Of a stretch of DNA of 64,000 nt, positions 1-64,000 are shown in pieces. Each line of letters begins with the position of its first letter. Positions within the stretch are counted from its first letter, which is position 1. Position numbers and translations under genes: made by a program. Source of the DNA: Candidatus Latescibacterota bacterium (lineage in GTDB: Bacteria; Latescibacterota; UBA2968; GCA-2709665); assembly GCA_963667175.2 (NCBI GenBank), contig CAXXXF010000018.1, forward strand, positions 256,001-320,000. Reading direction: 5' to 3'. Below the pieces are notes generated by a model. That model saw only the letters and a list, made by a program, of their open reading frames with translations, had not been told where the DNA came from and ran no database searches.

Positions 1-186
1 CGGATCGGACGAACTCGGATTGCCCGTACTTAAATCAGGAAGCCGGTATTGAGTTCGATGCTTCGGTCCTGCGAGTACCTCTCTCAGTCCCTCTTCTACC
101 ACAGCGCGTAATGTCCGCCCCGACTTCCTCGCGTACAGTTTTGCTCTCGCCAGCAGTTCGTCTTGAATATCAATCGTTGTTTTCAT
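1..186 (-). CDS. VapB-like ribbon-helix-helix antitoxin (runs off the window edge)
   Basis: Manual translation from ATG at 186: MKTTIDIQDELLARAKLYARKSGRTLRAVVEEGLREVL..., a typical RHH/CopG VapB N-terminus. Not in the ORF track because it is truncated. Confidence 0.8.
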   Translation of the reverse strand, partial: MKTTIDIQDELLARAKLYARKSGRTLRAVVEEGLREVLAGPKHRTQYRLPDLSTGNPSSSDP

Positions 187-193
187 AATTCCC

Positions 194-222
194 ATATTAG
201 CCATATAATACTATACAGTCAA
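194..222 (-). promoter_or_regulatory. sigma70-like promoter of the antitoxin gene with tandem ATATGG operator-like repeats
   Basis: Minus strand TTGACT-17 bp-TAATAT. ATATGG occurs twice overlapping the -10 region, as expected for RHH autoregulation. Confidence 0.55.
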
Positions 223-497
223 GCAATAAAATCAGAAATTCGGTCGAAACCACCTACGTCCACTGTTACGTAACCACCTACCGAAAGATGCGATTCGATG
301 ATCGTCTCGCCGCGCCGCTGTGAACTCACTGTTCAGCAGAAACGCCGCACCCTTCGCGGCATTCGCCCGCCATCGTTCAATCCTGCTTTTACAGGTCCGT
401 CGTCAAAACCAAAAATATCAATGACCTATGTAGACAGATTCGAGCCAGACTTCGCTTTTTCTGGTATCCAGGAGAAATCGGGACATGATCGTTAGGT

Positions 498-914
498 TCA
501 ATCGAGCTGGTCGAGGAGTTGCTTGATCTGTTCATCTCCAGGCCAGGCCCCGGCGAGTTGAATCGGGTCGAACAGTTCCGCTTCCTTTCGGATAACAGAA
601 AGCAGGTCCTGAGAATCCTCTACGTCGATCGTTGGCATTTCTTCGAAGACGTCATCGCCTCTTTGACGAATTCTGATCCGGCGAGCTTCGATAAATCGTG
701 GTTTCCCATTATCCGTGAAGTGCGCAATACCCTCGACAGTCGTGTGTTTTCCCCACAAGGGCCCCAACGCCTCCGCATCCATTGACATCGGGTCTACACG
801 TCCGAACAGCGCTGCGCTCTGTCCCACCACAAGGCGAAAACGGCCATTGCCCTGTTCGTTCTCCTCAAGCCTACCACAAACGATAAACGCTCTTGGTTCT
901 GGGATGTCACTCAT
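498..914 (-). CDS. Hypothetical protein, probably the C-terminal half (OB-fold-like) of a family whose N-terminal half is at 14706-15029
   Basis: 138-aa ORF (IVCGRLEE...VEGIAHF...IEARRI) resembling the C-terminal part of 4710-5843-like proteins; RBS-like GGAG upstream. Confidence 0.5.
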   Translation of the reverse strand: MSDIPEPRAFIVCGRLEENEQGNGRFRLVVGQSAALFGRVDPMSMDAEALGPLWGKHTTVEGIAHFTDNGKPRFIEARRIRIRQRGDDVFEEMPTIDVEDSQDLLSVIRKEAELFDPIQLAGAWPGDEQIKQLLDQLD

Positions 915-957
915 CGGACTATCTCCGTGAAGACGTCATGTGAAGGTCAGTTGTTCC
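907..957. repeat. Repeat B copy 1 (downstream frame of defence unit)
   Basis: Ungapped match to 15215-15265, about 38/51 nt by manual count; core GTGAAGACGTCA..GAA.GTCA..TGTTCC. Confidence 0.75.
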
Positions 958-1036
958 AACAATTCTTATCCCGCCAGGGGCAGTGCGGCAGAAAGAACAG
1001 CGTTCCACTGTCCAACTATTTCCGATGAAATGGAGA

Positions 1037-4000
1037 TTATCCTATGACTTCCAAGAGTTCCGCTACGACCTGAAGCTCTCCCTCGTCCCTCTCCTTCAGC
1101 ACGATGGGTTGGAATTCTGGATTGTTGGGCCGGAGCGTAATGACGTCGTGCCGCCAGGATTCGCCGTATGGGATCTTCTCGCTGTGATAACGCTTGATGG
1201 TGTAGCGTTGGCCGGTTTCGGGATCGGGTGTGTCGCTCAGCTGAACCAGGACCGTCTTTCCCTGACGCGTTCCCTCGACGGGTGCACGAAATAAGCCATA
1301 CGCTCCGTCCGGGACCGCGGGTTCCATTGATCGCCCCACGATTTGCGCGACAAACATGCCCGGCCGTAGACGATAGCGAGAGTCCACGGATGCCCATTCG
1401 AATTCGCCGTCCTCGACGTGCTGCGGAGCGCCGAACGCGCCGGCGGCGGCTCTTAGCGGAACGAATGGTACACAGGTAACGTATCGTTCCTCGGGGCGGC
1501 CTTCGACCAGTCGCAGTGCGGCCGGGAATCCGTGATCTGTCACTGTTTCATCCGTTACGGCCGATTCGGTACGCAGCCGCTGATAGGCTTCGGTAGTCAT
1601 CCACTCGCGGACAGTGTGTTGGAACGAGTCGTCGTTCATATATCGCTGAAAGATCGCCTCGTTCTGATCCATGCGTTCGACGAAGATTTGATCCAACAGA
1701 CTTCTGAACACCAGTTCGAATTTGTCCTCGGGATTTACCGCTGCCGCCTGACGCATGCCATCGTCGGCAACTGCGGCCTCAACGATGTGATCGAAGAAGA
1801 GCTGGTCGGCTTGATTGAAGTCGGTCCCAAAGCGTTCGTTAACGACGTCGATCAGTTGGGAAAGCGGGACGGATTCTTCGTGTACTTCCCCGGCGCCGAC
1901 CTCTGTCGGGCCATCAAGGGCGTGCGCCTCGCCCTCCCCAAGCGAAATCGAGCCTTCGCTGATCTTCTGCAGCCGGTAGTACTCAAGCCGTACGTCATCG
2001 TCGAACTGATAGCCCGGCCCGCTACTGCGTTTCCGCAGCCTTCGCGTCAGATGTCTCAAGAACACGTGCAGGCGTTCCAGGTCCGAGTCCTGGTATGGTA
2101 TGATCTGGCTCAGAAAACCGTAGAGATTTCGGAATGCCTGAAATTGTCCGCGCAGGAGTTCCGCCGCGTCCTCGTCTTCTTCCAACCGTTTATTAAAGCG
2201 TCCAATTGCGGGATCAAGCGCGGCGTTCATCTCCTTGTGGTCTTGCACGGTCTGACGCTGCTTTGGCTTGAAATAAACGGCACAGAACAGTTCGACTTCA
2301 TCTTCCAGATAGATCCCTGACGCGTCAAGTTCGCCTTTGACCTCATACATTCGATGAGGATCTACTTCTTCTCCCATCTCCGAGCCTTCGTAGTAGACCT
2401 TAAACGCCTCCTGAATCTCCTCTCGATCGTTGACGAAGTCCAGGACGAATGTGTCCTCTTTGAGCGGATGGGTGCGATTGAGTCGCGAGAGCGTCTGAAC
2501 GGCATGAATGCCCGCGAGTCGTTTGTCAACGTACATCGTATGCAGTAACGGCTGATCGAAACCAGTTTGGTATTTCTCCGCCACCAGCAGTACCTGATAT
2601 TCCTGTGTGGCGAACTTTTCTGGGAGCTCCTTTTCACGGATGCCCTGGTTCATCTTTGCTTCCGTGTACTCGACGTCCGGTAGTTTGTCGTCTTGCACGG
2701 AACCCGAGAACGCGACAAGCGTCTTGATTGGATATTGCTTCTGCTCGATATAACGATCAAAGCTCTGCTTGTATCGCACCGCTTTGAGGCGCGAGTCTGT
2801 CACCACCATGGCCTTGGCCCGGCCGCCGATTTTGTGTCGCGTGACGGTCTGGAAATGCTCCACCATCACTTCGGTTTTCTGCGCGATGTTGTATGGATGC
2901 AGCTGCATAAAGCGAGCCAGCGCGCGCGCCGCCTGTTTCCGCTCCACGTTTGGATCGTCTTCGCGGGCCTTGAGGAGTTTGAAGTAGGTCGCGTAGGTCG
3001 TGTAATGCTCAAGCACGTCGAGGATGAATCCTTCCTCGATTGCCTGCCGCATCGTGTACTTGTGAAATTGCTCGCCGTCGCGGCCGAACACCGCAAGCGT
3101 CCTGTGTTTGGGCGTTGCCGTAAACGCAAAGAAACTCAGGTTCGCCTGCCTGCCGCGCCTGGCCATGCTGCGGAATAATTCTTCAAGATCCTCGCTCCCC
3201 GCTTCCTCAGCCTGTCTGCGTGCCTCCTCCCGCAGATCTTCTCCGCCCAGGACCTCCCTGAGATGGGTCGAGGTCTCTCCACCCTGCGAACTGTGCGCTT
3301 CGTCGACGATGACTGCACAGCGCCGCGAAGGAAGCGCGCCGGACCCCGATTCGCCTCTTTCGTCGGCCATCTTGAGCAGATGTTGTGAAACGAAAGGGAA
3401 TTTCTGAAGTGTGGTGATGATGATCGGGACCGCGTTCTCAAGGGCTTCAGCGAGTTGTCGAGACCGTTCGTCGATCTTCCGGACGACGCCATGCTTGTGT
3501 TCAAACTGGTAGATCGTGTCTTGTAGTTGCTGATCCAGGACGACGCGGTCAGTCACCACGATCACGCTATCGAAGACGCGCTCACTGTCTGTATCGTGCA
3601 GGGAAGCCAGGCGGTGCGCAAGCCAGCCGATGGTATTGCTCTTGCCGCTGCCCGCTGAGTGTTCGATGAGGTAGCTGTTCCCGACACCCTCGTCGCGAGC
3701 CGCTTTCACCAATTTCCGGACGGCATCGAGTTGGTGATAGCGCGGGAAAATCATCGACTCGACCTTAACCTTTCCGCCCATGTCGTCTCGTTTTTCCTCG
3801 GTCTGCAGATGGATATAGCGCGCGAGAACGTCGAGCAGGCTGTCGCGCTCTAACACTTCCTCCCAGAGGTATGCCGTCCGATAGTTCCGTCCGTTCGGAT
3901 CGGGTGGGTTGCCGGCCCCGTCGTCATTCCCTTTGTCGAACGGCAGGAAATGGGTCGCGTCGCCCGCCAATCGGGTGGTCATGCGGACACACTCGGTGTC

Positions 4001-4579
4001 CACCGCGAAATGTACGAGCGTCCGGCGTTTGAATTCGAAGATCGGCGCGCGGGGGTCTCGGTCACGTCGGTACTGACCGATCGCGTCCTCGACGGTCTGT
4101 CGCGTGAGCGGGTTCTTGAGTTCCACCGTAGCGACGGGGATGCCGTTCAGACAAACCGTCAGGTCGAGAGACTTCTCAGATCTGGGAGAATAATGAAGTT
4201 GGCGGGTGAGACCGAGCCGGTTGGCGGCGTAGCGGGCTTCGAGTTCCGGATTCAACTCATGAGCGGCCTTGAAGAATGCGGGATACAGCGTCCGTCCGTA
4301 GCACTTGAACCCGTGGCGCAACGTAGCGAGCGATCCGTTCGCGTCCATCCACTTGCACAGGTCATTGATAACCTGCTCACCGGTTCGATCGCCGTGAAGC
4401 GCCTCCAGCCTGGCCCATTCTTTGGATTGAGTGTCGCGGATGAACGCCAGCACCGCGTCCGGAAAGATCGCCCGGTCCCGGTCGAAACCTCCTGCGGCGA
4501 CGGTTACGTAGCCGTTCGCCAGAAGATGGGTTTCGATTACTGTTTCGAAGGCGGCTTCAGTGTGGCGGGAGTCGTTCAC
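1037..4579 (-). CDS. hsdR: Type I restriction endonuclease subunit R with C-terminal LexA/S24-like peptidase domain
   Basis: Nuclease motif VELKN, Walker [27 protein letters not shown]-terminus has RAAAG, VGRSMEP and YTIKRY (S24 Ser/Lys dyad). Confidence 0.95.
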
Positions 4580-4713
4580 GCGGGATTATCCATCCTACAG
4601 GCCCGATTTGACAGACAGACCACAAACACAAATGCGGCTGGAGGTGTACATGCAAAGTCGACTATCGTCAAAAAACAGTACAAGGCTGAGAGCGCACCCA
4701 CAGCAAATATCAT
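4576..4713 (-). CDS. Putative 45-aa hydrophobic small protein, translationally coupled at both ends
   Basis: [45 protein letters not shown]; ATGA overlap with the upstream stop and GTGA overlap with the hsdR start. Confidence 0.45.
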
Positions 4714-5843
4714 ACAGGTTCATGTCGGTTTAGATAGAGAATCCGTCTTTCCCGTCCCCCGATAGCGACTTCCTCTATTTCCTCATCGCAATAGAATCTG
4801 TAACGCTCGCCGACCGTCAAACCATCTAAACTTGGCCCCCCTTCCATAACCTTGCCCAGACGTTTTCCTTCGTTCGTGAGCAATCCCCAATACCCGCTTC
4901 CACGGTCAAATCTCTCGAAGGTTCCCTCCAGCGTTACTGATTCGCTTCCCAGATTCGTCACACTCGAAAGCGCTTTCACTAAAAGGCCTGCCTCGGACTG
5001 AGAAACCGCGCGGCTGATTGGGCGGTCTGATTTCGGTTCGGCCCACGAGTAGCGCAGCCCCGTTTTTCGTTCAACCAGAAAACGCAAGAGCTTCAGGTAT
5101 GTCCCTGCCAGGCGCCCACGTTGTTCCTTGACGGTGAGAAGTGTTTTCTGTGGGGTCGCGGTATCCTCAAATAGCATATCGATTCGCCGTAGCGCTCTCG
5201 CAAGTTTACTGCCTCCGAAGAAATCCGGCATGCTCGCTGCTTCAAGGACAATCTGAAACGATCCGGCTGCCGCTGGAACAACGACGTCCATCATGTCTTC
5301 ATCGGGCTGCCGATAGCGAGGATCGTCTCCCTTCATCTCCGCTCTGTAAGCGTGTTTGACCATTCCCTGAACCAGATTCAACATCCCTGCGAGCGTATTC
5401 GCTCGGATACGATGTTGCATCGACGCCTCTGGCGGCTCAGCGGCGACCTCAAGTACGAGGTTGTTGCGTTCCCGGGCTTCCCTGAGCACAGAATCGTCTG
5501 AAGGGTGGTCGTGTAACACAAAACCGGCATCTGGAAGAAATCCACTATCCATGAGGGTAGTAGACAGACTATAAAGCTCCAGTGGATGATTCAGGTCGGT
5601 ATCCACTGTCGCCAGATACCGCTCCTCATCGTCCGAATGGATCAGCAACGAACGCAGATCGAGTGCACCTGAACGGAATTTCCGCAATCGCTCGGGAGCG
5701 ACACCGGCTACGAGAAAACGTCCGTTCTTATCTTCGGCGTCGACACCGACTGCGATATAGCACCCGCCGATGGCGTCGCGCGCCTCGAAAATCTGCGGCC
5801 CGTCGTAATAGAAAAGCGTCCTCGTGTGTCGGATCTCTTTCAT
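4710..5843 (-). CDS. DUF6575-like protein (RM cargo)
   Basis: N-terminal LFYYDGPQIFEARD motif typical of DUF6575-type proteins; ATG at 5843 overlaps the upstream stop (ATGA). Confidence 0.7.
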   Translation of the reverse strand: MKEIRHTRTLFYYDGPQIFEARDAIGGCYIAVGVDAEDKNGRFLVAGVAPERLRKFRSGALDLRSLLIHSDDEERYLATVDTDLNHPLELYSLSTTLMDSGFLPDAGFVLHDHPSDDSVLREARERNNLVLEVAAEPPEASMQHRIRANTLAGMLNLVQGMVKHAYRAEMKGDDPRYRQPDEDMMDVVVPAAAGSFQIVLEAASMPDFFGGSKLARALRRIDMLFEDTATPQKTLLTVKEQRGRLAGTYLKLLRFLVERKTGLRYSWAEPKSDRPISRAVSQSEAGLLVKALSSVTNLGSESVTLEGTFERFDRGSGYWGLLTNEGKRLGKVMEGGPSLDGLTVGERYRFYCDEEIEEVAIGGRERRILYLNRHEPV

Positions 5844-6217
5844 GGAGTTTCCACGACACAGTGCGCCAAAATGTCGAAATCTGCCAGCGGCCACCAGGTG
5901 TGATGTGAGCGCTGACCTGTCTGTTGAATGGCGCCCGCGCCATTTTCGAGTATTACTCGGCAGATTAAACGTCCGCGTAGGCTCGGGATCTTCAATGCCT
6001 TTTGGGAATCGCCTCGTTCAGCAAAAACAGAGAGTCCCCTGGCCTGGCACTCGGAGATCTTACCGAAGTCTCGGTCCGGTTTTTCAGCTCGCTGGGATGC
6101 GAAGTCCTCCTCCGCCGGTGGGGCGGTCCGCACCAATCGAAATACCACTCGCGTTGCTATAATGGCTTCTGCCGCATCAGGTGGGCACCCTTCAGGCAAC
6201 GGCTCTCGGTAATTCAT
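5840..6217 (-). CDS. Small protein with ART/RES-like motifs (candidate toxin/effector)
   Basis: Motif order VFRL...GLSVF...SHHTWW resembles the ADP-ribosyltransferase-fold R-S-H core; coupled to the downstream gene. Confidence 0.6.
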   Translation of the reverse strand: MNYREPLPEGCPPDAAEAIIATRVVFRLVRTAPPAEEDFASQRAEKPDRDFGKISECQARGLSVFAERGDSQKALKIPSLRGRLICRVILENGAGAIQQTGQRSHHTWWPLADFDILAHCVVETP

Positions 6218-6257
6218 AGGCTGGCAGAGATGACTTGGCCTGGGCGTTCAAGACAAT

Positions 6258-6350
6258 GGCGCCCTGGATGTCGATCTATCCGGTCACCGAGGCAGTTATG
6301 AGCGCGCAGTGCTGTACATTGATCAGTGCAATGGTATTGTTCGCGATGGC
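6258..6350 (-). pseudogene. Degenerate hsdS 3' end remnant
   Basis: Alternate frame reads NTIALINVQHCALITASVTG*IDI versus intact HsdS NAISLIKERRSALISAAITGRLDI (12/24 identical); contains an in-frame stop. Confidence 0.7.
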
Positions 6351-6360
6351 TCAGCGAGGG

Positions 6361-6633
6361 CGAGCCGTTCGCGTCCATCCAGAGGCAAGGGTTCGAGAAA
6401 ATCTGCCATCCCGTTCGATCGCCGTGAAGCGCCTCCAACTTGGCCCAGTCTTTGGGTTGCGTATCACGAATGAACGCCAGCACCGCGTCAGGAAAGATCG
6501 CGCGTTCCCGATCGAAGCCATCTCCGGCGACCGAGACGTAACCATTCACCAGAAGATGCGCCTCAATGGCGGTTTCGAAGGCGGCTTCGGAATGTCTGTC
6601 TTCTCTCGGAAAGTTATCTGTCTCTCCGTGCAA
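6361..6633 (-). pseudogene. Truncated duplicate of the hsdR 5' end
   Basis: HSEAAFETAIEAHLLVNGYVSV...WMDANGS is near-identical to the HsdR N-terminus; 6361-6590 is colinear with 4331-4560. Confidence 0.9.
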
Positions 6634-7324
6634 ATCGCTTGCGCTGACGGTGTTTCGTGAGGGCGTCCATATGCTCTGTCAGACCGCCTCGTATTGCAAC
6701 GCAAAACTCGTTGAAGCTACCATTCCCTTTACGGTCGCAAATCGTGTCGCGCACACGTTGCGCTTTGGTATAAGACAAGGGTGCATTCCCCGTCGGTCCG
6801 TAGATGAATTCCTCAATAACGCGCTTTCGGTCTTCGGTAAGACTCCTGTGATCGAGACCAAGGACGTTAATGGTCGTTACGGCTTCGTTTCGATTGTTAA
6901 CTGCCTCAATCTCACCATTAAGCTCGAATCGAAAGACCTGTTCGCAGGCAGGCTGAAGTGGAGAAACGAATTCGGCGCCATCGTTATCCCACCAATTGTT
7001 CTTAAGTTGCGCGCCATAGCGACATTTTGCCTTCATACCTTCTCGTGGGAAACACGCTACCAGATTGGTGTAGTCCAGGTCAGATCCAGGCAGTTCCGCC
7101 CGGCAGCGACTCTGTGGCTTGATATGCTCGACATGCGATGAACTGCTGTCGATTCGACGCATCGTATAGGCACACAACCCGCCCTGGTCTGCAACCATAG
7201 TCTTCAATATCTGATCCTTCAGAGTCGAAGGCGCCTCGCGCCAATCAGATTTATTCGTTCCCTCAACTTCAGTGCACCACACGGAGTAGGAGTGCGGGCA
7301 CCCGGATTTCTGGACGTGCTTCAT
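6614..7324 (-). CDS. HNH endonuclease (TIGR02646/PtuB-like)
   Basis: QGGLCAY...HVEHIKPQ...YTNLVAC motifs; coupled to the upstream ATPase. Confidence 0.85.
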   Translation of the reverse strand: MKHVQKSGCPHSYSVWCTEVEGTNKSDWREAPSTLKDQILKTMVADQGGLCAYTMRRIDSSSSHVEHIKPQSRCRAELPGSDLDYTNLVACFPREGMKAKCRYGAQLKNNWWDNDGAEFVSPLQPACEQVFRFELNGEIEAVNNRNEAVTTINVLGLDHRSLTEDRKRVIEEFIYGPTGNAPLSYTKAQRVRDTICDRKGNGSFNEFCVAIRGGLTEHMDALTKHRQRKRFARRDR

Positions 7325-8640
7325 TCGCCCAGAATCTCCAGTCGAGTGATACGCGCTTCAAGAACGGACCACTCCGGCAGGTCAAGCCCGTTCTCTTTGG
7401 CCTCTGAGATCGCGGTGTGCGCTTTCTCGAAGGTTCCTTGCGCAATCAAGTTTTCAACTGATTGAATGGCAGCCATCGCCTCCTTCGGTCGGTCATCGGC
7501 CTCCATGAGGTGGCGCAGTATCCAGTTTGAGTCCATGCCAAGGCTGCGGTCCGGATGGACAATTTCACCAGGTGCCAAGGGGTGAACCTGATCGGGCTCG
7601 ACGGACGCCACGACCTGCGGCGAGTGAGTCGTCGCGATGAACTGGCAGTTTGGAAACGTCGCGGTCAGGTTATGGACGATTTGCCTCTGCCATTTGGGGT
7701 GAAGATGCAACTCCAATTCGTCAATCAGGACGACCGCATGACCTTCACTCAGGGGATCATCTAGTGATGGATTCGCCTGGGATAATCGTCGAGCGATGTC
7801 AAGGACCAAGGCCAACAACCCACGCTCACCATCCGATAATTTCCGTACATCAAGAGTAGTTCCATCGTGGTCGACTAAGAGGCGAGGTGTTTCTTCGTCA
7901 GTTGGTCGAAGATTCTCATAGGTCGGCAGGAATCTTTCAACCGTCGATCGTAGCACCTCTATGTTTCGCTTTACCGCGGAATTCTCCACAGCAAGAATCG
8001 CCTGTGCACGCATCCAATGGGCAAAGTGTGATACATACATCGGTCGGGATACAAGGGCACCGGCGTAAGCCACTGCCATACCACCAGTTGCCATAGACTC
8101 GGTTGGACGGCGAGAAGAGAACACGGAGCGATCGGTAGAGAAGAACACGCCGTTGGGAGCCACCCGAGAGGTGTAGGCGGCGGCAGCGAAATCAGCTTCA
8201 GACGGCAGGAGGAAATCGGAATCATAAACTCCGTGAGATTCATCAAGCTCACGCAACGGCTTTACCGCCCGGTCGCGTAATCGCTCAGACTCCAAAATCT
8301 TCCTTTGGAGATTCTTTAAATTCTCTTCACTGTCAGCCGCGATCGGCTCCCTCCATTGACGCCGCGTAAAATGGAAATCTTCCTCGTTTATCGTCAGTGA
8401 CAGTTCGGCATCCAGGAACGGGAAGTCGCTTCTTATGTCTTCAATCTCAAAGGAAATCGGCTTCGCGCGAGGTTTCGGCCAACTTCTGAGTATTCTAGAT
8501 TGACAAATGCGCAACGCGTCCAAAACAGTGGTTTTCCCAACGCCGTTAACGCCGACGATCAGGTTGAATCCCGGCTGAAATAGAAATTCAGCATTTTCAA
8601 TTGCACGCAGGTTGGTTATTTTGAGACGCGTGAGAATCAT
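7321..8640 (-). CDS. ABC/AAA_21-type ATPase (PtuA/Septu-like)
   Basis: GVNGVGKT Walker A, LSDGE signature, VLIDELELHLHPKWQ, TTHSP. ATG at 8640 overlaps the hsdS stop. Confidence 0.9.
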   Translation of the reverse strand: MILTRLKITNLRAIENAEFLFQPGFNLIVGVNGVGKTTVLDALRICQSRILRSWPKPRAKPISFEIEDIRSDFPFLDAELSLTINEEDFHFTRRQWREPIAADSEENLKNLQRKILESERLRDRAVKPLRELDESHGVYDSDFLLPSEADFAAAAYTSRVAPNGVFFSTDRSVFSSRRPTESMATGGMAVAYAGALVSRPMYVSHFAHWMRAQAILAVENSAVKRNIEVLRSTVERFLPTYENLRPTDEETPRLLVDHDGTTLDVRKLSDGERGLLALVLDIARRLSQANPSLDDPLSEGHAVVLIDELELHLHPKWQRQIVHNLTATFPNCQFIATTHSPQVVASVEPDQVHPLAPGEIVHPDRSLGMDSNWILRHLMEADDRPKEAMAAIQSVENLIAQGTFEKAHTAISEAKENGLDLPEWSVLEARITRLEILGE

Positions 8641-9833
8641 GCGACGTTTCCTATATCCAGGCGCCCGGTAATTGCCGCTGAGATTAATGCGGAGCGACGC
8701 TCCTTGATCAACGAGATGGCGTTCTTCACTACGGACTGGAGTGAGTCGAGCTGCTCGATAGAAGTGGCTATCTTCCCCAGGATGACCGCCTGCTCCTTGA
8801 CCGGAGGAACCGGCACGCGCAGATTTCCGATCTCTTCGCACGTCAGCGCGCCTTTGGTTCCGCCAGCATCATCGCTGATGCTTCTAAGAAAATCGTATGC
8901 GGCAGATAATGTCCATTTCAAGAACCAAGGCAGAAGACGAGACGGGTTCGGATGAATAAATGCAAGGTGCTGATTGATGGTCGCATCGAATGAGAGAACG
9001 GCAGCCCGTCCCCTCGTTTTCCCTTGGCCAGTGATCGCCACGAGAACACTACCGCTCTTTACTTGGGGCAAGTGACATTCGTGAGCAGCTAGCTCAGTCA
9101 CGAATTGATCCGCGTGGGTGACTTCGGGGTGATTCACGACACTGCTGTTGAGCCACGGAATCCTGCCTTTATTCCAATACGCAGCATTGTTGCGGCTGGG
9201 CGTAGACCCGTTCCCGACCTCTGCGAGGTGTCCGACTTTCCAGGTTTCCCAATGCGCTGGAATCTTGCCCAGCCAGGGGATACCAGAGTCCCCTAGCAGG
9301 ACGTTTGGCTCGACGCCACGGGTGATGGCGCGGGTGATGAGTGCACGGCGTTTTTCGGCCAGCAGGGCCAGTAGCTTCTCCTTTTCCGCGATTAGCGCAT
9401 CGATCCGCGCCGTCTCGCGGTCGAGGTAATCCGCGATGGCGCGCTGTCGGGGCAGAGGCGGGACAAGCGCGTCTTTGGCGTATGCTGTTTCACGATTAAG
9501 GCCCGGAACTGCAGCTTCGTCTGTTCCTTCATCAAGCCGCAAAGTTTGAAGAAGCCAGTAGAGCCAGCGCAAGTGGTTCCGACTAGTGGATTTGTCAATG
9601 AAGAAGGTCGTATCGGATGCGAAGCAAGATTCCGCTGTCCAGTTGACCTTGCCATAGGAGCCTTTTCGTCCTATGACGATCGCTGGTGATCCAGTGTTGG
9701 CCCTTGAGGTATATCCAAATGGTCCGTTGGAACCAAACACACGGAAGCCACCATTTTGTGGTTCATCACGCGGCAATGTTTCTCCATACCCCAATCGAGC
9801 AACATATTTCAGCTTCACCCTTGGCCACATCAC
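8637..9833 (-). CDS. hsdS: Type I RM specificity subunit S
   Basis: Two TRDs with conserved PPLPRQRAIADYLD / IPAHWE / PPVKEQ segments and terminal SALISAAITG. Confidence 0.95.
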   Translation of the reverse strand: MMWPRVKLKYVARLGYGETLPRDEPQNGGFRVFGSNGPFGYTSRANTGSPAIVIGRKGSYGKVNWTAESCFASDTTFFIDKSTSRNHLRWLYWLLQTLRLDEGTDEAAVPGLNRETAYAKDALVPPLPRQRAIADYLDRETARIDALIAEKEKLLALLAEKRRALITRAITRGVEPNVLLGDSGIPWLGKIPAHWETWKVGHLAEVGNGSTPSRNNAAYWNKGRIPWLNSSVVNHPEVTHADQFVTELAAHECHLPQVKSGSVLVAITGQGKTRGRAAVLSFDATINQHLAFIHPNPSRLLPWFLKWTLSAAYDFLRSISDDAGGTKGALTCEEIGNLRVPVPPVKEQAVILGKIATSIEQLDSLQSVVKNAISLIKERRSALISAAITGRLDIGNVA

Positions 9834-11815
9834 GCCGTCACCTCCCTAAGCAGCCGGATGATTTTCTCTTCGGCCTGCTTCAGATCCGCGTCGATCTCCT
9901 CCAGCGGTCGGGGTGGCGTGTGCTTGTTGAAGTGCCGGTTGAAGTTGATCTCGTACCCGACCTTGTCCTTGCTTCTGTCCATCCAGGCTTCGGGCACATG
10001 GGGGAGGACCTCACGCTCGAAGTAGGCGTCGACGTCCTCAGCGAGCGGCACATTCTCGAAGTCTCGGAGTTCGGCGTCGGGCTCGTATTCGTTCTCTCGG
10101 CCATCCTTCCTGACCGGTTCGCCGTCCGGATCTTTAACGGTGAAGACGTCTCGGAAGAGCCTCTGTTCTACCTTCTTCCAGCGCGATTGGCGCTTATACA
10201 GGAGAGCGCTGATATTTCCCCAGGTCGCATTCCAGTCGCGCATGGGCTCGCGTCCCAACACTTTATCGATGTCCTGGACGTCATCCAGCAGGTACGGACA
10301 CGCGTCCAGGAAACGCGCTTTGTCTTCAAAGGTCATCTGGTAGCGTAGGCGCAGAGGGCGCTCCACGGTCACGCGATTATAGCCGAAGTCCTCGTTGTCG
10401 AAAATCTTCGAGCGATCACATTCCTCGAACCGACCGTAAAGTCGCACAATTTCCCCGGCATGTTCAGCGCTGATGTGCCGGCGTTTGTCGCCCAGACTGC
10501 GTCTGTTGTCGTCGCTTCCGCCGGCTGTCCACATCTCGCGGGCGTCGACCAGTTGAATCTTCCCGGTTCGGTTATCTTCCTTGCGGTTGGTGACAATCCA
10601 GATATACGTACCGATGCCCGTATTGTAGAACATCTGCTCAGGCAGGGCGATGATGGCCTCCAGCCAGTCATTTTCGATTATCCACTTGCGAATGTCGCTT
10701 TCGCCGGATCCGGCGCCGCCGGTGAAGAGGGGCGAGCCGCTGAACACAATCGCAAGGCGAGACCCATGCTTGTGCTCCTCCGGACGCAAGGGTTCGAACT
10801 TTCGGACCATGTGCTGCAGGAAAAGCATCGATCCATCGTTTACGCGGGGCAGTCCTGCGCCGAAACGGCCCGCGAAACCAAGCTTTTCGTGCTCATTGCG
10901 CACCTCGTTGCGTTGTTTCTTCCAGTCCACGCCGAAGGGGGGATTCGTAAGAAAGTAGTCAAAGGTCTCTCCGTCGAACTGGTCTTGCGTCAAACTGTCG
11001 CCGAATCGGACGTTGTCACCGCCGCCGTCGTGGTCGACCTGCTTCATCAGCGTGTCTGAAGCGGCTGTGGCAAAGGCGCGCTGGTTGTAATCCTGTCCGT
11101 AGACGTACAACCGCGCGGCACTGTGGTGCTCCCGCTGGTAGTTCTGCGCTTCGGCCAACATGCCGCCCGTGCCGCAGGCGGGGTCGAGCAGCTTGCGCAC
11201 GACGCCTGGCGTCGCGAGAAGCTCATCGTCGTTAATGAACAGAATGTTCACCATCAGTCTGATAACGTCACGTGGCGTGAAGTGATCGCCCGCGGTCTCG
11301 TTTGCCAGTTCATTGAACCGACGGATCAGATGCTCGAAGAGCAGCCCCATCTGCTCGTTGGGAACCCGGTCCGGGTGCAGATCCACGTCACAGAACTTTG
11401 AGACGATCATATAGAGGAGGTTGGCCTCTCGCATCTTCTCGATTTCAGTCTCGAACTCGAAGTACTCGAAGATGTCGCGCACGTTTTTCGAGAACCCATG
11501 GATGTAACTGACAAGGTGTTGGGCGACGTTGTCCGGGTCGCCCTTGAGTTTCTCAAAGTTTAGCGGTGAGCGGTTGTGGAAACGCTCATTGGCGGCCCTG
11601 TTCAACCTGGCTTCGAGCGCGCGACCCCTGAACCTGCCGCGAGAGCGTTCGTACTCAGCGAGCACGCCGGACCTGGTCGGTTCGAGCACGCAGTCGAACC
11701 GTCGAAGCACGGTCATGGGCAACATCACGCGCTCGTACTGCGGCGGCCGATACGGCCCACGCAGCAGGTCGGCGATGTGCCAGATCAGGTTCGCGAAGTA
11801 GCTGTGGTCAGGCAT
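9830..11815 (-). CDS. hsdM: Type I RM N6-adenine methyltransferase subunit M
   Basis: IWHIADLLRG, HFTPRDV, LDPACGTGGML, NPPF motifs. Confidence 0.97.
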   Translation of the reverse strand: MPDHSYFANLIWHIADLLRGPYRPPQYERVMLPMTVLRRFDCVLEPTRSGVLAEYERSRGRFRGRALEARLNRAANERFHNRSPLNFEKLKGDPDNVAQHLVSYIHGFSKNVRDIFEYFEFETEIEKMREANLLYMIVSKFCDVDLHPDRVPNEQMGLLFEHLIRRFNELANETAGDHFTPRDVIRLMVNILFINDDELLATPGVVRKLLDPACGTGGMLAEAQNYQREHHSAARLYVYGQDYNQRAFATAASDTLMKQVDHDGGGDNVRFGDSLTQDQFDGETFDYFLTNPPFGVDWKKQRNEVRNEHEKLGFAGRFGAGLPRVNDGSMLFLQHMVRKFEPLRPEEHKHGSRLAIVFSGSPLFTGGAGSGESDIRKWIIENDWLEAIIALPEQMFYNTGIGTYIWIVTNRKEDNRTGKIQLVDAREMWTAGGSDDNRRSLGDKRRHISAEHAGEIVRLYGRFEECDRSKIFDNEDFGYNRVTVERPLRLRYQMTFEDKARFLDACPYLLDDVQDIDKVLGREPMRDWNATWGNISALLYKRQSRWKKVEQRLFRDVFTVKDPDGEPVRKDGRENEYEPDAELRDFENVPLAEDVDAYFEREVLPHVPEAWMDRSKDKVGYEINFNRHFNKHTPPRPLEEIDADLKQAEEKIIRLLREVTA

Positions 11816-11880
11816 GGGTAAAATCGACTATAGATTTGGTTGCGATTTTCGTTTTGGTTTAACGATGTTCACAAGAGGCC

Positions 11881-11965
11881 GCCGCCAGGACGGCTTCGCG
11901 CGAGACCGACGGATAGCTCAATCTAATCTAATCGGGATCCAGACCGGAAGCCAGATTGTCCAGAA
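11881..11965. repeat. Repeat A copy 1 (promoter-like, upstream of hsdM)
   Basis: Ungapped match to 22050-22134, about 70/85 nt by manual count; minus strand has TGGCTT-17-TAGATT. Confidence 0.85.
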
Positions 11966-12050
11966 CCTCAGTCCCTACGTGCCAATATAGGGTGAGACAA
12001 CTTCCCCTTCGAGATTAATGTCGTATCATGGGCGGAGAGGAGAACAAGAG

Positions 12051-12518
12051 ATGAGGTCAAGGACCGATGTTGTAGGCAACGGCAGCAAGGGGTCTCTGGT
12101 TGTGGAGGTCCCGCGCGGGACCTCCACAACCACGAGGCCGGATCCGGAAGTGCCGGCGCGTGCGCGGCGTCGCCGTTTCACGGCAAAGTACAAGCTTCGC
12201 ATCTTGGAAGAGGCCGATGCGTGTCGCGCTCCTGGTGAAGTCGGCGCGCTGCTGCGCCGCGAGGGACTGTATTCCTCGCAGTTGACGCAGTGGCGTCGTG
12301 CGCGTCGCGAGGGGTCGCTCAAGGCGCTGTCGAAGCTGCGGGGACCGCAAGGGCGTCGCCGCGACGAGGTGGCCGTCGAGAACGAGCAACTGCGCAAGGA
12401 GATCGCCCGTTTGCGACGACGATTGGAACAGGCGAACACGATCCTCGAGATCCAAAAAAAAGCCTCCGAGATCCTGGGCATCCCCCTGAACCCGCCAGCA
12501 GGCGACGACGACGTATGA
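12051..12518 (+). CDS. IS3 transposase OrfA
   Basis: RRRFTAKYKLRIL...REGLYSSQLTQWRR HTH followed by a coiled coil; start uncertain. Confidence 0.85.
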   Translation: MRSRTDVVGNGSKGSLVVEVPRGTSTTTRPDPEVPARARRRRFTAKYKLRILEEADACRAPGEVGALLRREGLYSSQLTQWRRARREGSLKALSKLRGPQGRRRDEVAVENEQLRKEIARLRRRLEQANTILEIQKKASEILGIPLNPPAGDDDV

Positions 12519-13528
12519 TACGGGCGGCAGAACAACTGGCCCCGAAGGTCGGGTTGGCTTCCGCGTGCCGGGCCCTGGGTGTGGCGCGGGCTTCGGTCTA
12601 CCGTGCGCGTCAGCCAGCCCAACGCGGGCCTCGTGGCGCCCGGTCCTCGTCGCCACGTGCGCTTTCCCAAAACGAGCGCGCTACCGTGCTGGACATCCTG
12701 CACGAGGACCGCTTCGTAGACCAGGCGCCACCGGCAGTCTACGCCGCGCTGCTCGAGGAAGGGCGGTATGTCTGCTCGATCCGGACCATGTACCGTCTGC
12801 TGCACGATGCAGGAGAGGTGCCCCAGCGGCGACACCAGCGGCGTCATCCACGTCTGGAACCGCCCCGCTTGATGGCGGATGCGCCCAACCAGGTCTGGAC
12901 ATGGGATATCACGCGGCTGCCAGGAACCCGCAAGTGGGAAACCTATCCCCTCTACGTCGTACTGGATCTGTTCTCACGCTATGTCGTGGCCTGGATGGTC
13001 GCCACAAGGGAAAGCGCCACATACGCCAAGCGCCTGATCACCAACGCCTGCAACAAGCAGGGCATTCAACCCGGACAACTGACGCTGCACCAGGACCGCG
13101 GCGCACCCATGACAGCCAAGACGTTTTCGCAGTTGCTGATGGACCTCGACATCCTGGCCAGCTACGCTCGACCCCGCGTCTCCGATGACAACCCGTATTC
13201 CGAAAGCCAGTTCAAAACGCTCAAATACGCGCCTTCATACCCCGGGCGCTTCACCGGTCCGCAAGAAGCCCGTACCTATTTACAGACCTTCTTTTCCTGG
13301 TACAACACGCAACACCGGCACAGTGGACTGGGCTTACTCACGCCCGACACCGTCCACCATGGGCTCACACAGCAGGTGCAAGCCGCCAGACAATCGGTGC
13401 TGGATCAGGCTTATCACAACCACCCTGAACGATTTGTTAAGGGGCATCCTCGACCACCACACGTTCCGGACCAAGTCTGGATTAACCAACCACAGAACAC
13501 CATCGAATGCCAACAACTGCTACACTAA
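12515..13528 (+). CDS. IS3 transposase OrfB (rve/DDE), likely fused to OrfA by -1 frameshift
   Basis: PNQVWTWDIT, LHQDRG, DDNPYSESQFKTLK, YNTQHRHSGL. Confidence 0.92.
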   Translation: MIRAAEQLAPKVGLASACRALGVARASVYRARQPAQRGPRGARSSSPRALSQNERATVLDILHEDRFVDQAPPAVYAALLEEGRYVCSIRTMYRLLHDAGEVPQRRHQRRHPRLEPPRLMADAPNQVWTWDITRLPGTRKWETYPLYVVLDLFSRYVVAWMVATRESATYAKRLITNACNKQGIQPGQLTLHQDRGAPMTAKTFSQLLMDLDILASYARPRVSDDNPYSESQFKTLKYAPSYPGRFTGPQEARTYLQTFFSWYNTQHRHSGLGLLTPDTVHHGLTQQVQAARQSVLDQAYHNHPERFVKGHPRPPHVPDQVWINQPQNTIECQQLLH

Positions 13529-13619
13529 ACCCCAACGGGAGGTGTCTCATTTCTATTGACACGTTCCGAGTCACCAGGACTCGCGTACCGGCGATGCACG
13601 CGATGTTTTCAAAAAACGC

Positions 13620-13650
13620 TTGACAAGGTATACACAAATAATGATCATTA
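13620..13650 (+). promoter_or_regulatory. -35 TTGACA with adjacent perfect palindrome TAATGATCATTA (putative operator)
   Basis: TTGACA at 13620-13625; 12-bp palindrome at 13639-13650; AAGGAG RBS before the GTG at 13689. Confidence 0.5.
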
Positions 13651-13688
13651 ATTATGAATAATAATGATATATAACCAAGGAGACTTTC

Positions 13689-14249
13689 GTGCTCAAAACG
13701 ATTGAAATTCCAACTTTTAGTCAAACGTGGATAAATTCCACCACACCTTTAATACGAAAAAAAAATGACGTACAACAACAAATGAATGAATTATTGGAAG
13801 AACCTGTTAGAGAAATAATACGAAACTTTCATGATTTAAATGACTCTTTAAAGCAAGGAATAAAAAAGGAGTTTGAATTTTATCAACGTCTTAAGACTTT
13901 TGATGATAACACAATCCAACAATTAAATGTAGATAAGCGGGAATTTGCCAGGTTAGATAATGTTTATGTTAATTTAAAAAATAGACAATCCCAATATAAA
14001 GAATTTAAGAATAATGTGATTGATACTATTGCTGAATTACAGTCTATCATAAAGGCAACACCAGCTCTATGGAAAGAATCAACACAATTAAACAAGGTAA
14101 AACGTAATATTAATCGAAATCTAAATCACATAATAGCCTTATCACAAGAATCAAGTTGGATCTTATCCATAATTATCGATACTCAATGCTCAGAGCGTAG
14201 TGACGTATATGACTCCGCCCATAAGGCACTAGAAGCCTTGTGGGAGTAA
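13689..14249 (+). CDS. Low-GC coiled-coil protein, putative antitoxin
   Basis: Good RBS, AT-rich, directly upstream of a RelE-like gene; C-terminal YDSAHKALEAL resembles antitoxin tails. Confidence 0.6.
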   Translation: MLKTIEIPTFSQTWINSTTPLIRKKNDVQQQMNELLEEPVREIIRNFHDLNDSLKQGIKKEFEFYQRLKTFDDNTIQQLNVDKREFARLDNVYVNLKNRQSQYKEFKNNVIDTIAELQSIIKATPALWKESTQLNKVKRNINRNLNHIIALSQESSWILSIIIDTQCSERSDVYDSAHKALEALWE

Positions 14250-14254
14250 CACAG

Positions 14255-14548
14255 ATGCTGCATAAACCTCTGGAGTCATTAAATCAAATTGCCTTTAGTC
14301 CTCGGGTGAAAAAACAACTACGCAAGTTACGCAGTCATATTGAAGGAACATTCGATAAAGCCTTATACGAACTACAGACAGGAGAACTATCTAACGGTCG
14401 TGAATTTAAGAAAGATCAATTCTTCTATACGATTCGATTAAATGATAATTATCGAATTGCTTTTACTATCGAAAAAGAAATACTACATATAAGATGCGTC
14501 GGCCCACATTCAACTATTGATCGCTATAGAAAAATTGGTGAATTATAG
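14255..14548 (+). CDS. RelE/ParE/HigB-like toxin
   Basis: About 98 aa; IAFSPRVKKQLRKL...YTIRLNDNYRIAF...VGPH pattern of RelE-superfamily mRNA interferases. Confidence 0.75.
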   Translation: MLHKPLESLNQIAFSPRVKKQLRKLRSHIEGTFDKALYELQTGELSNGREFKKDQFFYTIRLNDNYRIAFTIEKEILHIRCVGPHSTIDRYRKIGEL

Positions 14549-14705
14549 ACCATAATTAAATAAACCCCCCCAGAACCCCCGCCACAGATCCGCCTCCTCC
14601 CGCCAATAAAACTGATAACCCGCCTCTGGCAGATACTGTTCCGCCATTCCTCACTGTATCGGTGGTGAGTATCATACGCTTGACCTGCACCGCCTAACTT
14701 AATAT

Positions 14706-15029
14706 TTACTTGTGAAATTGACCACTAGGTTGTTTTCTCCATAGATCGTCCTGGGCGAATTGCTCGTGGGCGGTATCGCCGAGTCTCGGCGCCTCAAGCT
14801 GAATAACTGTCGAACCTGATTCCAGTCCAGTAATTGTAAAGTCGATCGAAGCGCCCAACCACGGTGGCCTCGCTCCCTTCCCCACGCCAACACCAGTGGC
14901 TATCAGGCGGGTGGCTCGCTCTGCGGTCGTGAGGAGGGCAGCCGTCACCCGGCGAAGGGTCGTCATTCTGATCTGCCCTTCGCCTTCTCTAAGACCACTG
15001 ATGCGGAGTTGATAGCGTTCTGTCTTCAT
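14706..15029 (-). pseudogene. Truncated N-terminal half of a hypothetical protein
   Basis: MKTERYQLRISGL...TGLESGSTVIQLEAP ends abruptly where the AT-rich insert begins; the GS-hydrophobic motif recalls AAAGSFQIVLEA in 4710-5843. Confidence 0.55.
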
Positions 15030-15214
15030 GGCGGTGTTCACCTTTGTTGTGTGCCGTTCTATAGCTCAGGTTCGGCAGCTTTGTAGTTTCGCGCTTTGTA
15101 TTCGCCCAAGAGTCTCGATACAAGCTGCGATGTGTTCAAAAAACGATCCCGTAGCTGACCTTTTCCCAGATCCGGTCCAACCAGGAGTCGGTCAGATCCG
15201 GCTGTACCGCCAGA

Positions 15215-15265
15215 TCAGTCATCGGGCATAATTTGTGAAGACGTCACGAGAACGTCAAATGTTCC
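15215..15265. repeat. Repeat B copy 2
   Basis: Matches 907-957; lies just downstream of the giant-ATPase operon. Confidence 0.75.
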
Positions 15266-15349
15266 GGCTTACGTCTTTCCGGGCATTCATTTCAGCAAGG
15301 ATAGGCGTTCTCAATTGTCGAAATATATAAGCCGAAAAAGACTACCCAT

Positions 15350-16648
15350 CTACAACCTTGTATTTAGGCCAGCCCTGATCGCCTTCTCTAACGCCGCGCA
15401 AAACCTTTCGTAATCCCGTAGGGATATCGGCCGATAGTGTGCCACTGCATTGCGGAGCTGGCGCGAATGGTGTACAAGTGGAAGCCATCGCTGTTCTACC
15501 TGTATATTAGGACATTTCTGCAGCAGATATTCCAAGTGTCCCCACTGACAGGCAAACGGCGTCTCTCTTACTTCCTGGCATTCTGTTTCTGTATCCGGCT
15601 CCTGCCATTTGTAAGGCCAATTCAATCCGTACGACCGGTTCAGATGAGTACATAGCACCAATCTAATCTCGTCAATCTCAGCCAGTAGGAATCCCGCTTG
15701 ACCTCGCCACAATCGATGATCCAATGTTTCCTTTTGATCCAATAGAGCTAAGACTGCGCTATGGCGTTCCAGCCCATATTCCGGAGTCCAATGGACCATT
15801 CCCCGAGCCCAAATCTTATACATTGAATTTGGTAATGCCCAATCCTCTTGCCAAAGTGTGGGATTTCGAGAATGGCTATGTAAAGGCCAATCCTCCAATT
15901 CCGTCCGATCCCATCCACGTTGCTGACCATAAGCCCGCAGTAGGTGCGCTAATTCCGCTCTATCGCTATACACTTGAGACCAAAGATAATCTGCCAAATC
16001 TATATCAGAGCCCGCAATGGCCGGAATCGTGTGCTCTTTCCATCGGCTTAAGGGACCGGTATCCTGATCGGATGCCAGGCGACACAGGAGTCGCATCTCC
16101 AATGTCGTGGGGATGCCTCTCCAAGGACGGATAGAAAGGAATACATTAGTTTCGGGAAGTGGGTAATGTACTTGAGACGCATGGGCTATCAAACAAAACG
16201 CCGGGAAGATTTCGACTCCATCTTCGTCGGTGGAGTGCATTCCTTGACAAACCTGCGCCCACTGCACCACAAAGCGAAGCCACTTTACTCGATCTTCTTC
16301 TTCCAGTTGATCAAACCCATCGAGAAACAGGATTTCCGGCAAGTCTGCTCGTTTCAGTAGATTCTCAACTGTCCTCGGCGTGGAGGATGCACCCCAATCT
16401 ACTCCGAGAGCCTGGCCCAAAGCTGCAGCCGGCGTTTGGACGTCTAACTGTGATATGAGGATCTGGTCAATCTGTAAGTGCCAGTGGTCGAGTCCTTCCC
16501 TCAAGGCCAACCGCAACATACTTGGATCGATACCATCGGGAAACAGAACCAAAACACTTCGGGCATGCCGTAAGTCGTCCTGTATCAGTTCCAACAAATG
16601 CCGGACGGTCGGCAGTTGCATCATGTAGGTGGTCAGTTCCAAGCTCAT
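15350..16648 (-). CDS. Hypothetical protein, possibly an inactive STAND-like domain (partner of giant ATPase)
   Basis: 432 aa, ATGA-type overlap with the upstream gene; Walker-B-like ILFLDGFD with no Walker A; C-terminal RNAVAH (HEPN-like RxxxxH). Confidence 0.7.
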   Translation of the reverse strand: MSLELTTYMMQLPTVRHLLELIQDDLRHARSVLVLFPDGIDPSMLRLALREGLDHWHLQIDQILISQLDVQTPAAALGQALGVDWGASSTPRTVENLLKRADLPEILFLDGFDQLEEEDRVKWLRFVVQWAQVCQGMHSTDEDGVEIFPAFCLIAHASQVHYPLPETNVFLSIRPWRGIPTTLEMRLLCRLASDQDTGPLSRWKEHTIPAIAGSDIDLADYLWSQVYSDRAELAHLLRAYGQQRGWDRTELEDWPLHSHSRNPTLWQEDWALPNSMYKIWARGMVHWTPEYGLERHSAVLALLDQKETLDHRLWRGQAGFLLAEIDEIRLVLCTHLNRSYGLNWPYKWQEPDTETECQEVRETPFACQWGHLEYLLQKCPNIQVEQRWLPLVHHSRQLRNAVAHYRPISLRDYERFCAALEKAIRAGLNTRL

Positions 16649-19600
16649 AGAGGGCTAACTATTCGACCTATGACGGACTCAACGCGGTACTCTCCATCCC
16701 TTTTTTCGAGGCATCCCATCCGGGTCAAGAACTCCACAGCCAACTTGCAGTCCTCTAACGTGAGAGGAGGAGTTCCTTCCACCAGATCTCCCAAAGTCTC
16801 CAAATCCTCTTCTGAGACTTTGTCACATTCGACTAAAGTCCGTACTACTCGGCGAGACTCCGCCCGGGAATCCAAACCGACCTGCTGCAACAGCTTAGAG
16901 CCCAACTTGGATCCCGGACTGGCAACCTCCTCGATCAGACTTTTCGCATGAGATCGGGGGTCGTCATGGTCGCCGCACCGGCGCAAAAGGTCATCCAGCA
17001 AGAATGGCCACCCCCCGGTGGCCTCCAGCACCTTCCGGCAAATCTCGGGCGAATCCAGCTTATCGGCCTGGCTCAATCGCTGTTGAATTCCGACTTCGTT
17101 CCACCGACGCAGGTAAATGGAGTCAGTCCCATCCTCGAGGCCGGTACGCTGATCCGCAGGTAATCTCAGCCAGGTCCAGGCAGCCTCCGGTTTGAGGACA
17201 AAAACGACCCGTAGGGGCCGCCTACCCCTTTGGTTAAAATCCCCGCACATCAGCGATACTTTCCAGACGTATCGGGCCATATCGCCTCCTGTGCCCCTGA
17301 GCCGACCATAAGTCAATAACTGCTCGAACCCTCGTTGCTTTTTGGCGTGGGCGTCCAACCATGCACAGGTTCGATTGGCCTGGCTCAATTCTTGAGCAGG
17401 AATCTCACTGCCACCCATACGGTCTAAAGCCTGGTCCAACGCGTCCAGTCCCAATGCCTGGGAGCCAAAGACTAGACTCACGCCGGATGCCCCGGATTGT
17501 TGGATGCGGCCTTCTTCTACTAACGTCAACGGACTGTATCTGAGGCCCTGGTCACCCAATAGTACGTGCTGACTATCGGGCTGAAACTGGGTGGGCTGAG
17601 ATTTTTCCGATAGCTCCAACAGACGACTTTCTATATCCTCCTCGGTACCCATCATGCGGACGAGATTGGGACTGCGTAGCATGTATTGATTCTCATCCTG
17701 GTTGTGTACCAATATGCCCAGACCGACCATTTCTCCTAATAGTCCTCTCAAGGCTTCGGTGTGGACGTCATCGAAACCTTGAGGCCACCACTCTCGCGCC
17801 CGTTGGAGAAGCTCGTTCACGCTGAATGAACGGACATAGCTGTCTCGCGTCTCTTTTTGCTCATAGATCATGGACCACGCGATACACTGATATCGTGGAT
17901 CCAATTGCAGAGTCCAATCGAGCCGTTCCCGAATGACCTTTCGAGCTTGAGGCAAGCGATACACGGCCTCGACATCCTCCGAGCGCACTTTGTAAGGCGG
18001 TCCGGTAATGGACCTCTTGGCTTGCAGGCGGCGCACGAGTTCATGGCAGAAATACTGTATCAAACCGGGATGGTAGTTGGTGTAGGACAAAACTTTGAGC
18101 ACTGTGGTCTCATCAACGAACCGGTAACCCAGCGTCTCCAGAGGTTCCCGCACCAGGTCCCGGGCGGAACTGGCTTCGAGAGGTCCCACCAGTAAATTCT
18201 CGCCGAAGTGCGCCAAAGGCTGGTTGGGGATATCATTAAACCTTTGGACGTTGTGCAGTCCGGCAAAGACCACCTTGAAGCGAGATTGAGTATCCTGCAT
18301 TAGGGATCTCAGTCTTTCGACGACTTGGAAGCTGTTTTGAGCATCGGCACCCAGGAAGGAATCGGCTTCATCAAGCAGGACGAGAACACGCCGCTGCGGA
18401 GCCACATCCATTGCGTTTTGGATGTGGCTTATGATTCTGTCAGGTTGAGACGCCGCTATCCGCTCTCCGATTAGTGAGTGTTTCTTAAAGCCATCACGCA
18501 ATTTTATCCACAGTAGATCGGGCTGTTCGCCTGCCAGGGCATCACCCACCAGCTTGATGTCTTGGACCCAGGCATACCGCTCGTGATCTGGCTCGTGAAA
18601 CGTACGCTCTACCTGGCGCAATAGTGCGGACTTGCCCAACTGTCGCCCACCGAATACGATGCAGTTACCCTCGTTTTGTAGCTGACGCACCATTTTGTCG
18701 CGACCATAGTACATTTCAGGCGGTACGTTTCCTGCCTGGAACGGCGTATAGGGATTCAAAGCAGCGTAGGGCAAACTACAACGCAGGAAAGCTGGAAGGC
18801 GGGTATCGTCAAGCCTGGCCAGGAATGCCAGTAGGACCTCATCGAGCACCACGAGAGCCAATTCTCGTTGCCCGGCACGCGTGGCTATGTCTCCTCGTCG
18901 CCGTTCAGTCAATCGTCCGAGGAAAAAAACGATGACAGTCTTGGTATCCAGTCCTATTTCACGCAAAAAAGCTCCGATAGAGGCGGCACCAGGGCGTTCC
19001 CACAGACATACCACATCGTAGCGGCCATTGGCTTGCGAGCCCAGTTGAGGGATCGGCCGCGCGAGGTCGCTGGCCGATGCATCTACTTCGCAGTGGAGCC
19101 AATCCCGGCCTCGATTCTTCACTTTGACAGCCGATTCTCTTTCCGGTAGATGAAAACCAAGATATGCCAACAAGTTTGGTACATGCCGATGAGCAACTGT
19201 TGGCTGGTCCTGATGTCGCTTAAGCATGTGCCAGGATCGAAAGGCCCTGACGACTTCATCTCGGCGGGTTTTTGGTAACTCACCGAACGCCACCTTTTCC
19301 CAAGTTTTGCCTTTTTCAACCTCACGGGCCAATTGATTGACATTCCCCAAGCTTGCAAGCCCCGATTCAATACCTGGACTTGCATTCTTGAACTCACTTA
19401 AGTAGTCGCGTTCGGAAGGTGGGGCTAACCAGGCACTATCCCATTCAACCTCACCCTGGAGGACTTCGCGCAGGTGGGCTAAGCCTTCTTCGACGACTCT
19501 GGTATCGCCCTGTTTAAAGGATTTCTGAATAAACGCCTTCAAGGCTTTCATTTGGTCGACTTCGATCTTTTGCAATAGGCCTTGCCGCATTTCCTTCCAT

Positions 19601-21942
19601 TGACTTTTCAACTCTTGCAATCGGTCTGCGCGTTTCTGGTTCAATTGGTGCTCAATATCGTCCAGTCGTCGGAACAGAGGCTCGAAGCACATGGGCTCTT
19701 CAATCTCCGCTGTTTCCAATTCAGCGCTGAGACCGGTACGTTCTTCTTCAACCAGTAGCCCGTCGACCATTCCCTGTTCGATTGCGCCCCGTACGCTGGC
19801 GACCTTATCCGCAAGAGCCGCTCGGGCACCCTTGAGCGCCTCGTCGTTTCGATCCTCGAACTCTTGACGTTCGTCATCGTCATTCAACGCATTCCGCAAT
19901 ATATCGGCGAATCGAAAATCCTGCCCTTCAATGTGCATGGTACAGGCTGCATTAAGTGCGCGTTCCTCGGCCAGGGACTGCCGCAAGAACGTGGCAATAT
20001 CTGCCTCTTGATCCTCTCCAAGAAAGCCGTGGTCGTCCAGGGAAACTTCAGGGAGCCACAACAGGCGTCTCGTTAACGCCTGTTTCAGTGAGCCGCTTTC
20101 GCGCTGCATCCATGCTTGAGGATCTTCATTATCGGCTTGCCCCTCTAAACCCAACAATCGGGTTACTTGGCCTATAGCCAGGTGCAAAACGCGGGCACAT
20201 GCGGCTTCTTGTTCGGCTTGTTCCTGCTGTTGCATGCGATCGAGTTCGGATGTGACATCTGGCAAGATTGCTTGTATTTGGTCACGCAATTCCCTTACAA
20301 GATCGGTCCACCAGTCGCCGTTGGTGTTGATCACCTCACTCTTCTTAATCAAGGAACACCAGTGGTCGGCCAACGTCACAGCGTCTTCTATGCTGCGTAC
20401 CAATTGGTCTCGCGGAACTCCGGTGATCGGTCTGGAGGGACGCCCTGGCGTTAACTCACGGTCAATCTGGTGAATGCGGTCCTCAATCTTGCGGCCTTTG
20501 AGTTCTCTTACTCGCTGTCGGATCTTTTCGATTTCGTCGGTATGGTTATTACTCACCGGATACAATAGTTGCCCCAAATCTCCGTCTCGGTTCACCAATC
20601 GTCGGAGGACGTTTGTCGCCCTTACCATTTTTAGTCTACGGACCTTATTGTTCTCCAATAGGCTACCCGCTCTCGTAGCTGTCTCTTCAATGCCGTCTGA
20701 TAAATCTGCCTGATGTTCTACGCCAAGTAAATCGTCCCGCTGCAAAGGATAACCTGCGCGGGTAAACGCACGAATTGCATCAGCCAGCCTGCCGAAAGGG
20801 GAATCAACCTCATCTCTTTGTGGAAGCCAACTGGTCAATCCGGTGTACGGGGCAATTAAGGCGGGACGAATTGCCGCAGCCAATCCTAAAACTCGCTCGG
20901 CGTTATTTTTAGGTGCCAGATCCGTTGTAATGTCTTTGATAGCGTGGACCAAACTGTCAGCATCGTCTTCCAACCAACGCGAGCCTTGAAGCACGGCAAG
21001 CAATTCAGGCGCGACGGGTACGTTTCGGCCTCTTGCTTTCAACGAAAGAGCAAGCCAATAGGCGCCTGCCCAATCCTCTTCAGCCAACAGGCTCCAGCCC
21101 AGCGATTCCCAGTTCTCATCGGAGTCGTCCTCTTGCAATTGCATCGCCGCGTCGCGAACCGAACGCAACTTTGCCGACCTTTTTACGGGGTGCTGGAGTG
21201 TTGAAGGGGCGGGCTCGCTCTGCTTCGGTTCGGACTCGTCTGGCTTGTCTGAAAGTTCGCCTTCGGCATCTTGCTGGTTGGAACTGGTTTCCTCTTTAGA
21301 TTCGTCTGCGGGGGGACGAGCGTCTTTCTTGGCCGGTTGCTCCTCATCAGAACCAGGGTGTTCATCAGACGGACCTTTTCCGGGTTCAGGGGGATCCGTG
21401 TCGGGTTCATCGTCGTCTTGGGTGTCCTCTTCCGGGGTCTGTTGTGGCTCCGGTTCGGCTTCTGCAAACTCCTGTTCGAGTTGTTTTGCGAGTAAGTTTA
21501 TTCGATCTTCCGTGTCGTTCAAGTCCGTCCGATGCTTGCGGGTCTCCTGGAAGTTTTCAGGCGTTTCCTGCTTTAACATACGAAGCCCATTTAGCTGCTC
21601 CAGCAGATTTACGGCTATTTTCGCACGCCTTGGAACCTGATCAGCAGGGCAACTGGCCGCTTGCCAATTGGCTATGCCGAGGCTTTCGAATCCAAAAAAC
21701 GCTATCTCACCGGCGTAGTCGTCTCGCAATTGGTCCAATGTCTGTTGGAGATGGAGCCGCCCCGCTTTCTTCTGTTCGTCGCACTTGTGCTCGGCGAGGA
21801 GCCGTACCTTTTCGACGAATCCTTCGACCTGGTCTGTTTCCCATTCCGAAGCATCCGAAGGCCACTCGCGCAGTTCCTCAATAACGCTGGCCCATCGCGT
21901 ATCGTTCAGGCTCTCGCCATTCTGTTTCTTGACATCGCTCAT
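16645..21942 (-). CDS. Giant (~1765 aa) STAND/AAA-type NTPase with long helical N-terminus
   Basis: NPY..G..MYYGR, Walker A GGRQLGKS, Walker B VLLDEAD, YTNYHPGLIQ (GxP-like). Second degenerate module near the C-terminus (ATGGWPFLL). GAGG RBS. Confidence 0.85.
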   Translation of the reverse strand: MSDVKKQNGESLNDTRWASVIEELREWPSDASEWETDQVEGFVEKVRLLAEHKCDEQKKAGRLHLQQTLDQLRDDYAGEIAFFGFESLGIANWQAASCPADQVPRRAKIAVNLLEQLNGLRMLKQETPENFQETRKHRTDLNDTEDRINLLAKQLEQEFAEAEPEPQQTPEEDTQDDDEPDTDPPEPGKGPSDEHPGSDEEQPAKKDARPPADESKEETSSNQQDAEGELSDKPDESEPKQSEPAPSTLQHPVKRSAKLRSVRDAAMQLQEDDSDENWESLGWSLLAEEDWAGAYWLALSLKARGRNVPVAPELLAVLQGSRWLEDDADSLVHAIKDITTDLAPKNNAERVLGLAAAIRPALIAPYTGLTSWLPQRDEVDSPFGRLADAIRAFTRAGYPLQRDDLLGVEHQADLSDGIEETATRAGSLLENNKVRRLKMVRATNVLRRLVNRDGDLGQLLYPVSNNHTDEIEKIRQRVRELKGRKIEDRIHQIDRELTPGRPSRPITGVPRDQLVRSIEDAVTLADHWCSLIKKSEVINTNGDWWTDLVRELRDQIQAILPDVTSELDRMQQQEQAEQEAACARVLHLAIGQVTRLLGLEGQADNEDPQAWMQRESGSLKQALTRRLLWLPEVSLDDHGFLGEDQEADIATFLRQSLAEERALNAACTMHIEGQDFRFADILRNALNDDDERQEFEDRNDEALKGARAALADKVASVRGAIEQGMVDGLLVEEERTGLSAELETAEIEEPMCFEPLFRRLDDIEHQLNQKRADRLQELKSQWKEMRQGLLQKIEVDQMKALKAFIQKSFKQGDTRVVEEGLAHLREVLQGEVEWDSAWLAPPSERDYLSEFKNASPGIESGLASLGNVNQLAREVEKGKTWEKVAFGELPKTRRDEVVRAFRSWHMLKRHQDQPTVAHRHVPNLLAYLGFHLPERESAVKVKNRGRDWLHCEVDASASDLARPIPQLGSQANGRYDVVCLWERPGAASIGAFLREIGLDTKTVIVFFLGRLTERRRGDIATRAGQRELALVVLDEVLLAFLARLDDTRLPAFLRCSLPYAALNPYTPFQAGNVPPEMYYGRDKMVRQLQNEGNCIVFGGRQLGKSALLRQVERTFHEPDHERYAWVQDIKLVGDALAGEQPDLLWIKLRDGFKKHSLIGERIAASQPDRIISHIQNAMDVAPQRRVLVLLDEADSFLGADAQNSFQVVERLRSLMQDTQSRFKVVFAGLHNVQRFNDIPNQPLAHFGENLLVGPLEASSARDLVREPLETLGYRFVDETTVLKVLSYTNYHPGLIQYFCHELVRRLQAKRSITGPPYKVRSEDVEAVYRLPQARKVIRERLDWTLQLDPRYQCIAWSMIYEQKETRDSYVRSFSVNELLQRAREWWPQGFDDVHTEALRGLLGEMVGLGILVHNQDENQYMLRSPNLVRMMGTEEDIESRLLELSEKSQPTQFQPDSQHVLLGDQGLRYSPLTLVEEGRIQQSGASGVSLVFGSQALGLDALDQALDRMGGSEIPAQELSQANRTCAWLDAHAKKQRGFEQLLTYGRLRGTGGDMARYVWKVSLMCGDFNQRGRRPLRVVFVLKPEAAWTWLRLPADQRTGLEDGTDSIYLRRWNEVGIQQRLSQADKLDSPEICRKVLEATGGWPFLLDDLLRRCGDHDDPRSHAKSLIEEVASPGSKLGSKLLQQVGLDSRAESRRVVRTLVECDKVSEEDLETLGDLVEGTPPLTLEDCKLAVEFLTRMGCLEKRDGEYRVESVIGRIVSPL

Positions 21943-22049
21943 ATACAATCCTCAATATAGGATTCGTCTAGATTCCTGTATCATTTCGCGGTCTCATCTA
22001 CCCCGGAGTGACGACACCCTCATCCGCCAACGCTGCGGCATAGCAAATC

Positions 22050-22134
22050 GCCGCCTGGTCGGATTCGCGTGAGACCGATGGATAGCTTTTCGTAATCTCG
22101 TCGGGGTCCAGACCGGAAGCAAGATTGTCAAGAA
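22050..22134. repeat. Repeat A copy 2 (promoter-like, upstream of giant ATPase)
   Basis: Matches 11881-11965; minus strand contains TTGACA and TTGCTT-17-GAGATT. Confidence 0.85.
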
Positions 22135-22304
22135 TCGTGGTCACCAGAACAGGATGGCCGGAGTGGGAATTTGCGGTCTATGTGAGTCGATTTACTGCCG
22201 TTTCTCGTTCTCTCGTGCTTTTCTCTCGCTCCAGGCTTCTTCCTGCACCAAGTTATGATCCTGCTCCTGTTTTCTGTTCCTGATAAGCCTGGTTGGTTTT
22301 GGTT

Positions 22305-22382
22305 CTTATCCTGTTAATCCCGTTATTCCTGCTAATCCTGATCGCTCTTCGGTTTTCATCCTGTCCATCCTGTGCATCCATG
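22305..22382 (+). repeat. Degenerate ~9-nt tandem repeat (ATCCTGTNN), the intron target site
   Basis: ATCCTGTTA ATCCCGTTA TTCCTGCTA ATCCTG ... ATCCTGTCC ATCCTGTGC ATCCATG. Confidence 0.75.
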
Positions 22383-23144
22383 GTGCGCCGTGAAAGGCGC
22401 GGAACTCCAGTGGGTGAGAGTCCCACCCGACAAATGTTGCTACAGTCGGTAGCAACCGGAGCGGGGGTGAAGGTAACGACATCTCCGAAGCCTCCGGTGT
22501 AAAGGGTCGCAAGGCGACTCGGCGAGTATGCGGGCCGAAACGTGCAGTGAACGCTGAGCAGGCCTCGAAAAAGGTAATGCGGGAGCCGACCCGCCCATGG
22601 ATCGGGGAAGGCCGCCGTCGTTGGAAAAAGAGAGCAACGCGTGCATCCAACGGTCCCGCCGGGGTAATGGCGAAGGCACGTATACAAGGGGTTCCGACGC
22701 AACACGGGAAGCCCCAGCGGTGGTGAATAGACACCAACCGGACGCCCGTGAGGGACAGGCCGGGCCGTATGGGGTGGCGGACAGGCTCGTAGTACCCGTG
22801 AAGCCGGGTAACGCCGGTGGAGGGAAGGGGCCTGACTTCGGATGTGCTTGCGAAGGGGACAACTGTCGGGAGAGTGGCGCAAGCCTATTACCTCCTCTAA
22901 AAGTAGATGAGGCGACTCCGGAACAAGCTTGGGCTTCAGGTGAAGCTGTCCGGGCAGTGCGGGCAGCGTGTGCCTGAAGGCGACGTCCGTCGGAGAGCCG
23001 GATGCGGGAAACCCGCACGTCCGGTTCGACGAGCGGGATGTGGAAACGGAGCACGGAGCGGCTATTGAGGCACCGCCAGACGAAAGGGGCGGAAACAGAT
23101 AAGAAGGGCCACTCCTAAACCACCGCGCCACATCCCGACTCTAC
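22383..23144 (+). ncRNA. ORF-less group II intron (762 nt)
   Basis: 5' GTGCG; domain V GAGCCGGATGCGGGAAACCCGCACGTCCGGTTC (22995-23027); long domain VI ending CGACTCTAC; DIII GTAGTACC..TGAAGCCGGGTAAC..GGAGGGAAGG; EBS1 CATGGAT pairs with exon ATCCATG; DIV only ~150 nt. Confidence 0.93.
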
Positions 23145-23179
23145 TAAGTTCCCGCTTATGAGTTGAAGGGGTTACACCC

Positions 23180-24478
23180 TCAATCCGCGGGGACCATTTC
23201 CGGCGCTTTGCATGCGAAGACGTCGATGGGCGGGAGATTGCGGTCGGGGCCGAGTTCGAGTTGGCGGGGGCCGACCAGGATGTCCAGGTTGTCCCGCATT
23301 TCGGCCATGTCAAGGTAGGCGGTGGAGGCTTCGACTTCGCCCAGGTCGAGGGTATTCTTGATCCAGAGCACTTTGGCATCGCACGGCTCGATAAGCCCGA
23401 TGGATTCCAACCCGATCTGCAGGACTTCCTCGTCGGTGGGGAAGTGCATGGGGATGGAGGCAGCGGGCGGATGCTGCCCCGTAATGGCGTTGATATTCGT
23501 CGCATAGTGGTCGATTTTCTCCACCAGCCGGTCCGTGGTGAATTCGGCCATACCCACGCCCACCGCGTTGCCATGGGTCTTTTCCGTGAGGTCCCGGACG
23601 AAGATCCGCAGCACGCGAGGCGTGTCGCCGTCCGCCGCGCGGCGTTCGTTGCGCTTGCGCCCCACCACGTTCGTATCGATGCCGGAGCCGCTGATGTCTT
23701 TGCCCATCTCGTCGATGATCAGCAGGTCCACGTCGTCGAAGGGCAGGCGGGGACACCAGGCCTTGGCCTTGACCAGAAGCTCCTTCTCGGCGCTTTCGAA
23801 GTCGGCGGCGGGAACCGCCGCGATCTGCGCGGTCTCGTCATAGCCGTTTTCGAGCAGGGCGACGCCGAACGTGATGGGCATTTTTTCCCGGACGGACTTG
23901 CCCACAACGCGAACGATCTTGTCGAACGAGTGATGGATGATGGCGCGGTGATAGATCGTCGCACCCTTGTGCTTTCCCAGGCCGATGAGCATCATTTTCA
24001 TCAGGCCGCTTTCGATCTCGCCCACGAAGCCCGTGTGGGGCTTCACGCGGTTGACGACGACCACGTGGTCGGCCTCGGAGGCGCATTTGTCGAAGTAGAC
24101 CGGCATGCCGAAATCCGTGACGTCGATCTCGACAACCTCCATCGAGGATTTGACGGGCGCGCCCACGGTTTCTTCGGTGATTCCGTATTCGGCGAGAATC
24201 CCGGCCTGGCCTTCGGCCGTGCCGCCGCCGTGACTGCCCATCGCGGGAACGATAAAGGGCCTGGTGCCCAGCGCGACCATCTCTCTGACGATCGTCGCAA
24301 TGACCGTGTCGAGGTTCGCGATGCCCCGCGAACCCGCGGCGATCGCGACGCTATGCCCGGGCCTGATGGTGTCACCGGGGTTGAGGTTTCGGATTTCACG
24401 GCGCGTGTCTCCCGGTATGTCGTCCACGCGCGGCGCGTCGAACCGCTGGCGGAGCCGGAACATGTGGGGATATTGCAT
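23180..24478 (-). CDS. LarA-like (nickel-pincer racemase domain / DUF2088) protein
   Basis: AGSRGI, PAMGSHGGGTAEGQ, NRVKPHT, ESGLMKM..IGLGK motifs; GGAGG RBS. Confidence 0.8.
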   Translation of the reverse strand: MQYPHMFRLRQRFDAPRVDDIPGDTRREIRNLNPGDTIRPGHSVAIAAGSRGIANLDTVIATIVREMVALGTRPFIVPAMGSHGGGTAEGQAGILAEYGITEETVGAPVKSSMEVVEIDVTDFGMPVYFDKCASEADHVVVVNRVKPHTGFVGEIESGLMKMMLIGLGKHKGATIYHRAIIHHSFDKIVRVVGKSVREKMPITFGVALLENGYDETAQIAAVPAADFESAEKELLVKAKAWCPRLPFDDVDLLIIDEMGKDISGSGIDTNVVGRKRNERRAADGDTPRVLRIFVRDLTEKTHGNAVGVGMAEFTTDRLVEKIDHYATNINAITGQHPPAASIPMHFPTDEEVLQIGLESIGLIEPCDAKVLWIKNTLDLGEVEASTAYLDMAEMRDNLDILVGPRQLELGPDRNLPPIDVFACKAPEMVPAD

Positions 24479-24562
24479 TTGGGGCCTCCGGAGGTAGAGG
24501 TCGTAAGTCAGCAAATGATCTCGTTGCAGGCGCCGCCGCCGTCGATCGGATTCGACGAAAAC

Positions 24563-25720
24563 TCACATAGCGGCTTCGTAAAGCGCAATGACGTCCTTAA
24601 GCGTGGTGTGGCGCGGGTTGATCTGGATATTCCCGCTCTTCATCGCGTCTTCCGCAAGTACGGGAATCCCTTCGGGAACGACGCCGACGTCGGTAAGGGT
24701 TTCAGGGATGCCGACTTCCGCCGCCAGCGTTTTCACGGCATCCACGGCAACGTCGGCGGCCTCCATGGGCGAAAGGCCGTCGATGTCTTCGCCAAGTGCG
24801 GCCGCGACGTCGGCGAATCGTTCCGGGCACGCGACCTTGTTGAAATCCATCACCCGGGTGAGCAGGATGGCATTGGCGACGCCGTGAGGGACGCCGTAGT
24901 GGCCGCCCACGGCGTGGGACATCGCGTGCACGTTGCCCAGGCGCGTCTGCGAAAAGGCGATGCCGGCCATATTGCTCGCCAGAAGCATCTGCTCGGTGGC
25001 TGCGTAATTGTGGTGGCTGGCGGCGGCCTGCCGGAGGTTTTCCGCAATCAGCCGGATGGCATGCAGCGCCAGGCCGTCCGAAATGGGGTTGGAGGCCAGC
25101 GCCACGTAGGACTCCACCGCGTGGGTGAGCGCGTCCATCCCCGTCGCGGCGGCGATGGGCATGGGCAGAGCAACGGCCGCATTGACGTCCAGGATGCCCA
25201 CGTCCGGAATCACGTGAGGACCGCCTACCCCTGCCTTGAAGTGGTTGTTGTCCGTCACGACGGCGAACGGGGTGACTTCGCTGCCCGTGCCGTAGGTCGT
25301 GGGTACGCACAACAGAAAGGGCACGCGTTTCCGCCCCTGCAACAGACCGAAGTGGTCTTCAATTCTGCCGCCGTTGGATGCGAGGACGCCGGCGCACTTG
25401 GCCGTATCCATCGAAGACCCCCCGCCAATGGCCAGCAGCCAGTCGCAGCCCTGTGACTCGTACAGATCGAAACAGGCCTGAATGACGTGTACCGGCGGGT
25501 TTTCTTCCACACCGTCGTAAACCACGAAGGGGATTCCCGCGTCCTCCAGGACACCGGTGGTCTGCTGTGCCACGCCGGCTTTGACCAGGCCCTTGTCGGT
25601 AACGACGAGGGCTTTTTTCTCGTGCCGGCCGGATAGAATCCGCGGGATTTCAGACACGCTGCCACGGCCCACGAGAAGCCGGGTGGGCGAATGAAAGGTG
25701 AAGCTGTCTTGTTCCGTCAC
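24563..25720 (-). CDS. Iron-containing alcohol dehydrogenase
   Basis: GGGSSMD, PTTYGTGSEVT, DALTHAVESY, HAMSH..HGVANA. Confidence 0.95.
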   Translation of the reverse strand: MTEQDSFTFHSPTRLLVGRGSVSEIPRILSGRHEKKALVVTDKGLVKAGVAQQTTGVLEDAGIPFVVYDGVEENPPVHVIQACFDLYESQGCDWLLAIGGGSSMDTAKCAGVLASNGGRIEDHFGLLQGRKRVPFLLCVPTTYGTGSEVTPFAVVTDNNHFKAGVGGPHVIPDVGILDVNAAVALPMPIAAATGMDALTHAVESYVALASNPISDGLALHAIRLIAENLRQAAASHHNYAATEQMLLASNMAGIAFSQTRLGNVHAMSHAVGGHYGVPHGVANAILLTRVMDFNKVACPERFADVAAALGEDIDGLSPMEAADVAVDAVKTLAAEVGIPETLTDVGVVPEGIPVLAEDAMKSGNIQINPRHTTLKDVIALYEAAM

Positions 25721-25804
25721 AATGCGTGCTCCTTGAAGTACGGTAGAAACAGGAACTGTCCTCACGTAATTTAGGCGTTACGTCAAGTGGGGACAAGCAG
25801 ATTC

Positions 25805-25958
25805 AGCGGTCAGGAAAAAAAGCTATCAGCTGTCAGCCTTCAGCCGTCAGCAAAGATCAAAAACGACAATCAACTCACACGAAGACACAAAGACACAAAG
25901 AAAAACAAGCCAGCAATCAGACGTCAGCTTGAAGCAAAGTCGAAAATCAAATTCAAGA
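25805..25958. repeat. Composite intergenic repeat (heptamer TCAGCNN array plus ACACAAAG repeats)
   Basis: AGCGGTCAGGAAAA is shared with 62201; GCTATCAGCTGTCAGCCTTCAGCCGTCAGC; TCAGCTTGAAGCAA also occurs at about 59542 and 62236. Confidence 0.75.
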
Positions 25959-26033
25959 TCCCCTTTTCCCCAAATTCCCTGCCTCCGGCGGGTTCCTTTT
26001 GAAGCGACCAAAAGGAACCAAAAGTCGCCGTAA

Positions 26034-26196
26034 GTGTCCCGTCCCGGAAATATGTCGCCATTCATCCGCCGATTCATCCCGTCTGGCGGCGTTGCCTTCA
26101 CTCGCCGAACTTACCCAGGTCGCCTGCGCTCAGGCGCCTTGCCAGCCGGGCGACTCGACGGCCGAACTCAGGCAATCTATTTCCAGGACGGAACAC
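26034..26196. mobile_element. MITE-like element (163 bp)
   Basis: Terminal IRs GTGTCCCGTCCCGGAAATA / revcomp GTGTTCCGTCCTGGAAATA (17/19); no coding capacity. Confidence 0.7.
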
Positions 26197-26769
26197 GGAG
26201 CGCGGGGCCTGCCACAGGCACAGCGCGAACACCCTCACAGGATGCACAGGATCCTCTGCCCTGAGACCCGCGGCGGCACATCGATCCGCGTCGCTGGACG
26301 GATCAGCGCGCTCTGCTCTGGTAGTGCTCCGGTCAGTTCTTCCCTTCGTAGTCTGATTGGTGTCTGAATAATGAGCGCAGCTGGTGGCGATCAGCTCCAA
26401 GCCGTCAGTTTGAATCACACCTGTCCAAAATCGGTTTCAGTCTTGGACAGCATCTGGTTCACTTCCGCGAAGCAATCCCTCGACCAAGATTGCCTGAGAT
26501 TCACAAAGTGCTTATTTCACGGGCTTATTGAGACGGAAACAGCACAATTATGGCCGCTGGAAACGTCACCTTGTTCTTGGACAGCATTGCGCAGACGATG
26601 GCAAACCTGGTTTTCATTATCCGGGTCAAACCCGTCCAAAATCGCCTATTGTAGCCATTTTTCGAACCTTATCTCTGGGAATCCGACGGTTCTTGGACAG
26701 CAGTGAGTTTGAATCAAATGCCGAATCAGTCGACACCAGCGCCGTGAAGTGGCAGGACCAATACGGCCG

Positions 26770-26879
26770 CAGACCTCTCCCCCCAGCCCCCTCTCCCGGG
26801 GGGAGAGGGGGAGCAGAGCGAGATGTCTTCAAGCGATGACAGTTCTCCCTTCCCCCCGGGAAGGGGGAAAGGGGGTAGG
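26770..26879. repeat. Inverted pair of CCCCTCTCCC...GGGAGAGGGG REP-like hairpins
   Basis: The same hairpin occurs at 59621-59664 and 62436-62475. Confidence 0.8.
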
Positions 26880-26887
26880 TGCCGGCG

Positions 26888-27903
26888 TCAAAAGACCTTC
26901 CCGATTTCATCCCGGTCGAATTCGGGCAGGTCCTCCCAGCGGTCGTCTGTGCGGAGTTTGAGTCCGAAATCGGGCGATTCGGCGCGACCGACGATCTCGC
27001 AGGGAATGCCGGCGTGACGGATGGCGTCGCGAACCGGTTCGGCGTCTCCCGGCGCCAGGCCGATCAACAGCGCGCCGGAGGAGATGACGCCCAGCGGGTC
27101 CAACTGGAAAGCCTCGCACAGCAGACGGGTTTCTTCGGAGGAGAAGAGCGCCTCGCCGTCCACGGCAAGTCCGCAGCTCGAGGCGGCCGCGAGTTCCCGC
27201 AGCGCCGTGGCGACGCCGCCTTCGGTGGGGTCGTGCATCGCGTGCACCGAGGCGATTTTGCACGCGATTCGCGCCTCTCTGATAATACTGAGTCCCGGAT
27301 CGTGAAGGTAGCCGTGCGCGCTATCGAGCAGGTTGGAATCGAATCCCCGGTTGCGCAACTCGACGGCTTTCTCTCTGGCCAGGATGGCGGTGGCTTCGAT
27401 CCCCAACCCTTTGGTCAGCAGAATACTGTCGCCCGGCCGGAGTCCGCTCGACCGGACGAGGTCTTCGCGCCGGACTTCACCCAGCATCTGCCCGACGACG
27501 ATCGGCCGATCCAGACCTGCGGTGACTTCGGTGTGACCGCCGCATAGCGAAACGTCGATCTCACCCGCAGCGCGCCGGAGCGATTCGAAGATGGACCGGA
27601 CAAGGGCCTCGTCCGTCCGGCTTTCGGGCAGAAGCAGTGTGGCCAGGAACCAGCGGGGGGACCGCCCCCATCGTGGCGACGTCGTTGGCGTTGACGTGGA
27701 CCGCTGTAGCGGCCGATCTCGTCGGTTGCGAAAGTAATGGGGTCGGTCTTCACCACGAGGCAGGTCTCGCCGAAGTCAATGACCGCGGCGTCCTCCCCCA
27801 CCTCCGGTCCCACGAGGACCCGCTCGTCGTCGACGCTGCATTCGCGCAGCAAGCCGGAAAGCAGGTCCAGCGGGAGTTTACCTGGCGGCAGAAGGACGCA
27901 CAT
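26888..27903 (-). pseudogene. AIR synthase/HypE-family protein, frameshifted
   Basis: GKLP, GEDAAV, TDPIT, NDVATMG, GGHTE and MHDPTEGG are split across frames around 27650-27710. Confidence 0.75.
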
Positions 27904-28088
27904 GTTCGTAAGTGGATTGGCGAGCAGAGGCAACCGGTGAGGTCATGGATCGCAGAATTTACGATAGGCCAATTCCAGGGGGGTTGTCAATGGTTTTGCA
28001 GGACTGCGGCGCTGTCCGCCACCGGTAGATTGACAGGCACAGCGAACCGGTTATCCAGCGTGTTTAGCCGGCAAACTCCGGGTAGGAG

Positions 28089-29162
28089 ATGATTTCACGT
28101 CAGCGTAGCGAAATTGGATCTGAGCTCCGCGGTGCGGGGGTCGGCGCTGAGGGGGCGTCTCGAGGATCCGTCGAAGTTGCGCCAGACGCGCTTCCGGGTT
28201 CCGCCACCTGTTCAGCAGCGGATGACGCGGGTCGGGCTGGGCATCCAGCAGGGACTGCGCGGCAAGGAGGTGGAAGATGAAGTGATGTCCATCCAACAGC
28301 GCCGCAATCTCGGCCTGTGACGCCGCGCGGTACTCCGACGCAAGGGCGGCATATCTCGCGGTCAGAGCAGGCGTGAGCGCGCTGCAGGTCCGGCCATCCG
28401 GTCGTCCTGCGCCGTGGGAGGTCGTGTACTGGGTCAGCCGGCGTTCGGGCCAGTCCCATCCGATTTTGGAGAATTCGATGAAACGGAGGGTTCGCGTCGC
28501 CGGATTGATCACGATGTTGCGGGCCTGGTAGTCGGTCGGGCCCGGCAGCGGCGAGGCCTGTTCGAGAAACCGTAGAAGCTCGGATAGCCCATCTGAGATT
28601 GATGGCAAAGGCCTGCGGCTGGCAGCCGGAGAGAGCTGTTCAACAAACCGGGGCAGGCCCCCGATAAGACGCCGGGTGGATTGCTGCCAGGCGCGGCGCA
28701 GATCCTTCTGGTGGCAACCCGGAAAGGTACGCGGGGCGAACACGTCTCTGTGCTCATGGAAGACGGATTGAATTCGGCAGAAGCCCTCAACGGCGAGGAC
28801 GCCCATAGGTTCCCGCGGCGCCCTCCTGAAAGGCGTCGTCGAGCGTATGGTCGCCGCACCATTCGAAAAAGACGAGGTCGTGGTCGCGGTCGGCGACGTA
28901 GAGCCTGGGGACGGGCGCCCCGGACAGACGCGCGTGCGAAAGCTGTTCGACGGCCAGCAGATCGTGGGCTTTCCCGCGTGCGAGGGGGAGCGAAAACGTG
29001 GTGTTTGGCAACGAGGAACGAACCGTTGCCGAGGACGATCTTCCAGACGTTCGGGTGACCGGGGAAGGGCTGGATATCTTCGACCGCGGTCCCGCCGGGA
29101 ACGGCGGCGGGAGCGATACGCCTGATGGCGTCGAGCGTCGGATCGGCGGAAGGAGCATGCAT
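28089..29162 (-). pseudogene. APH/choline-kinase-like phosphotransferase, frameshifted
   Basis: VPRLYVAD..VFFEW and PTDYQARNIV..FIEFSKIGW lie in different frames. Confidence 0.6.
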
Positions 29163-29179
29163 GGAACGTGGATGAAGTG

Positions 29180-30452
29180 TTACTTCTGCTGGATCTGCCG
29201 CTTTCGCAACGTGAGGAATTCGGGGGCTTCGCGAATACAGGAGACCAGGATGCCGAGGGAACGCCTGAAGGCGTTGAATCCCGTCCGGCGGATCTCGGCG
29301 GCGGCTTCTCCCACGGCGTCGAATCCGTCTTGCGTCGGCGCAAGGTTCTCCCAGTTCCTGAAGAGGCGGCCCCAGTCGCTTTTCAGAACTTCACGCATCC
29401 GCTTCCTGGCGAGAAACGGATACCAGAAGCTGTCGTGGTAGAGAACGCTGGCCAGGTACGACCAGGGCGCCAGGAAGGTCTTGAGAGACCACTCGACGGG
29501 TTTTTTGAGTGGTCCCCAATAGATCTTGTGCTGCATTCGGGACGCGAACGTCATTTTTCGGAAGGGACCGGCGAATTGCCAGCTTTCTTCGGCCGCGGCC
29601 GTGTCCCCCCGCAATCCGGATTCCGCGCGGGTCGCCGCAACCGAGACCGCGGTCGTGCGCGAGACGGATGTATTTGATTGAAAGCGGATCCATCCCCATC
29701 ATCCTGGCCGCCACCGCGTCGATGGCCACCTGGTCCGCGCTTGCCAGGATGACGTTCTTGGTATAGGGAATCATACACCGCGGGCCGGGTCCGTCACCGG
29801 CGAAGGTACCGTCCATGACCGCGAATACGCCGGGATGGATCTTCTTCTGGATCGTCAACAGGTCCACGAGGGTCTCGTGGATGACCGGATGGGTCCAGTG
29901 GCGCCGTTCGTTGAGGAGGCCGCCGAAAGCGTTCTTCATGGCCCCCGTCGTGGTGGTAAATACGTGGGTCTTGACGGTGGGCAGGTGGACGATGTTCTCG
30001 CCGATCAGGCGCCGGGGGATGTGAAAGCCGTCGGGGTAGACCTGGTTCAGGCACAGGAAATCGTCGGCGAGATCGCCCACCGCATCGCGGACGTGGACCC
30101 ATTCCTCGCCTTCGTAGAGGTGGATATTCCGCAGGCCGTGGGCATTGACAACGTGGACCTGCTTGTTCTCTCTCTCGCCCAAGCGGGCGTCGATGACGAC
30201 CGTCCGGTTGTGGCAGGCGTGGATCAGGTCTTTGCGATATCCGTCCTTCGCCATGGCGCGGATCACACCTTCGAGCTGCCATGGGGTCGTGGAACTTCCG
30301 GGATAAAAGAAATGCCAGGAAATATTCACCTTCAGGGCGGTGTCGAGCGTTCTGTCCAGCACGTCCTGGTACCCTGCCAGGTTCATCAGCCTGTGATAGT
30401 CTCTCAAGACCGTGTCAGGCCTGGTTTTCAGGACGGCAACCCGGGTCTGCAT
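29180..30452 (-). CDS. DUF362 domain protein (frameshift near 29605-29612)
   Basis: KVNISWH, LPTVKTH..TTTGAMKNAFGG, DQVAIDAV; the C-terminus continues in ORF 29180-29614 after a C-run. Confidence 0.8.
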
Positions 30453-30514
30453 AAGGAGCGCCTTCGAACGGTGACGATGATGGGGTGAGACCCGTAACGG
30501 TCGACCGGACCGGC

Positions 30515-31384
30515 TTATTTGAAATAGAGCAGGGCGAAAACGGCGAGAAACCAGAGGCCGCCGTTGATCAGCAGCGACGGATCGCCCAGGATGGTTGAGG
30601 ACGGATTTCCGCCCTCGTTCCTGGCGTAGACCAGATAGAGGTAGCGCAGCAGTCCGTAGATCACGAAGGGTATGGTGAGATTGAGATGCGGTGTTCCGAG
30701 TTTCCGGACGACTTCGGGCGACATGGTGTACAGCGCGTACGAAACGAGTGCGCCCGCGGTGACGACGGCGATCATCTGATCCAGGAACCTCGTCGTGTAT
30801 TCATCCAGGATGCGGCGATGCCCGGCCGCGCCGGCTTCGAGGAGAATCAATTCCTGCCGGCGTTTGACGAATCCCATAAAGAGCGCCAGAAGGACGGTGC
30901 ATAGAATCAGCCAGGAGGAGATTTCCACGCTGATGACCAGCGCGCCGGCGATGGCCCGGAACAGATATCCCGAGGCGACGATCATCACGTCAAGGATCAC
31001 GATATGTTTGAGGTAGAGCGAATAGGCGACGTTCATCAGCCCGTAGGCGAGGAGAATACACCCGAAGGGGACACTCAACAGAAAGGCAGGAGGAAGGACC
31101 GTCAGCGCGATGACGATGGAGGCGGTCGCCGCTGCCGAAAGGCCCAGCCGACCCGATGCAACCGGCCGGCTGCGCTTTTCGGGGTGCCGGCGGTCGGATT
31201 CGACGTCTCGAACGTCGTTCAGAAGGTAGACCGCGCTCGACATGAAGCAGAAGAGGACGAACGCGGCGCCGCTGCGAAGCAGGTAGCGACCGTCGAGCAG
31301 GTGTTCCGAGAAGACCAGCGGGGCCAGCACGAACACGCTCTTGATCCACTGGTGCGGCCGCAGGGCTTGAATGAGTGGATACAT
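30515..31384 (-). CDS. Decaprenyl-phosphate phosphoribosyltransferase-like UbiA prenyltransferase
   Basis: RPHQWIK, YLLNDVRD..DRRHPEKRSRPVASG, YSLYLKH..LDV; multi-TM. Confidence 0.9.
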   Translation of the reverse strand: MYPLIQALRPHQWIKSVFVLAPLVFSEHLLDGRYLLRSGAAFVLFCFMSSAVYLLNDVRDVESDRRHPEKRSRPVASGRLGLSAAATASIVIALTVLPPAFLLSVPFGCILLAYGLMNVAYSLYLKHIVILDVMIVASGYLFRAIAGALVISVEISSWLILCTVLLALFMGFVKRRQELILLEAGAAGHRRILDEYTTRFLDQMIAVVTAGALVSYALYTMSPEVVRKLGTPHLNLTIPFVIYGLLRYLYLVYARNEGGNPSSTILGDPSLLINGGLWFLAVFALLYFK

Positions 31385-31460
31385 AGACGGGGGGGTTCGG
31401 ACGTTGGAAGACCGGGGTCGGAATTCCGGCGGATCCGTTTCGGCCTCCGCACGACGGCTT

Positions 31461-34400
31461 TCAGATGGTCAGGCCGAAGTAGATGCGGTTGTTGTCGATG
31501 TCCTGGCCCCGGATGCTGTCGCGGGTCGGAAAGGCAATCTGAAAATAGCCATAAAGGGGAATCCGGTAGTGCGTGAACATCTGCATGCGGAGTTCGAAGC
31601 CCCAGTCGGTCAGGAACGCCGATCGTTTGAACCTGTCATCGGAATCGAGCAGCGCGCGGAGGCTCTCGAAGTTGCCGGTGGCGCCGGTCTCCACGAAGAA
31701 CGTGCCGTAGATCTTGTCGAAGAAGAACGGCGGCAGTTCCTTCGCGGCGCTCTTGAAGATCGGAAAGGTCAGGCTGGCCCTCGCGAGCAGAGCCTTGCCG
31801 CCGGACGTGGAGAAGTAGGGATATCCCCTGAGGGTGCCGAGCCCGCCCAGATAATACCGCAGAGGATAGTAGAATACGCCTTCGGCCGATGAGGTGTTCT
31901 CCTGGACGTCCTTGATGGGTTTGTCCTTGTAGGCGAGGAAAGCCTGGAGGGCGAGCGTCGTTCGGCCGCCAAGGCCGATGAATTCATTCCAGGACACGAC
32001 GTACTCATTGATGCCCAACTTGGTCGGATCCGACAGGTAGGTCGGGGCGGCAACGCCGTCCTGGTTCACCTGGGACCGAAACAGCGAGTCGGTCACAGAG
32101 GCGTTGATGCGCCGGTACCTCAAGGTGATCGCCCTGCCCCGGGACGGGTTCACGAACATATCCTTTGCGGGCTGGAAATTGAAATATCGCCAGCCGACCG
32201 TGAGGTCGTTGCTCTTGAAAAAGCTGAGATCGCGATACAGGAAATCGTCGAAGACGACCTCATCTTCGCCCAGACCGGGTATCTGGTCCGTGATGTCGCT
32301 TATGACGCCGTTTCTGTTCTGGACCAGCCTCGTGCTGTCCAGGATGACCTGTTTCGTATGGGTGCTCTCCCTGTACCCCCTCCGGCCGTACGTCATGGAT
32401 AGCACCTGGCGCCTGCCGATGCTGGTTTCAATGCCCACCACGAAATCATTGAACAGGTTCTTGTACTTGTCTTCCTGGGTGAGGGAGAGGTTGGTGAAAC
32501 TGGTGACCCCTGGAACCAGCCGCAGGGTGTCGTCGATCACGATCTGCAGCGTGCCCGACGTGGTGTCCCGGCGGGCGTCCACAATGCCCCGGTCGATCTG
32601 GCTGTTGATGGTCTGCTGGCTGGCGCCGACGAAAATTCTGGGCGCGTACGTCCGGTCTTCGGTGTGAACCGCCGGCAGGCCCCTCGTATAGAACGCGGAA
32701 AAATTGGAGTTTAAATCCACGCCTTTCTTCAGGTTCTTGCCCACGGTGAAGCCGGCGTAGATATTGTCGCTTCCCAGGAGGTCTCCCCACGTGGCTTCGG
32801 CGCCAGCGCTCAGCTGATCCAGGCCGAACCGGTTGCCGATAAAGGTCGGTCCCAGCACCAGAATGGGCACGACGCCGATGGAAGACAGGCGCGGAGCATA
32901 CCGGCCGGTATTGAACAGGTCGCCGATTTTCTTTCCCTTGTAAATGCTGCTGTAGTCCCGCACCAGCGAATCGGCCGGCGCGGACGCCTCCGCGCCGGAT
33001 TTCCGGATGCGGTAGATGTTGTAATTGGCGGCATGATAGCCGGAATAGAGGATTTCGTCGCCATCAGGCGACACCGAGGGCGAAAAGGCGCCTCCGATGA
33101 CGTTGGAGAGCTGTTCCTGCCTTCCCGTCGCGAGGTCCAGTGCGTAGACGTTGAAGACGCCGGTGCGGTCGGAAGCGTACACGATACCGCGGCCGCCTGG
33201 CATCCAGACCGCGTCGCGTTCATCGGCTCTGGTATTGATGATGACCTCGAAGCCCGCGTTGTTGGCATAGGCCAGGCTGTCGGGGAAGGCGACCATGCTG
33301 TCTCGGCTGGCGGCTTCAGCCAGGCCGAGGCTGTCCGCCTCGGCCTGCGCGCTGTCCACCTCGGTTTCCGTCTTCTTCCTCGCGGCGATACGCTCAGCCA
33401 ACTCCTGCTTTTCGGTCTTCTTCTTGTCGGTTTTCTTCGGACGCGGCGTGGCATCCGCGCTGATGACGGCTATGTCCCGATCTTCCCCCCGGAAAATGCT
33501 GAAAAGAAGCCTGTTTCCGTCCTCCGACCACCTGGGCGTGTAATATTGCGTGCCGTTGTTATTATTGGTCAGATAGCGGACGTCCGTGCCATCGATGTTT
33601 ACGATGCCCAGGTTGGAGGTCCCGTCCCGATTGCCCACGAAGGCGATCTTCGTGCCGTCGGGAGACACCGCAGGGTCTCTTCCTCTCAGGCCGACGGTGA
33701 CGCGACGCTCCTCGCGCGTGATGAGATCGTAGATGAAGATGTCCCAGTTGCCCCCGACCGACTTGCTATACACCAGGCTGTTGCCGTCGGGCGCCCAGGA
33801 GAAGGGCAGGTTGACGTATTTGCCGTATTTCCGGCTTCTGGCCACCTTTGTCAGTTTTCGCGTGGCCAGATCCATCACCAGCATTTCCATGATGGCGTAG
33901 TCGCTTCCCTCGTTGCTGATGAAAGCCATTTTCGTGCCGTCGGGTGAGTACGTGGGGAAGTGTTCCACGTCTCCCCGATCCGAGAGCAGTTCGCCCTCCC
34001 GCTCTCCGGAAGCGCGGATGGAGTCCGCGAGCGCGCCGTATTTGCGATCGAGATGGGCGGTCCATTCGTCGTAGAGTTCAGAAGCGGACCTGCCGGTGCT
34101 CTTCTTGACGGCGGATTTGAAGTTGACAATCGGCCGGTGCCTGGACATCGCCCGTACGGAGTCCTGGCCGTAGGTCTCGGCCAGGTAATTCAGGAAGGCA
34201 TAGCCCTGGTTGTAGACCTGTTCCGATTTGAATCCGTCTTTGCCGAAGACGCCCATGTTCGTATAGGAAAGCAGGTCGTCTTCAAGCGTGGCCATCCGCA
34301 GGATCATGTCCCGGTGGGTGTCCCAGAGGTCTCCCCCGTACTTTTTGGACTCAAACTGGGCGATCCCTTCGGCGTACCAGTTCGGCATCGCGGAGTGGTA

Positions 34401-35027
34401 AAGCGGGAGAAAGAAGCCGAAGTCCGGATTCTGGTTGGAGCGGCTGCTGCCCAGAAGACCGAATACAAAAGGCATGCTGTTGTGAGAAGATTTCAGCGTG
34501 ATGTGGTGGGTGAGTTCGTGGGTGAAGACGTCACGCACCCAGTCGTGGGTGCCTCGAGAGTCCCAGTTGAGGGGGGTGGCTCCGAAGAAAATGAGATTAC
34601 CCAGGTAGAACGAGTAGGCATTGCCCAGAATGTCGACGTCGGAAACGACAACGTGAATCGGGGCGTAGCGCTCGATGGAACCCGGATAGTGCCGGGATAT
34701 CTTCTCGAAGATATCGTCAGCGATCTCAGCGATGCGGCGGGCCGTGTTTTCCGCTTCCGCGTAGTAGATGGCGAAGTACTTCGTGCGGATTGCCCGTGCG
34801 CCCGGTACGTGGAGCCCGAGCAGGGCAGGGAAGAAATGACGCTCGTGCCGCTCCCAGGTGTAGTCGGGCATGGTTCGGTTCAACGGAACGTCGGCAATGT
34901 CCACGGTGGGACCGAATTTGTATTTCCTGGGGAACTGCTGGGCGTCTGAAGGGATCGTCACGCCGGACGAAAACGTGATCAGAACCGCTGTGAAGAGGCC
35001 GATGGACAGGATCGTGGATCGGGTCAC
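31461..35027 (-). CDS. Outer-membrane protein: gluzincin/peptidase MA domain + PD40/TolB propeller + BamA/TamA-like barrel
   Basis: Signal peptide, HELTH...WYAEGIA, multiple SPDG repeats, LRGY motif, terminal IYFGLTI; AGGAG RBS before the GTG. Confidence 0.8.
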   Translation of the reverse strand: MTRSTILSIGLFTAVLITFSSGVTIPSDAQQFPRKYKFGPTVDIADVPLNRTMPDYTWERHERHFFPALLGLHVPGARAIRTKYFAIYYAEAENTARRIAEIADDIFEKISRHYPGSIERYAPIHVVVSDVDILGNAYSFYLGNLIFFGATPLNWDSRGTHDWVRDVFTHELTHHITLKSSHNSMPFVFGLLGSSRSNQNPDFGFFLPLYHSAMPNWYAEGIAQFESKKYGGDLWDTHRDMILRMATLEDDLLSYTNMGVFGKDGFKSEQVYNQGYAFLNYLAETYGQDSVRAMSRHRPIVNFKSAVKKSTGRSASELYDEWTAHLDRKYGALADSIRASGEREGELLSDRGDVEHFPTYSPDGTKMAFISNEGSDYAIMEMLVMDLATRKLTKVARSRKYGKYVNLPFSWAPDGNSLVYSKSVGGNWDIFIYDLITREERRVTVGLRGRDPAVSPDGTKIAFVGNRDGTSNLGIVNIDGTDVRYLTNNNNGTQYYTPRWSEDGNRLLFSIFRGEDRDIAVISADATPRPKKTDKKKTEKQELAERIAARKKTETEVDSAQAEADSLGLAEAASRDSMVAFPDSLAYANNAGFEVIINTRADERDAVWMPGGRGIVYASDRTGVFNVYALDLATGRQEQLSNVIGGAFSPSVSPDGDEILYSGYHAANYNIYRIRKSGAEASAPADSLVRDYSSIYKGKKIGDLFNTGRYAPRLSSIGVVPILVLGPTFIGNRFGLDQLSAGAEATWGDLLGSDNIYAGFTVGKNLKKGVDLNSNFSAFYTRGLPAVHTEDRTYAPRIFVGASQQTINSQIDRGIVDARRDTTSGTLQIVIDDTLRLVPGVTSFTNLSLTQEDKYKNLFNDFVVGIETSIGRRQVLSMTYGRRGYRESTHTKQVILDSTRLVQNRNGVISDITDQIPGLGEDEVVFDDFLYRDLSFFKSNDLTVGWRYFNFQPAKDMFVNPSRGRAITLRYRRINASVTDSLFRSQVNQDGVAAPTYLSDPTKLGINEYVVSWNEFIGLGGRTTLALQAFLAYKDKPIKDVQENTSSAEGVFYYPLRYYLGGLGTLRGYPYFSTSGGKALLARASLTFPIFKSAAKELPPFFFDKIYGTFFVETGATGNFESLRALLDSDDRFKRSAFLTDWGFELRMQMFTHYRIPLYGYFQIAFPTRDSIRGQDIDNNRIYFGLTI

Positions 35028-35161
35028 GTGCTTCTCCTGGACTTCAATGGATGGATTGGGGTGGATTGGACGGCCGAGGGGAAGTTGCACGATCCGCCTT
35101 CGCGCCGGTCGGCTATAAAAGTAAACAATTAGACCTCCAAAGACAACGAACGGTTCCAAAT

Positions 35162-36151
35162 TCAGTCCGTCGGGAGGTGTTGCCGGGTCCGCAGAATACA
35201 CGCGACGCTGTGGTTCCCGCCAATTTCAAGCAACTCCGGCACGATTTTCGTGCATGCGTCTTCCCGTTCGGGGCAGCGCGGATGAAAGGGACAGCCGTGA
35301 GGGACGTTGGCGGGGCTGGGAACGTCGCCGGTCAGTACCGTGCGCTGCTTCCTGATGCGCGGGTCCGGAACGGGGACGGCCGAAAGCAGGGCGCGGGTAT
35401 AAGGGTGTTGCGGAGCGTCGCAGAGGGTGTGGCTTTCCGCGATTTCCACGATGCGTCCCAGGTACATCACCGCGATGCGGTTGGAGATGTGTTTGACAAC
35501 GCTCAGGTCGTGCGCCACAAAGAGGAACGTGAGGCCGAACCGTCCCTGAAGATCCTGAAGCAGATTGATGATCTGGGCCTGGATCGACACGTCCAGGGCC
35601 GAAACAGGTTCGTCCGCAACGATGAATTCCGGATTCACGGCCAGAGCGCGGGAAATGCCGATGCGCTGGCGCTGCCCGCCGCTGAATTCGTGGGGATACC
35701 GGCGGGCATGGTCCGGGCGGAGGCCCACGACGTCCAGGAGCTCTGCCACCCGTTCCCGCGTATCGCTTCCATCGGTGAGTTTGTGGATTTTCAACGCTTC
35801 GGCCAACATCCCCCCGACCGTCATACGGGGATTCAGCGAACTGTAGGGGTCCTGGAAAATGATCTGCATCCGGCGCCGTACGCCGCGAAGCGCCGAGCGG
35901 TTCAGGCCGAAGACGTCGGCGCCGTTGAACAGCACGCGCCCCTCCGTGGCTTCGATGAGCCGCAAAATGGTCCTCCCCGCCGTCGTCTTGCCGCATCCGG
36001 ATTCCCCGACCAGACCCAGGGTTTCCCCCCGCTGAACGGAGAAGGAGACGCCGTCGACGGCCTTGACGTAGCCGACGGTCCGGGAGAAAACCCCGCGGGT
36101 GATCGGAAAGTGCTTCTTGAGGCCGTGGACTTCGAGCAGAGGCTTCGACAT
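35162..36151 (-). CDS. oppF: Oligopeptide ABC transporter ATP-binding protein
   Basis: [24 protein letters not shown], Cys-rich C-terminus. Confidence 0.93.
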
Positions 36152-36152
36152 A

Positions 36153-37151
36153 TCAATCCGATCGCGTCACGGGAGAGGGAACATCTTCGACCATCCAGCA
36201 TGCCACGTGGCGGCTGCCGGCGGTCGGTTCCAGAGGCGGTTCGTCCGTTACACACACGTCTTCCGCCAGGGAACACCGGGGGGCAAACCGGCATCCGGCG
36301 GGAAAACGGGTCGCGTCGGGCACCGTTCCCGGGATTACGGACAGCCGGTTCTTCTCTTCGCCGAGCGTGGGTATGGATTCCAGCAAGCCCCTCGTGTAGG
36401 GGTGCTGAGGGCTTGCGAAGATCTCGTCCACCGTTCCGGTCTCCACGATCTTCCCGGCGTACATGACCGCCACGCGGTCCGCAACTTCAGCGATGACCCC
36501 GAGGTCGTGGGTGATCATCAGGACGGCCATCCCCAATTCCTTCTGAAGCCGGTCCAGAAGTTCCAGAATCTGAGCCTGAATGGTCACGTCAAGCGCCGTG
36601 GTGGGCTCGTCGGCGATCAGCAGTTCCGGGTTGCACGAAAGGGCCATGGCAATCATCACCCGCTGGCGCATGCCGCCGGAGAGCTGGTGAGGGTACTCGT
36701 TTGCCCGTTGTTCGGGATCCGGAATGCCCACCAGATTGAGCATGTCCACGGTTTTGGCCCGGGCGGCGTCCCTGGCGAGGCGCTGGTGGAGCATGACGGC
36801 TTCGTCAATCTGGTCTCCACAGGTAAACACAGGGTTGAGGCTGGTCATCGGCTCCTGAAAAATCATCGCGACGTCGTTGCCCCTGACACCCTGGAAAGCG
36901 GCTTCATCCAGACTCAGCAGATTCCGTCCGTTGAATCGGATCTCGCCTTCGACGATTTCACCCGGCGGTTCCGGTACCAGACGCATGACGGACAGCGACG
37001 TTACACTCTTTCCGCATCCGGATTCTCCCACCAGGCCCAGTGTTTCACCCTTGTCCAGGGTGAAGGAGACGCCATCCACGGCTTTGGCTATGCCGCCGTC
37101 CGTATGGAAGTGCGTCTTCAGGTCTTCGACGGTCAGAAGGGGCTCCGACAT
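36153..37151 (-). CDS. oppD: Oligopeptide ABC transporter ATP-binding protein
   Basis: [31 protein letters not shown]. Confidence 0.93.
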
Positions 37152-37259
37152 AAAGCCAACCTGTATTGAACCTGCGTCAATTGCGGATGCGCAGCGAACG
37201 GGGCGGGCGCGCCGGTTCGAAAAGCACACCATGGATCGACAGACAATCGCACCGCCGGG

Positions 37260-38003
37260 TCAGAAAAGCGGTGGGTTCAGATGCAGCCAGTCTTCAAGCA
37301 GGAAATCCACGCGGCCGATGAGCAGGGAGATACGCGCCATGACGGTATAACCGAATGAAGCGCCGAACGAAACCATCAGGAAATAGATGCCCACCCTGGA
37401 GATGCCGCCCACAACTCCTTTATGTTCGACGGAAAAATAAAAGTAGATGAGGACGCTCACGACGCCGATCAGGATGATCGCAGGGTTCAGTACAGCCCAT
37501 CCGAAGTCCGCCGACGCCTGGGAAAACGGGCTTATTGTGGGTTCGATCTGTTCGATGATGAAGGAGGCCACGCGGCGGGGGATGGCCAGGCCCGCGCCGA
37601 GCCCCACGAAGAAAGCGAAGGAGATGCGGCTGAGCCACACCCCTCGGCCGAAAAAGCGGGTCATCAGAAACAGACCGAGACATGCCGGAACGAGCACCAG
37701 CCATCTGACGCCCACGTCGGCCGGTGGACGGAAGAGAGGATTCACCACGTCCACCAGGATGCTCTGGTACCAGACCAGCGCCAGTTCGTATGCGGCGACA
37801 ACGCCCACGTAGAGATGCTCGGCCAGCTTGAAGAGCGGATTGTCCCTGTAGAGGAAGCTGTACAGCGCGAGTGTGATTCCGGCGGCGAGGATAATCCCGA
37901 ACCCGGACCAGCTTGCCTGAAGGTCGCCGGCGGCCAGCAGATACCCGTTTACGACCGCAAAGAGCAGAATGAAAACCGGGAAGGCGATATTTTCTCTATT
38001 CAT
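37260..38003 (-). CDS. Conserved multi-TM membrane protein of GlmL-associated clusters
   Basis: SFLYRDNPLFKLAEHLYVG...FGASFGYTVMARISLLIGR. Confidence 0.75.
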   Translation of the reverse strand: MNRENIAFPVFILLFAVVNGYLLAAGDLQASWSGFGIILAAGITLALYSFLYRDNPLFKLAEHLYVGVVAAYELALVWYQSILVDVVNPLFRPPADVGVRWLVLVPACLGLFLMTRFFGRGVWLSRISFAFFVGLGAGLAIPRRVASFIIEQIEPTISPFSQASADFGWAVLNPAIILIGVVSVLIYFYFSVEHKGVVGGISRVGIYFLMVSFGASFGYTVMARISLLIGRVDFLLEDWLHLNPPLF

Positions 38004-38839
38004 GCCGCTGGCCCTTTACGGACGGCGCTTCGGTGCAGAAAGTAGACGACGTTTCCCAGCAGGATAAACCCGATGATGACCATATGTGCGACGGATTGCG
38101 GACGCATGCCGCTGACCGCCATGCCTCTCTTGCCCACCAGGGCCTCGTATTCCGCGGCGCCGGCGAGCCCGCCGATGAGGCCGTCGAGCTGCCGGGACTG
38201 AAGGAAGGGGAAGAAATCAGGCGCCATTACGGCGGTACATCCGGCCCCCAGGGGGAACCGGTATCGTTCCTGCCCGTACGCGATCCATTCGTCGACGCCG
38301 GGAAAGCCGGCGGCCAGGTCGATCACGTAATCGAAGTCTTTCAGCGACCGCAGATTGCGGGTGATGGGCATCTCAGAGGTGGCGACGCCCCGGATGTCTT
38401 CGGGAAACGCGCCGTGCAGATCCTGGCCCATGTTCAGAATCAGGATCGGGCCGCCGGCCTTGAACCCGAGGAACGCATAGTCCGTGCCGTTCACGCGCCC
38501 GTATTCCTCTCCCGCCGTCTCAAACGCCTGCATGGCAAGCCCCACGGCTTCGGTAATGAGCGTCACGCCCACCACCCGGATGTTCCGACTGAAGCAGTGG
38601 CGAAGAATGGCCAGCGCCATGGGCTGGAGTTCCGGCTGCGAACTGGGGCCGTAGTCGAAGGAGATGAGCACGACGGCATCGGGATTTCCGGACAGGCTTT
38701 CTATTGAATCGTAGACCGCGCGCACGTTGGGCGTGGCCTTGATGGGCAGTTCGAACCCGATGAGCAGAGGGATGCATACGGCAAAAAAGACGGCCAGGTA
38801 GACGATGCGACGGTCGATGTTGAGAAGGCGTTCGATCAT
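38000..38839 (-). CDS. Conserved membrane-anchored protein of GlmL-associated clusters
   Basis: N- and C-terminal TMs; DYGPSSQPEL, GLIGGLAGAAEYE. Confidence 0.75.
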   Translation of the reverse strand: MIERLLNIDRRIVYLAVFFAVCIPLLIGFELPIKATPNVRAVYDSIESLSGNPDAVVLISFDYGPSSQPELQPMALAILRHCFSRNIRVVGVTLITEAVGLAMQAFETAGEEYGRVNGTDYAFLGFKAGGPILILNMGQDLHGAFPEDIRGVATSEMPITRNLRSLKDFDYVIDLAAGFPGVDEWIAYGQERYRFPLGAGCTAVMAPDFFPFLQSRQLDGLIGGLAGAAEYEALVGKRGMAVSGMRPQSVAHMVIIGFILLGNVVYFLHRSAVRKGPAA

Positions 38840-39492
38840 TGTCCTTCCTCTCCCAGATAGGATCGTTCGATGCCGAAGATGATGCGCAGGGCCGTGGCGA
38901 TTGCGCCGAGGCTCACACCCAGCAGGATGCCGCGCCGCGCGGCCAGGTTGGGAGTGGCCATCAGCCACTGGGACACCTCGGGCAGGTGTTCCGAGATGAG
39001 CGCGCCGATGGGTACCCGGCCGAGCATGACCAGCAGGGCGGCAACAAGGAGCACGACGGCTTCGGCCGACCGGGCCCGGAACGTGCGGTAGGCGGCGGAA
39101 GCGATAAAGAAGGCAAGCAGAGAGAACATCGTTGCGCCGCCGGCCACGTGGACGTGGGTATACATCCAGTTCAGGTCCAGCCCGTCACCCGGCGCGAGCG
39201 GTTGCAGCGGCCCTTTGCCGTTGTTGTAGACGGCCAGTGCGATCGTGACGATGAATCCGATGTACACCACGGCGCTGAACGCCCATCCGGCCTGATTGCG
39301 TCTGATCCGGCGCCAGTGCATCTGCAGAAGGCTGTGGATGCCCAGAAACAGGGCGAAGGCGGCGATGATCCGGTACCAGGTCGAAGTTGTGATCTCAACC
39401 GGTTGGGCAACCGGAACATAGTAAGTGAAGATGCCGATGACACCCGCTACGAAAGCCACGAGCAACGGCAGGGTGCGCTGCAGGAAATACAT
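38836..39492 (-). CDS. Conserved multi-TM membrane protein of GlmL-associated clusters
   Basis: TMFSLLAFFIASAAYRTFRAR...LRIIFGIERSYLG. Confidence 0.75.
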   Translation of the reverse strand: MYFLQRTLPLLVAFVAGVIGIFTYYVPVAQPVEITTSTWYRIIAAFALFLGIHSLLQMHWRRIRRNQAGWAFSAVVYIGFIVTIALAVYNNGKGPLQPLAPGDGLDLNWMYTHVHVAGGATMFSLLAFFIASAAYRTFRARSAEAVVLLVAALLVMLGRVPIGALISEHLPEVSQWLMATPNLAARRGILLGVSLGAIATALRIIFGIERSYLGEEGQ

Positions 39493-39538
39493 TCAGTTTT
39501 CTCCGGAAGACGTGAACGTGGATGACTTGCCGTCGTCG

Positions 39539-40723
39539 TCAGCTCAGCAACGGCCAGAAGCCGAACCCGGCCAGGATCGAACCGAGCACCAGCATCAGAA
39601 TGATGATTCCCTTCCCGAGGTCCTGTCCCTTCAGGCTTCCCAGAAGCTTCGGGTCTCTCGAGAGATAGGCGCTGGCGGCGTAGAGTTCCTCTCCCATCAG
39701 CGTGTAGTCACAGGTCGTGATGAAGAACGGAAGCTGCGTATAGGCATCGGTTGCGGCGATCTGGATGGCGCCGGTTGTGGCGCCGGTCTCCGCCAGGAGC
39801 AGGGATTCGGCATAGAAGTAACCCATCAGGAGATTCGTCGCCGGCTTCTCCCGCACCATCAGGCCCTCGAGCGCGGCCGCGTAGCTGAACTGGTCCGCAG
39901 CCGCCAGAAAGACGTTGTCCGGGTTGAACGCGTCCGGCCGTCCGGCCTCGATGCAGGATTCCTTGACCACCTCCTGGCTTACGGACATGACAATCGGATC
40001 CCGGTTTCCCACCCTGAGCTGGGTATCGTATTCCGCGGTTCGTTTTGCCACCTGGCCGAGGATATTCACGGCGGCGATGGTAGAGGGGCTGCCCATGTCC
40101 TGCAGACCGTGTACGAACAGCACAGGCTTTCCCATTTCAGTCGCCCGCCCAAGGGCTTCGTCCAGGGCGTCCAGGCCGGCCAGCCGTCGGATATAGAGGT
40201 TCTTGCGCCGGGCGAGTCGGATATATACGAGGATCAGAACGGAGAAGAGCCCGGCCAACGCGAAATTTCCGGTTTTTGTCGAATTGAAATAATTGCCGCG
40301 GGCCCGGGCCTCGACAACGGTGTAACCCCCGCCGTGGATTCCGATGCGAATAAAATACGCCTTGCCGTTTTCGATCCTGATCCTGTCCTGTCCTTCGGAA
40401 TCCCGGTAGGACTCGATGAGGGCGAAGTGACGATTCCGGTTGTCATCGTCCGAGCCGAACGTGGCGGGCTCGTCGGCCATCGTCGGCGTCGTTTTGGGAT
40501 CCAGTTCCGCAACGTGATGAAACGGGCCCTCCGCCCGTTCGGAGACACCGATGCGGTAGCGCGCGCTGTCCGGCAGGACTTCGCGCCGCCGCCAGGTGAG
40601 CGTGATGCTGTGCCCCTGGTCGTTGGGCGTGTCGAAAGCCTGGACGGCGGCCGGCGCCGTTTCGGCCGCGCCGGCCGGCGCGGCGGCGATGACAAGAACA
40701 AGAAGGAGCAACAGATGCGCCAT
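39539..40723 (-). CDS. FN3-like + DUF6754-like membrane protein
   Basis: Signal peptide, DTPNDQG..ITLTW, IRRLAGLDALDEALGRATEMG, DYTLMGEELYAASAY. Confidence 0.75.
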   Translation of the reverse strand: MAHLLLLLVLVIAAAPAGAAETAPAAVQAFDTPNDQGHSITLTWRRREVLPDSARYRIGVSERAEGPFHHVAELDPKTTPTMADEPATFGSDDDNRNRHFALIESYRDSEGQDRIRIENGKAYFIRIGIHGGGYTVVEARARGNYFNSTKTGNFALAGLFSVLILVYIRLARRKNLYIRRLAGLDALDEALGRATEMGKPVLFVHGLQDMGSPSTIAAVNILGQVAKRTAEYDTQLRVGNRDPIVMSVSQEVVKESCIEAGRPDAFNPDNVFLAAADQFSYAAALEGLMVREKPATNLLMGYFYAESLLLAETGATTGAIQIAATDAYTQLPFFITTCDYTLMGEELYAASAYLSRDPKLLGSLKGQDLGKGIIILMLVLGSILAGFGFWPLLS

Positions 40724-40812
40724 TTCGGGTCTCCTGGCGGTCCGATTCCCGCGTGCCGGATTTGTCGGTAGCGCGAAGGAACCCGGGCGCCGGCGGTTGT
40801 GTTCCGGTTGCA

Positions 40813-41934
40813 TTACGATTCGATCCTTTCGGCGTTTGCGCGGGGTATCACGGCGCGTTGCCCGTTTTCGAACTGAACTTCCAGCACGCGTACCCTGATT
40901 TCCGATTCAACGGGCGCCAGTTCGGAAGGCAGCGAAGTGACGACGCCGGTCTTTCCGAAATAGGGCGCGCGTATCGTACGGATCGGATCTCCAACGGAGA
41001 GGCCTTCACGCGCCACGGATGCCTCGGCGACGGTAGAGCAGCCCGTGTCCGGGACGATGATTTCTGGACGAAGCACGCCCGCCCGGATCTGGGTTGCCCC
41101 CGACATCGAGGCTTCGTCTCCGTTTCTTTCGTTCAGAACGTCGAATGTCTTTCGCGCCATGGCGATGTCGCCGAATCCTTCCGTGACCACAACGGTAAGG
41201 CCGATTTCCTCGGCGCCGGTAATGGCCACGCCGAGGTCATAACCCAGCAGGCTCCGCAGGTCGTGGTCACGAATGCCCCCGCCAATGAGACCGGCCGCGC
41301 CGATTTCCCGCGCCTTCCGGATCAGGTCCAGGGTGATCAGCCCGCCGGCGACGAGGATTTTCCCTGTGCACGAGACGTCGATCCGGTCTTCCGGAAGCCG
41401 CTCGTCGGGGGTTGTCGCGAGGGTATGGATGGCGCCCCAGCTCTCGCCGCCGATTCCGAAAATGCCCTGAAGAAAGGCGCCGACGGTTTCGACGACGACC
41501 CCTTCGCCAGGAATGGTTTCCACAACGGCGCCGTCCACGTAGGCCTTCACCTGCACGGGACGGGGCGGACCGCGCAGAATGACCTGGCCGGTAACCGGCG
41601 AAACGCTTTCCACGGTCCCGGTGACCGGCGACTCGACCGTGGTCTTGAACCACCTGATGAACGGCCGGGTTTCGGCGAGAGGTTCCCCGGACTCGACCGG
41701 CTCGCCCTCGTTCTTGAGCATGAAGGTCGGAAGTTCGTCTGGGGTGACGCCGAGCCTGTTGACCAGATTCAAGGTGGTCACGTCGCCAGGCAGTCCGGTC
41801 CGGGCGACCACCCGGTCGCGCCGCACGGACTCTCCCTCTGATACCAGCACCTCACCGGTGAGCGGGAGTTGCCGTTTCTTTCGTATGGTTGCCCTGCGGG
41901 TGACCCGCAGTCCGGGGGTGTACGTATGCGCCAT
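40813..41934 (-). CDS. Soluble protein with biotinyl/lipoyl-like hybrid repeats and C-terminal KOW-like domain
   Basis: MAHTYTPGL, GEVLVSEGESV, EGEPVESGEPLA..VESPVTGTV, TQIRAGVLRPE, GDPIRTIRAPYFG. Confidence 0.75.
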   Translation of the reverse strand: MAHTYTPGLRVTRRATIRKKRQLPLTGEVLVSEGESVRRDRVVARTGLPGDVTTLNLVNRLGVTPDELPTFMLKNEGEPVESGEPLAETRPFIRWFKTTVESPVTGTVESVSPVTGQVILRGPPRPVQVKAYVDGAVVETIPGEGVVVETVGAFLQGIFGIGGESWGAIHTLATTPDERLPEDRIDVSCTGKILVAGGLITLDLIRKAREIGAAGLIGGGIRDHDLRSLLGYDLGVAITGAEEIGLTVVVTEGFGDIAMARKTFDVLNERNGDEASMSGATQIRAGVLRPEIIVPDTGCSTVAEASVAREGLSVGDPIRTIRAPYFGKTGVVTSLPSELAPVESEIRVRVLEVQFENGQRAVIPRANAERIES

Positions 41935-41998
41935 GGGTCAGGATTCCGAAACCGTCACATCATGCGCCTGCGGAGAAAATGATCGGGCTGACCGGTTA

Positions 41999-43069
41999 TC
42001 AGACCTTCATTTTCGGATCGAGGGCGTCTCGCAGGCCGTCACCGAGCAGGTTGTAGAGGGTTACGGTGATAAAGATCGCGAACCCGGGCACGATCACCAG
42101 CCACCACGCCGCCGTATTGTTCCGGGCGCCCGCGAGTATCGCGCCCCATGTGATGGCCTCGGCGGGAACTCCGATGCCGAGGAAACTCAGGCCGGATTCG
42201 GCCAGGATTGCGCCCGCCACCCCGAAGGCGGCCGGAATGAGTACAGGCGCGATTGCGTTTGGCAGAATGTGGATGAACATGATCCGGCCGCTGGAATAGC
42301 CCAGGCTCTTGGCCGCGGAAACAAAGTCGTAACTCCTCACCTGCAGAAACTGCGACCGGGTGAGACGCGCGATCCCGACCCAGCCCGTGAAACCGAGGAT
42401 GATCATCACGAAGAAGAGGCTGGGCGGAAAAAACGCGGCGACCGTTATGATGAGAAAGAGGGCGGGTATGGCGGCCCAGAGCTCGAACAGACGGGAGAGA
42501 ACCAGGTCGGGCCAGCCCCCGAAATAACCCGCCAGCGCTCCCAGTGAGACGCCGATGACCATCGAAATCGCGACCGAGACCACGCCGATGGTGAGCGCGT
42601 AACGGGTTCCGTGGATCAGCCCTGACAGAACGTCCCTGCCCAGGCGGTCGGTACCCAGAAGATGCGTGATGCCGGGCGGCTCGTACTTTTCGCCCAGGTT
42701 AACGTCGCTGGGGCCGTATGGAACGGGCGGGAAAATTGCGGATTCGGCCCTGAGGCGCTTGAAATTCTTCCTTCTCCTGAGCGGCTCCGGCCAATCGGCC
42801 AGTCCGAGATAGACGGCGTACTGGCGAAAGGCAGGGAAGTAGGTCTTGCCCCTGTACTTCATATAGAAGGGTTTGTTGCCCGCGAGAAAATCCGCGAAAA
42901 TTGCCGTGAACGCGAGAACGCAGATCGCAGCAAGGCTGAAGAGGGCCGGCCGGTTTTTCCTGAACTGCCGCCAGACCAGCTGTGAGTAGGTCTGGCTCTC
43001 CTGAGCAGCCTCGGGTACGGGCGCTTCAGCGTTTGTTTCGGCGATGTCGTGTCTCAGATCGGCCGCCAT
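41999..43069 (-). CDS. oppC: Peptide ABC transporter permease
   Basis: HLLGTDRLGRDV, EAA-like loop, HILPN, GDGLRDALDPK. Confidence 0.92.
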   Translation of the reverse strand: MAADLRHDIAETNAEAPVPEAAQESQTYSQLVWRQFRKNRPALFSLAAICVLAFTAIFADFLAGNKPFYMKYRGKTYFPAFRQYAVYLGLADWPEPLRRRKNFKRLRAESAIFPPVPYGPSDVNLGEKYEPPGITHLLGTDRLGRDVLSGLIHGTRYALTIGVVSVAISMVIGVSLGALAGYFGGWPDLVLSRLFELWAAIPALFLIITVAAFFPPSLFFVMIILGFTGWVGIARLTRSQFLQVRSYDFVSAAKSLGYSSGRIMFIHILPNAIAPVLIPAAFGVAGAILAESGLSFLGIGVPAEAITWGAILAGARNNTAAWWLVIVPGFAIFITVTLYNLLGDGLRDALDPKMKV

Positions 43070-43073
43070 GGAC

Positions 43074-44375
43074 TCATCCCTGAAGACGGGAAAACTCGAT
43101 GCGTGGATCCACAACTTTCAGGAGGACGTCCGCAAGCAGTATGCCAAGCAGCGAAAGGAACGAACCGATGGTCAGAATGGCCATGACCATGGGATAGTCG
43201 CGCACGAGTACGGATTGAACGCCCAGATATCCCAGGCCCGGAATGGTGAAGATGGTTTCGATAAAGACCGAACCGGCGATGATGGCCGGCAGCAGATTCG
43301 CAAGGATTGTCACGATGGGGATCAGGGAGTTGCGGAAGACGTGCTTCAGAACCACGACTTTTTCGGGCAGGCCCTTGGCCCGGGCGGTGCGTACATAGTC
43401 CAGCCTGAGGTTTTCCAGCATGCTGGTTCGCATGAAACGGGAAAGGCCGGCGAAGCTGGCGTAGCTGGAGGCCAGAACCGGCATGGCCAGATGGTGGGCA
43501 TGGTCGGTCAGCAGACGCCAGAACCCCCACTCGGACGATGCGTCCAGAGACTGGATGCCGGAGGCGGGAAACCAGTACAGAAATTCCTTGTTGCAAAAAA
43601 ACACGATGAGCAGCATGCCAACCCAGAATGACGGCATGGACCAAAGGATGAAGGTCCCGGTGGTGAGCGCGCGGTCGGTCCGGGTGTCCTGTTTCACGGC
43701 CAGCCAGATGCCAAGCGGAAGTCCGATGACATAGGCGATGACCAGGCTGATGACGTTGATCTCAATGGTGATGGGCACGCGCGCCAGGATATGGGAGATG
43801 ACCGGCTGCTGGTCTTTGAAGGAGCGTCCGAAATTGAGGGTGACAAAGCGCCGGTCGAAGAGATGGAAGAGCAGCAGGCCGGCGCCCGTATACTGGTAGT
43901 TGTCTTCGAGCTTGACGGTCTTGCTCTCCCAGAACGAGGAACGGACGAGCGCCGGAGCCTCGTCCGGGTATTGCCGCTCGAAACTGCGTAGGAAACGCGC
44001 TTTGCGCTCCTCGTTTTCAAGTGCTGCCAACTCGCTCTTTACCGCGGGATCCAGGTCCTCGAGAAAAAGGTCCACGCGCCTGCCCGTGCGTTCGAAACTG
44101 TTGAGCGCCTCGACGTGAAGGATCAGGCTGGACAACCAGTTCAGGTACTGAACGTGCAGCGGCTTGTCCAGGCCCAGTTGGCGGCGCAGATCCTCTCGCG
44201 TTTTTTCGAAGTCGGACTTCCGTTCCGTCGAGATGCCCTCCTCTCCCGCCATGCCGCCGAGAAAGAAGTCCACCGGGTCTCCCGGCGCGAGGTGCATGAC
44301 CAGGAACGAGATGAGCGTGATGCCGATCATCGTCGGGATCATCAGCAGGCTGCGCTGGATGACGTATTGAATCAT
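43074..44375 (-). CDS. oppB: Peptide ABC transporter permease
   Basis: LAPGDP, DYVRTARAKGL, HVFRNSLIP, DPRI. Confidence 0.92.
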   Translation of the reverse strand: MIQYVIQRSLLMIPTMIGITLISFLVMHLAPGDPVDFFLGGMAGEEGISTERKSDFEKTREDLRRQLGLDKPLHVQYLNWLSSLILHVEALNSFERTGRRVDLFLEDLDPAVKSELAALENEERKARFLRSFERQYPDEAPALVRSSFWESKTVKLEDNYQYTGAGLLLFHLFDRRFVTLNFGRSFKDQQPVISHILARVPITIEINVISLVIAYVIGLPLGIWLAVKQDTRTDRALTTGTFILWSMPSFWVGMLLIVFFCNKEFLYWFPASGIQSLDASSEWGFWRLLTDHAHHLAMPVLASSYASFAGLSRFMRTSMLENLRLDYVRTARAKGLPEKVVVLKHVFRNSLIPIVTILANLLPAIIAGSVFIETIFTIPGLGYLGVQSVLVRDYPMVMAILTIGSFLSLLGILLADVLLKVVDPRIEFSRLQG

Positions 44376-44454
44376 CTGCCTTCAGGCCTCTCCGTTCGGG
44401 CGTCCCTTCATCGGGAATCGGGAAACGAGCCGCTTCGTCCTGGCTGCCCCCGGG

Positions 44455-46296
44455 TTATTGGTACAAGCGATTGCCCGCCCCGACCCACCATTCCTGGGTG
44501 TCCGCGCCTACGGCATACCAGTTGTCACCCGCGAATCGCCTGCTGTACGAGATGGCGTTGCGGGATTTCCAGAGGAACGTATAGGGCTGTTCGTCGTAGA
44601 GGATCTGCTGGAATCGCCGGTAGAGTTCGATGCGTTTGTCGACGTCGAATTCCCTGCGGTAGGTTTCCAGGATGCCGTCGACCTCCTCGTTCTTGAAACT
44701 GATGTAATTCGATCCCTGGCCCTCCGACTGCGAGGAGTGCCAGATCTGAAAGGAGTCCGGCGGCGTTCGCAGGCTGCCGGTCCATCCCAGCGTGCACGCG
44801 GCGAAATCCTTTTTGCGAACGACCCGGTCCAGGAAGATGGTCCAGTCCAGTTCCCGCACCTCGCAGACGATTCCGATGTCCTGAAGTTCATATTGCAGCG
44901 CCAGGGCGATGTCTTTGCGGAGCTGGTTGCCGGAATTGACCAGGAATTCAAACTTGAAGGGTTGTTTCTCGCCGTCGATGACCTTGTCCAGGATGCCGTC
45001 GTTGTCACTGTCCGCCCAGCCGGCCTCCTCGAGGAGAACAAGCGCTCTCTCCGGATCGTAGGGGTGGGGCTCCAGGCCGTGATTGTATTCCGGGCGGAAT
45101 TTGTGGATGGGCCCCTCGACGGTCTCCGCCAGACCGAACATCAGGTTCAATACCATGCTTTCACGGTCGGTGAGATACGTCATGGCCCTGCGTACGCGCT
45201 TGTCGCGAAAGATGGGGTGCGCGTTGTTCCAACCGATGTACACGTAACCCGATGAGTAAACCACGCTCTTTTTGAAACGCTCGACAAAGTCCGGCGACCA
45301 GCTCTTGTCCTTGAATTGCAGGGGCCTGAGCCCGAAATAGTCGATATTGCCGTTCGTGAGCTCGATAAACGCGGCCTCCTGGTCGTTGACGATCTTGAAT
45401 ACGATCTTCTCCACGTACCCCTTGTCCATCAGATCGGGTTCGCCGCGACCCCAGTAATCGGGGTTGCGGGTGAGAATCACCTTCTGACCCGTGACGACGT
45501 CTTCATCCCAGTTTTCCACGAGATAGGGGCCCGATCCGAGCATCTGCCGGTGGTAGCCGGTGTTGAACTTCTCGGCGAACTGCAACACGCGCTCCGCGTG
45601 AGGGCCGCTTTCCCAGGATCCGTCGATCAGGCTGCCTGCGTCGACGGGGTCCAACAGGCCGTCGGGGTCGTAGAAGTGTTTGGGAAGAATCTGCATGCTG
45701 CCGAGGGAAATGTTGTTCCTGAAATAGGGTTCACGGCACACGAAGCTGATTCTGAATTTGCCCTCCTGTTCAACGTCGCTGATGGCCGCGTAATAGTTGC
45801 GGAGAGAAGCTGCCAGAACTTTCGGGTTCTTGATCACCTTGATGCTGAAGAGGACGTCGTCCGCCGAAAGCGGCTTGCCGTCGGCGAAATGGACGTCGTC
45901 GCGCAGGTCGAACGTGTAGGTGAGCTTGTCGTCAGATATAGAGGGAGGTCCTTTTGCAACCAGACCTCTGAGTCTGTAGGGCGATTCGTTTTCGATATCG
46001 AGCAGCGATTCGAAAATATACTGGTGAACCTGGGAGGAACCCGAGTCGTTGGAGACGTAAGGGTTGAAATTCTCCGGATCCGAAAGAAAGTGTTGTACCA
46101 TCCAGTCGCCGTATTGCGGTTGGTCCTCGCCGGAGTACATGGCATCCACCCGTTCCGTCCCGTCCAGCACGATCGCCGGGGCCTGCCTTGTATCCATCAG
46201 CGTCTTCTGGACCCTCTGCCAGGGAGTCTCGCCGTTGCATGCGGCCGCAAGGACGCAAACCAATCCGAAGACTGCCAATCTGCGCCGGTAACCCAT
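44455..46296 (-). CDS. oppA: Peptide ABC transporter substrate-binding lipoprotein (family 5)
   Basis: Lipobox LAAAC, LRDDVHFADGKPLSADDV, GSGPY; GGAGG RBS. Confidence 0.9.
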   Translation of the reverse strand: MGYRRRLAVFGLVCVLAAACNGETPWQRVQKTLMDTRQAPAIVLDGTERVDAMYSGEDQPQYGDWMVQHFLSDPENFNPYVSNDSGSSQVHQYIFESLLDIENESPYRLRGLVAKGPPSISDDKLTYTFDLRDDVHFADGKPLSADDVLFSIKVIKNPKVLAASLRNYYAAISDVEQEGKFRISFVCREPYFRNNISLGSMQILPKHFYDPDGLLDPVDAGSLIDGSWESGPHAERVLQFAEKFNTGYHRQMLGSGPYLVENWDEDVVTGQKVILTRNPDYWGRGEPDLMDKGYVEKIVFKIVNDQEAAFIELTNGNIDYFGLRPLQFKDKSWSPDFVERFKKSVVYSSGYVYIGWNNAHPIFRDKRVRRAMTYLTDRESMVLNLMFGLAETVEGPIHKFRPEYNHGLEPHPYDPERALVLLEEAGWADSDNDGILDKVIDGEKQPFKFEFLVNSGNQLRKDIALALQYELQDIGIVCEVRELDWTIFLDRVVRKKDFAACTLGWTGSLRTPPDSFQIWHSSQSEGQGSNYISFKNEEVDGILETYRREFDVDKRIELYRRFQQILYDEQPYTFLWKSRNAISYSRRFAGDNWYAVGADTQEWWVGAGNRLYQ

Positions 46297-46309
46297 CGTT
46301 TGCCTCCAA

Positions 46310-48091
46310 TTATTGAGGATAGAGGTCCAATGCCCGGTTCCAGGCGGCAACCCGGCCGGCCGGATCCGTGTCCGGAAATGGAAGCGGCCGGCCGCGGCCG
46401 TCCAGAATCAGGCCGGCCACGCCGCCCTTGACGGTCTGGCGAATCGTCTGACCGGGCCCGGCGCCGGCGTCCCACCCCGACTCGGGATGCAGGCTGACGT
46501 CGGCCTCCTGACCGGGGCCCACGTCGAACATGTGGATGTTTCCGACTCTCAGGTCGCCGGAACCGGACCCGCCGGCCCGGTCGACTTCATACGTGGCGCA
46601 GACGTCGCCGGGTTTGCCATCGCCGGACGGCGCAACGCACGTTCCCAGATCCACGAGGCAGTCCCGTTCGAACACCTCGGCGGCGGCCTGTTCATTGACG
46701 CTTGTGAGGACTCCCAGGTGGGGCATCATGAAGATGCTGTCAACGGCCAGTCTCGTAAAGCCCTGGGGCTGGAAGGCGTCGATCAGCATTGCCGCCGACT
46801 GCGCCCGCCGGGGCGCGTGGGAGAGTACGCCGCCGCTGCCCACGAGCAGATCCAGGTCCGGCATCTGAATCAGGCTTTCGCCCGCGCCGGTCTGGTCGAA
46901 CGCGTCCGAGAGGGTGCGTTCCGTCTGCACGCCTTTCAGGCCCACGGCGAGGGCGCGGTGCTGGTGGAACGCCAGGCGCAATGCCTCACGGGCGATGGCC
47001 TGCTCGAGTTGCAGTTCCTCCAGGGTCTGGGGTACGGTCGTCGGCCGGATCATCTTGTTCTTGACGCGGTCCCTGAGGTCGGTCTCGTCGATTTCAAACG
47101 GCACCCAACGCATCACGTTTGCCAGACCGGCCTCGGCCAGCACGTTGGAGATGCTGTATGACATACCCAGGTTGGCGCTTACGGTCCGGTTGAACGTCCC
47201 GCCAAATACACTGAAGACGTCGGTGGTCGCCCCTCCGACGTCCACGCCGACGACGTTGATGTTCCGACGGCGGGCGACCGTCTCGATCAGCAGGCCGACC
47301 GCTCCGGGGGTGGGCATGATGGGCGCGCCCGTCCATTCCATCAGCTTCCTGTACCCGGGCGCCTGCGCCATCACGTGTTCCAGGAAGAGGTCGTGGATCA
47401 CCTGCCGCGCCGGACCGAGGTTTTCGCGTTCCAGCAGGGGGCGGATGTTGTCCGTGAGTTTCAGCGCGGTCTTATCGCCCAGGACTTCATGGACGTTCTG
47501 TCTCGCGTCCTTGTTTCCGGCATAGATCACGGGAAGCCGGAAACCGGCGCCGAACCGGGGCCTCGGATCCGCCGCGGCGATGAACTCGGCGAGTTCCACA
47601 ACGTGGCTCACGGTGCCGCCGTCCGTTCCCCCCGAGAGAAGCACCATGTCCGGCCGCAGATGGCGGATGCGTTCGATCTTCTGGTGGGGCAGGCGGCCGT
47701 CGTTGGAGGCGAGGACGTCCATCACGATGGCGCCCGCGCCGAGGGCCGCCCGCTGGGCGCTTTCTCCGGTCATCGCCTGGACTACCCCGCCCACCATCAT
47801 CTGGAGGCCGCCTCCGGCGCTGCTCGTGGACACGTAGACGTCGACGCCGCGGCGGCCATTTGCGGGCGTGACGATGCGTTCGCCTTCGAGGATGGCGCGC
47901 CCGGAGAGTTCTTCAACCTCCTGGATGGCGTTGAGGACGCCCCTGGTGACGTCTTCGAACGGCGCTTCGACCGTTGTGGGCGCCTCGCCGCGGCAGGTCT
48001 GCCGGTAGCATTCCCCCTCTTTTTCTATAAGGATGGCCTTGGTGGTCGTGCTGCCGCAGTCCGTGGCGATGATGACGTCCGGCTTATCCAT
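46310..48091 (-). CDS. Glutamate mutase L (GlmL/MutL)-like actin-fold ATPase
   Basis: DCGSTTTK, SSAGGGL, GGTDGG, MPTPG, DVGGATTDV, SGGVLSH (ASKHA motifs). Confidence 0.88.
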   Translation of the reverse strand: MDKPDVIIATDCGSTTTKAILIEKEGECYRQTCRGEAPTTVEAPFEDVTRGVLNAIQEVEELSGRAILEGERIVTPANGRRGVDVYVSTSSAGGGLQMMVGGVVQAMTGESAQRAALGAGAIVMDVLASNDGRLPHQKIERIRHLRPDMVLLSGGTDGGTVSHVVELAEFIAAADPRPRFGAGFRLPVIYAGNKDARQNVHEVLGDKTALKLTDNIRPLLERENLGPARQVIHDLFLEHVMAQAPGYRKLMEWTGAPIMPTPGAVGLLIETVARRRNINVVGVDVGGATTDVFSVFGGTFNRTVSANLGMSYSISNVLAEAGLANVMRWVPFEIDETDLRDRVKNKMIRPTTVPQTLEELQLEQAIAREALRLAFHQHRALAVGLKGVQTERTLSDAFDQTGAGESLIQMPDLDLLVGSGGVLSHAPRRAQSAAMLIDAFQPQGFTRLAVDSIFMMPHLGVLTSVNEQAAAEVFERDCLVDLGTCVAPSGDGKPGDVCATYEVDRAGGSGSGDLRVGNIHMFDVGPGQEADVSLHPESGWDAGAGPGQTIRQTVKGGVAGLILDGRGRPLPFPDTDPAGRVAAWNRALDLYPQ

Positions 48092-48431
48092 TCAGTCGGT
48101 TTTCCGCCTCCACGAGCGAATCGATCAGTGTCTGCACACTCCGGCGTTTCTCCAGAAAACGCACGAATCGATCGTATTCCTCGCCTGAGAAGATAAGGTT
48201 GACAAAGGGCGAAAGAAAAGTCAAAAACTGACTGCCTATAAAGTTGAACGGCCGGCCGGCTTCGAGTGCCATCAGGGCGGGAGTGGTCAATTGCCGGCGA
48301 ACCACGAACGCCGCCATTTTCGCCGCCAGCGTCCGCTCTTCCTCGGTGATGCGGTCATCCGGGGGGTCGACGGCGAACGCGTGTTCGAACCAGGCCTTAA
48401 GGCGATGCATTCGCGAGGCGGGCTTCGACAT
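48084..48431 (-). CDS. Small conserved hypothetical protein
   Basis: LEAGRPFNFIGSQ...FLEKR; overlaps the glmL-like start. Confidence 0.7.
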   Translation of the reverse strand: MSKPASRMHRLKAWFEHAFAVDPPDDRITEEERTLAAKMAAFVVRRQLTTPALMALEAGRPFNFIGSQFLTFLSPFVNLIFSGEEYDRFVRFLEKRRSVQTLIDSLVEAENRLNG

Positions 48432-48837
48432 AGGCGATGACCTCGTCGCGATTGTCGCGAAACCGCAGGAAACAGCCCCGAAACGGATCGAGCCGGTGCG
48501 GACGGTCGAAGGGGCTGAGAAACACGCCGTCCGGCAGAACGGTACGCCGGCGGATCCGGCCCCACGGGGTTGTCCGCCGCGCGCCCAGGTGGGCGATCAG
48601 GATATGCTCCTGGAGGAGTGCGTATCGTGTGGGAGCGAAGTAGCGGGACATCGAGGCCGTAAGCAGCACCGCCGCCAGGAAACCGAACGCGGGCGTTTCG
48701 AAGGCGAGGGCTGCCAGCACCGGAACCCCGAGGATGATCACGACCAGAAGGGCCGTCTTCTCGGGACGCTCGTGCCGGAGGGGATGGACGGTCCAGTGGA
48801 GTTCGGGGGCAGTTGAAGGGGTTCCCGGTCTGTCCAT
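48397..48837 (-). CDS. Small 2-TM protein with PH-like C-terminus
   Basis: WTVHP, two hydrophobic helices, FAPTRY, GVFLSPF..LDPFRG. Confidence 0.65.
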   Translation of the reverse strand: MDRPGTPSTAPELHWTVHPLRHERPEKTALLVVIILGVPVLAALAFETPAFGFLAAVLLTASMSRYFAPTRYALLQEHILIAHLGARRTTPWGRIRRRTVLPDGVFLSPFDRPHRLDPFRGCFLRFRDNRDEVIAYVEARLANASP

Positions 48838-48921
48838 GCGTGCAGGAAATCGAGGATATAGAGACGGAGGGCCGGCTTGCGTTGGGCACGCCGGCGGGGG
48901 ATCCTCGGTCGAGGCAGTTAC

Positions 48922-49797
48922 TCAGATTATTCGTCGGACGATCCGGGGTTCCTGTCTTGCATCGCTCAGGTTCCAGGCGTCCGTACCGTACTTTGTTGCG
49001 ACAAGACGTTCCGCGTCGACCCTTTCCTCCCCAGTCATGGATGATTCGTCCAGGGCGACGCCCAGGGTCGCCTCAAAGCCGTCGCGCAGGGCGCGAGCGA
49101 CCGCGTTGAATCCTGCGGGTCGATCGGCTTCCGCCAGTGAGATGGTGTGTCGTTCCAATTCCCGGCGGAAGCGTTCTTTCAGCGGCTGACCGCGGTCCGG
49201 CATCAGATCGATGAGCCGCTTGTGTTCCGGGCCCAGCAGCAGCGAGCCGTGCTGAAGGAGCGCCTCGCCGAGGCGTCGCTGGGCGCTGCCGATGATCTTC
49301 CTGCCGTCCAGTGTCACCTCGTACTGCGTTGTACTCGAAAAACAGGGGGACGTCAGGCCCTCGCCCCGCGGCGACGTCGCGGGAGAACGGCGGGGTTCGA
49401 ACTCGGCGACGACGCCCAGGCGTCTCAGGCCCGCAACCAGGCATGCGCTGATCTTCCGGTAGGACTCCTGGATGGACCCGCCCAACAGCGGGTCGTCCGC
49501 CCGGCAAAGTACGCTGTAGGTAAGTTCGTTCCAGTGGAGTACGGCGCGTCCGCCGCTGGGTCGGCGCACGAGATGAATTCCGCGGCTTCGGCATCGATCC
49601 GCGTCGACTTCGCGTCCGACCTTTTGGGCATAGCCGAACGATACGGCCGGCGGCGTCCAGCCGAACGTCCGGACCGTGGGAGGCGAGCCACCGCCCGCAA
49701 CGCCGCGCACGATGGCTTCGTCCACGGCCATATTGAAAAAGGCGTTTCCCGATCCGGTGTTCAGGAAACGCCATGGACGTGATCCGGTCTCGTGCAT
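48922..49797 (-). CDS. Lipoate-protein ligase A family / octanoyltransferase (LipM-like)
   Basis: NMAVDEA, RRPSGGRAVLH, GRKIIGSAQ, QHGS. Confidence 0.9.
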   Translation of the reverse strand: MHETGSRPWRFLNTGSGNAFFNMAVDEAIVRGVAGGGSPPTVRTFGWTPPAVSFGYAQKVGREVDADRCRSRGIHLVRRPSGGRAVLHWNELTYSVLCRADDPLLGGSIQESYRKISACLVAGLRRLGVVAEFEPRRSPATSPRGEGLTSPCFSSTTQYEVTLDGRKIIGSAQRRLGEALLQHGSLLLGPEHKRLIDLMPDRGQPLKERFRRELERHTISLAEADRPAGFNAVARALRDGFEATLGVALDESSMTGEERVDAERLVATKYGTDAWNLSDARQEPRIVRRII

Positions 49798-49800
49798 GAT

Positions 49801-50493
49801 TCAGGAAACTCCCAGCTTTTCCAATGCCTCTTTCGCCGCCATCTGCTGAGCTGCTTTCTTGCTGCGGCCCGTTCCGAAGCCCATGCGTTCACCGCCGATC
49901 AGCACCTCAACATTGAACGTCTTGTGGTGGTCCGGTCCCTCTTCCGAACTGACCATATAACGGGGGTGACCCCGGCCTTCTCCCTGCGTATGTTCAAGAA
50001 GGGCGCTCTTGAAATTGAGGTGACTGTTGTTGGCGACAATCGCCTCGACGTTGCATAAGAGGTGGCGTTGTACGAAGGCATCCGCGGCCTTCAGGCCGCC
50101 GTCGAGATAGACCGCGCCGAGAATGGCTTCAAACGCGTCACCGATGATTGAGGTCCGGTCCCGGCCTCCCGCGAGGTCCTCTTCCTTGCTGAGAAGGACG
50201 TGGTGACCGAGGCTGATCGCCCGTCCCCGTTGCGCAAGAATGACCTTGCTGACAAGCACGGACTTGATCTGTGTGAGATCGCCTTCGCGTTTGTTCTGAA
50301 ATCTGCGATACAGGTTTTCGGTTACCAGCAAGTCCAGTACGGCGTCGCCCAGAAACTCCAGACGTTCGTTCGAAGCGATGCTCCCTTCGTCCATGGCGTA
50401 AGCGTAGGAGCGGTGTTTGATCGCCTGGACCAGGAGATCGGGATCCGAAAATCGATAGCCGAGTCTTTCCTGGAGTTCTTCCGGGGAATACAC
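49801..50493 (-). CDS. rnc: Ribonuclease III
   Basis: NERLEFLGDAVL signature and dsRBD (GPDH, SKKAAQQ). Confidence 0.97.
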   Translation of the reverse strand: MYSPEELQERLGYRFSDPDLLVQAIKHRSYAYAMDEGSIASNERLEFLGDAVLDLLVTENLYRRFQNKREGDLTQIKSVLVSKVILAQRGRAISLGHHVLLSKEEDLAGGRDRTSIIGDAFEAILGAVYLDGGLKAADAFVQRHLLCNVEAIVANNSHLNFKSALLEHTQGEGRGHPRYMVSSEEGPDHHKTFNVEVLIGGERMGFGTGRSKKAAQQMAAKEALEKLGVS

Positions 50494-50762
50494 TTCCCGG
50501 TCGCGTGCGAGCCAGCGCGCAACCGCGTGTTTTATTCTGACGAATTCGATAAGCTTCGCCCTCCGGGAGCCGCCTTCCGTTCGCTGTTACGGACGTGTGA
50601 AAGATCAACCGGGCAGATGTTCTTTCCGGGAATCCTGCCCGTGGAAATTCGTCCGCCAGGTCTTGCGAAACGTGCGCGATCCGGTCTGGCGACGTCCACG
50701 CCGCTGAACCGACGCCGCCACGTCTGCGTCGCGGCGTCAGACGAAGTCTCCGGCTCCGCGCC

Positions 50763-52022
50763 TTACCGGCCGTCGTATTCGCGCATGGCAAGCACCGCGT
50801 TGTGCCCGCCGAAGCCGAAGGAGTTGTTCAATGCCACCCGGACCGGCATTTCACGGGCCGCGTTCGGCACGTAGTCGAGATCGCACTCCGGGTCCGGGTG
50901 TTCGTAGTTGATGGTGGGAGGGACCCGGCCTTGATGAATGGCCAGGAGGCAGGCGATGCTCTCGATCGCGCCGGAGGCGCCCAGGAGGTGGCCCGTCATG
51001 GATTTGGTGGAACTGACCGCGGCTTGTTTCGCGTGATCGCCCAGGACCGACTTGATGGCCGCGGTTTCGGTCCGGTCGCCGATCGGAGTGGAGGTGCCGT
51101 GGGCATTGATGTAATCCACGTCTTCCGGGTTCAGTCCGGCCTGGTCCAGGGCGATTTTCATGGCCCTGGCGCCGCCTTCGCCGCCTGGCGCCATATCGGT
51201 AACGTGATACGCGTCGGCGGTGAACCCCGCGCCGGCGACCTCGGCGTAGATCCGCGCGCCCCGCCGGCGCGCGTGTTCCAGTTCTTCCAGGATGACTGTG
51301 CCGGCGCCCTCGCCGAGCACGAATCCGTCGCGTTCCACGTCGAAGGGCCGGCTGGCCGCCTGCGGATCCTCGTTGCGCGTGGACAGGGCTTTCATGGAGG
51401 CAAAGCCACCTACCGACATCGCGCTTACGGCCGCTTCGGCGCCGCCGGTGACCATGACGTCGGCCTCGTTGTGCCGGATCTCCCTGAACGCGCTTCCGAT
51501 GGCGTGCGCCGCGGACGAGCACGCCGATACCGTCGTGTAGTTCGGCCCCCTCGCGCCGAGCAGGATGGAAACCTGCCCGGAAGTCATGTCGGGAATCATC
51601 ATGGGAATGAAAAAGGGACTGATCCGTCGCGCGCCCTTTTCCATGAGGACGGTGTGCTGTTCTTCGAAGGTCCAGATGCCGCCGATGCCTGAACCGATGA
51701 CCACGCCCATGCGGTCGGGGTTCACGGCGTCCACGTCCAGGTCCGCGTCCGCGACCGCCATCTTCGCGCAGCAGACGGCGTACTGGGTGCACAGGTCGTT
51801 TCTCCGAACCAGTCTCCGGTCGAGGCCGAACCGGTTCGGGTCGAAATCCTTCAATTCGCCTGCGAACGTGACCCGGAACCCGGCCGGATCGAAACGTCTG
51901 ATGCGATCCACGCCGCTTTCGCCGTTGAGCAACGCGTCCCAGTAGGCGTCGGTGTTCAGTCCGTTCGGCGCGAGCACGCCGAGGCCCGTCACGACAACCC
52001 TTCGATTTCCGTCCAAGGGCAC
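50763..52022 (-). CDS. fabF: 3-oxoacyl-ACP synthase II
   Basis: SACSS, NAHGTST, GHLLGA, NSFGFGG. Confidence 0.97.
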   Translation of the reverse strand: MPLDGNRRVVVTGLGVLAPNGLNTDAYWDALLNGESGVDRIRRFDPAGFRVTFAGELKDFDPNRFGLDRRLVRRNDLCTQYAVCCAKMAVADADLDVDAVNPDRMGVVIGSGIGGIWTFEEQHTVLMEKGARRISPFFIPMMIPDMTSGQVSILLGARGPNYTTVSACSSAAHAIGSAFREIRHNEADVMVTGGAEAAVSAMSVGGFASMKALSTRNEDPQAASRPFDVERDGFVLGEGAGTVILEELEHARRRGARIYAEVAGAGFTADAYHVTDMAPGGEGGARAMKIALDQAGLNPEDVDYINAHGTSTPIGDRTETAAIKSVLGDHAKQAAVSSTKSMTGHLLGASGAIESIACLLAIHQGRVPPTINYEHPDPECDLDYVPNAAREMPVRVALNNSFGFGGHNAVLAMREYDGR

Positions 52023-52166
52023 CTTCTCTCAAATGCCAATGTTCGCGTCGGCGCGAACTCCTGTCAGATCCTGTCCTTCCGCCGCGGTCGCGTTACCGCT
52101 CGCACGGCTGGCGCTCGCCTCCAGATTGCCGGCGCGACGTGACATGGCTGCCGCCTGAGCGGCAGG

Positions 52167-52409
52167 CTATTCGTTGAGGCGTTGATTGAGATAATCCGTG
52201 ACGTCGCTTACAGTTTCCAGTTTTTCGGCGTCTTCGTCCGGCACTTCCATATCGAATTCCTCCTCGAAGGCCATCACAAGTTCCACCGTGTCGAGTGAAT
52301 CCGCGCCCAGATCATCTATGAAATGGGCTTCCGGAGTGACGCTGTCGGCGTCAACGCCCAACTGGTCTACGATAAGATCGACGACTTTCTGCTGAATATC
52401 TTCAGCCAT
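52167..52409 (-). CDS. acpP: Acyl carrier protein
   Basis: [14 protein letters not shown]. Confidence 0.98.
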
Positions 52410-52528
52410 GGCAATGATTTCCCTCCTTTGTGGCGAACGGCGAACACCCGCGAGCCGGCGGGCGCAACCCTCCGTTCACGTCTGTCGTCATACGGTTCAC
52501 GTTTGACTTGCTGTGCCTTGACAATACA

Positions 52529-53275
52529 CTACATCACCAACCCGCCGTCCACCACCAGGACCTGCCCCGTGACGTATGCGGCGTCGCTCGATGCCAGAAA
52601 TGCGACCGCCGCCGCGATATCTTCGGGTTTCCCCGGCGTGCCCAGCGGAACCTGTTCAAGTATCTTTTCTTTTAGATTTTCAGGGAGTTTTTCCGTCATT
52701 TCGGTAGGAATATATCCAGGCGCGACCACGTTGGCGGTAATACTCCTGCCGGCCAGTTCCTTTGCGGCCGTCTTCGTCAGGCCGATCAGTCCTGACTTTG
52801 CCGCCGTATAGCCGGCCTGTCCGGGGTTGCCGATGAGTCCCGTTACGGACGAGATATTGATGATTCGCCCGGACCGGGCCCTCATCATCGGCCGCACGGC
52901 CGCCTGCATGCACAGGAACGCCCCCTTCAGATTGACGTCGAGAACGGCGTCCCAGTCGTCGGGTTTGAGTCGCATCAGCAGCCCGTCGCGGGCGATTCCG
53001 GCATTGTTGACGAGAATGTCCAGGGCGCCCCAGCGATCCAGGACGGACTTGAAGAGGGTTTTGACGTCGGCCGGGTTCGCAACGTCCGCCTGCAGGGCGA
53101 GCGCGCTGCCGCCGCGCCCCTCGATGGCTTCGGCTACAGCCTCCGCGCGGTCGAGGCTCCGGCTGGCGCAGACCGCCACCCTGGCGCCTTCGTCCGCCAG
53201 CCGGTTGGCGATGGCTTCGCCGATCCCGCGGGACCCTCCGGTGACGATTGCGATCCTGTCCTTCAGGCGATTCAT
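52529..53275 (-). CDS. fabG: 3-oxoacyl-ACP reductase
   Basis: TGGSRGIG, NNAG, YTAAK. Confidence 0.96.
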   Translation of the reverse strand: MNRLKDRIAIVTGGSRGIGEAIANRLADEGARVAVCASRSLDRAEAVAEAIEGRGGSALALQADVANPADVKTLFKSVLDRWGALDILVNNAGIARDGLLMRLKPDDWDAVLDVNLKGAFLCMQAAVRPMMRARSGRIINISSVTGLIGNPGQAGYTAAKSGLIGLTKTAAKELAGRSITANVVAPGYIPTEMTEKLPENLKEKILEQVPLGTPGKPEDIAAAVAFLASSDAAYVTGQVLVVDGGLVM

Positions 53276-54192
53276 ATCGCAAGACTTTCCAGGTCGGGAA
53301 GGGTTCCGACCGACGAAACGGCGACGCGCCTGTCGATGCGTCGCATCAGGGCCTTGAGCGTATTGCCCGGTCCGGCTTCAATCGCCCGGTCCACGCCTTC
53401 CGAAACCAGACGCGCCATGGACTCCGTCCATCGGACGGGTGAAATCACCTGTCTGATCAGAAGGTCTTTGAGCAGGTCCGGATCGGTCGTGGGTTCGGCC
53501 GTCGTGTTCGGCACGACGGGGATGCGCGCCGGCGTGAATGGGACGTTCGCGAGGGCGCCCTCCAGCGTGCCCAGAGCGGATTGCATGAGCCCCGAGTGAA
53601 AAGCGCCGCTGACCTGGAGTTCTACGACCCGCCGGGCGCCTTCGTCCGACGCCTTCTGCATCGCCCGTTTCACGGCGGTCGGTTCTCCCGAAATGACGAC
53701 CTGGCCGGGGCAGTTGAAGTTGGCGGGCACGACCACGACATTGGGACCCAGCGAGTTGCAAAGGTCCACGACCGCGCTGTCGCTCTGACCGATGATGGCC
53801 GCCATGGTGCCGGGGTGCATCTTCCCCGCGGCATGCATGGCCCGCCCCCGGAGCCCGACGATCCGGACGCCGTCTTCCAGAGACATCACACCGGCGGCGA
53901 CCAGCGCCGCCAACTCGCCCACGCTGTGTCCGGCCACGAAATCGGGGTGGATGCCCCGGTCCTTCAGAATTTCAAATACCGAGACGCTGTGCGCGAAGAT
54001 GGCCGGCTGCGTGATGGCCGTTTGTTTCAGGGATTCTTCCGGGCCGTCGAAACAGAACGTCTTCAGCCCCGTCTCGGAGATCCGGTCCGTCAGATTGAAC
54101 ACGTACTGGGCGATCGGGGAGGCAGTGTAAAGATCGCTGGCCATCCCCACGTATTGCGCCCCCTGGCCGGGGAATAGAAAAGCTAAGGACAT
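53272..54192 (-). CDS. fabD: Malonyl-CoA:ACP transacylase
   Basis: FPGQG, GHSVG, AFHS. Confidence 0.96.
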   Translation of the reverse strand: MSLAFLFPGQGAQYVGMASDLYTASPIAQYVFNLTDRISETGLKTFCFDGPEESLKQTAITQPAIFAHSVSVFEILKDRGIHPDFVAGHSVGELAALVAAGVMSLEDGVRIVGLRGRAMHAAGKMHPGTMAAIIGQSDSAVVDLCNSLGPNVVVVPANFNCPGQVVISGEPTAVKRAMQKASDEGARRVVELQVSGAFHSGLMQSALGTLEGALANVPFTPARIPVVPNTTAEPTTDPDLLKDLLIRQVISPVRWTESMARLVSEGVDRAIEAGPGNTLKALMRRIDRRVAVSSVGTLPDLESLAI

Positions 54193-54238
54193 ATAGGTCT
54201 GCGTGTGGCGTCCTGCGACCGGCTCCGGAATGACAGCA

Positions 54239-55234
54239 TCAATAGGCCCATTTCAAGAGGGCGCTGCCCCAGGTGTACCCGGCCCCGGCGCTGGCCAGAA
54301 CGATATAGTCGCCCTGCCTGACGCGGTTCTGTTCGACGGCTTCGGAAAGGGCGATGGGGATGGTGCCGCAGGTGGTGTTGGCATAACGATCGATGTTGAC
54401 GAGAACCCGTTCCGGCGCCAGCTTCATCCGGCGGGCCGTGGCATCGATGATTCGTCTATTCGCCTGGTGAGGCACGAGCAGGGCGATATCGTCGCCGCTG
54501 AGCCCGTTCCGCTTGAGCAGATCGGCTGACACCGCGGCCATGCTGCTGCTGGCGAACTTGAGCACGCGCGGCCCGTCCTGTTGAACGTAGTGCATCTTCC
54601 TGTCCACCGTTTCGTGGCTGGCCGGACGAAGGCTGCCGCCGGCCGGCTGGCAGAGGTATTTGCCGCCCGATCCGTCCACGTTCAGGATAAAGTCCCTGAT
54701 GCCGGACCCGGAATCGTCGGGTTCCAGGAGGACAGCGCCCGCGCCGTCTCCGAAGAGGACGCAGGTTTCCCGGTTCGTGTAGTCGACGACCGAACTCATC
54801 TTGTCGGATCCGATGACAACCACTTTGCTGTGGGCGCCGCTTTCGACGAACTGACCGCCCACGACCAGCGCGTACAGGAACCCGCAACACGCGGCGGAAA
54901 GGTCGAATCCCCACGCGTTATCGGCCCCCACCTCGTGCTGTACCAGACACGCGGTGGCAGGATAAATCATGTCCGGGGTCACCGTTGCGACGATGATCAG
55001 ATCAATTTCACGTGCATCCAGGTCTCTCTGTTCGAGCAGCGCCTCCATCGCCCGCGTGGCCATATGTGAAGCGCCCAGGCCGTCGTCGAGGATGCGGCGC
55101 TCTACGATACCCGTTCGCGTTCGAATCCATTCGTCCGTGGTATCTACCATCTCTTCAAGTTCGGCATTCGTCAGCCGGCGTTCGGGGAGAAAGCGGGAGA
55201 CGCCGGTGACGGCAGCATTGACTTTTTTATTCAT
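54239..55234 (-). CDS. fabH: 3-oxoacyl-ACP synthase III
   Basis: WIRTRTGI, AACCGF, FGDGAGA, HQAN. Confidence 0.96.
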   Translation of the reverse strand: MNKKVNAAVTGVSRFLPERRLTNAELEEMVDTTDEWIRTRTGIVERRILDDGLGASHMATRAMEALLEQRDLDAREIDLIIVATVTPDMIYPATACLVQHEVGADNAWGFDLSAACCGFLYALVVGGQFVESGAHSKVVVIGSDKMSSVVDYTNRETCVLFGDGAGAVLLEPDDSGSGIRDFILNVDGSGGKYLCQPAGGSLRPASHETVDRKMHYVQQDGPRVLKFASSSMAAVSADLLKRNGLSGDDIALLVPHQANRRIIDATARRMKLAPERVLVNIDRYANTTCGTIPIALSEAVEQNRVRQGDYIVLASAGAGYTWGSALLKWAY

Positions 55235-55290
55235 AGGCAAGGGTTACGATTCAGGGAATGGCGGACGGGTGGCGCGGCCGGGGCCGGCAA

Positions 55291-55473
55291 TCAGACGCTT
55301 TCGCCTTCGGTGACCTCGCGGCCGTTGTATTGTCCGCAGTTGGCGCAAACCCGGTGAGGCCTGCGCGGCTGCCCGCAGTTGGGACAGGCGGAGAAAGCGG
55401 GGCTCCTCAGCTTCCAGTGCGTACGCCGTTTACCGGTCCTGGAATTGGAACTTCTGCGTTTAGGGTGCGCCAT
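55291..55473 (-). CDS. rpmF: 50S ribosomal protein L32
   Basis: [22 protein letters not shown]. Confidence 0.97.
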
Positions 55474-55487
55474 TTCGATGTGCTCCT

Positions 55488-56000
55488 TCAGGATTGCTCT
55501 TTAAGTGCCCTCAGGGCCTCCCAACGGGGATCGATCCGGATTGAGGTGCAGTTACACTGCGTAAGGTTGAGGTTTTCGCCGCAGGTCGGGCAGAGCCCCT
55601 CGCAGGACGACTTGCACAGGGGATTCAGAGGCATCTCGAGCAGGATATAGTCCTTGATCTCCTCGCCAAGGTCCACCTTGTCTCCGGACTCATCCAGAAA
55701 GATGAGCGTTTCGTCTTCATCGTCCTTCATGGCTTCCGGCCGGCTCTTCTGAAACACGAACCTGAAGTCGCACGCGAGTGAGAACGAAACGGGCTCCAGG
55801 CACCTCACGCACTCGAGACGCAGGTCGGCGCGCGTCTCGCCGCTTGCGGAAATGGACTCGCCCAACTTGACGAATTCGATGCGCGTCTTGATAGGGCCGA
55901 CGAACTGCAGGTCCTCATCCTGAATATGCAGTTCGTCGGGTGTCTCTTCCCAGTCGAGACTGGCCGTTCCGTCCTCGAGTTCGTTGAGCGCGACGATCAT
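55488..56000 (-). CDS. yceD: YceD/DUF177 protein
   Basis: [28 protein letters not shown]; adjacent to rpmF. Confidence 0.92.
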
Positions 56001-56172
56001 TCAGAAGATCCGTTGGGCCACGAGTTTCAGATCACAGCAGTATCGGCATTATCTGCTACGGGTTCGTACTATCCAAGAATCCAAGTCCCAGCGCAACGAG
56101 AGGTTGTATGTGGGGTTAGGTTAATGCAGCGAGTAAATTGCGTTTTCAATCACCTGAGAAATCGCTAAACGT

Positions 56173-57024
56173 CTAAGGTTCTTTGCGCCGGAAGTCTTTT
56201 AGTGGTCGACCATTCTTATCCTTCCACGCTCTATTTCCATTGGTCCTGCCTCCCAATAGAACACCGGCTGCCGTAGACGGGGACGCAAATGGGTGATCCT
56301 TAGTGAATTTGTACTTGTCCCCGCTCGCCTCAAGGATTTGGTCCTTTTCAATCAATTGCCGCCGAAGTTCAGAAAGTGATCGAGATATCGATCCAACTTC
56401 CTCCGTGACGGCTAGGGATCCGGCCCGGACAACGAACCTTTCTCCATCAATATAGCATCTCGCCGTTATTCCTTTGGAATTGAGAAAGAGTTCCTTAATC
56501 TCAGGTTTGGGTGGCTCTCCGAAGACATCTATCCCAACGAAAGGAAGACACAATAACATTTCATCCAGATAGGACTCCGCAAGCGAGATATCCGATTCTG
56601 ATAGCGCAGGAGGCCTAGGGTCATTTTTGTTAATTGGATTGCAGCGCCGTGACTCTTTGGCCAGTTCCACTAATTTCGCTTCAAGGTGTTTGAAATGGGC
56701 GTTGTTCAGGATCTTACCTTGGCTTGTGAAAACGACGCCACGGCTCCACGATAATTTTACGCTGTTCGCTTGTACTTGCAGCCTCTCATTCAACGTGCCA
56801 CTGGAACCAATATAAATGGACGGCTGTTGATCGACTGTGGCGTCATTCCAAAGTACATATACCCCACTTTCGGTAAGCTTGAATTGCCTTAGGACTGAAG
56901 TCAATACCGAACGACTAAATACCAGACCCTGACCAGTCCAGCCAGGTTTGACGATCCTGCGCGTGTTTTCCAACTTGCCAGAGTATACGTGTATCCTCAC
57001 TTCGTAACTTTGTCGTACACGCAT
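56173..57024 (-). CDS. GIY-YIG nuclease + DUF4357 protein
   Basis: GVYVL..IYIG, LEAKL, FASPSTAAGVLLG..NG..WKD; lower GC than its neighbours. Confidence 0.85.
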   Translation of the reverse strand: MRVRQSYEVRIHVYSGKLENTRRIVKPGWTGQGLVFSRSVLTSVLRQFKLTESGVYVLWNDATVDQQPSIYIGSSGTLNERLQVQANSVKLSWSRGVVFTSQGKILNNAHFKHLEAKLVELAKESRRCNPINKNDPRPPALSESDISLAESYLDEMLLCLPFVGIDVFGEPPKPEIKELFLNSKGITARCYIDGERFVVRAGSLAVTEEVGSISRSLSELRRQLIEKDQILEASGDKYKFTKDHPFASPSTAAGVLLGGRTNGNRAWKDKNGRPLKDFRRKEP

Positions 57025-57190
57025 AACACTATCCTTCGGCGATTCTTAAGTTAACCTCATGTGAGCAGAGAATCCGTACAACTTAATGGGTATATTTCAG
57101 AATTCCTCACGGTATGATTAGACTCTCTATTGCTCGTTGCTGATAAATCAAGGCTAACTGCAGGTCTGGGGACTTGTGTTTCAGCGGTGA

Positions 57191-58417
57191 TTATGCCACC
57201 TCTTGCCGGGCATTGACGGGACATCCTGCTTCTGGCAACGACACGAGCCCCTTGTTCTTAATTTCCTCCCAAATCTTACCAACACCACATGCGAGTTCTT
57301 CAACGTACTCAGCCCTTGTTTGTTCGTTCGCAAGCAACTCAAGGTGCTCTCGATTCGGATGCCTGAGATTCGGATTCAGGTCCGTCGGTTTCCAACACAA
57401 CCACGGCCATTTGTTGTTTTTGGCCCCTCCCGCGAATCCCTCAAGTTGGTGCCTTATCTTGTTGTACTCATCTGGATCACTAGCCTGCCAACAATTAACG
57501 CCAAAGAAAATATGATGATCAACCTCAATACCCAGCTTTGCACCTGGACTAAAGGGAAAATACAGGCCGTGCCATTTGTAATTCCTCTTAAATGTGACGA
57601 AGCGCCGAATTCTACCGCGGGTAATATCGGTGGGTTCGCCACTGTCGGGAAGATCTGTCGTTTTCTTTATCCTGTCTTCAATCTCGTGCCACAATTTTTC
57701 CAAAAGTAAGATTCTCGCTTCAGTTATTGCACTGGTCAAGTCATGAACGAGTACGAGGTTTTCCTCTTTCAGGCAAAGATCCCTTAATTCCGTCAAATAC
57801 GCCTTACTCATGTTCGTCCCAGTCAACTGACCAACTAAATGCCGATATTGTGCAATTGATTCCCGCAATTCTGGCTCGTCAAATGCCCGTTTCTGGCATC
57901 TTTCCAGCCAGGGACGAATGTCGTCCCTGTACGAGATGCATCTAACGTCAAGATCGCCTTTGCTGTGTTCCTCGGGTTCGTGGCCGTCAAGTGTCAGGTA
58001 TAGCAGATGTGCCTTTTTGTAGCCTGCCTTCAACTGATCTTCGGCATATCTCAGGAGTTGCTCTGGTTGATCCGCCGCCCAGATTTTATTCTCTATTACA
58101 ACTGACTGCTTGGCTCGGGGATCTCGAATCAAGATATCGACGTTGTCACGCTCTCTTTCGACAATTGCATGGTCTTCGTCGAGTCCGTCAATACCTACGG
58201 CGCACAGAAAATCCTCGAGATTGTCCCGGGTCGCGGCATGGGGATTCCGATAGCTGAGCAGCGCGTGGAGAAACCGGGAATGGAGATTCACCTCGTCGTG
58301 AGTGCTTCGGAGTACCGAGAACACATTGAAAGGTTTCGGTCGGCCAGTTTCGTGTTTCTCGTAAAGCCTTCCCGCTTCCGCCAACAACAGCCTAAAATCG
58401 TTGATGGTGCACGGCAT
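57191..58417 (-). CDS. PD-(D/E)XK nuclease (PDDEXK_4-like)
   Basis: FNVF..EVNLHSRFL, DILI..VIENKI..DQPEQLLRY, YLTLDG. Confidence 0.85.
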   Translation of the reverse strand: MPCTINDFRLLLAEAGRLYEKHETGRPKPFNVFSVLRSTHDEVNLHSRFLHALLSYRNPHAATRDNLEDFLCAVGIDGLDEDHAIVERERDNVDILIRDPRAKQSVVIENKIWAADQPEQLLRYAEDQLKAGYKKAHLLYLTLDGHEPEEHSKGDLDVRCISYRDDIRPWLERCQKRAFDEPELRESIAQYRHLVGQLTGTNMSKAYLTELRDLCLKEENLVLVHDLTSAITEARILLLEKLWHEIEDRIKKTTDLPDSGEPTDITRGRIRRFVTFKRNYKWHGLYFPFSPGAKLGIEVDHHIFFGVNCWQASDPDEYNKIRHQLEGFAGGAKNNKWPWLCWKPTDLNPNLRHPNREHLELLANEQTRAEYVEELACGVGKIWEEIKNKGLVSLPEAGCPVNARQEVA

Positions 58418-58431
58418 ATCCTGTCATTTAC

Positions 58432-58851
58432 CTATTCCGCCAGCACGTCCTCTCCGAAGAAGAACGCGATTTCGTCGTCGGCGGTTTCGGCTGAATCCGA
58501 CGCGTGCACGGCGTTTCGCTGTACGTTTGTCCCGAAGTCTCTGCGAATGGTGCCCTCGGCGGCCGCGGCCGAATCGGTGACGCCCACAATCTCCCGAAGG
58601 AGCAAAACAGCGTTTTTCCGCTCCAGCGCGACCGGCGCCACCGGGCCGGAAGTCATGAAATCGATCAGGCCGTCAAAAAAGGGCTGTCCCTCGTGAACGG
58701 CGTAGAACCGGGTCGCGTCCTCGTGCGTGAACCGCGTCATCTTCAGGTTCCGTATCCTGAACCCTCTGTCTTCCACGCGTTTGAGTATGGCGCCGATGGC
58801 GTTCCTGGAAACCGCGTCGGGTTTGATAATCAACAATGTGCGTTCCGGCAT
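58432..58851 (-). CDS. ndk: Nucleoside diphosphate kinase
   Basis: IKPDAV, GTIR, NAVHASDS. Confidence 0.97.
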   Translation of the reverse strand: MPERTLLIIKPDAVSRNAIGAILKRVEDRGFRIRNLKMTRFTHEDATRFYAVHEGQPFFDGLIDFMTSGPVAPVALERKNAVLLLREIVGVTDSAAAAEGTIRRDFGTNVQRNAVHASDSAETADDEIAFFFGEDVLAE

Positions 58852-58960
58852 CGGCGCTCGTGCTTTCCATCCGTGCTCGAGTGGTTAAGTTCGCGTATCA
58901 CGCTGAAGATGAAGAAGATAGATTTTCTCGCAAGCTTTGTCAATATCAAACTTCGAATTA

Positions 58961-59015
58961 TAGCTGTTAGCTGTCAGCTGTCAGCCATCAGCCAAGAGCG
59001 AAAGATCAAGAACCA
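58961..59015. repeat. Heptamer (TCAGCNN) array repeat
   Basis: AGCTGTTAGCTGTCAGCTGTCAGCCATCAGCCAAGAGCGAAA. Confidence 0.7.
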
Positions 59016-59121
59016 GAATCCGAAGTTCCCTGAATTCTCCGCCACCTGCGAGTATTGGGTCAGGCTTCAGCGAAAGCGCGGCGACGTCAGTTTACCGAAG
59101 TCCGCGCGGAAGACATCATTG

Positions 59122-59146
59122 GTAGGGGCGACCCTTGTGGTCGCCC
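59122..59146 (+). repeat. GTAG-type REP hairpin
   Basis: GTAGGGGCGACCCTTGTGGTCGCCC, identical copy at 59721-59745. Confidence 0.85.
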
Positions 59147-59165
59147 GTTTTTTGTTCCGCCGACG

Positions 59166-59510
59166 TCACGATTTGCTCAGCAGTGATCTCAGATGAAATC
59201 CCGCCACCGCGGCGAGTGCGGCGACAAGGCCGCCGATCAACGCCGTGAGCGCTACCAGCGCCGACGGGTGCGAGAAACCGGCGATACCCGCGATCTTCAC
59301 CGTGAGAATGCCGCCGGATTGAAGATGGATATAGCCGGCCGCGGCAAGCCAGAGGATGCCGGCGCCGCTGAAACCGGCGCCCAGCGCTTTCCAAGCCGAC
59401 GGCGCTTTCCAGAAACCCGCCGCGAATCCTGGGAGGCCGATTCCCCACCATGGCAGCGCAAAGCCGGCGATAAGGCCAAATACGAGGACGTATAGCGCGG
59501 TTGAAATCAT
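59166..59510 (-). CDS. Small integral membrane hypothetical protein
   Basis: 114 aa, 3-4 hydrophobic segments, LPWW motif. Confidence 0.7.
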   Translation of the reverse strand: MISTALYVLVFGLIAGFALPWWGIGLPGFAAGFWKAPSAWKALGAGFSGAGILWLAAAGYIHLQSGGILTVKIAGIAGFSHPSALVALTALIGGLVAALAAVAGFHLRSLLSKS

Positions 59511-59515
59511 AAAGA

Positions 59516-59664
59516 AGCTATCAGCCGTCGGCTATCAGCAATCAGCTTGAAGCAAGAGCGAAAACCATAAACAAAATCCGTCGATATCCGCGTCGTCATG
59601 TCGCAAATCCAGACGGAACGCAGACCTCTTCCCCCAGCCCCCTCTCCCGGGGGGAGAGGGGGAG
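59516..59664. repeat. Composite repeat (heptamer array + spacer + CCCTCTCCC hairpin)
   Basis: Colinear similarity to 62217-62337. Confidence 0.8.
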
Positions 59665-59720
59665 GAAAAGCACGGGTTGGTCCACATTAATCATCCAATC
59701 CCAACGCTGGTACCTCAATT

Positions 59721-59745
59721 GTAGGGGCGACCCTTGTGGTCGCCC
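59721..59745 (+). repeat. GTAG-type REP hairpin
   Basis: Identical to 59122-59146. Confidence 0.85.
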
Positions 59746-59780
59746 GCCTGTCAGCGCGGAAACTTCTCACCTCGTGCTTC

Positions 59781-62198
59781 TCATGGCATACCGGTTAGAA
59801 TCAACCGCTTCTCGATACGTCCCTTGCCATCTTCAGGCGTTCGCATGAACAGCAGTTCGTCCAGTTCTCCCCGCACCCATGTATCCACAAATGAGTCGTA
59901 GTGCCGGCTGCCCGGGTTGCCGGATTGCCCGCCCGGGTAGATCCCCCACGCCCGCACCTCGGGGCCCAGCTCGACAACCATGCGCCAGCAGGGGCCGTGG
60001 CCCCTGTTTGTCGCGTTGACAATGCCGCGACCCCCGCCCACAAACAGATCCAGGCGCGAGAATTCGGGTATCTTCAGAAGATGCCTGATATCCGCGCCCC
60101 TGAATCGTCCCCATTCCCATGAGTCGCCCATCGGTCCCAGTCTGACCGTCAATTCCGTGCAGGCTGACTCAAACGTGCTTCGGGCGAGGCCCGCAAGCGT
60201 CTCGACCGGCGCCGTCCGCGTGTTGTCAAACCACCTTGCGTTGGGTTCATCGATAATAAGCTTGACCGTTCGATCCCGCGAAGGGTATTGAATATTCGAC
60301 GCGGCGAATTCATCTCTCCATATTGTCCAATGGAGGTCCTTCCACCACACGTGAAAAATCGAAGGGGCAATCTCGTCGGCGTCCGCGAAATAATCCCAGT
60401 TCTCGAGTTCCTGGTAGATGGCCGCTTCGTCGGAATTGAGAGATCCTGGTTCGATGAACGTCAACAGGACGGGCAGGACCGACCGGGCGTACAGATTCTG
60501 CGTATCGAGTTGAAGGGCGCGGAAGTCATCGGGCATGACGTCTGTCATCTCGGCCAGGCGTTCGTTGATTCGGCGCGCGCGCGTCGGTGAGGAATAGCCG
60601 CCGGACAGCCAATACGGATACGTCGGGTCCACGGGACGCTGATTGGCGGAACTGACGAAGCCGCGCTCCGGATTCTTGACATGGGGCTTGTGGGCGTGCG
60701 GAATCCAGTCCTGCCAGTCGTGCAGAGGATCCGAACCGTCGGAAATGATCGCGCCCTGACCGGCCCACCTTACGGGCAATTTGCCATTGTGCCAGATCGC
60801 GATGTTTCCCTCAACGTCGGCATAGACAAAGTTCTGGGCGGGCGCATTGTGGTGGGTGAGCGCATCGACGAAGTCGTCATAGTTGCGGGCGGCATTGAGG
60901 CGGAGGCAGGCCAGCCACGCGTTGCCGCCGTCGTGAGCAACCCATCGGAACGCATGGCGTTCGGGAACCCCTTGTGACGCCAGGGTGGAGGAATCTGAAT
61001 CCCACACTACCGGTCCGTGGTGAGTGTAGCGTACGGTATCCATAAAGGTCTCGCCGCCCCTCACTCCGATCTCTTCAATCAACGTCTCCACCGGACGCCA
61101 TACGCCGCCGTGACGGTATTCCTGCAGTGTGTCGTCCCTGAAAGTTATCTCATACCAATCCGAGACATCGGTTCCGGCATTCGTGAGTCCCCATGCGATG
61201 TTGTGGTTGAATCCGATGACGACCCCCGGTCCTCCCGGAAGCGATACGCCGTAGACGTTGTGCGCTGGGCTGACGAGTTGAATCTCGTACCAAAGCGACG
61301 GGAGCGACAGGCCCAGGTGCGGGTCATTCGCCAGTATGGGATACCCACCGGTCGTCCTGTTCCCCGAGACCGCCCAGTTGTTGCTTCCGACACCCGCGTC
61401 GGTATCGGCGCCGACCGATCCTGACTTGAACGGATTGTCCGGCCGGATGACTTCGCGTGGTTCGAAATTCCAGGGCGTTCCCCTTGGGATCACCGTATCG
61501 TCGCCCACCGCGTCCGACGCGAACAGGTCCCTCACAACGGCCTCGCCGAATCGGTCGAGCGTGTTGGTCATCCTGAGGTCGGTTTTCCGGCCGCTCAGTA
61601 TCCAGGCCATGGACTTGATCAGGATCGCACACTTCAACGGCGTCCAGGTTTCCGGCTCATAGCCCAGAAGTTTGTACTCGATCGGGTAATCTCGAGGCCG
61701 CAGGCTATTGATGTACGCGTTGACGCCCTCCGTGAACGCCGTCACGGAACTCCGGGTTTGAGGTTCGGCCATGATTTCCCCGAGCGTATTTCGGGCGCCG
61801 TATACGAGTCCCACGCGCCTCTGATGCCGGTCGCGGTCCAGGGCGCCGGAACCCAGGATCTCCGCAAGGCGCCCTGCCGCGGCAGCAGTCTGAAACTCCA
61901 TCTGCCAGAGGCGGTCTTTCGCAGTCACGTATCCCTGGGCGAAAAACAGGTCCCGGTCGTTCTGGGCAAAGATATGCGGCACGCGGCGGTGGTCGTACAT
62001 GACCGATACGGGATCCAGCAGGCCATTGAGCCGCAGTTTTCGTTCGGCGGGAGGATCCCCTGTTTCGGCATTCTGCCAGAAGCCGTGGAAGGGACTCAGG
62101 AATCTCCCGGCGGCTGGAAATCCGCCCATGCGGGTATCGAGAACGATAACGACGATAAGGGTCGCAGCAGCGGAGATGATGAATTTGATTGAGGACAT
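59781..62198 (-). CDS. Penicillin acylase family (Ntn hydrolase, S45)
   Basis: VPHIFA, AQGYV.A.DRLWQM, GSNNWAV, NDPHL, PGGQSG. Confidence 0.95.
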   Translation of the reverse strand: MSSIKFIISAAATLIVVIVLDTRMGGFPAAGRFLSPFHGFWQNAETGDPPAERKLRLNGLLDPVSVMYDHRRVPHIFAQNDRDLFFAQGYVTAKDRLWQMEFQTAAAAGRLAEILGSGALDRDRHQRRVGLVYGARNTLGEIMAEPQTRSSVTAFTEGVNAYINSLRPRDYPIEYKLLGYEPETWTPLKCAILIKSMAWILSGRKTDLRMTNTLDRFGEAVVRDLFASDAVGDDTVIPRGTPWNFEPREVIRPDNPFKSGSVGADTDAGVGSNNWAVSGNRTTGGYPILANDPHLGLSLPSLWYEIQLVSPAHNVYGVSLPGGPGVVIGFNHNIAWGLTNAGTDVSDWYEITFRDDTLQEYRHGGVWRPVETLIEEIGVRGGETFMDTVRYTHHGPVVWDSDSSTLASQGVPERHAFRWVAHDGGNAWLACLRLNAARNYDDFVDALTHHNAPAQNFVYADVEGNIAIWHNGKLPVRWAGQGAIISDGSDPLHDWQDWIPHAHKPHVKNPERGFVSSANQRPVDPTYPYWLSGGYSSPTRARRINERLAEMTDVMPDDFRALQLDTQNLYARSVLPVLLTFIEPGSLNSDEAAIYQELENWDYFADADEIAPSIFHVWWKDLHWTIWRDEFAASNIQYPSRDRTVKLIIDEPNARWFDNTRTAPVETLAGLARSTFESACTELTVRLGPMGDSWEWGRFRGADIRHLLKIPEFSRLDLFVGGGRGIVNATNRGHGPCWRMVVELGPEVRAWGIYPGGQSGNPGSRHYDSFVDTWVRGELDELLFMRTPEDGKGRIEKRLILTGMP

Positions 62199-62200
62199 AG

Positions 62201-62615
62201 AGCGGTCAGGAAAAGGCAGCGGTCAGCAATCAGCGGTCAGCTTGAAGCAAGATCGAAAAACAGAAACCAACCCGGCGACATCAGCGTCGTCACGTGTCAG
62301 GAACGAACAGAACGAAGACCTCTCCCCCCGGCCCCTCAGAAGCGGTGAGACGTGAGAGGGTAGAACGTAGACGATCCCCCGCGCTCCGGCGGACATTGGT
62401 TCGGCCTGCCGAAATCTACCGGCGATATGCGCGGGACCTCTCCCCCCGGCCCCCTCTCCCGGGCGGAGAGGGGGAAGAACGGTAGCCATCAGCGGTCGGC
62501 TTGAAGCGAAATACCAATCGGTCGACATCATCGGCGTGACGGGTTAAGCAAGAGGTCTGGCGACATCAATTGACAGCGAATCCGTCGATATGAAGGGGCG
62601 GTTCGCGAACCGCCC
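62201..62615. repeat. Tandem composite repeat cluster ending in REP hairpin GGGCGGTTCGCGAACCGCCC
   Basis: Two heptamer/TTGAAGC modules (62217, 62484), two ACCTCTCCCCCCGGCCCC motifs, palindrome at 62596-62615. Confidence 0.8.
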
Positions 62616-62622
62616 GATGTGC

Positions 62623-63081
62623 TTACCCATTCGCCCGGCTGTCCTTGCCCTCAATCCCCTTCGCCTCCGCGAACCCCGTTACCACATCTATAATCTGGGG
62701 TTTGATCAGTTGGTTGTCATTGTAACTCATCGCAGTGAAGTCGATCTTTTCGGACTTGCCGCTATCGAGCCGGAACTCGAGCTTCATCAGTTGGATGTGA
62801 ATCTCGGAGATTGACGACCAGGGAATCCTTCGGCGTATGAACAGCCCTTTGTCAATCTCCAGATTCTCCTTCTTAAATGTGATGATGTAACTGTTTATCC
62901 GTTGTGCGAGACTGACGAAAATCAGAATCATCAGCCCGCCCGCCGACTGTATGGCGCCCAATACCGTGTTGGACTCGAGATTCAAAAGGCCCAAGATGAA
63001 AAATATCACACCCATAGCGGTCTGGGTCACGCGAAATCCCCGGGTTACAGGTATCGTAAGATCAAAAGTCCTCTCTTCCAT
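62623..63081 (-). CDS. Hypothetical 2-TM + PH-like domain protein
   Basis: GGAGG RBS before MEERTF; two TMs followed by RRIPWSSI motif. Confidence 0.65.
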   Translation of the reverse strand: MEERTFDLTIPVTRGFRVTQTAMGVIFFILGLLNLESNTVLGAIQSAGGLMILIFVSLAQRINSYIITFKKENLEIDKGLFIRRRIPWSSISEIHIQLMKLEFRLDSGKSEKIDFTAMSYNDNQLIKPQIIDVVTGFAEAKGIEGKDSRANG

Positions 63082-63618
63082 CGCGCCATCCTCCCCATTC
63101 ATGGACCGGTGAGTAATCGCGGCTCGCTTGCCGGAAAGGTACTGTGCCGAAGCCGTGACACTTAAAGACGTCGTCTGGATCAAGCCAATGCGCCTGGGAT
63201 GCGGGCGACAGGTTATCACGGGGAGCACCGTATAGTTTACATCCTCCCAATCTCCTTTGGTGGGCCTGGATGTCGACTATTTGCTTCTCCTGCGAATAAG
63301 TGGAAGCTGACAACTGCTCTTCCTGATCACTGGCCACTGCCCACTATTTACTGCTCTTGGTGATAATATACGACTACGACGGCAAAAGTGAGAACCAAAG
63401 ATGAACCGGCCGCGGTTTCAGATTGCGCGTGTTGCACGAGTTGTCTTTCTCTATCCGCGTCAGGTACCTATATTGTAGAACGGGAGGCGGTTCCCCGTCA
63501 AGCGACCGCGATCTATTATACGAGTCGTCCACGAAATATCGAATCTACATCCTGAATGAACTCACCTCGACCGCCTTCGGGGGAATCAATTGGCGGTTTT
63601 GCGGAGGATGGCGAGGCG

Positions 63619-64000
63619 ATGCGGATCCTGATCGTCGATGGCTGGACCTGTGAAGGGAACCGGACGCACGCGCTTGCGGGATGCGAGGAGCAGACGCGCG
63701 TCTTCGAGTCGCTCGTTCGAGAGTTTCAGCCTGAAGCGGACATCCGGATTGTCCATACGTACAGCGACGGCGGACGGGAAGATCCGGATCTCAGTCAGTA
63801 CGATGCCGCGGTCTGGACCGGCGGGGGCGGGAACATCTACGAAAACAACGCATTCAATCGGCGTCAACTCAGGCTGGGCGAACGCGTCCTGGAGGAAGTA
63901 CCGCGCGTCTGGGGCAGTTGCTGGGGATTTCAGGTCATCACGGCCGTCTGCAGCGGGGAGGTGGCGCCTGCCCGCGCGCCGGAGATTGGCATCGCGACCG
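63619..64000 (+). CDS. Class I glutamine amidotransferase-like protein (runs off window)
   Basis: Manual translation MRILIVDG...AVWTGGGG...VWGSCWGFQ (nucleophile Cys elbow). Confidence 0.8.
   Translation, partial: MRILIVDGWTCEGNRTHALAGCEEQTRVFESLVREFQPEADIRIVHTYSDGGREDPDLSQYDAAVWTGGGGNIYENNAFNRRQLRLGERVLEEVPRVWGSCWGFQVITAVCSGEVAPARAPEIGIAT

Follow-up and report, generated by a model that had tools for sequence, protein, structure and literature searches.

Why does one bacterial genome carry two unlike defence units between the same pair of flanking sequences, in the same order and orientation? The question is raised by 64,000 nt of a Candidatus Latescibacterota genome (CAXXXF010000018.1:256001-320000), called the window here and numbered from its first letter. 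A sequence-only reading had taken the flanking sequences, repeat A upstream and repeat B downstream, for a fixed chassis of promoter and exit in which whole defence systems are swapped or stacked. The genome bearing the window (G000) is a draft, 5.52 Mb in 18 contigs, for which contamination is put at 4.75%. Comparison with relatives makes another explanation, taken as a whole, the probable one: positions 1-24514 would be a horizontally acquired anti-phage island at a chromosomal hotspot, and two alleles of that hotspot would lie in tandem in this genome, joined near 14691-14724.

Anchor genes of the island

On the left the island is bounded by a Lar_N-like core gene (23180-24514, minus strand; Pfam Lar_N 38.3 bits), and an orthologue with 88-97% amino acid identity was found in 15 of 15 genomes of the genus. 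The right anchor, just beyond the window start, is a helicase gene of the DEAD/UvrD type encoding ~1760 residues (cluster c0), which stands on the opposite side of the segment in 14 of the 15 genomes and is missing in G002. Before the helicase lies a resident vapBC module. Its vapB-like antitoxin gene (1-204, minus strand; Pfam VapB_antitoxin 30.4 bits) runs off the window start and is followed, just past the edge, by a PIN-domain vapC (PIN 30.9 bits); the corresponding clusters c3 and c23 adjoin c0 in most genus genomes. Between the Lar_N-like gene and the helicase the distance varies from ~2 kb to ~24 kb in the 15 genomes, being ~2 kb in G012, ~17.5 kb in G009 and ~24 kb in G000, despite Lar_N-like proteins that are 96-97% identical. 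The GC content of the island is 0.41-0.60 and that of the core 0.62-0.65.

No tRNA gene is present in 1-30000, and a Pfam scan of 25 ORFs found no tyrosine or serine recombinase. The sole recombinase-type match is an IS3 transposase, in agreement with the earlier claim that a local integrase is lacking. The two units have no boundary site in common. Outside the island frame, at 22266-23144, there is a dispersed repeat of ~770-800 bp with a 292-aa ORF; at least 15 near-full copies occur in the genome and none at this site in G009. The island is a chromosomal defence-island hotspot between conserved anchor genes, a kind already known, and this description fits where the sequence-only reading had held that no known system name does.

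The two units

The first unit contains a complete type I restriction-modification (R-M) system on the minus strand. It consists of hsdM (9830-11815; Pfam N6_Mtase and HsdM_N; PADLOC MTase_I, E 1.3e-255), hsdS (8637-9833; Pfam Methylase_S; PADLOC Specificity_I, E 3.6e-93) and hsdR (1037-4579; Pfam SWI2_SNF2, HSDR_N, T1R_D3 and Peptidase_S24; PADLOC REase_I). The hsdR product has a C-terminal Peptidase_S24-like domain, and it scores 199.5 with the NCBIfam hsdR subfamily model, below the cut-off of 284.55. Part of hsdR is duplicated. An N-terminal fragment (6214-6633, minus strand) has 229 nt that are 80% identical to 4330-4558 (77% in amino acids over 79 residues) and is kept in all five genus genomes that have R-M. 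Septu (6614-8841, minus strand) lies in the slot between this fragment and hsdS, with PtuB at 6614-7324 and PtuA at 7321-~8643 as neighbours (PADLOC E 8.1e-55 and 4.7e-112, respectively). Septu fills the same slot in G009 and G011, and an m5C methylase with HEF_HK and Response_reg_2 proteins fills it in G007 and G002. A two-gene module weakly like PD-T4-10 A and B (PADLOC E 4.7e-5 and 8e-5) is found at 4710-6217 on the minus strand, and its B-like protein has a DUF6575 domain (Pfam 39.5 bits). A third copy of the hsdR 5' end remains as a scar at 241-309 (minus strand), 70-72% identical to 4479-4547 and 6509-6577; this stretch precedes vapB in 10 genus genomes, some of which have no R-M system.

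Upstream of hsdM, an IS3-family insertion (11968-13569, plus strand; Pfam HTH_Tnp_1, rve and rve_3) splits the first copy of repeat A. Full-length copies of the element number about 14 in the genome. G009 lacks it at this site, and so does a contig of run X2, in which 11967 is joined to 13570. Beyond the element lies a low-GC module (GC 0.41; 13606-14690, plus strand) with one gene for 186 aa (13689-14249) and another for a ParE/RelE-like toxin (14240-14548); the Pfam ParE_toxin score of the latter, 22.6 bits, is slightly under the cut-off of 23.0. This ParE module is 94% identical to that of G009, where it lies between the DUF433 relic described below and the core side, and its outer end at ~14690 is a breakpoint also in runs X2 and X8.

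The second unit (15350-21948, minus strand) is a pair of overlapping genes encoding a 1767-aa P-loop STAND-like protein (16645-21948) and a 432-aa partner (15350-16648). The large protein matches Pfam AAA_22 with 32.7 bits and AAA_16 with 22.3 bits, the latter below cut-off. Neither protein has a PADLOC or NCBIfam match, so no curated STAND/Avs-type model fits. Among 132 class genomes the pair is kept in 13. The structural model of the partner (pLDDT 89.8) has weak matches to AAA+ proteins like ORC, Cdc6, RuvB and Apaf-1 (best E 2.5e-6, TM ~0.3).

Repeat A is a gene relic

Repeat A (11880-11965 and 22049-22134) is real and placed as the sequence-only reading had described. The copies are identical at 71 of 86 nt (83%) without gaps, the ungapped score being 48.5. 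BLAST against the genome found these two copies only (second copy E 1.1e-18), all other matches being 14-41 nt long with E values of at least 0.07.

Repeat A derives from the 3' part of a DUF433 gene that has decayed, and its two copies were cut at different points. Copy A1 (11880-11967, minus strand) covers positions 23-53 of the 56-position Pfam profile (PF04255) and contains an in-frame TAG; with this codon read as X it scores 25.1 bits. Its continuation beyond the IS3 element (13570-13605, minus strand; DUF433 codons ~16-27) is contiguous with A in G009. Copy A2 (22019-22150, minus strand, an extent that comes from comparison with relatives) covers positions 19-56, has kept its own stop codon and scores 34.4 bits. 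Both copies are above the gathering score of 23.6 bits. A whole-domain DUF433 ORF is absent in both, and the sequence 5' of each is foreign. A1 extends, split by the insertion, from codon ~16 at the junction with the ParE module to codon ~60 at the junction before hsdM, and A2 starts near codon 21, where, by comparison with G012, a deletion has joined it to the spacer on the core side. In G004, G005, G011 and G012 the corresponding site has an intact DUF433 orthologue of 68-79 aa, and in two of them, G005 and G012, an undamaged DUF5615 gene comes next. A1 is 92% identical to the G009 copy, and A2 matches the intact G012 gene at 95% over the 86-nt core. Because each is closer to the copy of another genome than to its partner, A1 and A2 are taken to be alleles of diverged lineages rather than products of recent copying within the genome.

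A1 sits 65 nt 5' of hsdM and A2 ~70 nt 5' of the gene for the 1767-aa ATPase, positions from which A had been proposed to be a promoter. The proposal gives way to a pseudogene piece whose truncations differ through separate rearrangements. No sigma-70-like promoter was found in A or B, although this is a weak test that covers the sigma-70 type only.

Repeat B and gene X

Repeat B (907-957 and 15215-15265, 38 of 51 nt identical) likewise has two copies only in the genome by BLAST, its 31-nt core giving E 0.017. Without gaps it scores 18.5, more than the highest-scoring direct repeat in any of 30 random first-order Markov sequences of 23 kb (mean of the best scores 15.2, sd 1.1, maximum 17.5), and it is therefore above chance, modestly. 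Copy B1 (minus strand) lies between the hsdR stop (1037) and the ORF at 498-914, and ends in the ATG of that ORF. Copy B2 (minus strand) is 85 nt 3' of the 432-aa gene and 186 nt 5' of the start of the ORF at 14706-15029; its ATG opens a 28-codon ORF only, and the 320-nt spacer in which it lies has no real match in 100 relatives.

The gene fragments beside the two B copies had been read as an N-half and a C-half, and both do match a single ~313-aa ORF, gene X, in relatives such as G013, G011 and G004. XN (14706-15029, minus strand) comprises residues 1-102 followed by five foreign codons, and XC (498-914, minus strand) is a stand-alone C-part of 138 aa, residues 176-313. The short XC form is present also in G009 (92% amino acid identity) and G007 (72%). 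The X protein of G013 is 86% identical to XN and 71% to XC. In the structural model of X the XC region is predicted to be an OB-fold-like barrel (AF2 pLDDT 81.8; Foldseek OB-fold matches, best E 2.4e-3), and gene X is sometimes fused to DUF6575. Repeat B itself is a ~51-nt leader that ends in the ATG where the short form of X starts. Among 101 genomes its 20-nt core is found only in G000 (twice), G009 and G007; B was not found 3' of the STAND pair in 9 loci of other genera and 7 wider loci, and B followed by full-length X is seen in this window only. The idea of B as a general exit is thus not borne out.

Varied content in relatives

The content between the anchors differs widely in the genus. 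G012 has DUF433, DUF5615 and vapBC only (~2 kb), G013 and G004 have DUF433 and X, and G014 has DUF433 and a HEC-01A-like ATPase. The order is DUF433, PDC-S60-like, R-M complex and X in G011; ParE module, A, UvrD-like gene, R-M complex, B1 and XC in G009; A, STAND pair, R-M complex, B1 and XC in G007; and STAND pair, R-M and PDC-S68 in G002. X is reduced to a 3' stub in G001, G003, G008 and G010, and G006 has none of these genes. Full-length X adjoins the same R-M system in G011 without B, and in G007 and G002 the STAND pair joins hsdM directly with neither A nor B between them. Across the hotspot PADLOC reports type I R-M, Septu, PD-T4-10-like (weak), PDC-S60, PDC-S68, HEC-01A-like and m5C methyltransferase matches.

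Two outcomes had been named as evidence against the chassis, dispersed repeats and a constant cargo; the repeats are confined to two copies each, and the cargo in relatives is nothing, the R-M complex, or the STAND pair with R-M. Since relics of the same genes frame both units and the contents differ in relatives, "swapped or stacked" fits the pattern. What survives of the chassis is this framing, DUF433 upstream and B-X downstream; A and B as fixed functional ends do not. In two other genera the same R-M family is accompanied by X and DUF433 or DUF5615, so the "flanks" of the island may be passengers and not chromosomal anchors, and the "empty" sites may be deletion products.

Origin of the tandem arrangement

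The two units meet at a non-homologous junction (14691-14724) with ~33 nt of filler between the ParE module and the cut N-part of X. Homology to G009 begins at 14691 and homology to full-length X ends at codon 102; neither homology nor a repeat is present at the joint. At 100% identity, contigs of run X1 extend over the A2/STAND junction and over XN together with the spacer preceding it (14747-15111, ending before B2). No independent contig spans the XN/ParE junction, the nearest identical one, from run X1, ending at 14747. Independent contigs of run X2 have a G009-like layout without the second unit and without the IS (joints 14688 to 22169 and 11967 to 13570).

The tandem can be explained as follows. 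The original slot of the genus would have held DUF433 and DUF5615 as a pair at its left end and, at its right end, gene X and vapBC, and defence operons would have been inserted, exchanged and deleted between these residents. One resulting allele would read core, A2, STAND pair, B2 and X. The other, like that of G009, would read ParE module, A1, hsdMS, Septu, hsdR fragment, PD-T4-10-like pair, hsdR, B1, XC and vapBC. Repeat B may have been a short leader upstream of X in one lineage, and in the R-M allele a deletion may have fused it to X codon ~176, giving XC its start codon; this step is suggested by a single case and by 6 nt of microhomology identified by eye. The most likely route to the tandem would be import of DNA from a related strain by homology-facilitated illegitimate recombination, homologous at the core-gene side and with an illegitimate join at codon 102 of X on the other, so that the resident allele would have been pushed downstream and not replaced. 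The non-homologous side of this exchange is observed at 14691-14724, and we infer the crossover at the core side, as well as the donor, the mechanism and the order of events. Later, a deletion of ~330 nt would have clipped the 5' end of A2, another would have joined A1 to hsdM, and IS3 would have inserted into A1. Counting against this account, the donor layout of STAND pair, B and full-length X is absent in the 132 class genomes and in the 9 and 7 loci of other genera.

XN and XC are collinear, in the same orientation, complementary and without overlap, which also fits a single insertion into one X gene. A ~13.8-kb block (ParE module, A1, R-M complex and B1) would then have hit the full X gene of an ancestral core-A2-STAND pair-B2-X island with the loss of codons 103-175. 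This is unlikely, as the hsdR-B1-XC junction is common to G009 (B1 86% in nucleotides, XC 92% in amino acids) and G007, both without XN, and the short form is therefore older than, or independent of, the split. In addition, G009 and run X2 join the ParE-A-R-M block to a core-side spacer missing from G000, and XN and XC differ in their identity to G013 X. The direct order and orientation of both frames would suit a tandem duplication of one A-cargo-B-X unit within the genome, with one cargo replaced afterwards. We consider this very unlikely, since A1 and A2 are closer to other genomes' copies than to one another, B1 and B2 are only 75% identical and the units share no cargo homology. The contamination of the draft, the want of an independent contig over 14691-14724 and the dispersed repeats nearby would suit an assembly chimera in which two strain variants of the hotspot were merged in one contig. 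The chance of this is very small: the joint is not at a repeat, the repeat-bounded joins (IS3 and the ~800-bp element) match the synteny of G009 and G012, and the identical run X1 contigs reach to 14747.

A functional chassis with promoter A, exit B and dedicated, recombination-driven cassette loading is just as improbable. Both units are ordered A, cargo, B and X fragment, A and B are not dispersed, and the cargo from DUF433 to X varies among relatives. Against this, A is a coding relic with unlike ends in each copy, the sequences from A to the start codons of the two units are unrelated, and the B core, in 3 of 101 genomes, is never beside the STAND pair elsewhere. R-M stands next to full X without B in G011, and the STAND pair runs into hsdM in G007 and G002; the Pfam scan and the weak promoter test speak against it as well. 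The stacking of two alleles, by comparison, needs no new cassette system, since the tandem joining of two island versions is ordinary island growth. A further reading, quite improbable, is that the DUF433 relic, the B leader, X and the duplicated hsdR 5' ends are working homology arms of a mobile type I R-M scaffold; the hsdM/S/R backbone does occur with X and DUF433 or DUF5615 in two other genera. If this were so, short conserved gene ends would serve again and again to take up and swap complete defence modules in fixed slots. X, a predicted OB-fold protein, might then be a functional partner of the scaffold.

Comparison with known systems

Like an integron array, the window has serial modules in one orientation with short common sequences at their boundaries. 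It differs in having no integrase and no attC-like site common to the boundaries, which are broken genes, and its units are multi-gene with their own spacers. The embedding of prrC in the type I R-M operon EcoprrI (PMC12707154) resembles the enclosure of Septu and the PD-T4-10-like pair within hsdMS...hsdR. In the window operon, unlike EcoprrI, a duplicated hsdR 5' end marks one slot, and the embedded genes in other genera are gene X and an Abi_C protein.

For the orphan immunity arrays of the Vibrio cholerae T6SS and displaced Rhs 3' ends, one-sided homology with illegitimate joining has been proposed, the resident copy being displaced downstream and pieces of the flank repeated (PMC5361080). 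The window is similar: A is duplicated, X is split or duplicated, the hsdR 5' end is present as three pieces, and a filler junction is seen. Its units are whole defence operons of 7-11 kb and not effector-immunity pairs, and its mechanism is deduced from anatomy only.

The enterobacterial immigration control region (ICR; E. coli defence hotspot #36, yjiA-yjiN) is described as having conserved anchors, highly variable content rich in type I R-M and defence genes, empty sites in relatives and a border without a mobilising integrase (PMC12707154). The window hotspot likewise has conserved anchors, variable content dominated by defence genes, near-empty sites and no integrase or tRNA at its border. 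It belongs to another phylum with its own anchors and cargo, and, unlike the ICR, it has two alleles stacked in a single genome, where relics of the genes at its borders are duplicated.

Repeats A and B

Two repeats frame two operons of the island that occupies about 1-24514 of the window, and all of these features lie on the minus strand. Repeat A (copies A1, 11880-11965, and A2, 22049-22134; 86 nt, ungapped, 83% identity) is found upstream of hsdM and of the gene for a 1767-aa ATPase. Repeat B (copies B1, 907-957, and B2, 15215-15265; identity 38/51) is found downstream of hsdR and of the 432-aa gene that accompanies the ATPase. In the 5.52-Mb draft genome, searched in full, A has only these two copies (second copy E 1.1e-18), and B is likewise present only twice. 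The ungapped score of A, 48.5, is far beyond chance. That of B, 18.5, is above the best direct repeat in 30/30 random 23-kb sequences (mean 15.2, max 17.5), so B is modestly above chance. Both repeats described in the sequence-only reading are real, and the layout it gave them around the two operons is as found.

A sigma-70 scan of the A and B regions found no promoters, and a terminator scan of the same regions gave one terminator-like site, 14634-14618, outside B. A join of B to A is absent from the Logan contigs of four sequencing runs, an uninformative result, as such contigs drop rare forms; the best run covered 0.33 of the sampled words.

Repeat A is a DUF433 relic

Read on the minus strand, both copies of A encode the C-terminal two-thirds of a DUF433 domain. 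A2 matches the Pfam DUF433 profile with 34.4 bits over positions 19-56 of 56 and A1 with 25.1 bits over positions 23-53 of 56 (cut-off 23.6). Four other genomes of the genus (G004, G005, G011 and G012) have intact DUF433 genes of 68-79 aa at the same site, followed in G005 and G012 by an intact DUF5615 (PIN-like) gene. The DUF433-DUF5615 pair, which also has a Pfam PIN_10 match, is presumably a toxin-antitoxin module; a literature search for the two domains together gave no match.

The two copies of A have different limits. A2 starts at about codon 21, at a deletion of about 330 nt that, compared with G012, took the upstream spacer and the gene start, and it retains its own stop codon. A1 starts at about codon 16, where it borders a ParE-like module, has an in-frame TAG and ends at about codon 60, where a junction lies 65 nt ahead of hsdM. 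A1 is 92% identical to the G009 copy and A2 95% identical to the G012 copy, compared with 83% between A1 and A2, and the stretches from A to the start codon are unrelated in the two units. A 1602-bp IS3-family element interrupts A1, which resumes at 13571-13605; the insertion is missing from G009 and from one contig of the independent run X2. Given the DUF433 match and the different cut points in the two copies, A is a gene relic bounded by separate rearrangements and not a defined element. The IS3-family element itself (11968-13569) is probably active, judging by about 14 full-length genome copies at 94-99% identity.

Repeat B and gene X

The gene fragments that adjoin the two B copies were correctly guessed from the sequence to be an N-half and a C-half. 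In relatives both match a single ORF of about 313 aa, gene X, with residues 1-102 corresponding to 14706-15029 (XN) and residues 176-313 to 498-914 (XC). The database relatives of X number 317; none has a name or a Pfam family, and for X itself searches of Pfam, NCBIfam, PADLOC and PDB sequences gave no match. Two of the 317 also carry, as a fusion, a DUF6575 domain similar to the one in the protein encoded at 4710-5894 of the window; BLASTP of X against this protein gave no significant match. The structure model of X (pLDDT 81.8) has an OB-fold-like barrel in the C-part, and Foldseek returned weak matches for it, the best with E 2.4e-3. In other genera X adjoins an Abi_C-domain gene (G069 L051:4907-8315; G097 L048:8173-10022), and in G069 its start overlaps the hsdS stop within the R-M operon.

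The homology of the B copies is confined to about 51 nt, from GGAAC to ATGAnTGA. XC, the short form, takes its start codon from the ATG of B1, and the order hsdR-B1-XC is common to G009 and G007. The X start follows B2 at a distance of 186 nt. Among 101 genomes the 20-nt core of B occurs only in this genome (twice), G009 and G007, and a search allowing 2 mismatches gave two further matches versus 10 for a control pattern. The B2 spacer (15030-15349) gave just 25-32-nt matches at chance level in 100 relatives, and its best blastx match to X, XC and the hsdR tail had an E of 0.36. B1 has no match in the full-length X loci of G011, G013 and G004 (word size 7, E <= 1e-3). On this one example, B appears to have once been part of the X upstream region in this lineage, and a microhomology deletion would have fused it to X at about codon 176 in the R-M allele.

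A variable hotspot in the genus

The region downstream of the Lar_N-like core gene (23180-24514 in the window) was fetched and mapped for all 14 other genus genomes, with contents assigned by domain search and defence models. Contig ends cut 4 of the 14 regions, and the helicase was still reached in all 4. The Lar_N-like gene is present in 15/15 genomes and a DEAD/UvrD helicase of about 1760 aa lies on the far side in 14/15.

Between these anchors, G012 has only about 2 kb with DUF433-DUF5615-vapBC, and G005 has the same genes plus RDD-family genes. DUF433 is followed directly by full X in G013 and G004, and in G014 a DUF433 gene with an internal deletion precedes a HEC-01A-like ATPase. G011 carries, in order, DUF433, a DUF5615 stub, a PDC-S60-like gene, a frameshifted hsdM, hsdS, Septu, an hsdR fragment, DUF4365/TPR, a PD-T4-10-like pair (with an IS), hsdR and full X. 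G009 has the ParE module, A, a UvrD-like 932-aa gene, the R-M complex and B1-XC. In G007, A and the STAND pair (the 1767-aa ATPase and its 432-aa partner) are followed directly by hsdM, then by hsdS, an m5C methylase with HEF_HK and Response_reg_2, an hsdR fragment, the PD-T4-10-like pair, hsdR and B1-XC; G002 is similar, without A or X and with PDC-S68. Only a 3' stub of X adjoins the core gene in G001, G003, G008 and G010, and G006 has none of the island genes listed for the others. At this locus A is found in 9/15 genus genomes, some piece of X in 10/15, hsdM in 5/15 and the STAND pair in 3/15. The GC content is 0.41-0.60 in the island versus 0.62-0.65 in the core, and neither a tRNA nor an integrase was found at the locus. 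The locus is a defence-island hotspot between anchor genes.

Origin of the two frames

This genome (G000), G009 and G012 are closely related, with Lar_N-like proteins that are 96-97% identical. The R-M side of the island (ParE module-A1-R-M...B1-XC-vapB) is 90-96% identical to G009 at the nucleotide level, and 14689-22168, which holds XN, B2, the STAND pair and A2, replaces a core-side spacer of about 300 nt in G009. The G009-like join, 14688 to 22169, is present in a contig of an independent run. G007 shares the A2-STAND junction. The joint between the two units is non-homologous: X runs to codon 102 and is followed by 33 nt of filler and then the ParE module. No independent contig spans the 14691-14724 junction. 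Most simply, a STAND allele (core-DUF433-STAND pair-B-X) would have been taken up into a chromosome like that of G009, by homologous recombination on the core side and illegitimate joining inside X, and as a result the resident R-M allele would have been kept downstream of it. This donor layout was found in no genome searched. Comparable scars within the island are three hsdR 5' pieces (4330-4558, 6360-6588 and 241-309) and, in G007, a second partial X.

XN and XC could also be the halves of one X gene split by a single insertion. This is unlikely, mainly because B1-XC is common to genomes that lack XN. X and DUF433 may be passengers of the R-M island and not chromosomal residents, since in two other genera the same R-M family has X between hsdS and hsdR, adjoining an Abi_C gene, and a DUF433 or DUF5615 remnant downstream of hsdR. 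The neighbours of the STAND pair in 7 loci of other genera do not include DUF433, X or hsd. The proposal that A and B form a chassis into which defence cassettes are loaded is partly supported. The two frames of shared sequences stand, as relics of genes that border a variable defence hotspot, and were probably duplicated by the stacking of two alleles. Nothing favours a dedicated cassette mechanism: A is a relic with differing limits and the locus has no integrase.

Other elements and candidate defence genes

The 1767-aa P-loop protein and its overlapping 432-aa partner (15350-21948) are conserved as a pair in 13/132 class genomes and are a candidate new defence pair. Neither has a PADLOC, NCBIfam or PDB sequence match, and residues 1-1050 of the larger protein have no usable Atlas match. 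The model of the partner (pLDDT 89.8) bears a weak likeness to ORC/Cdc6/RuvB/Apaf-1 AAA+ folds, and its invariant columns hold no lysine, such as a Walker A lysine.

HsdR residues of about 1043-1173 (window 1037-1560) form a C-terminal Peptidase_S24-like (LexA/UmuD-type) domain (27.2 bits versus a cut-off of 23.3), and the HsdR length of about 1180 aa is maintained across relatives of three genera. The hsdR 5' end is present in three copies (6214-6633, 4330-4558 and 241-309). A 139-aa hsdR fragment ORF lies ahead of the PD-T4-10-like pair in 5/5 R-M-bearing genus genomes, and an hsdR scar of about 70 nt is located upstream of vapB in most genus genomes, even ones without R-M. Between hsdS and the hsdR fragment, Septu is replaced in G002 (L056:1867-7565) and G007 by an m5C methylase, a HEF_HK/HATPase protein and a Response_reg_2 protein; the R-M operon thus has one slot with varying modules.

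The ParE/RelE-like module (13606-14690; GC 0.41) adjoins different sequence at its outer end, about 14690, in this genome, in G009 and run X2, and in run X8, as if it were itself mobile. The 292-aa 'ORF' at 22266-23144 lies inside a dispersed repeat of about 770-800 bp with at least 15 near-full genome copies (91-100%). In three other runs this repeat reaches very high contig depth, and it is absent from this site in G009.

Comparison with known systems

The window is a clear junction-level case of a defence island that probably grew, with no integrase, by the stacking of alleles of a single hotspot, and it illustrates that relics of bordering genes can pass for purpose-built cassette ends. 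Three uncharacterised defence-linked sets are flagged: the STAND-like pair of 1767 and 432 aa, the X family and the HsdR with an S24 peptidase-like tail. In kind the locus is like the enterobacterial immigration control region (PMC12707154), a defence hotspot between anchor genes. The combination of one-sided homology and illegitimate joining proposed here is shared with the orphan immunity-gene arrays of Vibrio T6SS clusters and with Rhs loci, for which the same mechanism is proposed in PMC5361080; the abstract of PMC3240628 likewise says that this process exists.

Follow-up and report, generated by a model that had tools for sequence, protein, structure and literature searches.

The 64,000-nucleotide stretch of DNA analysed here, referred to as the window, carries at positions 22383-23144 of the plus strand a 762-nt group II intron that lacks an open reading frame (ORF) and is very probably a non-autonomous, IIB-like element, one that retains the full set of ribozyme domains I-VI, has lost its RT gene, is helped in trans and homes into a repeat. 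We infer its splicing, the help in trans and the priming route from sequence comparison. All coordinates given below refer to the window and to its plus strand unless stated otherwise.

A BLAST search of the 762-nt intron against its own genome (5.52 Mb, 18 contigs) returned 39 segments, and the genome census comprises a single family of 26 full copies, of which 16 are ORF-less and 10 contain the ORF, plus two 5' fragments. The ORF-less copies include (i) subfamily A, to which the window copy belongs, with three mutually identical copies of 762 nt (100% identity to the window copy), (ii) subfamily B, with five mutually identical copies of 758 nt (98%), (iii) subfamily C, with seven copies of 761 nt (91%), and (iv) one interrupted C copy of 1059 nt; the ORF-containing copies are divided into F1 (four copies, 1978-1979 nt) and F2 (six copies, 1976 nt). 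The D5/D6 model has 26 matches in the genome, each of them one of the 26 full copies, so that no second group II intron family was detected. The three identical A copies and the five identical B copies lie in differing flanks, as expected from recent activity and spread. The original prediction had named a single decayed copy as the outcome that would speak against it; what the genome holds is a family of 26, with three identical A copies. The 1059-nt C copy, located in another contig, contains within its domain IV (DIV) one copy of a MITE of 284 nt, whose inverted ends read CTGTCCAA...TTGGACAG; another copy of this MITE lies in the window at 26421-26704, and about 20 occur in the genome at 90-100% identity. 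In addition, an F2 copy with its ORF lies 719 nt past the window end (G000:C18:320719-322694), with an empty A-type target about 300 nt away.

The window copy begins with GTGCG at 22383 and terminates in CTCTAC at 23144, and the 5' GUGYG and 3' AY rule holds in 26 of the 26 copies. The ribozyme hallmarks originally recognised in the letters within 762 nt are recovered by Infernal with two Rfam models, each with one match, no other match in the 64 kb reaching its gathering score: (i) RF02003 (group-II-D1D4-4), covering part of domain I at 22408-22545 with 102.3 bits (E 1e-21; cut-off 49), and (ii) RF00029 (D5/D6), covering 22993-23144 with 45.4 bits (cut-off 40). When RF00029 was run again on the complete genome, D6 was aligned over a shorter length and the window copy came out at 39.7 bits, slightly below the cut-off of 40. 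The 3' boundary is independent of the RF00029 alignment, since CTCTAC terminates all 26 genome copies, with unrelated flanks beyond it, and since 22382 is fused directly to 23145 in contigs from other sequencing runs.

Domain V (22995-23027), placed by the RF00029 alignment and the fold, contains the AGC triad at 22996-22998, and domain VI (23031-23141), placed by the fold, presents the bulged branch A at 23138, which is base 7 when counted back from the 3' end. The predicted fold of domain VI comprises a basal helix that is extended distally by about 85 nt; this extension is common to distant kin, as the D5/D6 match spans 113-152 nt in eight of ten relatives from other phyla, compared to 77 positions in the model. 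The D5 loop is formed by five nucleotides with no GNRA tetraloop, a family-wide feature that includes the ORF-containing copies and that counts against the preferred reading of the element. The consensus fold of domains I-III, obtained from 15 sequences, comprises 125 pairs, with 98.9% of the cells paired and 17 pairs showing compensatory changes, figures that lean towards the structure because it was predicted from the same alignment. The RNA can be classed as IIB-like from its predicted EBS1/IBS1, EBS2/IBS2 and EBS3/IBS3 pairings, the last located away from EBS1.

Compared to the ORF-containing copies, against which its extent was measured, domain IV is reduced to 155 nt (22834-22988), close to the roughly 150 nt of the original prediction; as that prediction also held, no ORF with RT similarity was found within 22383-23144. 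The ORF-containing copies align to intron positions 1-451 and 607-762 and display, in place of the 155 nt, a segment of 1376 nt. In BLAST comparisons, the ORF-less DIV resembles F1/F2 at their common borders and over 14 nt that remain from the beginning of the ORF, where the start codon used to be, but nowhere else, and a simple deletion of the F1/F2 ORF as the origin of the 155-nt DIV was rejected on these grounds. Since only this short, DIVa-like stretch recalls the F1/F2 ORF start, the reduced DIV may not have kept the site to which the protein binds, a point against help in trans. Since A, B and C have one DIV in common, the ORF was lost once, before the three subfamilies split. The ORF-less form, DIV included, is shared by seven or more other species of the genus and has more divergent representatives in two genera beyond it; the DIV is almost unchanged across nine ORF-less sequences from seven genomes.

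The RT/maturase (IEP) frame is open in all ten ORF-containing copies and comprises 463 codons, 441 aa from the first ATG. Its translation contains a readable YADD motif and the domains RVT_1 and GIIM, followed by nothing further and with no endonuclease (En) domain, and scores 360 bits against NCBIfam TIGR04416 (group II RT/maturase; cut-off 300). The closest relatives of the IEP are recorded as Candidatus Latescibacterota; the nearest solved structures are En-less IIC RTs, whereas the intron RNA itself is not IIC-like.

The guide elements connect the intron to its target. EBS1 (CATGGAT, 22596-22602) occupies a hairpin loop on the stem GACCCG...CGGGG and forms 7 bp with IBS1 (ATCCATG, 22376-22382), a complementarity already contained in the original prediction and now strengthened by covariation across three subfamilies and relatives. 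The EBS1 loop reads (i) CCCATGGAT in A, B and F1, with 5' exons terminating in ATCCATG, (ii) ATTGTCAGC in C, with 5' exons terminating in GCTGACA, and (iii) CCTGAATTT in F2, with 5' exons terminating in ..ATTCA. A δ-δ' pairing of the IIA type beside EBS1 was also considered and set aside, as it suits the C type only and not the window copy. EBS3 is an A at 22667 (intron position 285) that pairs with the first 3'-exon base; its column shows three-state covariation, A, T and G facing T, A and C-or-T, respectively, at 3'-exon position +1, which identifies intron position 285 and the first 3'-exon base as the predicted EBS3/IBS3 pair of IIB-type introns.

For EBS2, 10 relatives from other genomes were added to the alignment, giving 15 sequences in all. 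The covarying site is AGGT at 22572-22575 (intron positions 190-193), which changes together with exon positions -14 to -11 in seven other target types, or eight if one shifted by 1 nt is included: CGUU faces AAUG or AACG in C, and GGGU faces ACCU or GCCU in F2, while in the relatives the EBS2/exon combinations are AGGU/GCCU (relative 1), GGGU/ACCU (relative 2), AGGC/GCCU (relative 3), GGGC/GCCU (relative 4), GUGU/ACAC (relative 5) and, shifted by one, AGCU/GGCU (relative 6). The register of this family-wide covariation indicates that CCT at 22369-22371 (exon -14 to -12) is probably the IBS2 of the window copy, with three nucleotides paired; as AGGU meets only CCU (3 bp), EBS2 adds little in the window's subfamily. 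The EBS2 of the original prediction, GCAGG, is complementary to CCTGT, yet it is invariant in 15 of 15 sequences whatever the target, and was therefore rejected.

An IEP-encoding relative in the genome, whose existence the original prediction had anticipated, is thus present in ten copies with open frames, and the four F1 copies among them have the same EBS1, EBS2 and EBS3 as the window intron; with all three guide elements in common, F1 is the most likely source of help. The C type has no ORF-containing copy with its guide in this genome. A and F1 differ at two positions in the block 145-300, which contains EBS2, EBS1 and EBS3, versus 23 in the other 296 positions (Fisher p = 0.004, for a block picked after looking at the data), a pattern found in no other pair. 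A reasonable reading of these sequences is that the targeting block 145-300 was exchanged between the ORF-less and the ORF-containing lineages.

The 5' exon (22308-22382) is a T-rich intergenic repeat that ends in ATCCATG and contains 9-nt units ATCCTGTNN, delimited by TRF at 22308-22340 and 22357-22379, in line with the tandem-repeat exon first described; the 3' exon (23145-23179) starts with TAAGTT, its T at 23145 being IBS3, and ends at the stop codon of a LarA-like gene. The target, defined as ATCCTGYNNATCCATG or ATCCTG[TC]NNATCCATG, occurs 48 times in the genome, the window site included, nine times occupied by an intron and 39 times empty, with T as the next base. Conservation around the insertion point covers a core from about -35 to +30, with T-rich sequence on the upstream side; in one target subfamily the repeat measures about 120 nt, and a few of these repeats continue for about 200 nt more and take in the F2-type site. 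AG at +3/+4 is present at nine of nine occupied sites versus 16 of 39 empty ones, and none of 14 TTTG sites is occupied, both comparisons being post hoc and made among related repeats. According to a codon-usage gene caller, checked on Pfam-supported genes and known to miss some genes of low-GC islands, 45 of the 48 sites fall between genes and 35 are followed by a gene in the same orientation. The abundance attributed to the repeat at the outset is borne out by these counts; its description as a non-coding safe landing pad agrees with the 45 intergenic sites and may understate a repeat that often lies just upstream of co-oriented genes. The related inverted motif noted earlier near 26237-26253 consists of two repeat units ACAGGATGCACAGGAT (ATCCTGTGCATCCTGT on the minus strand) at 26238-26253, minus strand; they form no target, as ATCCATG does not come next, and are weak evidence alone, given 972 ATCCTGT in the genome.

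The C subfamily occupies a different target, a separate MITE-like element of about 155 nt with inverted ends, of which eight copies are occupied and eight are empty with the exact site, while at least four further unoccupied ones, among the elements listed, carry a mutated IBS1. An empty element of this type lies in the window at 63214-63365, with the insertion point after 63312 and the ends TATCACGGGGAGC...CTCTTGGTGATA. The genome also contains a second repeat family with near-identical ends. Short palindromic elements, GCCTGCCTG...CAGGCAGGC, occur in peripheral loops of four intron copies of related genomes (L031, L037, L038 and L040) and inside the ATCCTGT repeat that forms the 5' exon of the B copy G000:C2:290477; their 9-mer is found 636 times in this genome, both strands counted.

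The copies with the CATGGAT guide lie after TCCATG in 12 of 12 cases, after ATCCATG in 10 and within the ATCCTGYNNATCCATG repeat in nine, so that the expectation that other copies follow the repeat holds for these nine and fails for three, which lie in unrelated DNA and whose flanks share only (A/G)TCCATG with the target. With IBS1 alone in common at three of 12 sites, targeting is leaky. Joining the flanks of one ectopic copy in silico restores a 1190-codon frame on the opposite strand, the halves of which match SIR2_2 and DUF4020, and the same operation on a second copy restores an 862-codon frame, also on the opposite strand. At least two ectopic copies are therefore antisense insertions into genes, which splicing cannot repair. 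The contrast with these gene-breaking copies supports the view of the repeat as a harmless landing place. The first of the two interrupted frames, at G000:C18:36534-40295, is defence-like in its SIR2_2/DUF4020 architecture, and the antisense intron within it (positions 1501-2262 of that locus) is identical to the window copy.

In the window, the intron is flanked by two genes of the minus strand, and it is hence antisense to its local genes: the convergent LarA-like gene (23180-24514), whose stop codon lies 36 nt from the intron, and a gene for a 1767-aa AAA-type protein (16645-21948), with Pfam matches to AAA_22 and AAA_16 alone. The latter is preceded by a 432-aa ORF in a block of lower GC (15350-21948, minus strand), and the two may constitute a defence gene pair. 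To the left of the site, the GC content is 0.47-0.58 and the genes include a type I restriction system, a transposase fragment and large ATPase genes, whereas to the right it is 0.60-0.66 up to 56 kb and the four Pfam-named genes to 31 kb are all metabolic. The intron site, at about 22 kb, does lie on a compositional and functional boundary, as the original prediction of an island edge had it. The restriction system comprises HsdS and HsdM genes at 8640-11815 and, at 1040-4579 on the minus strand, an HsdR-like protein of 1180 aa with a C-terminal Peptidase_S24 (LexA-like) domain.

Contigs of other sequencing runs bear on the occupancy of the site. In a contig of run X1, the left flank is matched in 283 of 283 bases and the match ends at the intron border, and in the DNA runs X1 and X3 as well as in the RNA-library run X16 the right flank is fused to the repeat end without the 762 nt. 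These joints are moderate evidence for an empty allele of the site in related populations, as the matching side covers only 19-27 nt; because they also occur in DNA runs, they denote an empty allele and not spliced RNA. A 1376-letter joint was also seen in run contigs at the position of the reduced domain IV. Among six RNA-library runs, considered as contigs only, the share of sampled words was 0.31 in X2, 0.18 in X16 and at most 0.10 in the other four. Where a single sample provided both RNA and DNA runs, the two gave similar ratios of intron to flank depth, and the data examined gave no sign of plus-strand transcription of the intron. No sigma-70-like promoter was found around the site; TAAGTTTG might be read as a Bacteroidetes-like -7 box. 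Across the genome, the sense strand of the intron is the locally G-rich one in 18 of 26 copies, a weak replication-strand bias, judged by GC skew, that is confounded by gene orientation and drawn from draft contigs.

The C copies lend themselves to a reading in which the ORF-less introns have no retromobility and are immobile relics multiplied by duplication or recombination of their carrier repeats, for they all lie in one element of about 155 nt, with flanks that agree for about 100 nt to one side and for 52 nt to the other, and such a composite element could in principle transpose with the intron as passenger. We regard this as very improbable, given that (i) identical A and B copies occur in unrelated DNA, with only TCCATG common to the three ectopic sites, (ii) flank likeness ends at the short repeat, (iii) eight empty C-type elements retain the exact site and at least four unoccupied ones, among the elements listed, carry a mutated IBS1, (iv) guide and target covary, and (v) the window site has an empty allele. 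Equally hard to sustain is the proposal that the intron is no parasite and is a splicing-only, host-serving regulatory element in the leaders of downstream genes. The position of the repeat before co-oriented genes at 35 of 48 sites, and of a co-oriented gene 32-393 nt downstream at six of the nine occupied repeat sites, is what this proposal would lead one to expect, but at the window site both neighbours are on the other strand, ectopic copies break ORFs in antisense, occupancy varies between related populations and the copies are identical, as after recent spread.

A mobile intron settling in a repeat of independent origin remains the preferred reading, and the distribution of the target motif agrees with it. 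The motif was found in 14 of 14 searched genomes of the genus, in 10-94 copies each, in two of four other genera searched in the family (12 and 4 copies) and in two of the 12 genomes taken from the neighbouring family (14 copies in one, 1 in the other), in each case with a reversed control of 0, and is a property of the host lineage. One genome of the genus, G008, has 30 motifs and gave no intron match among the eight scored of 30 first-look candidates. The similarity of the 9-nt units ATCCTGTNN to IBS1 ATCCATG might suggest that the repeat is a footprint of repeated intron insertion and loss and no independent host repeat, but the motif's presence in all 14 genus genomes (10-94 copies, reversed control 0), the 30 motifs of G008 with no intron among the eight candidates scored and a conserved core reaching from -35 to +30 around the site make this the least credible reading of all.

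The surroundings of the repeat permit a further, speculative proposal, to which we give only a minor chance: the ATCCTGT...ATCCATG repeat would be a genus-wide promoter-proximal or leader module placed before accessory genes (toxin-antitoxin, ATPase and restriction-type genes in low-GC islands), the intron would have specialised on it in the sense orientation, and the ORF-less lineage would have taken over, by recombination, the 145-300 targeting block of its helper. Another contig has a low-GC island where the motif precedes an AAA_15/AAA_21 ATPase gene by 44 nt and a Phd-PIN pair by 122 nt. At locus L042 (G000:C17:98000-105700), 5.7 kb of a low-GC island display, with one mismatch allowed, ten target motifs, eight on the plus and two on the minus strand; they alternate with small genes, among them a Phd-PIN pair and an AbiEii/OLD-like ATPase, in an arrangement suggestive of a cassette array whose upstream module is repeated. 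If the leader-module proposal is true, sense insertion would provide the intron with transcription and with harmless removal from the leader; if the capture of the targeting block is true, the ORF-less intron would be a parasite of a parasite, able to follow the targets of its helper.

Taken as a mobile, trans-dependent element, the window intron would operate as follows. The RT/maturase of ORF-containing relatives in the same genome would bind the ORF-less RNA and aid its splicing, and the resulting particle would reverse-splice into DNA that pairs with EBS2, EBS1 and EBS3. As the IEP has no endonuclease domain, replication forks would presumably supply the primer for cDNA synthesis, as they do for other introns that lack En. 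The preferred site would be ...CCT..N..ATCCATG|T within the genus-wide intergenic repeat, and owing to this intergenic location insertions would mostly break no gene.

Several known systems share parts of this behaviour. IIC and IIC-attC introns insert after terminators or attC hairpins and, like the window intron, use abundant non-coding sites as landing places. In contrast, the window intron would recognise a sequence motif, with no hairpin, through EBS1/EBS2/EBS3 pairing, and is distinguished by its D1-D4-4 match and by EBS2, an element that is not known from IIC introns. RmInt1 targets an IS element and uses the replication fork. RmInt1 and its relatives from Sinorhizobium combine an En-less IEP with IIB-like RNA (PMC4615759, PMC4181065, PMC5894124) and resemble the window family in (i) an IEP of RT and maturase domains only, (ii) an RNA that uses EBS1, EBS2 and EBS3, and (iii) homing into a repeated genome element, with high copy number and diverged target specificity. 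RmInt1 is autonomous, unlike the window intron, and the likeness concerns domains and guides, not the class placement of the IEP.

The closest parallel is the pair formed by TeI3 (ORF-less) and TeI4 (ORF-containing) from Thermosynechococcus elongatus, present in 17 versus 11 copies (Mohr, Ghanem and Lambowitz 2010, PMC2882425), for which help from related IEPs has been demonstrated. In both cases, one genome harbours one proliferated family with an ORF-less majority (17/11 there, 16/10 here), the ORF-less copies are all of one DIV deletion form, EBS/IBS have diverged among subfamilies and the copies lie mostly outside genes. The systems differ in that (i) help from related IEPs was shown for TeI3/TeI4, whereas we infer it for the window family, (ii) TeI3/TeI4 retain clear remnants of both ORF ends, compared to about 14 nt of the ORF start here, (iii) the IEP of the window family is En-less, (iv) its main targets are dispersed repeat families instead of other introns, and (v) its ORF-less lineage extends across at least seven other species and two further genera. 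The hosts also differ, a thermophilic cyanobacterium there and a member of the uncultured phylum Latescibacterota here, the window family being known from sequence alone.

[quoted passage not shown] A literature search, supplements aside, listed no paper on group II introns that home into repeats of the MITE or REP type, and the papers listed in a further search for Latescibacter and group II introns carry neither term in title or abstract. The system is of a kind already known, and it does not change the known mechanism. It adds a second natural, apparently active, proliferating ORF-less system to the sole well-studied one met here, which comes from a thermophilic cyanobacterium. The family numbers 26 copies, most of them ORF-less, shows three or more target specificities and has a lineage common to several species; it offers material for studying how non-autonomous introns persist, how they are retargeted and how dispersed host repeats steer the settlement of a retroelement.
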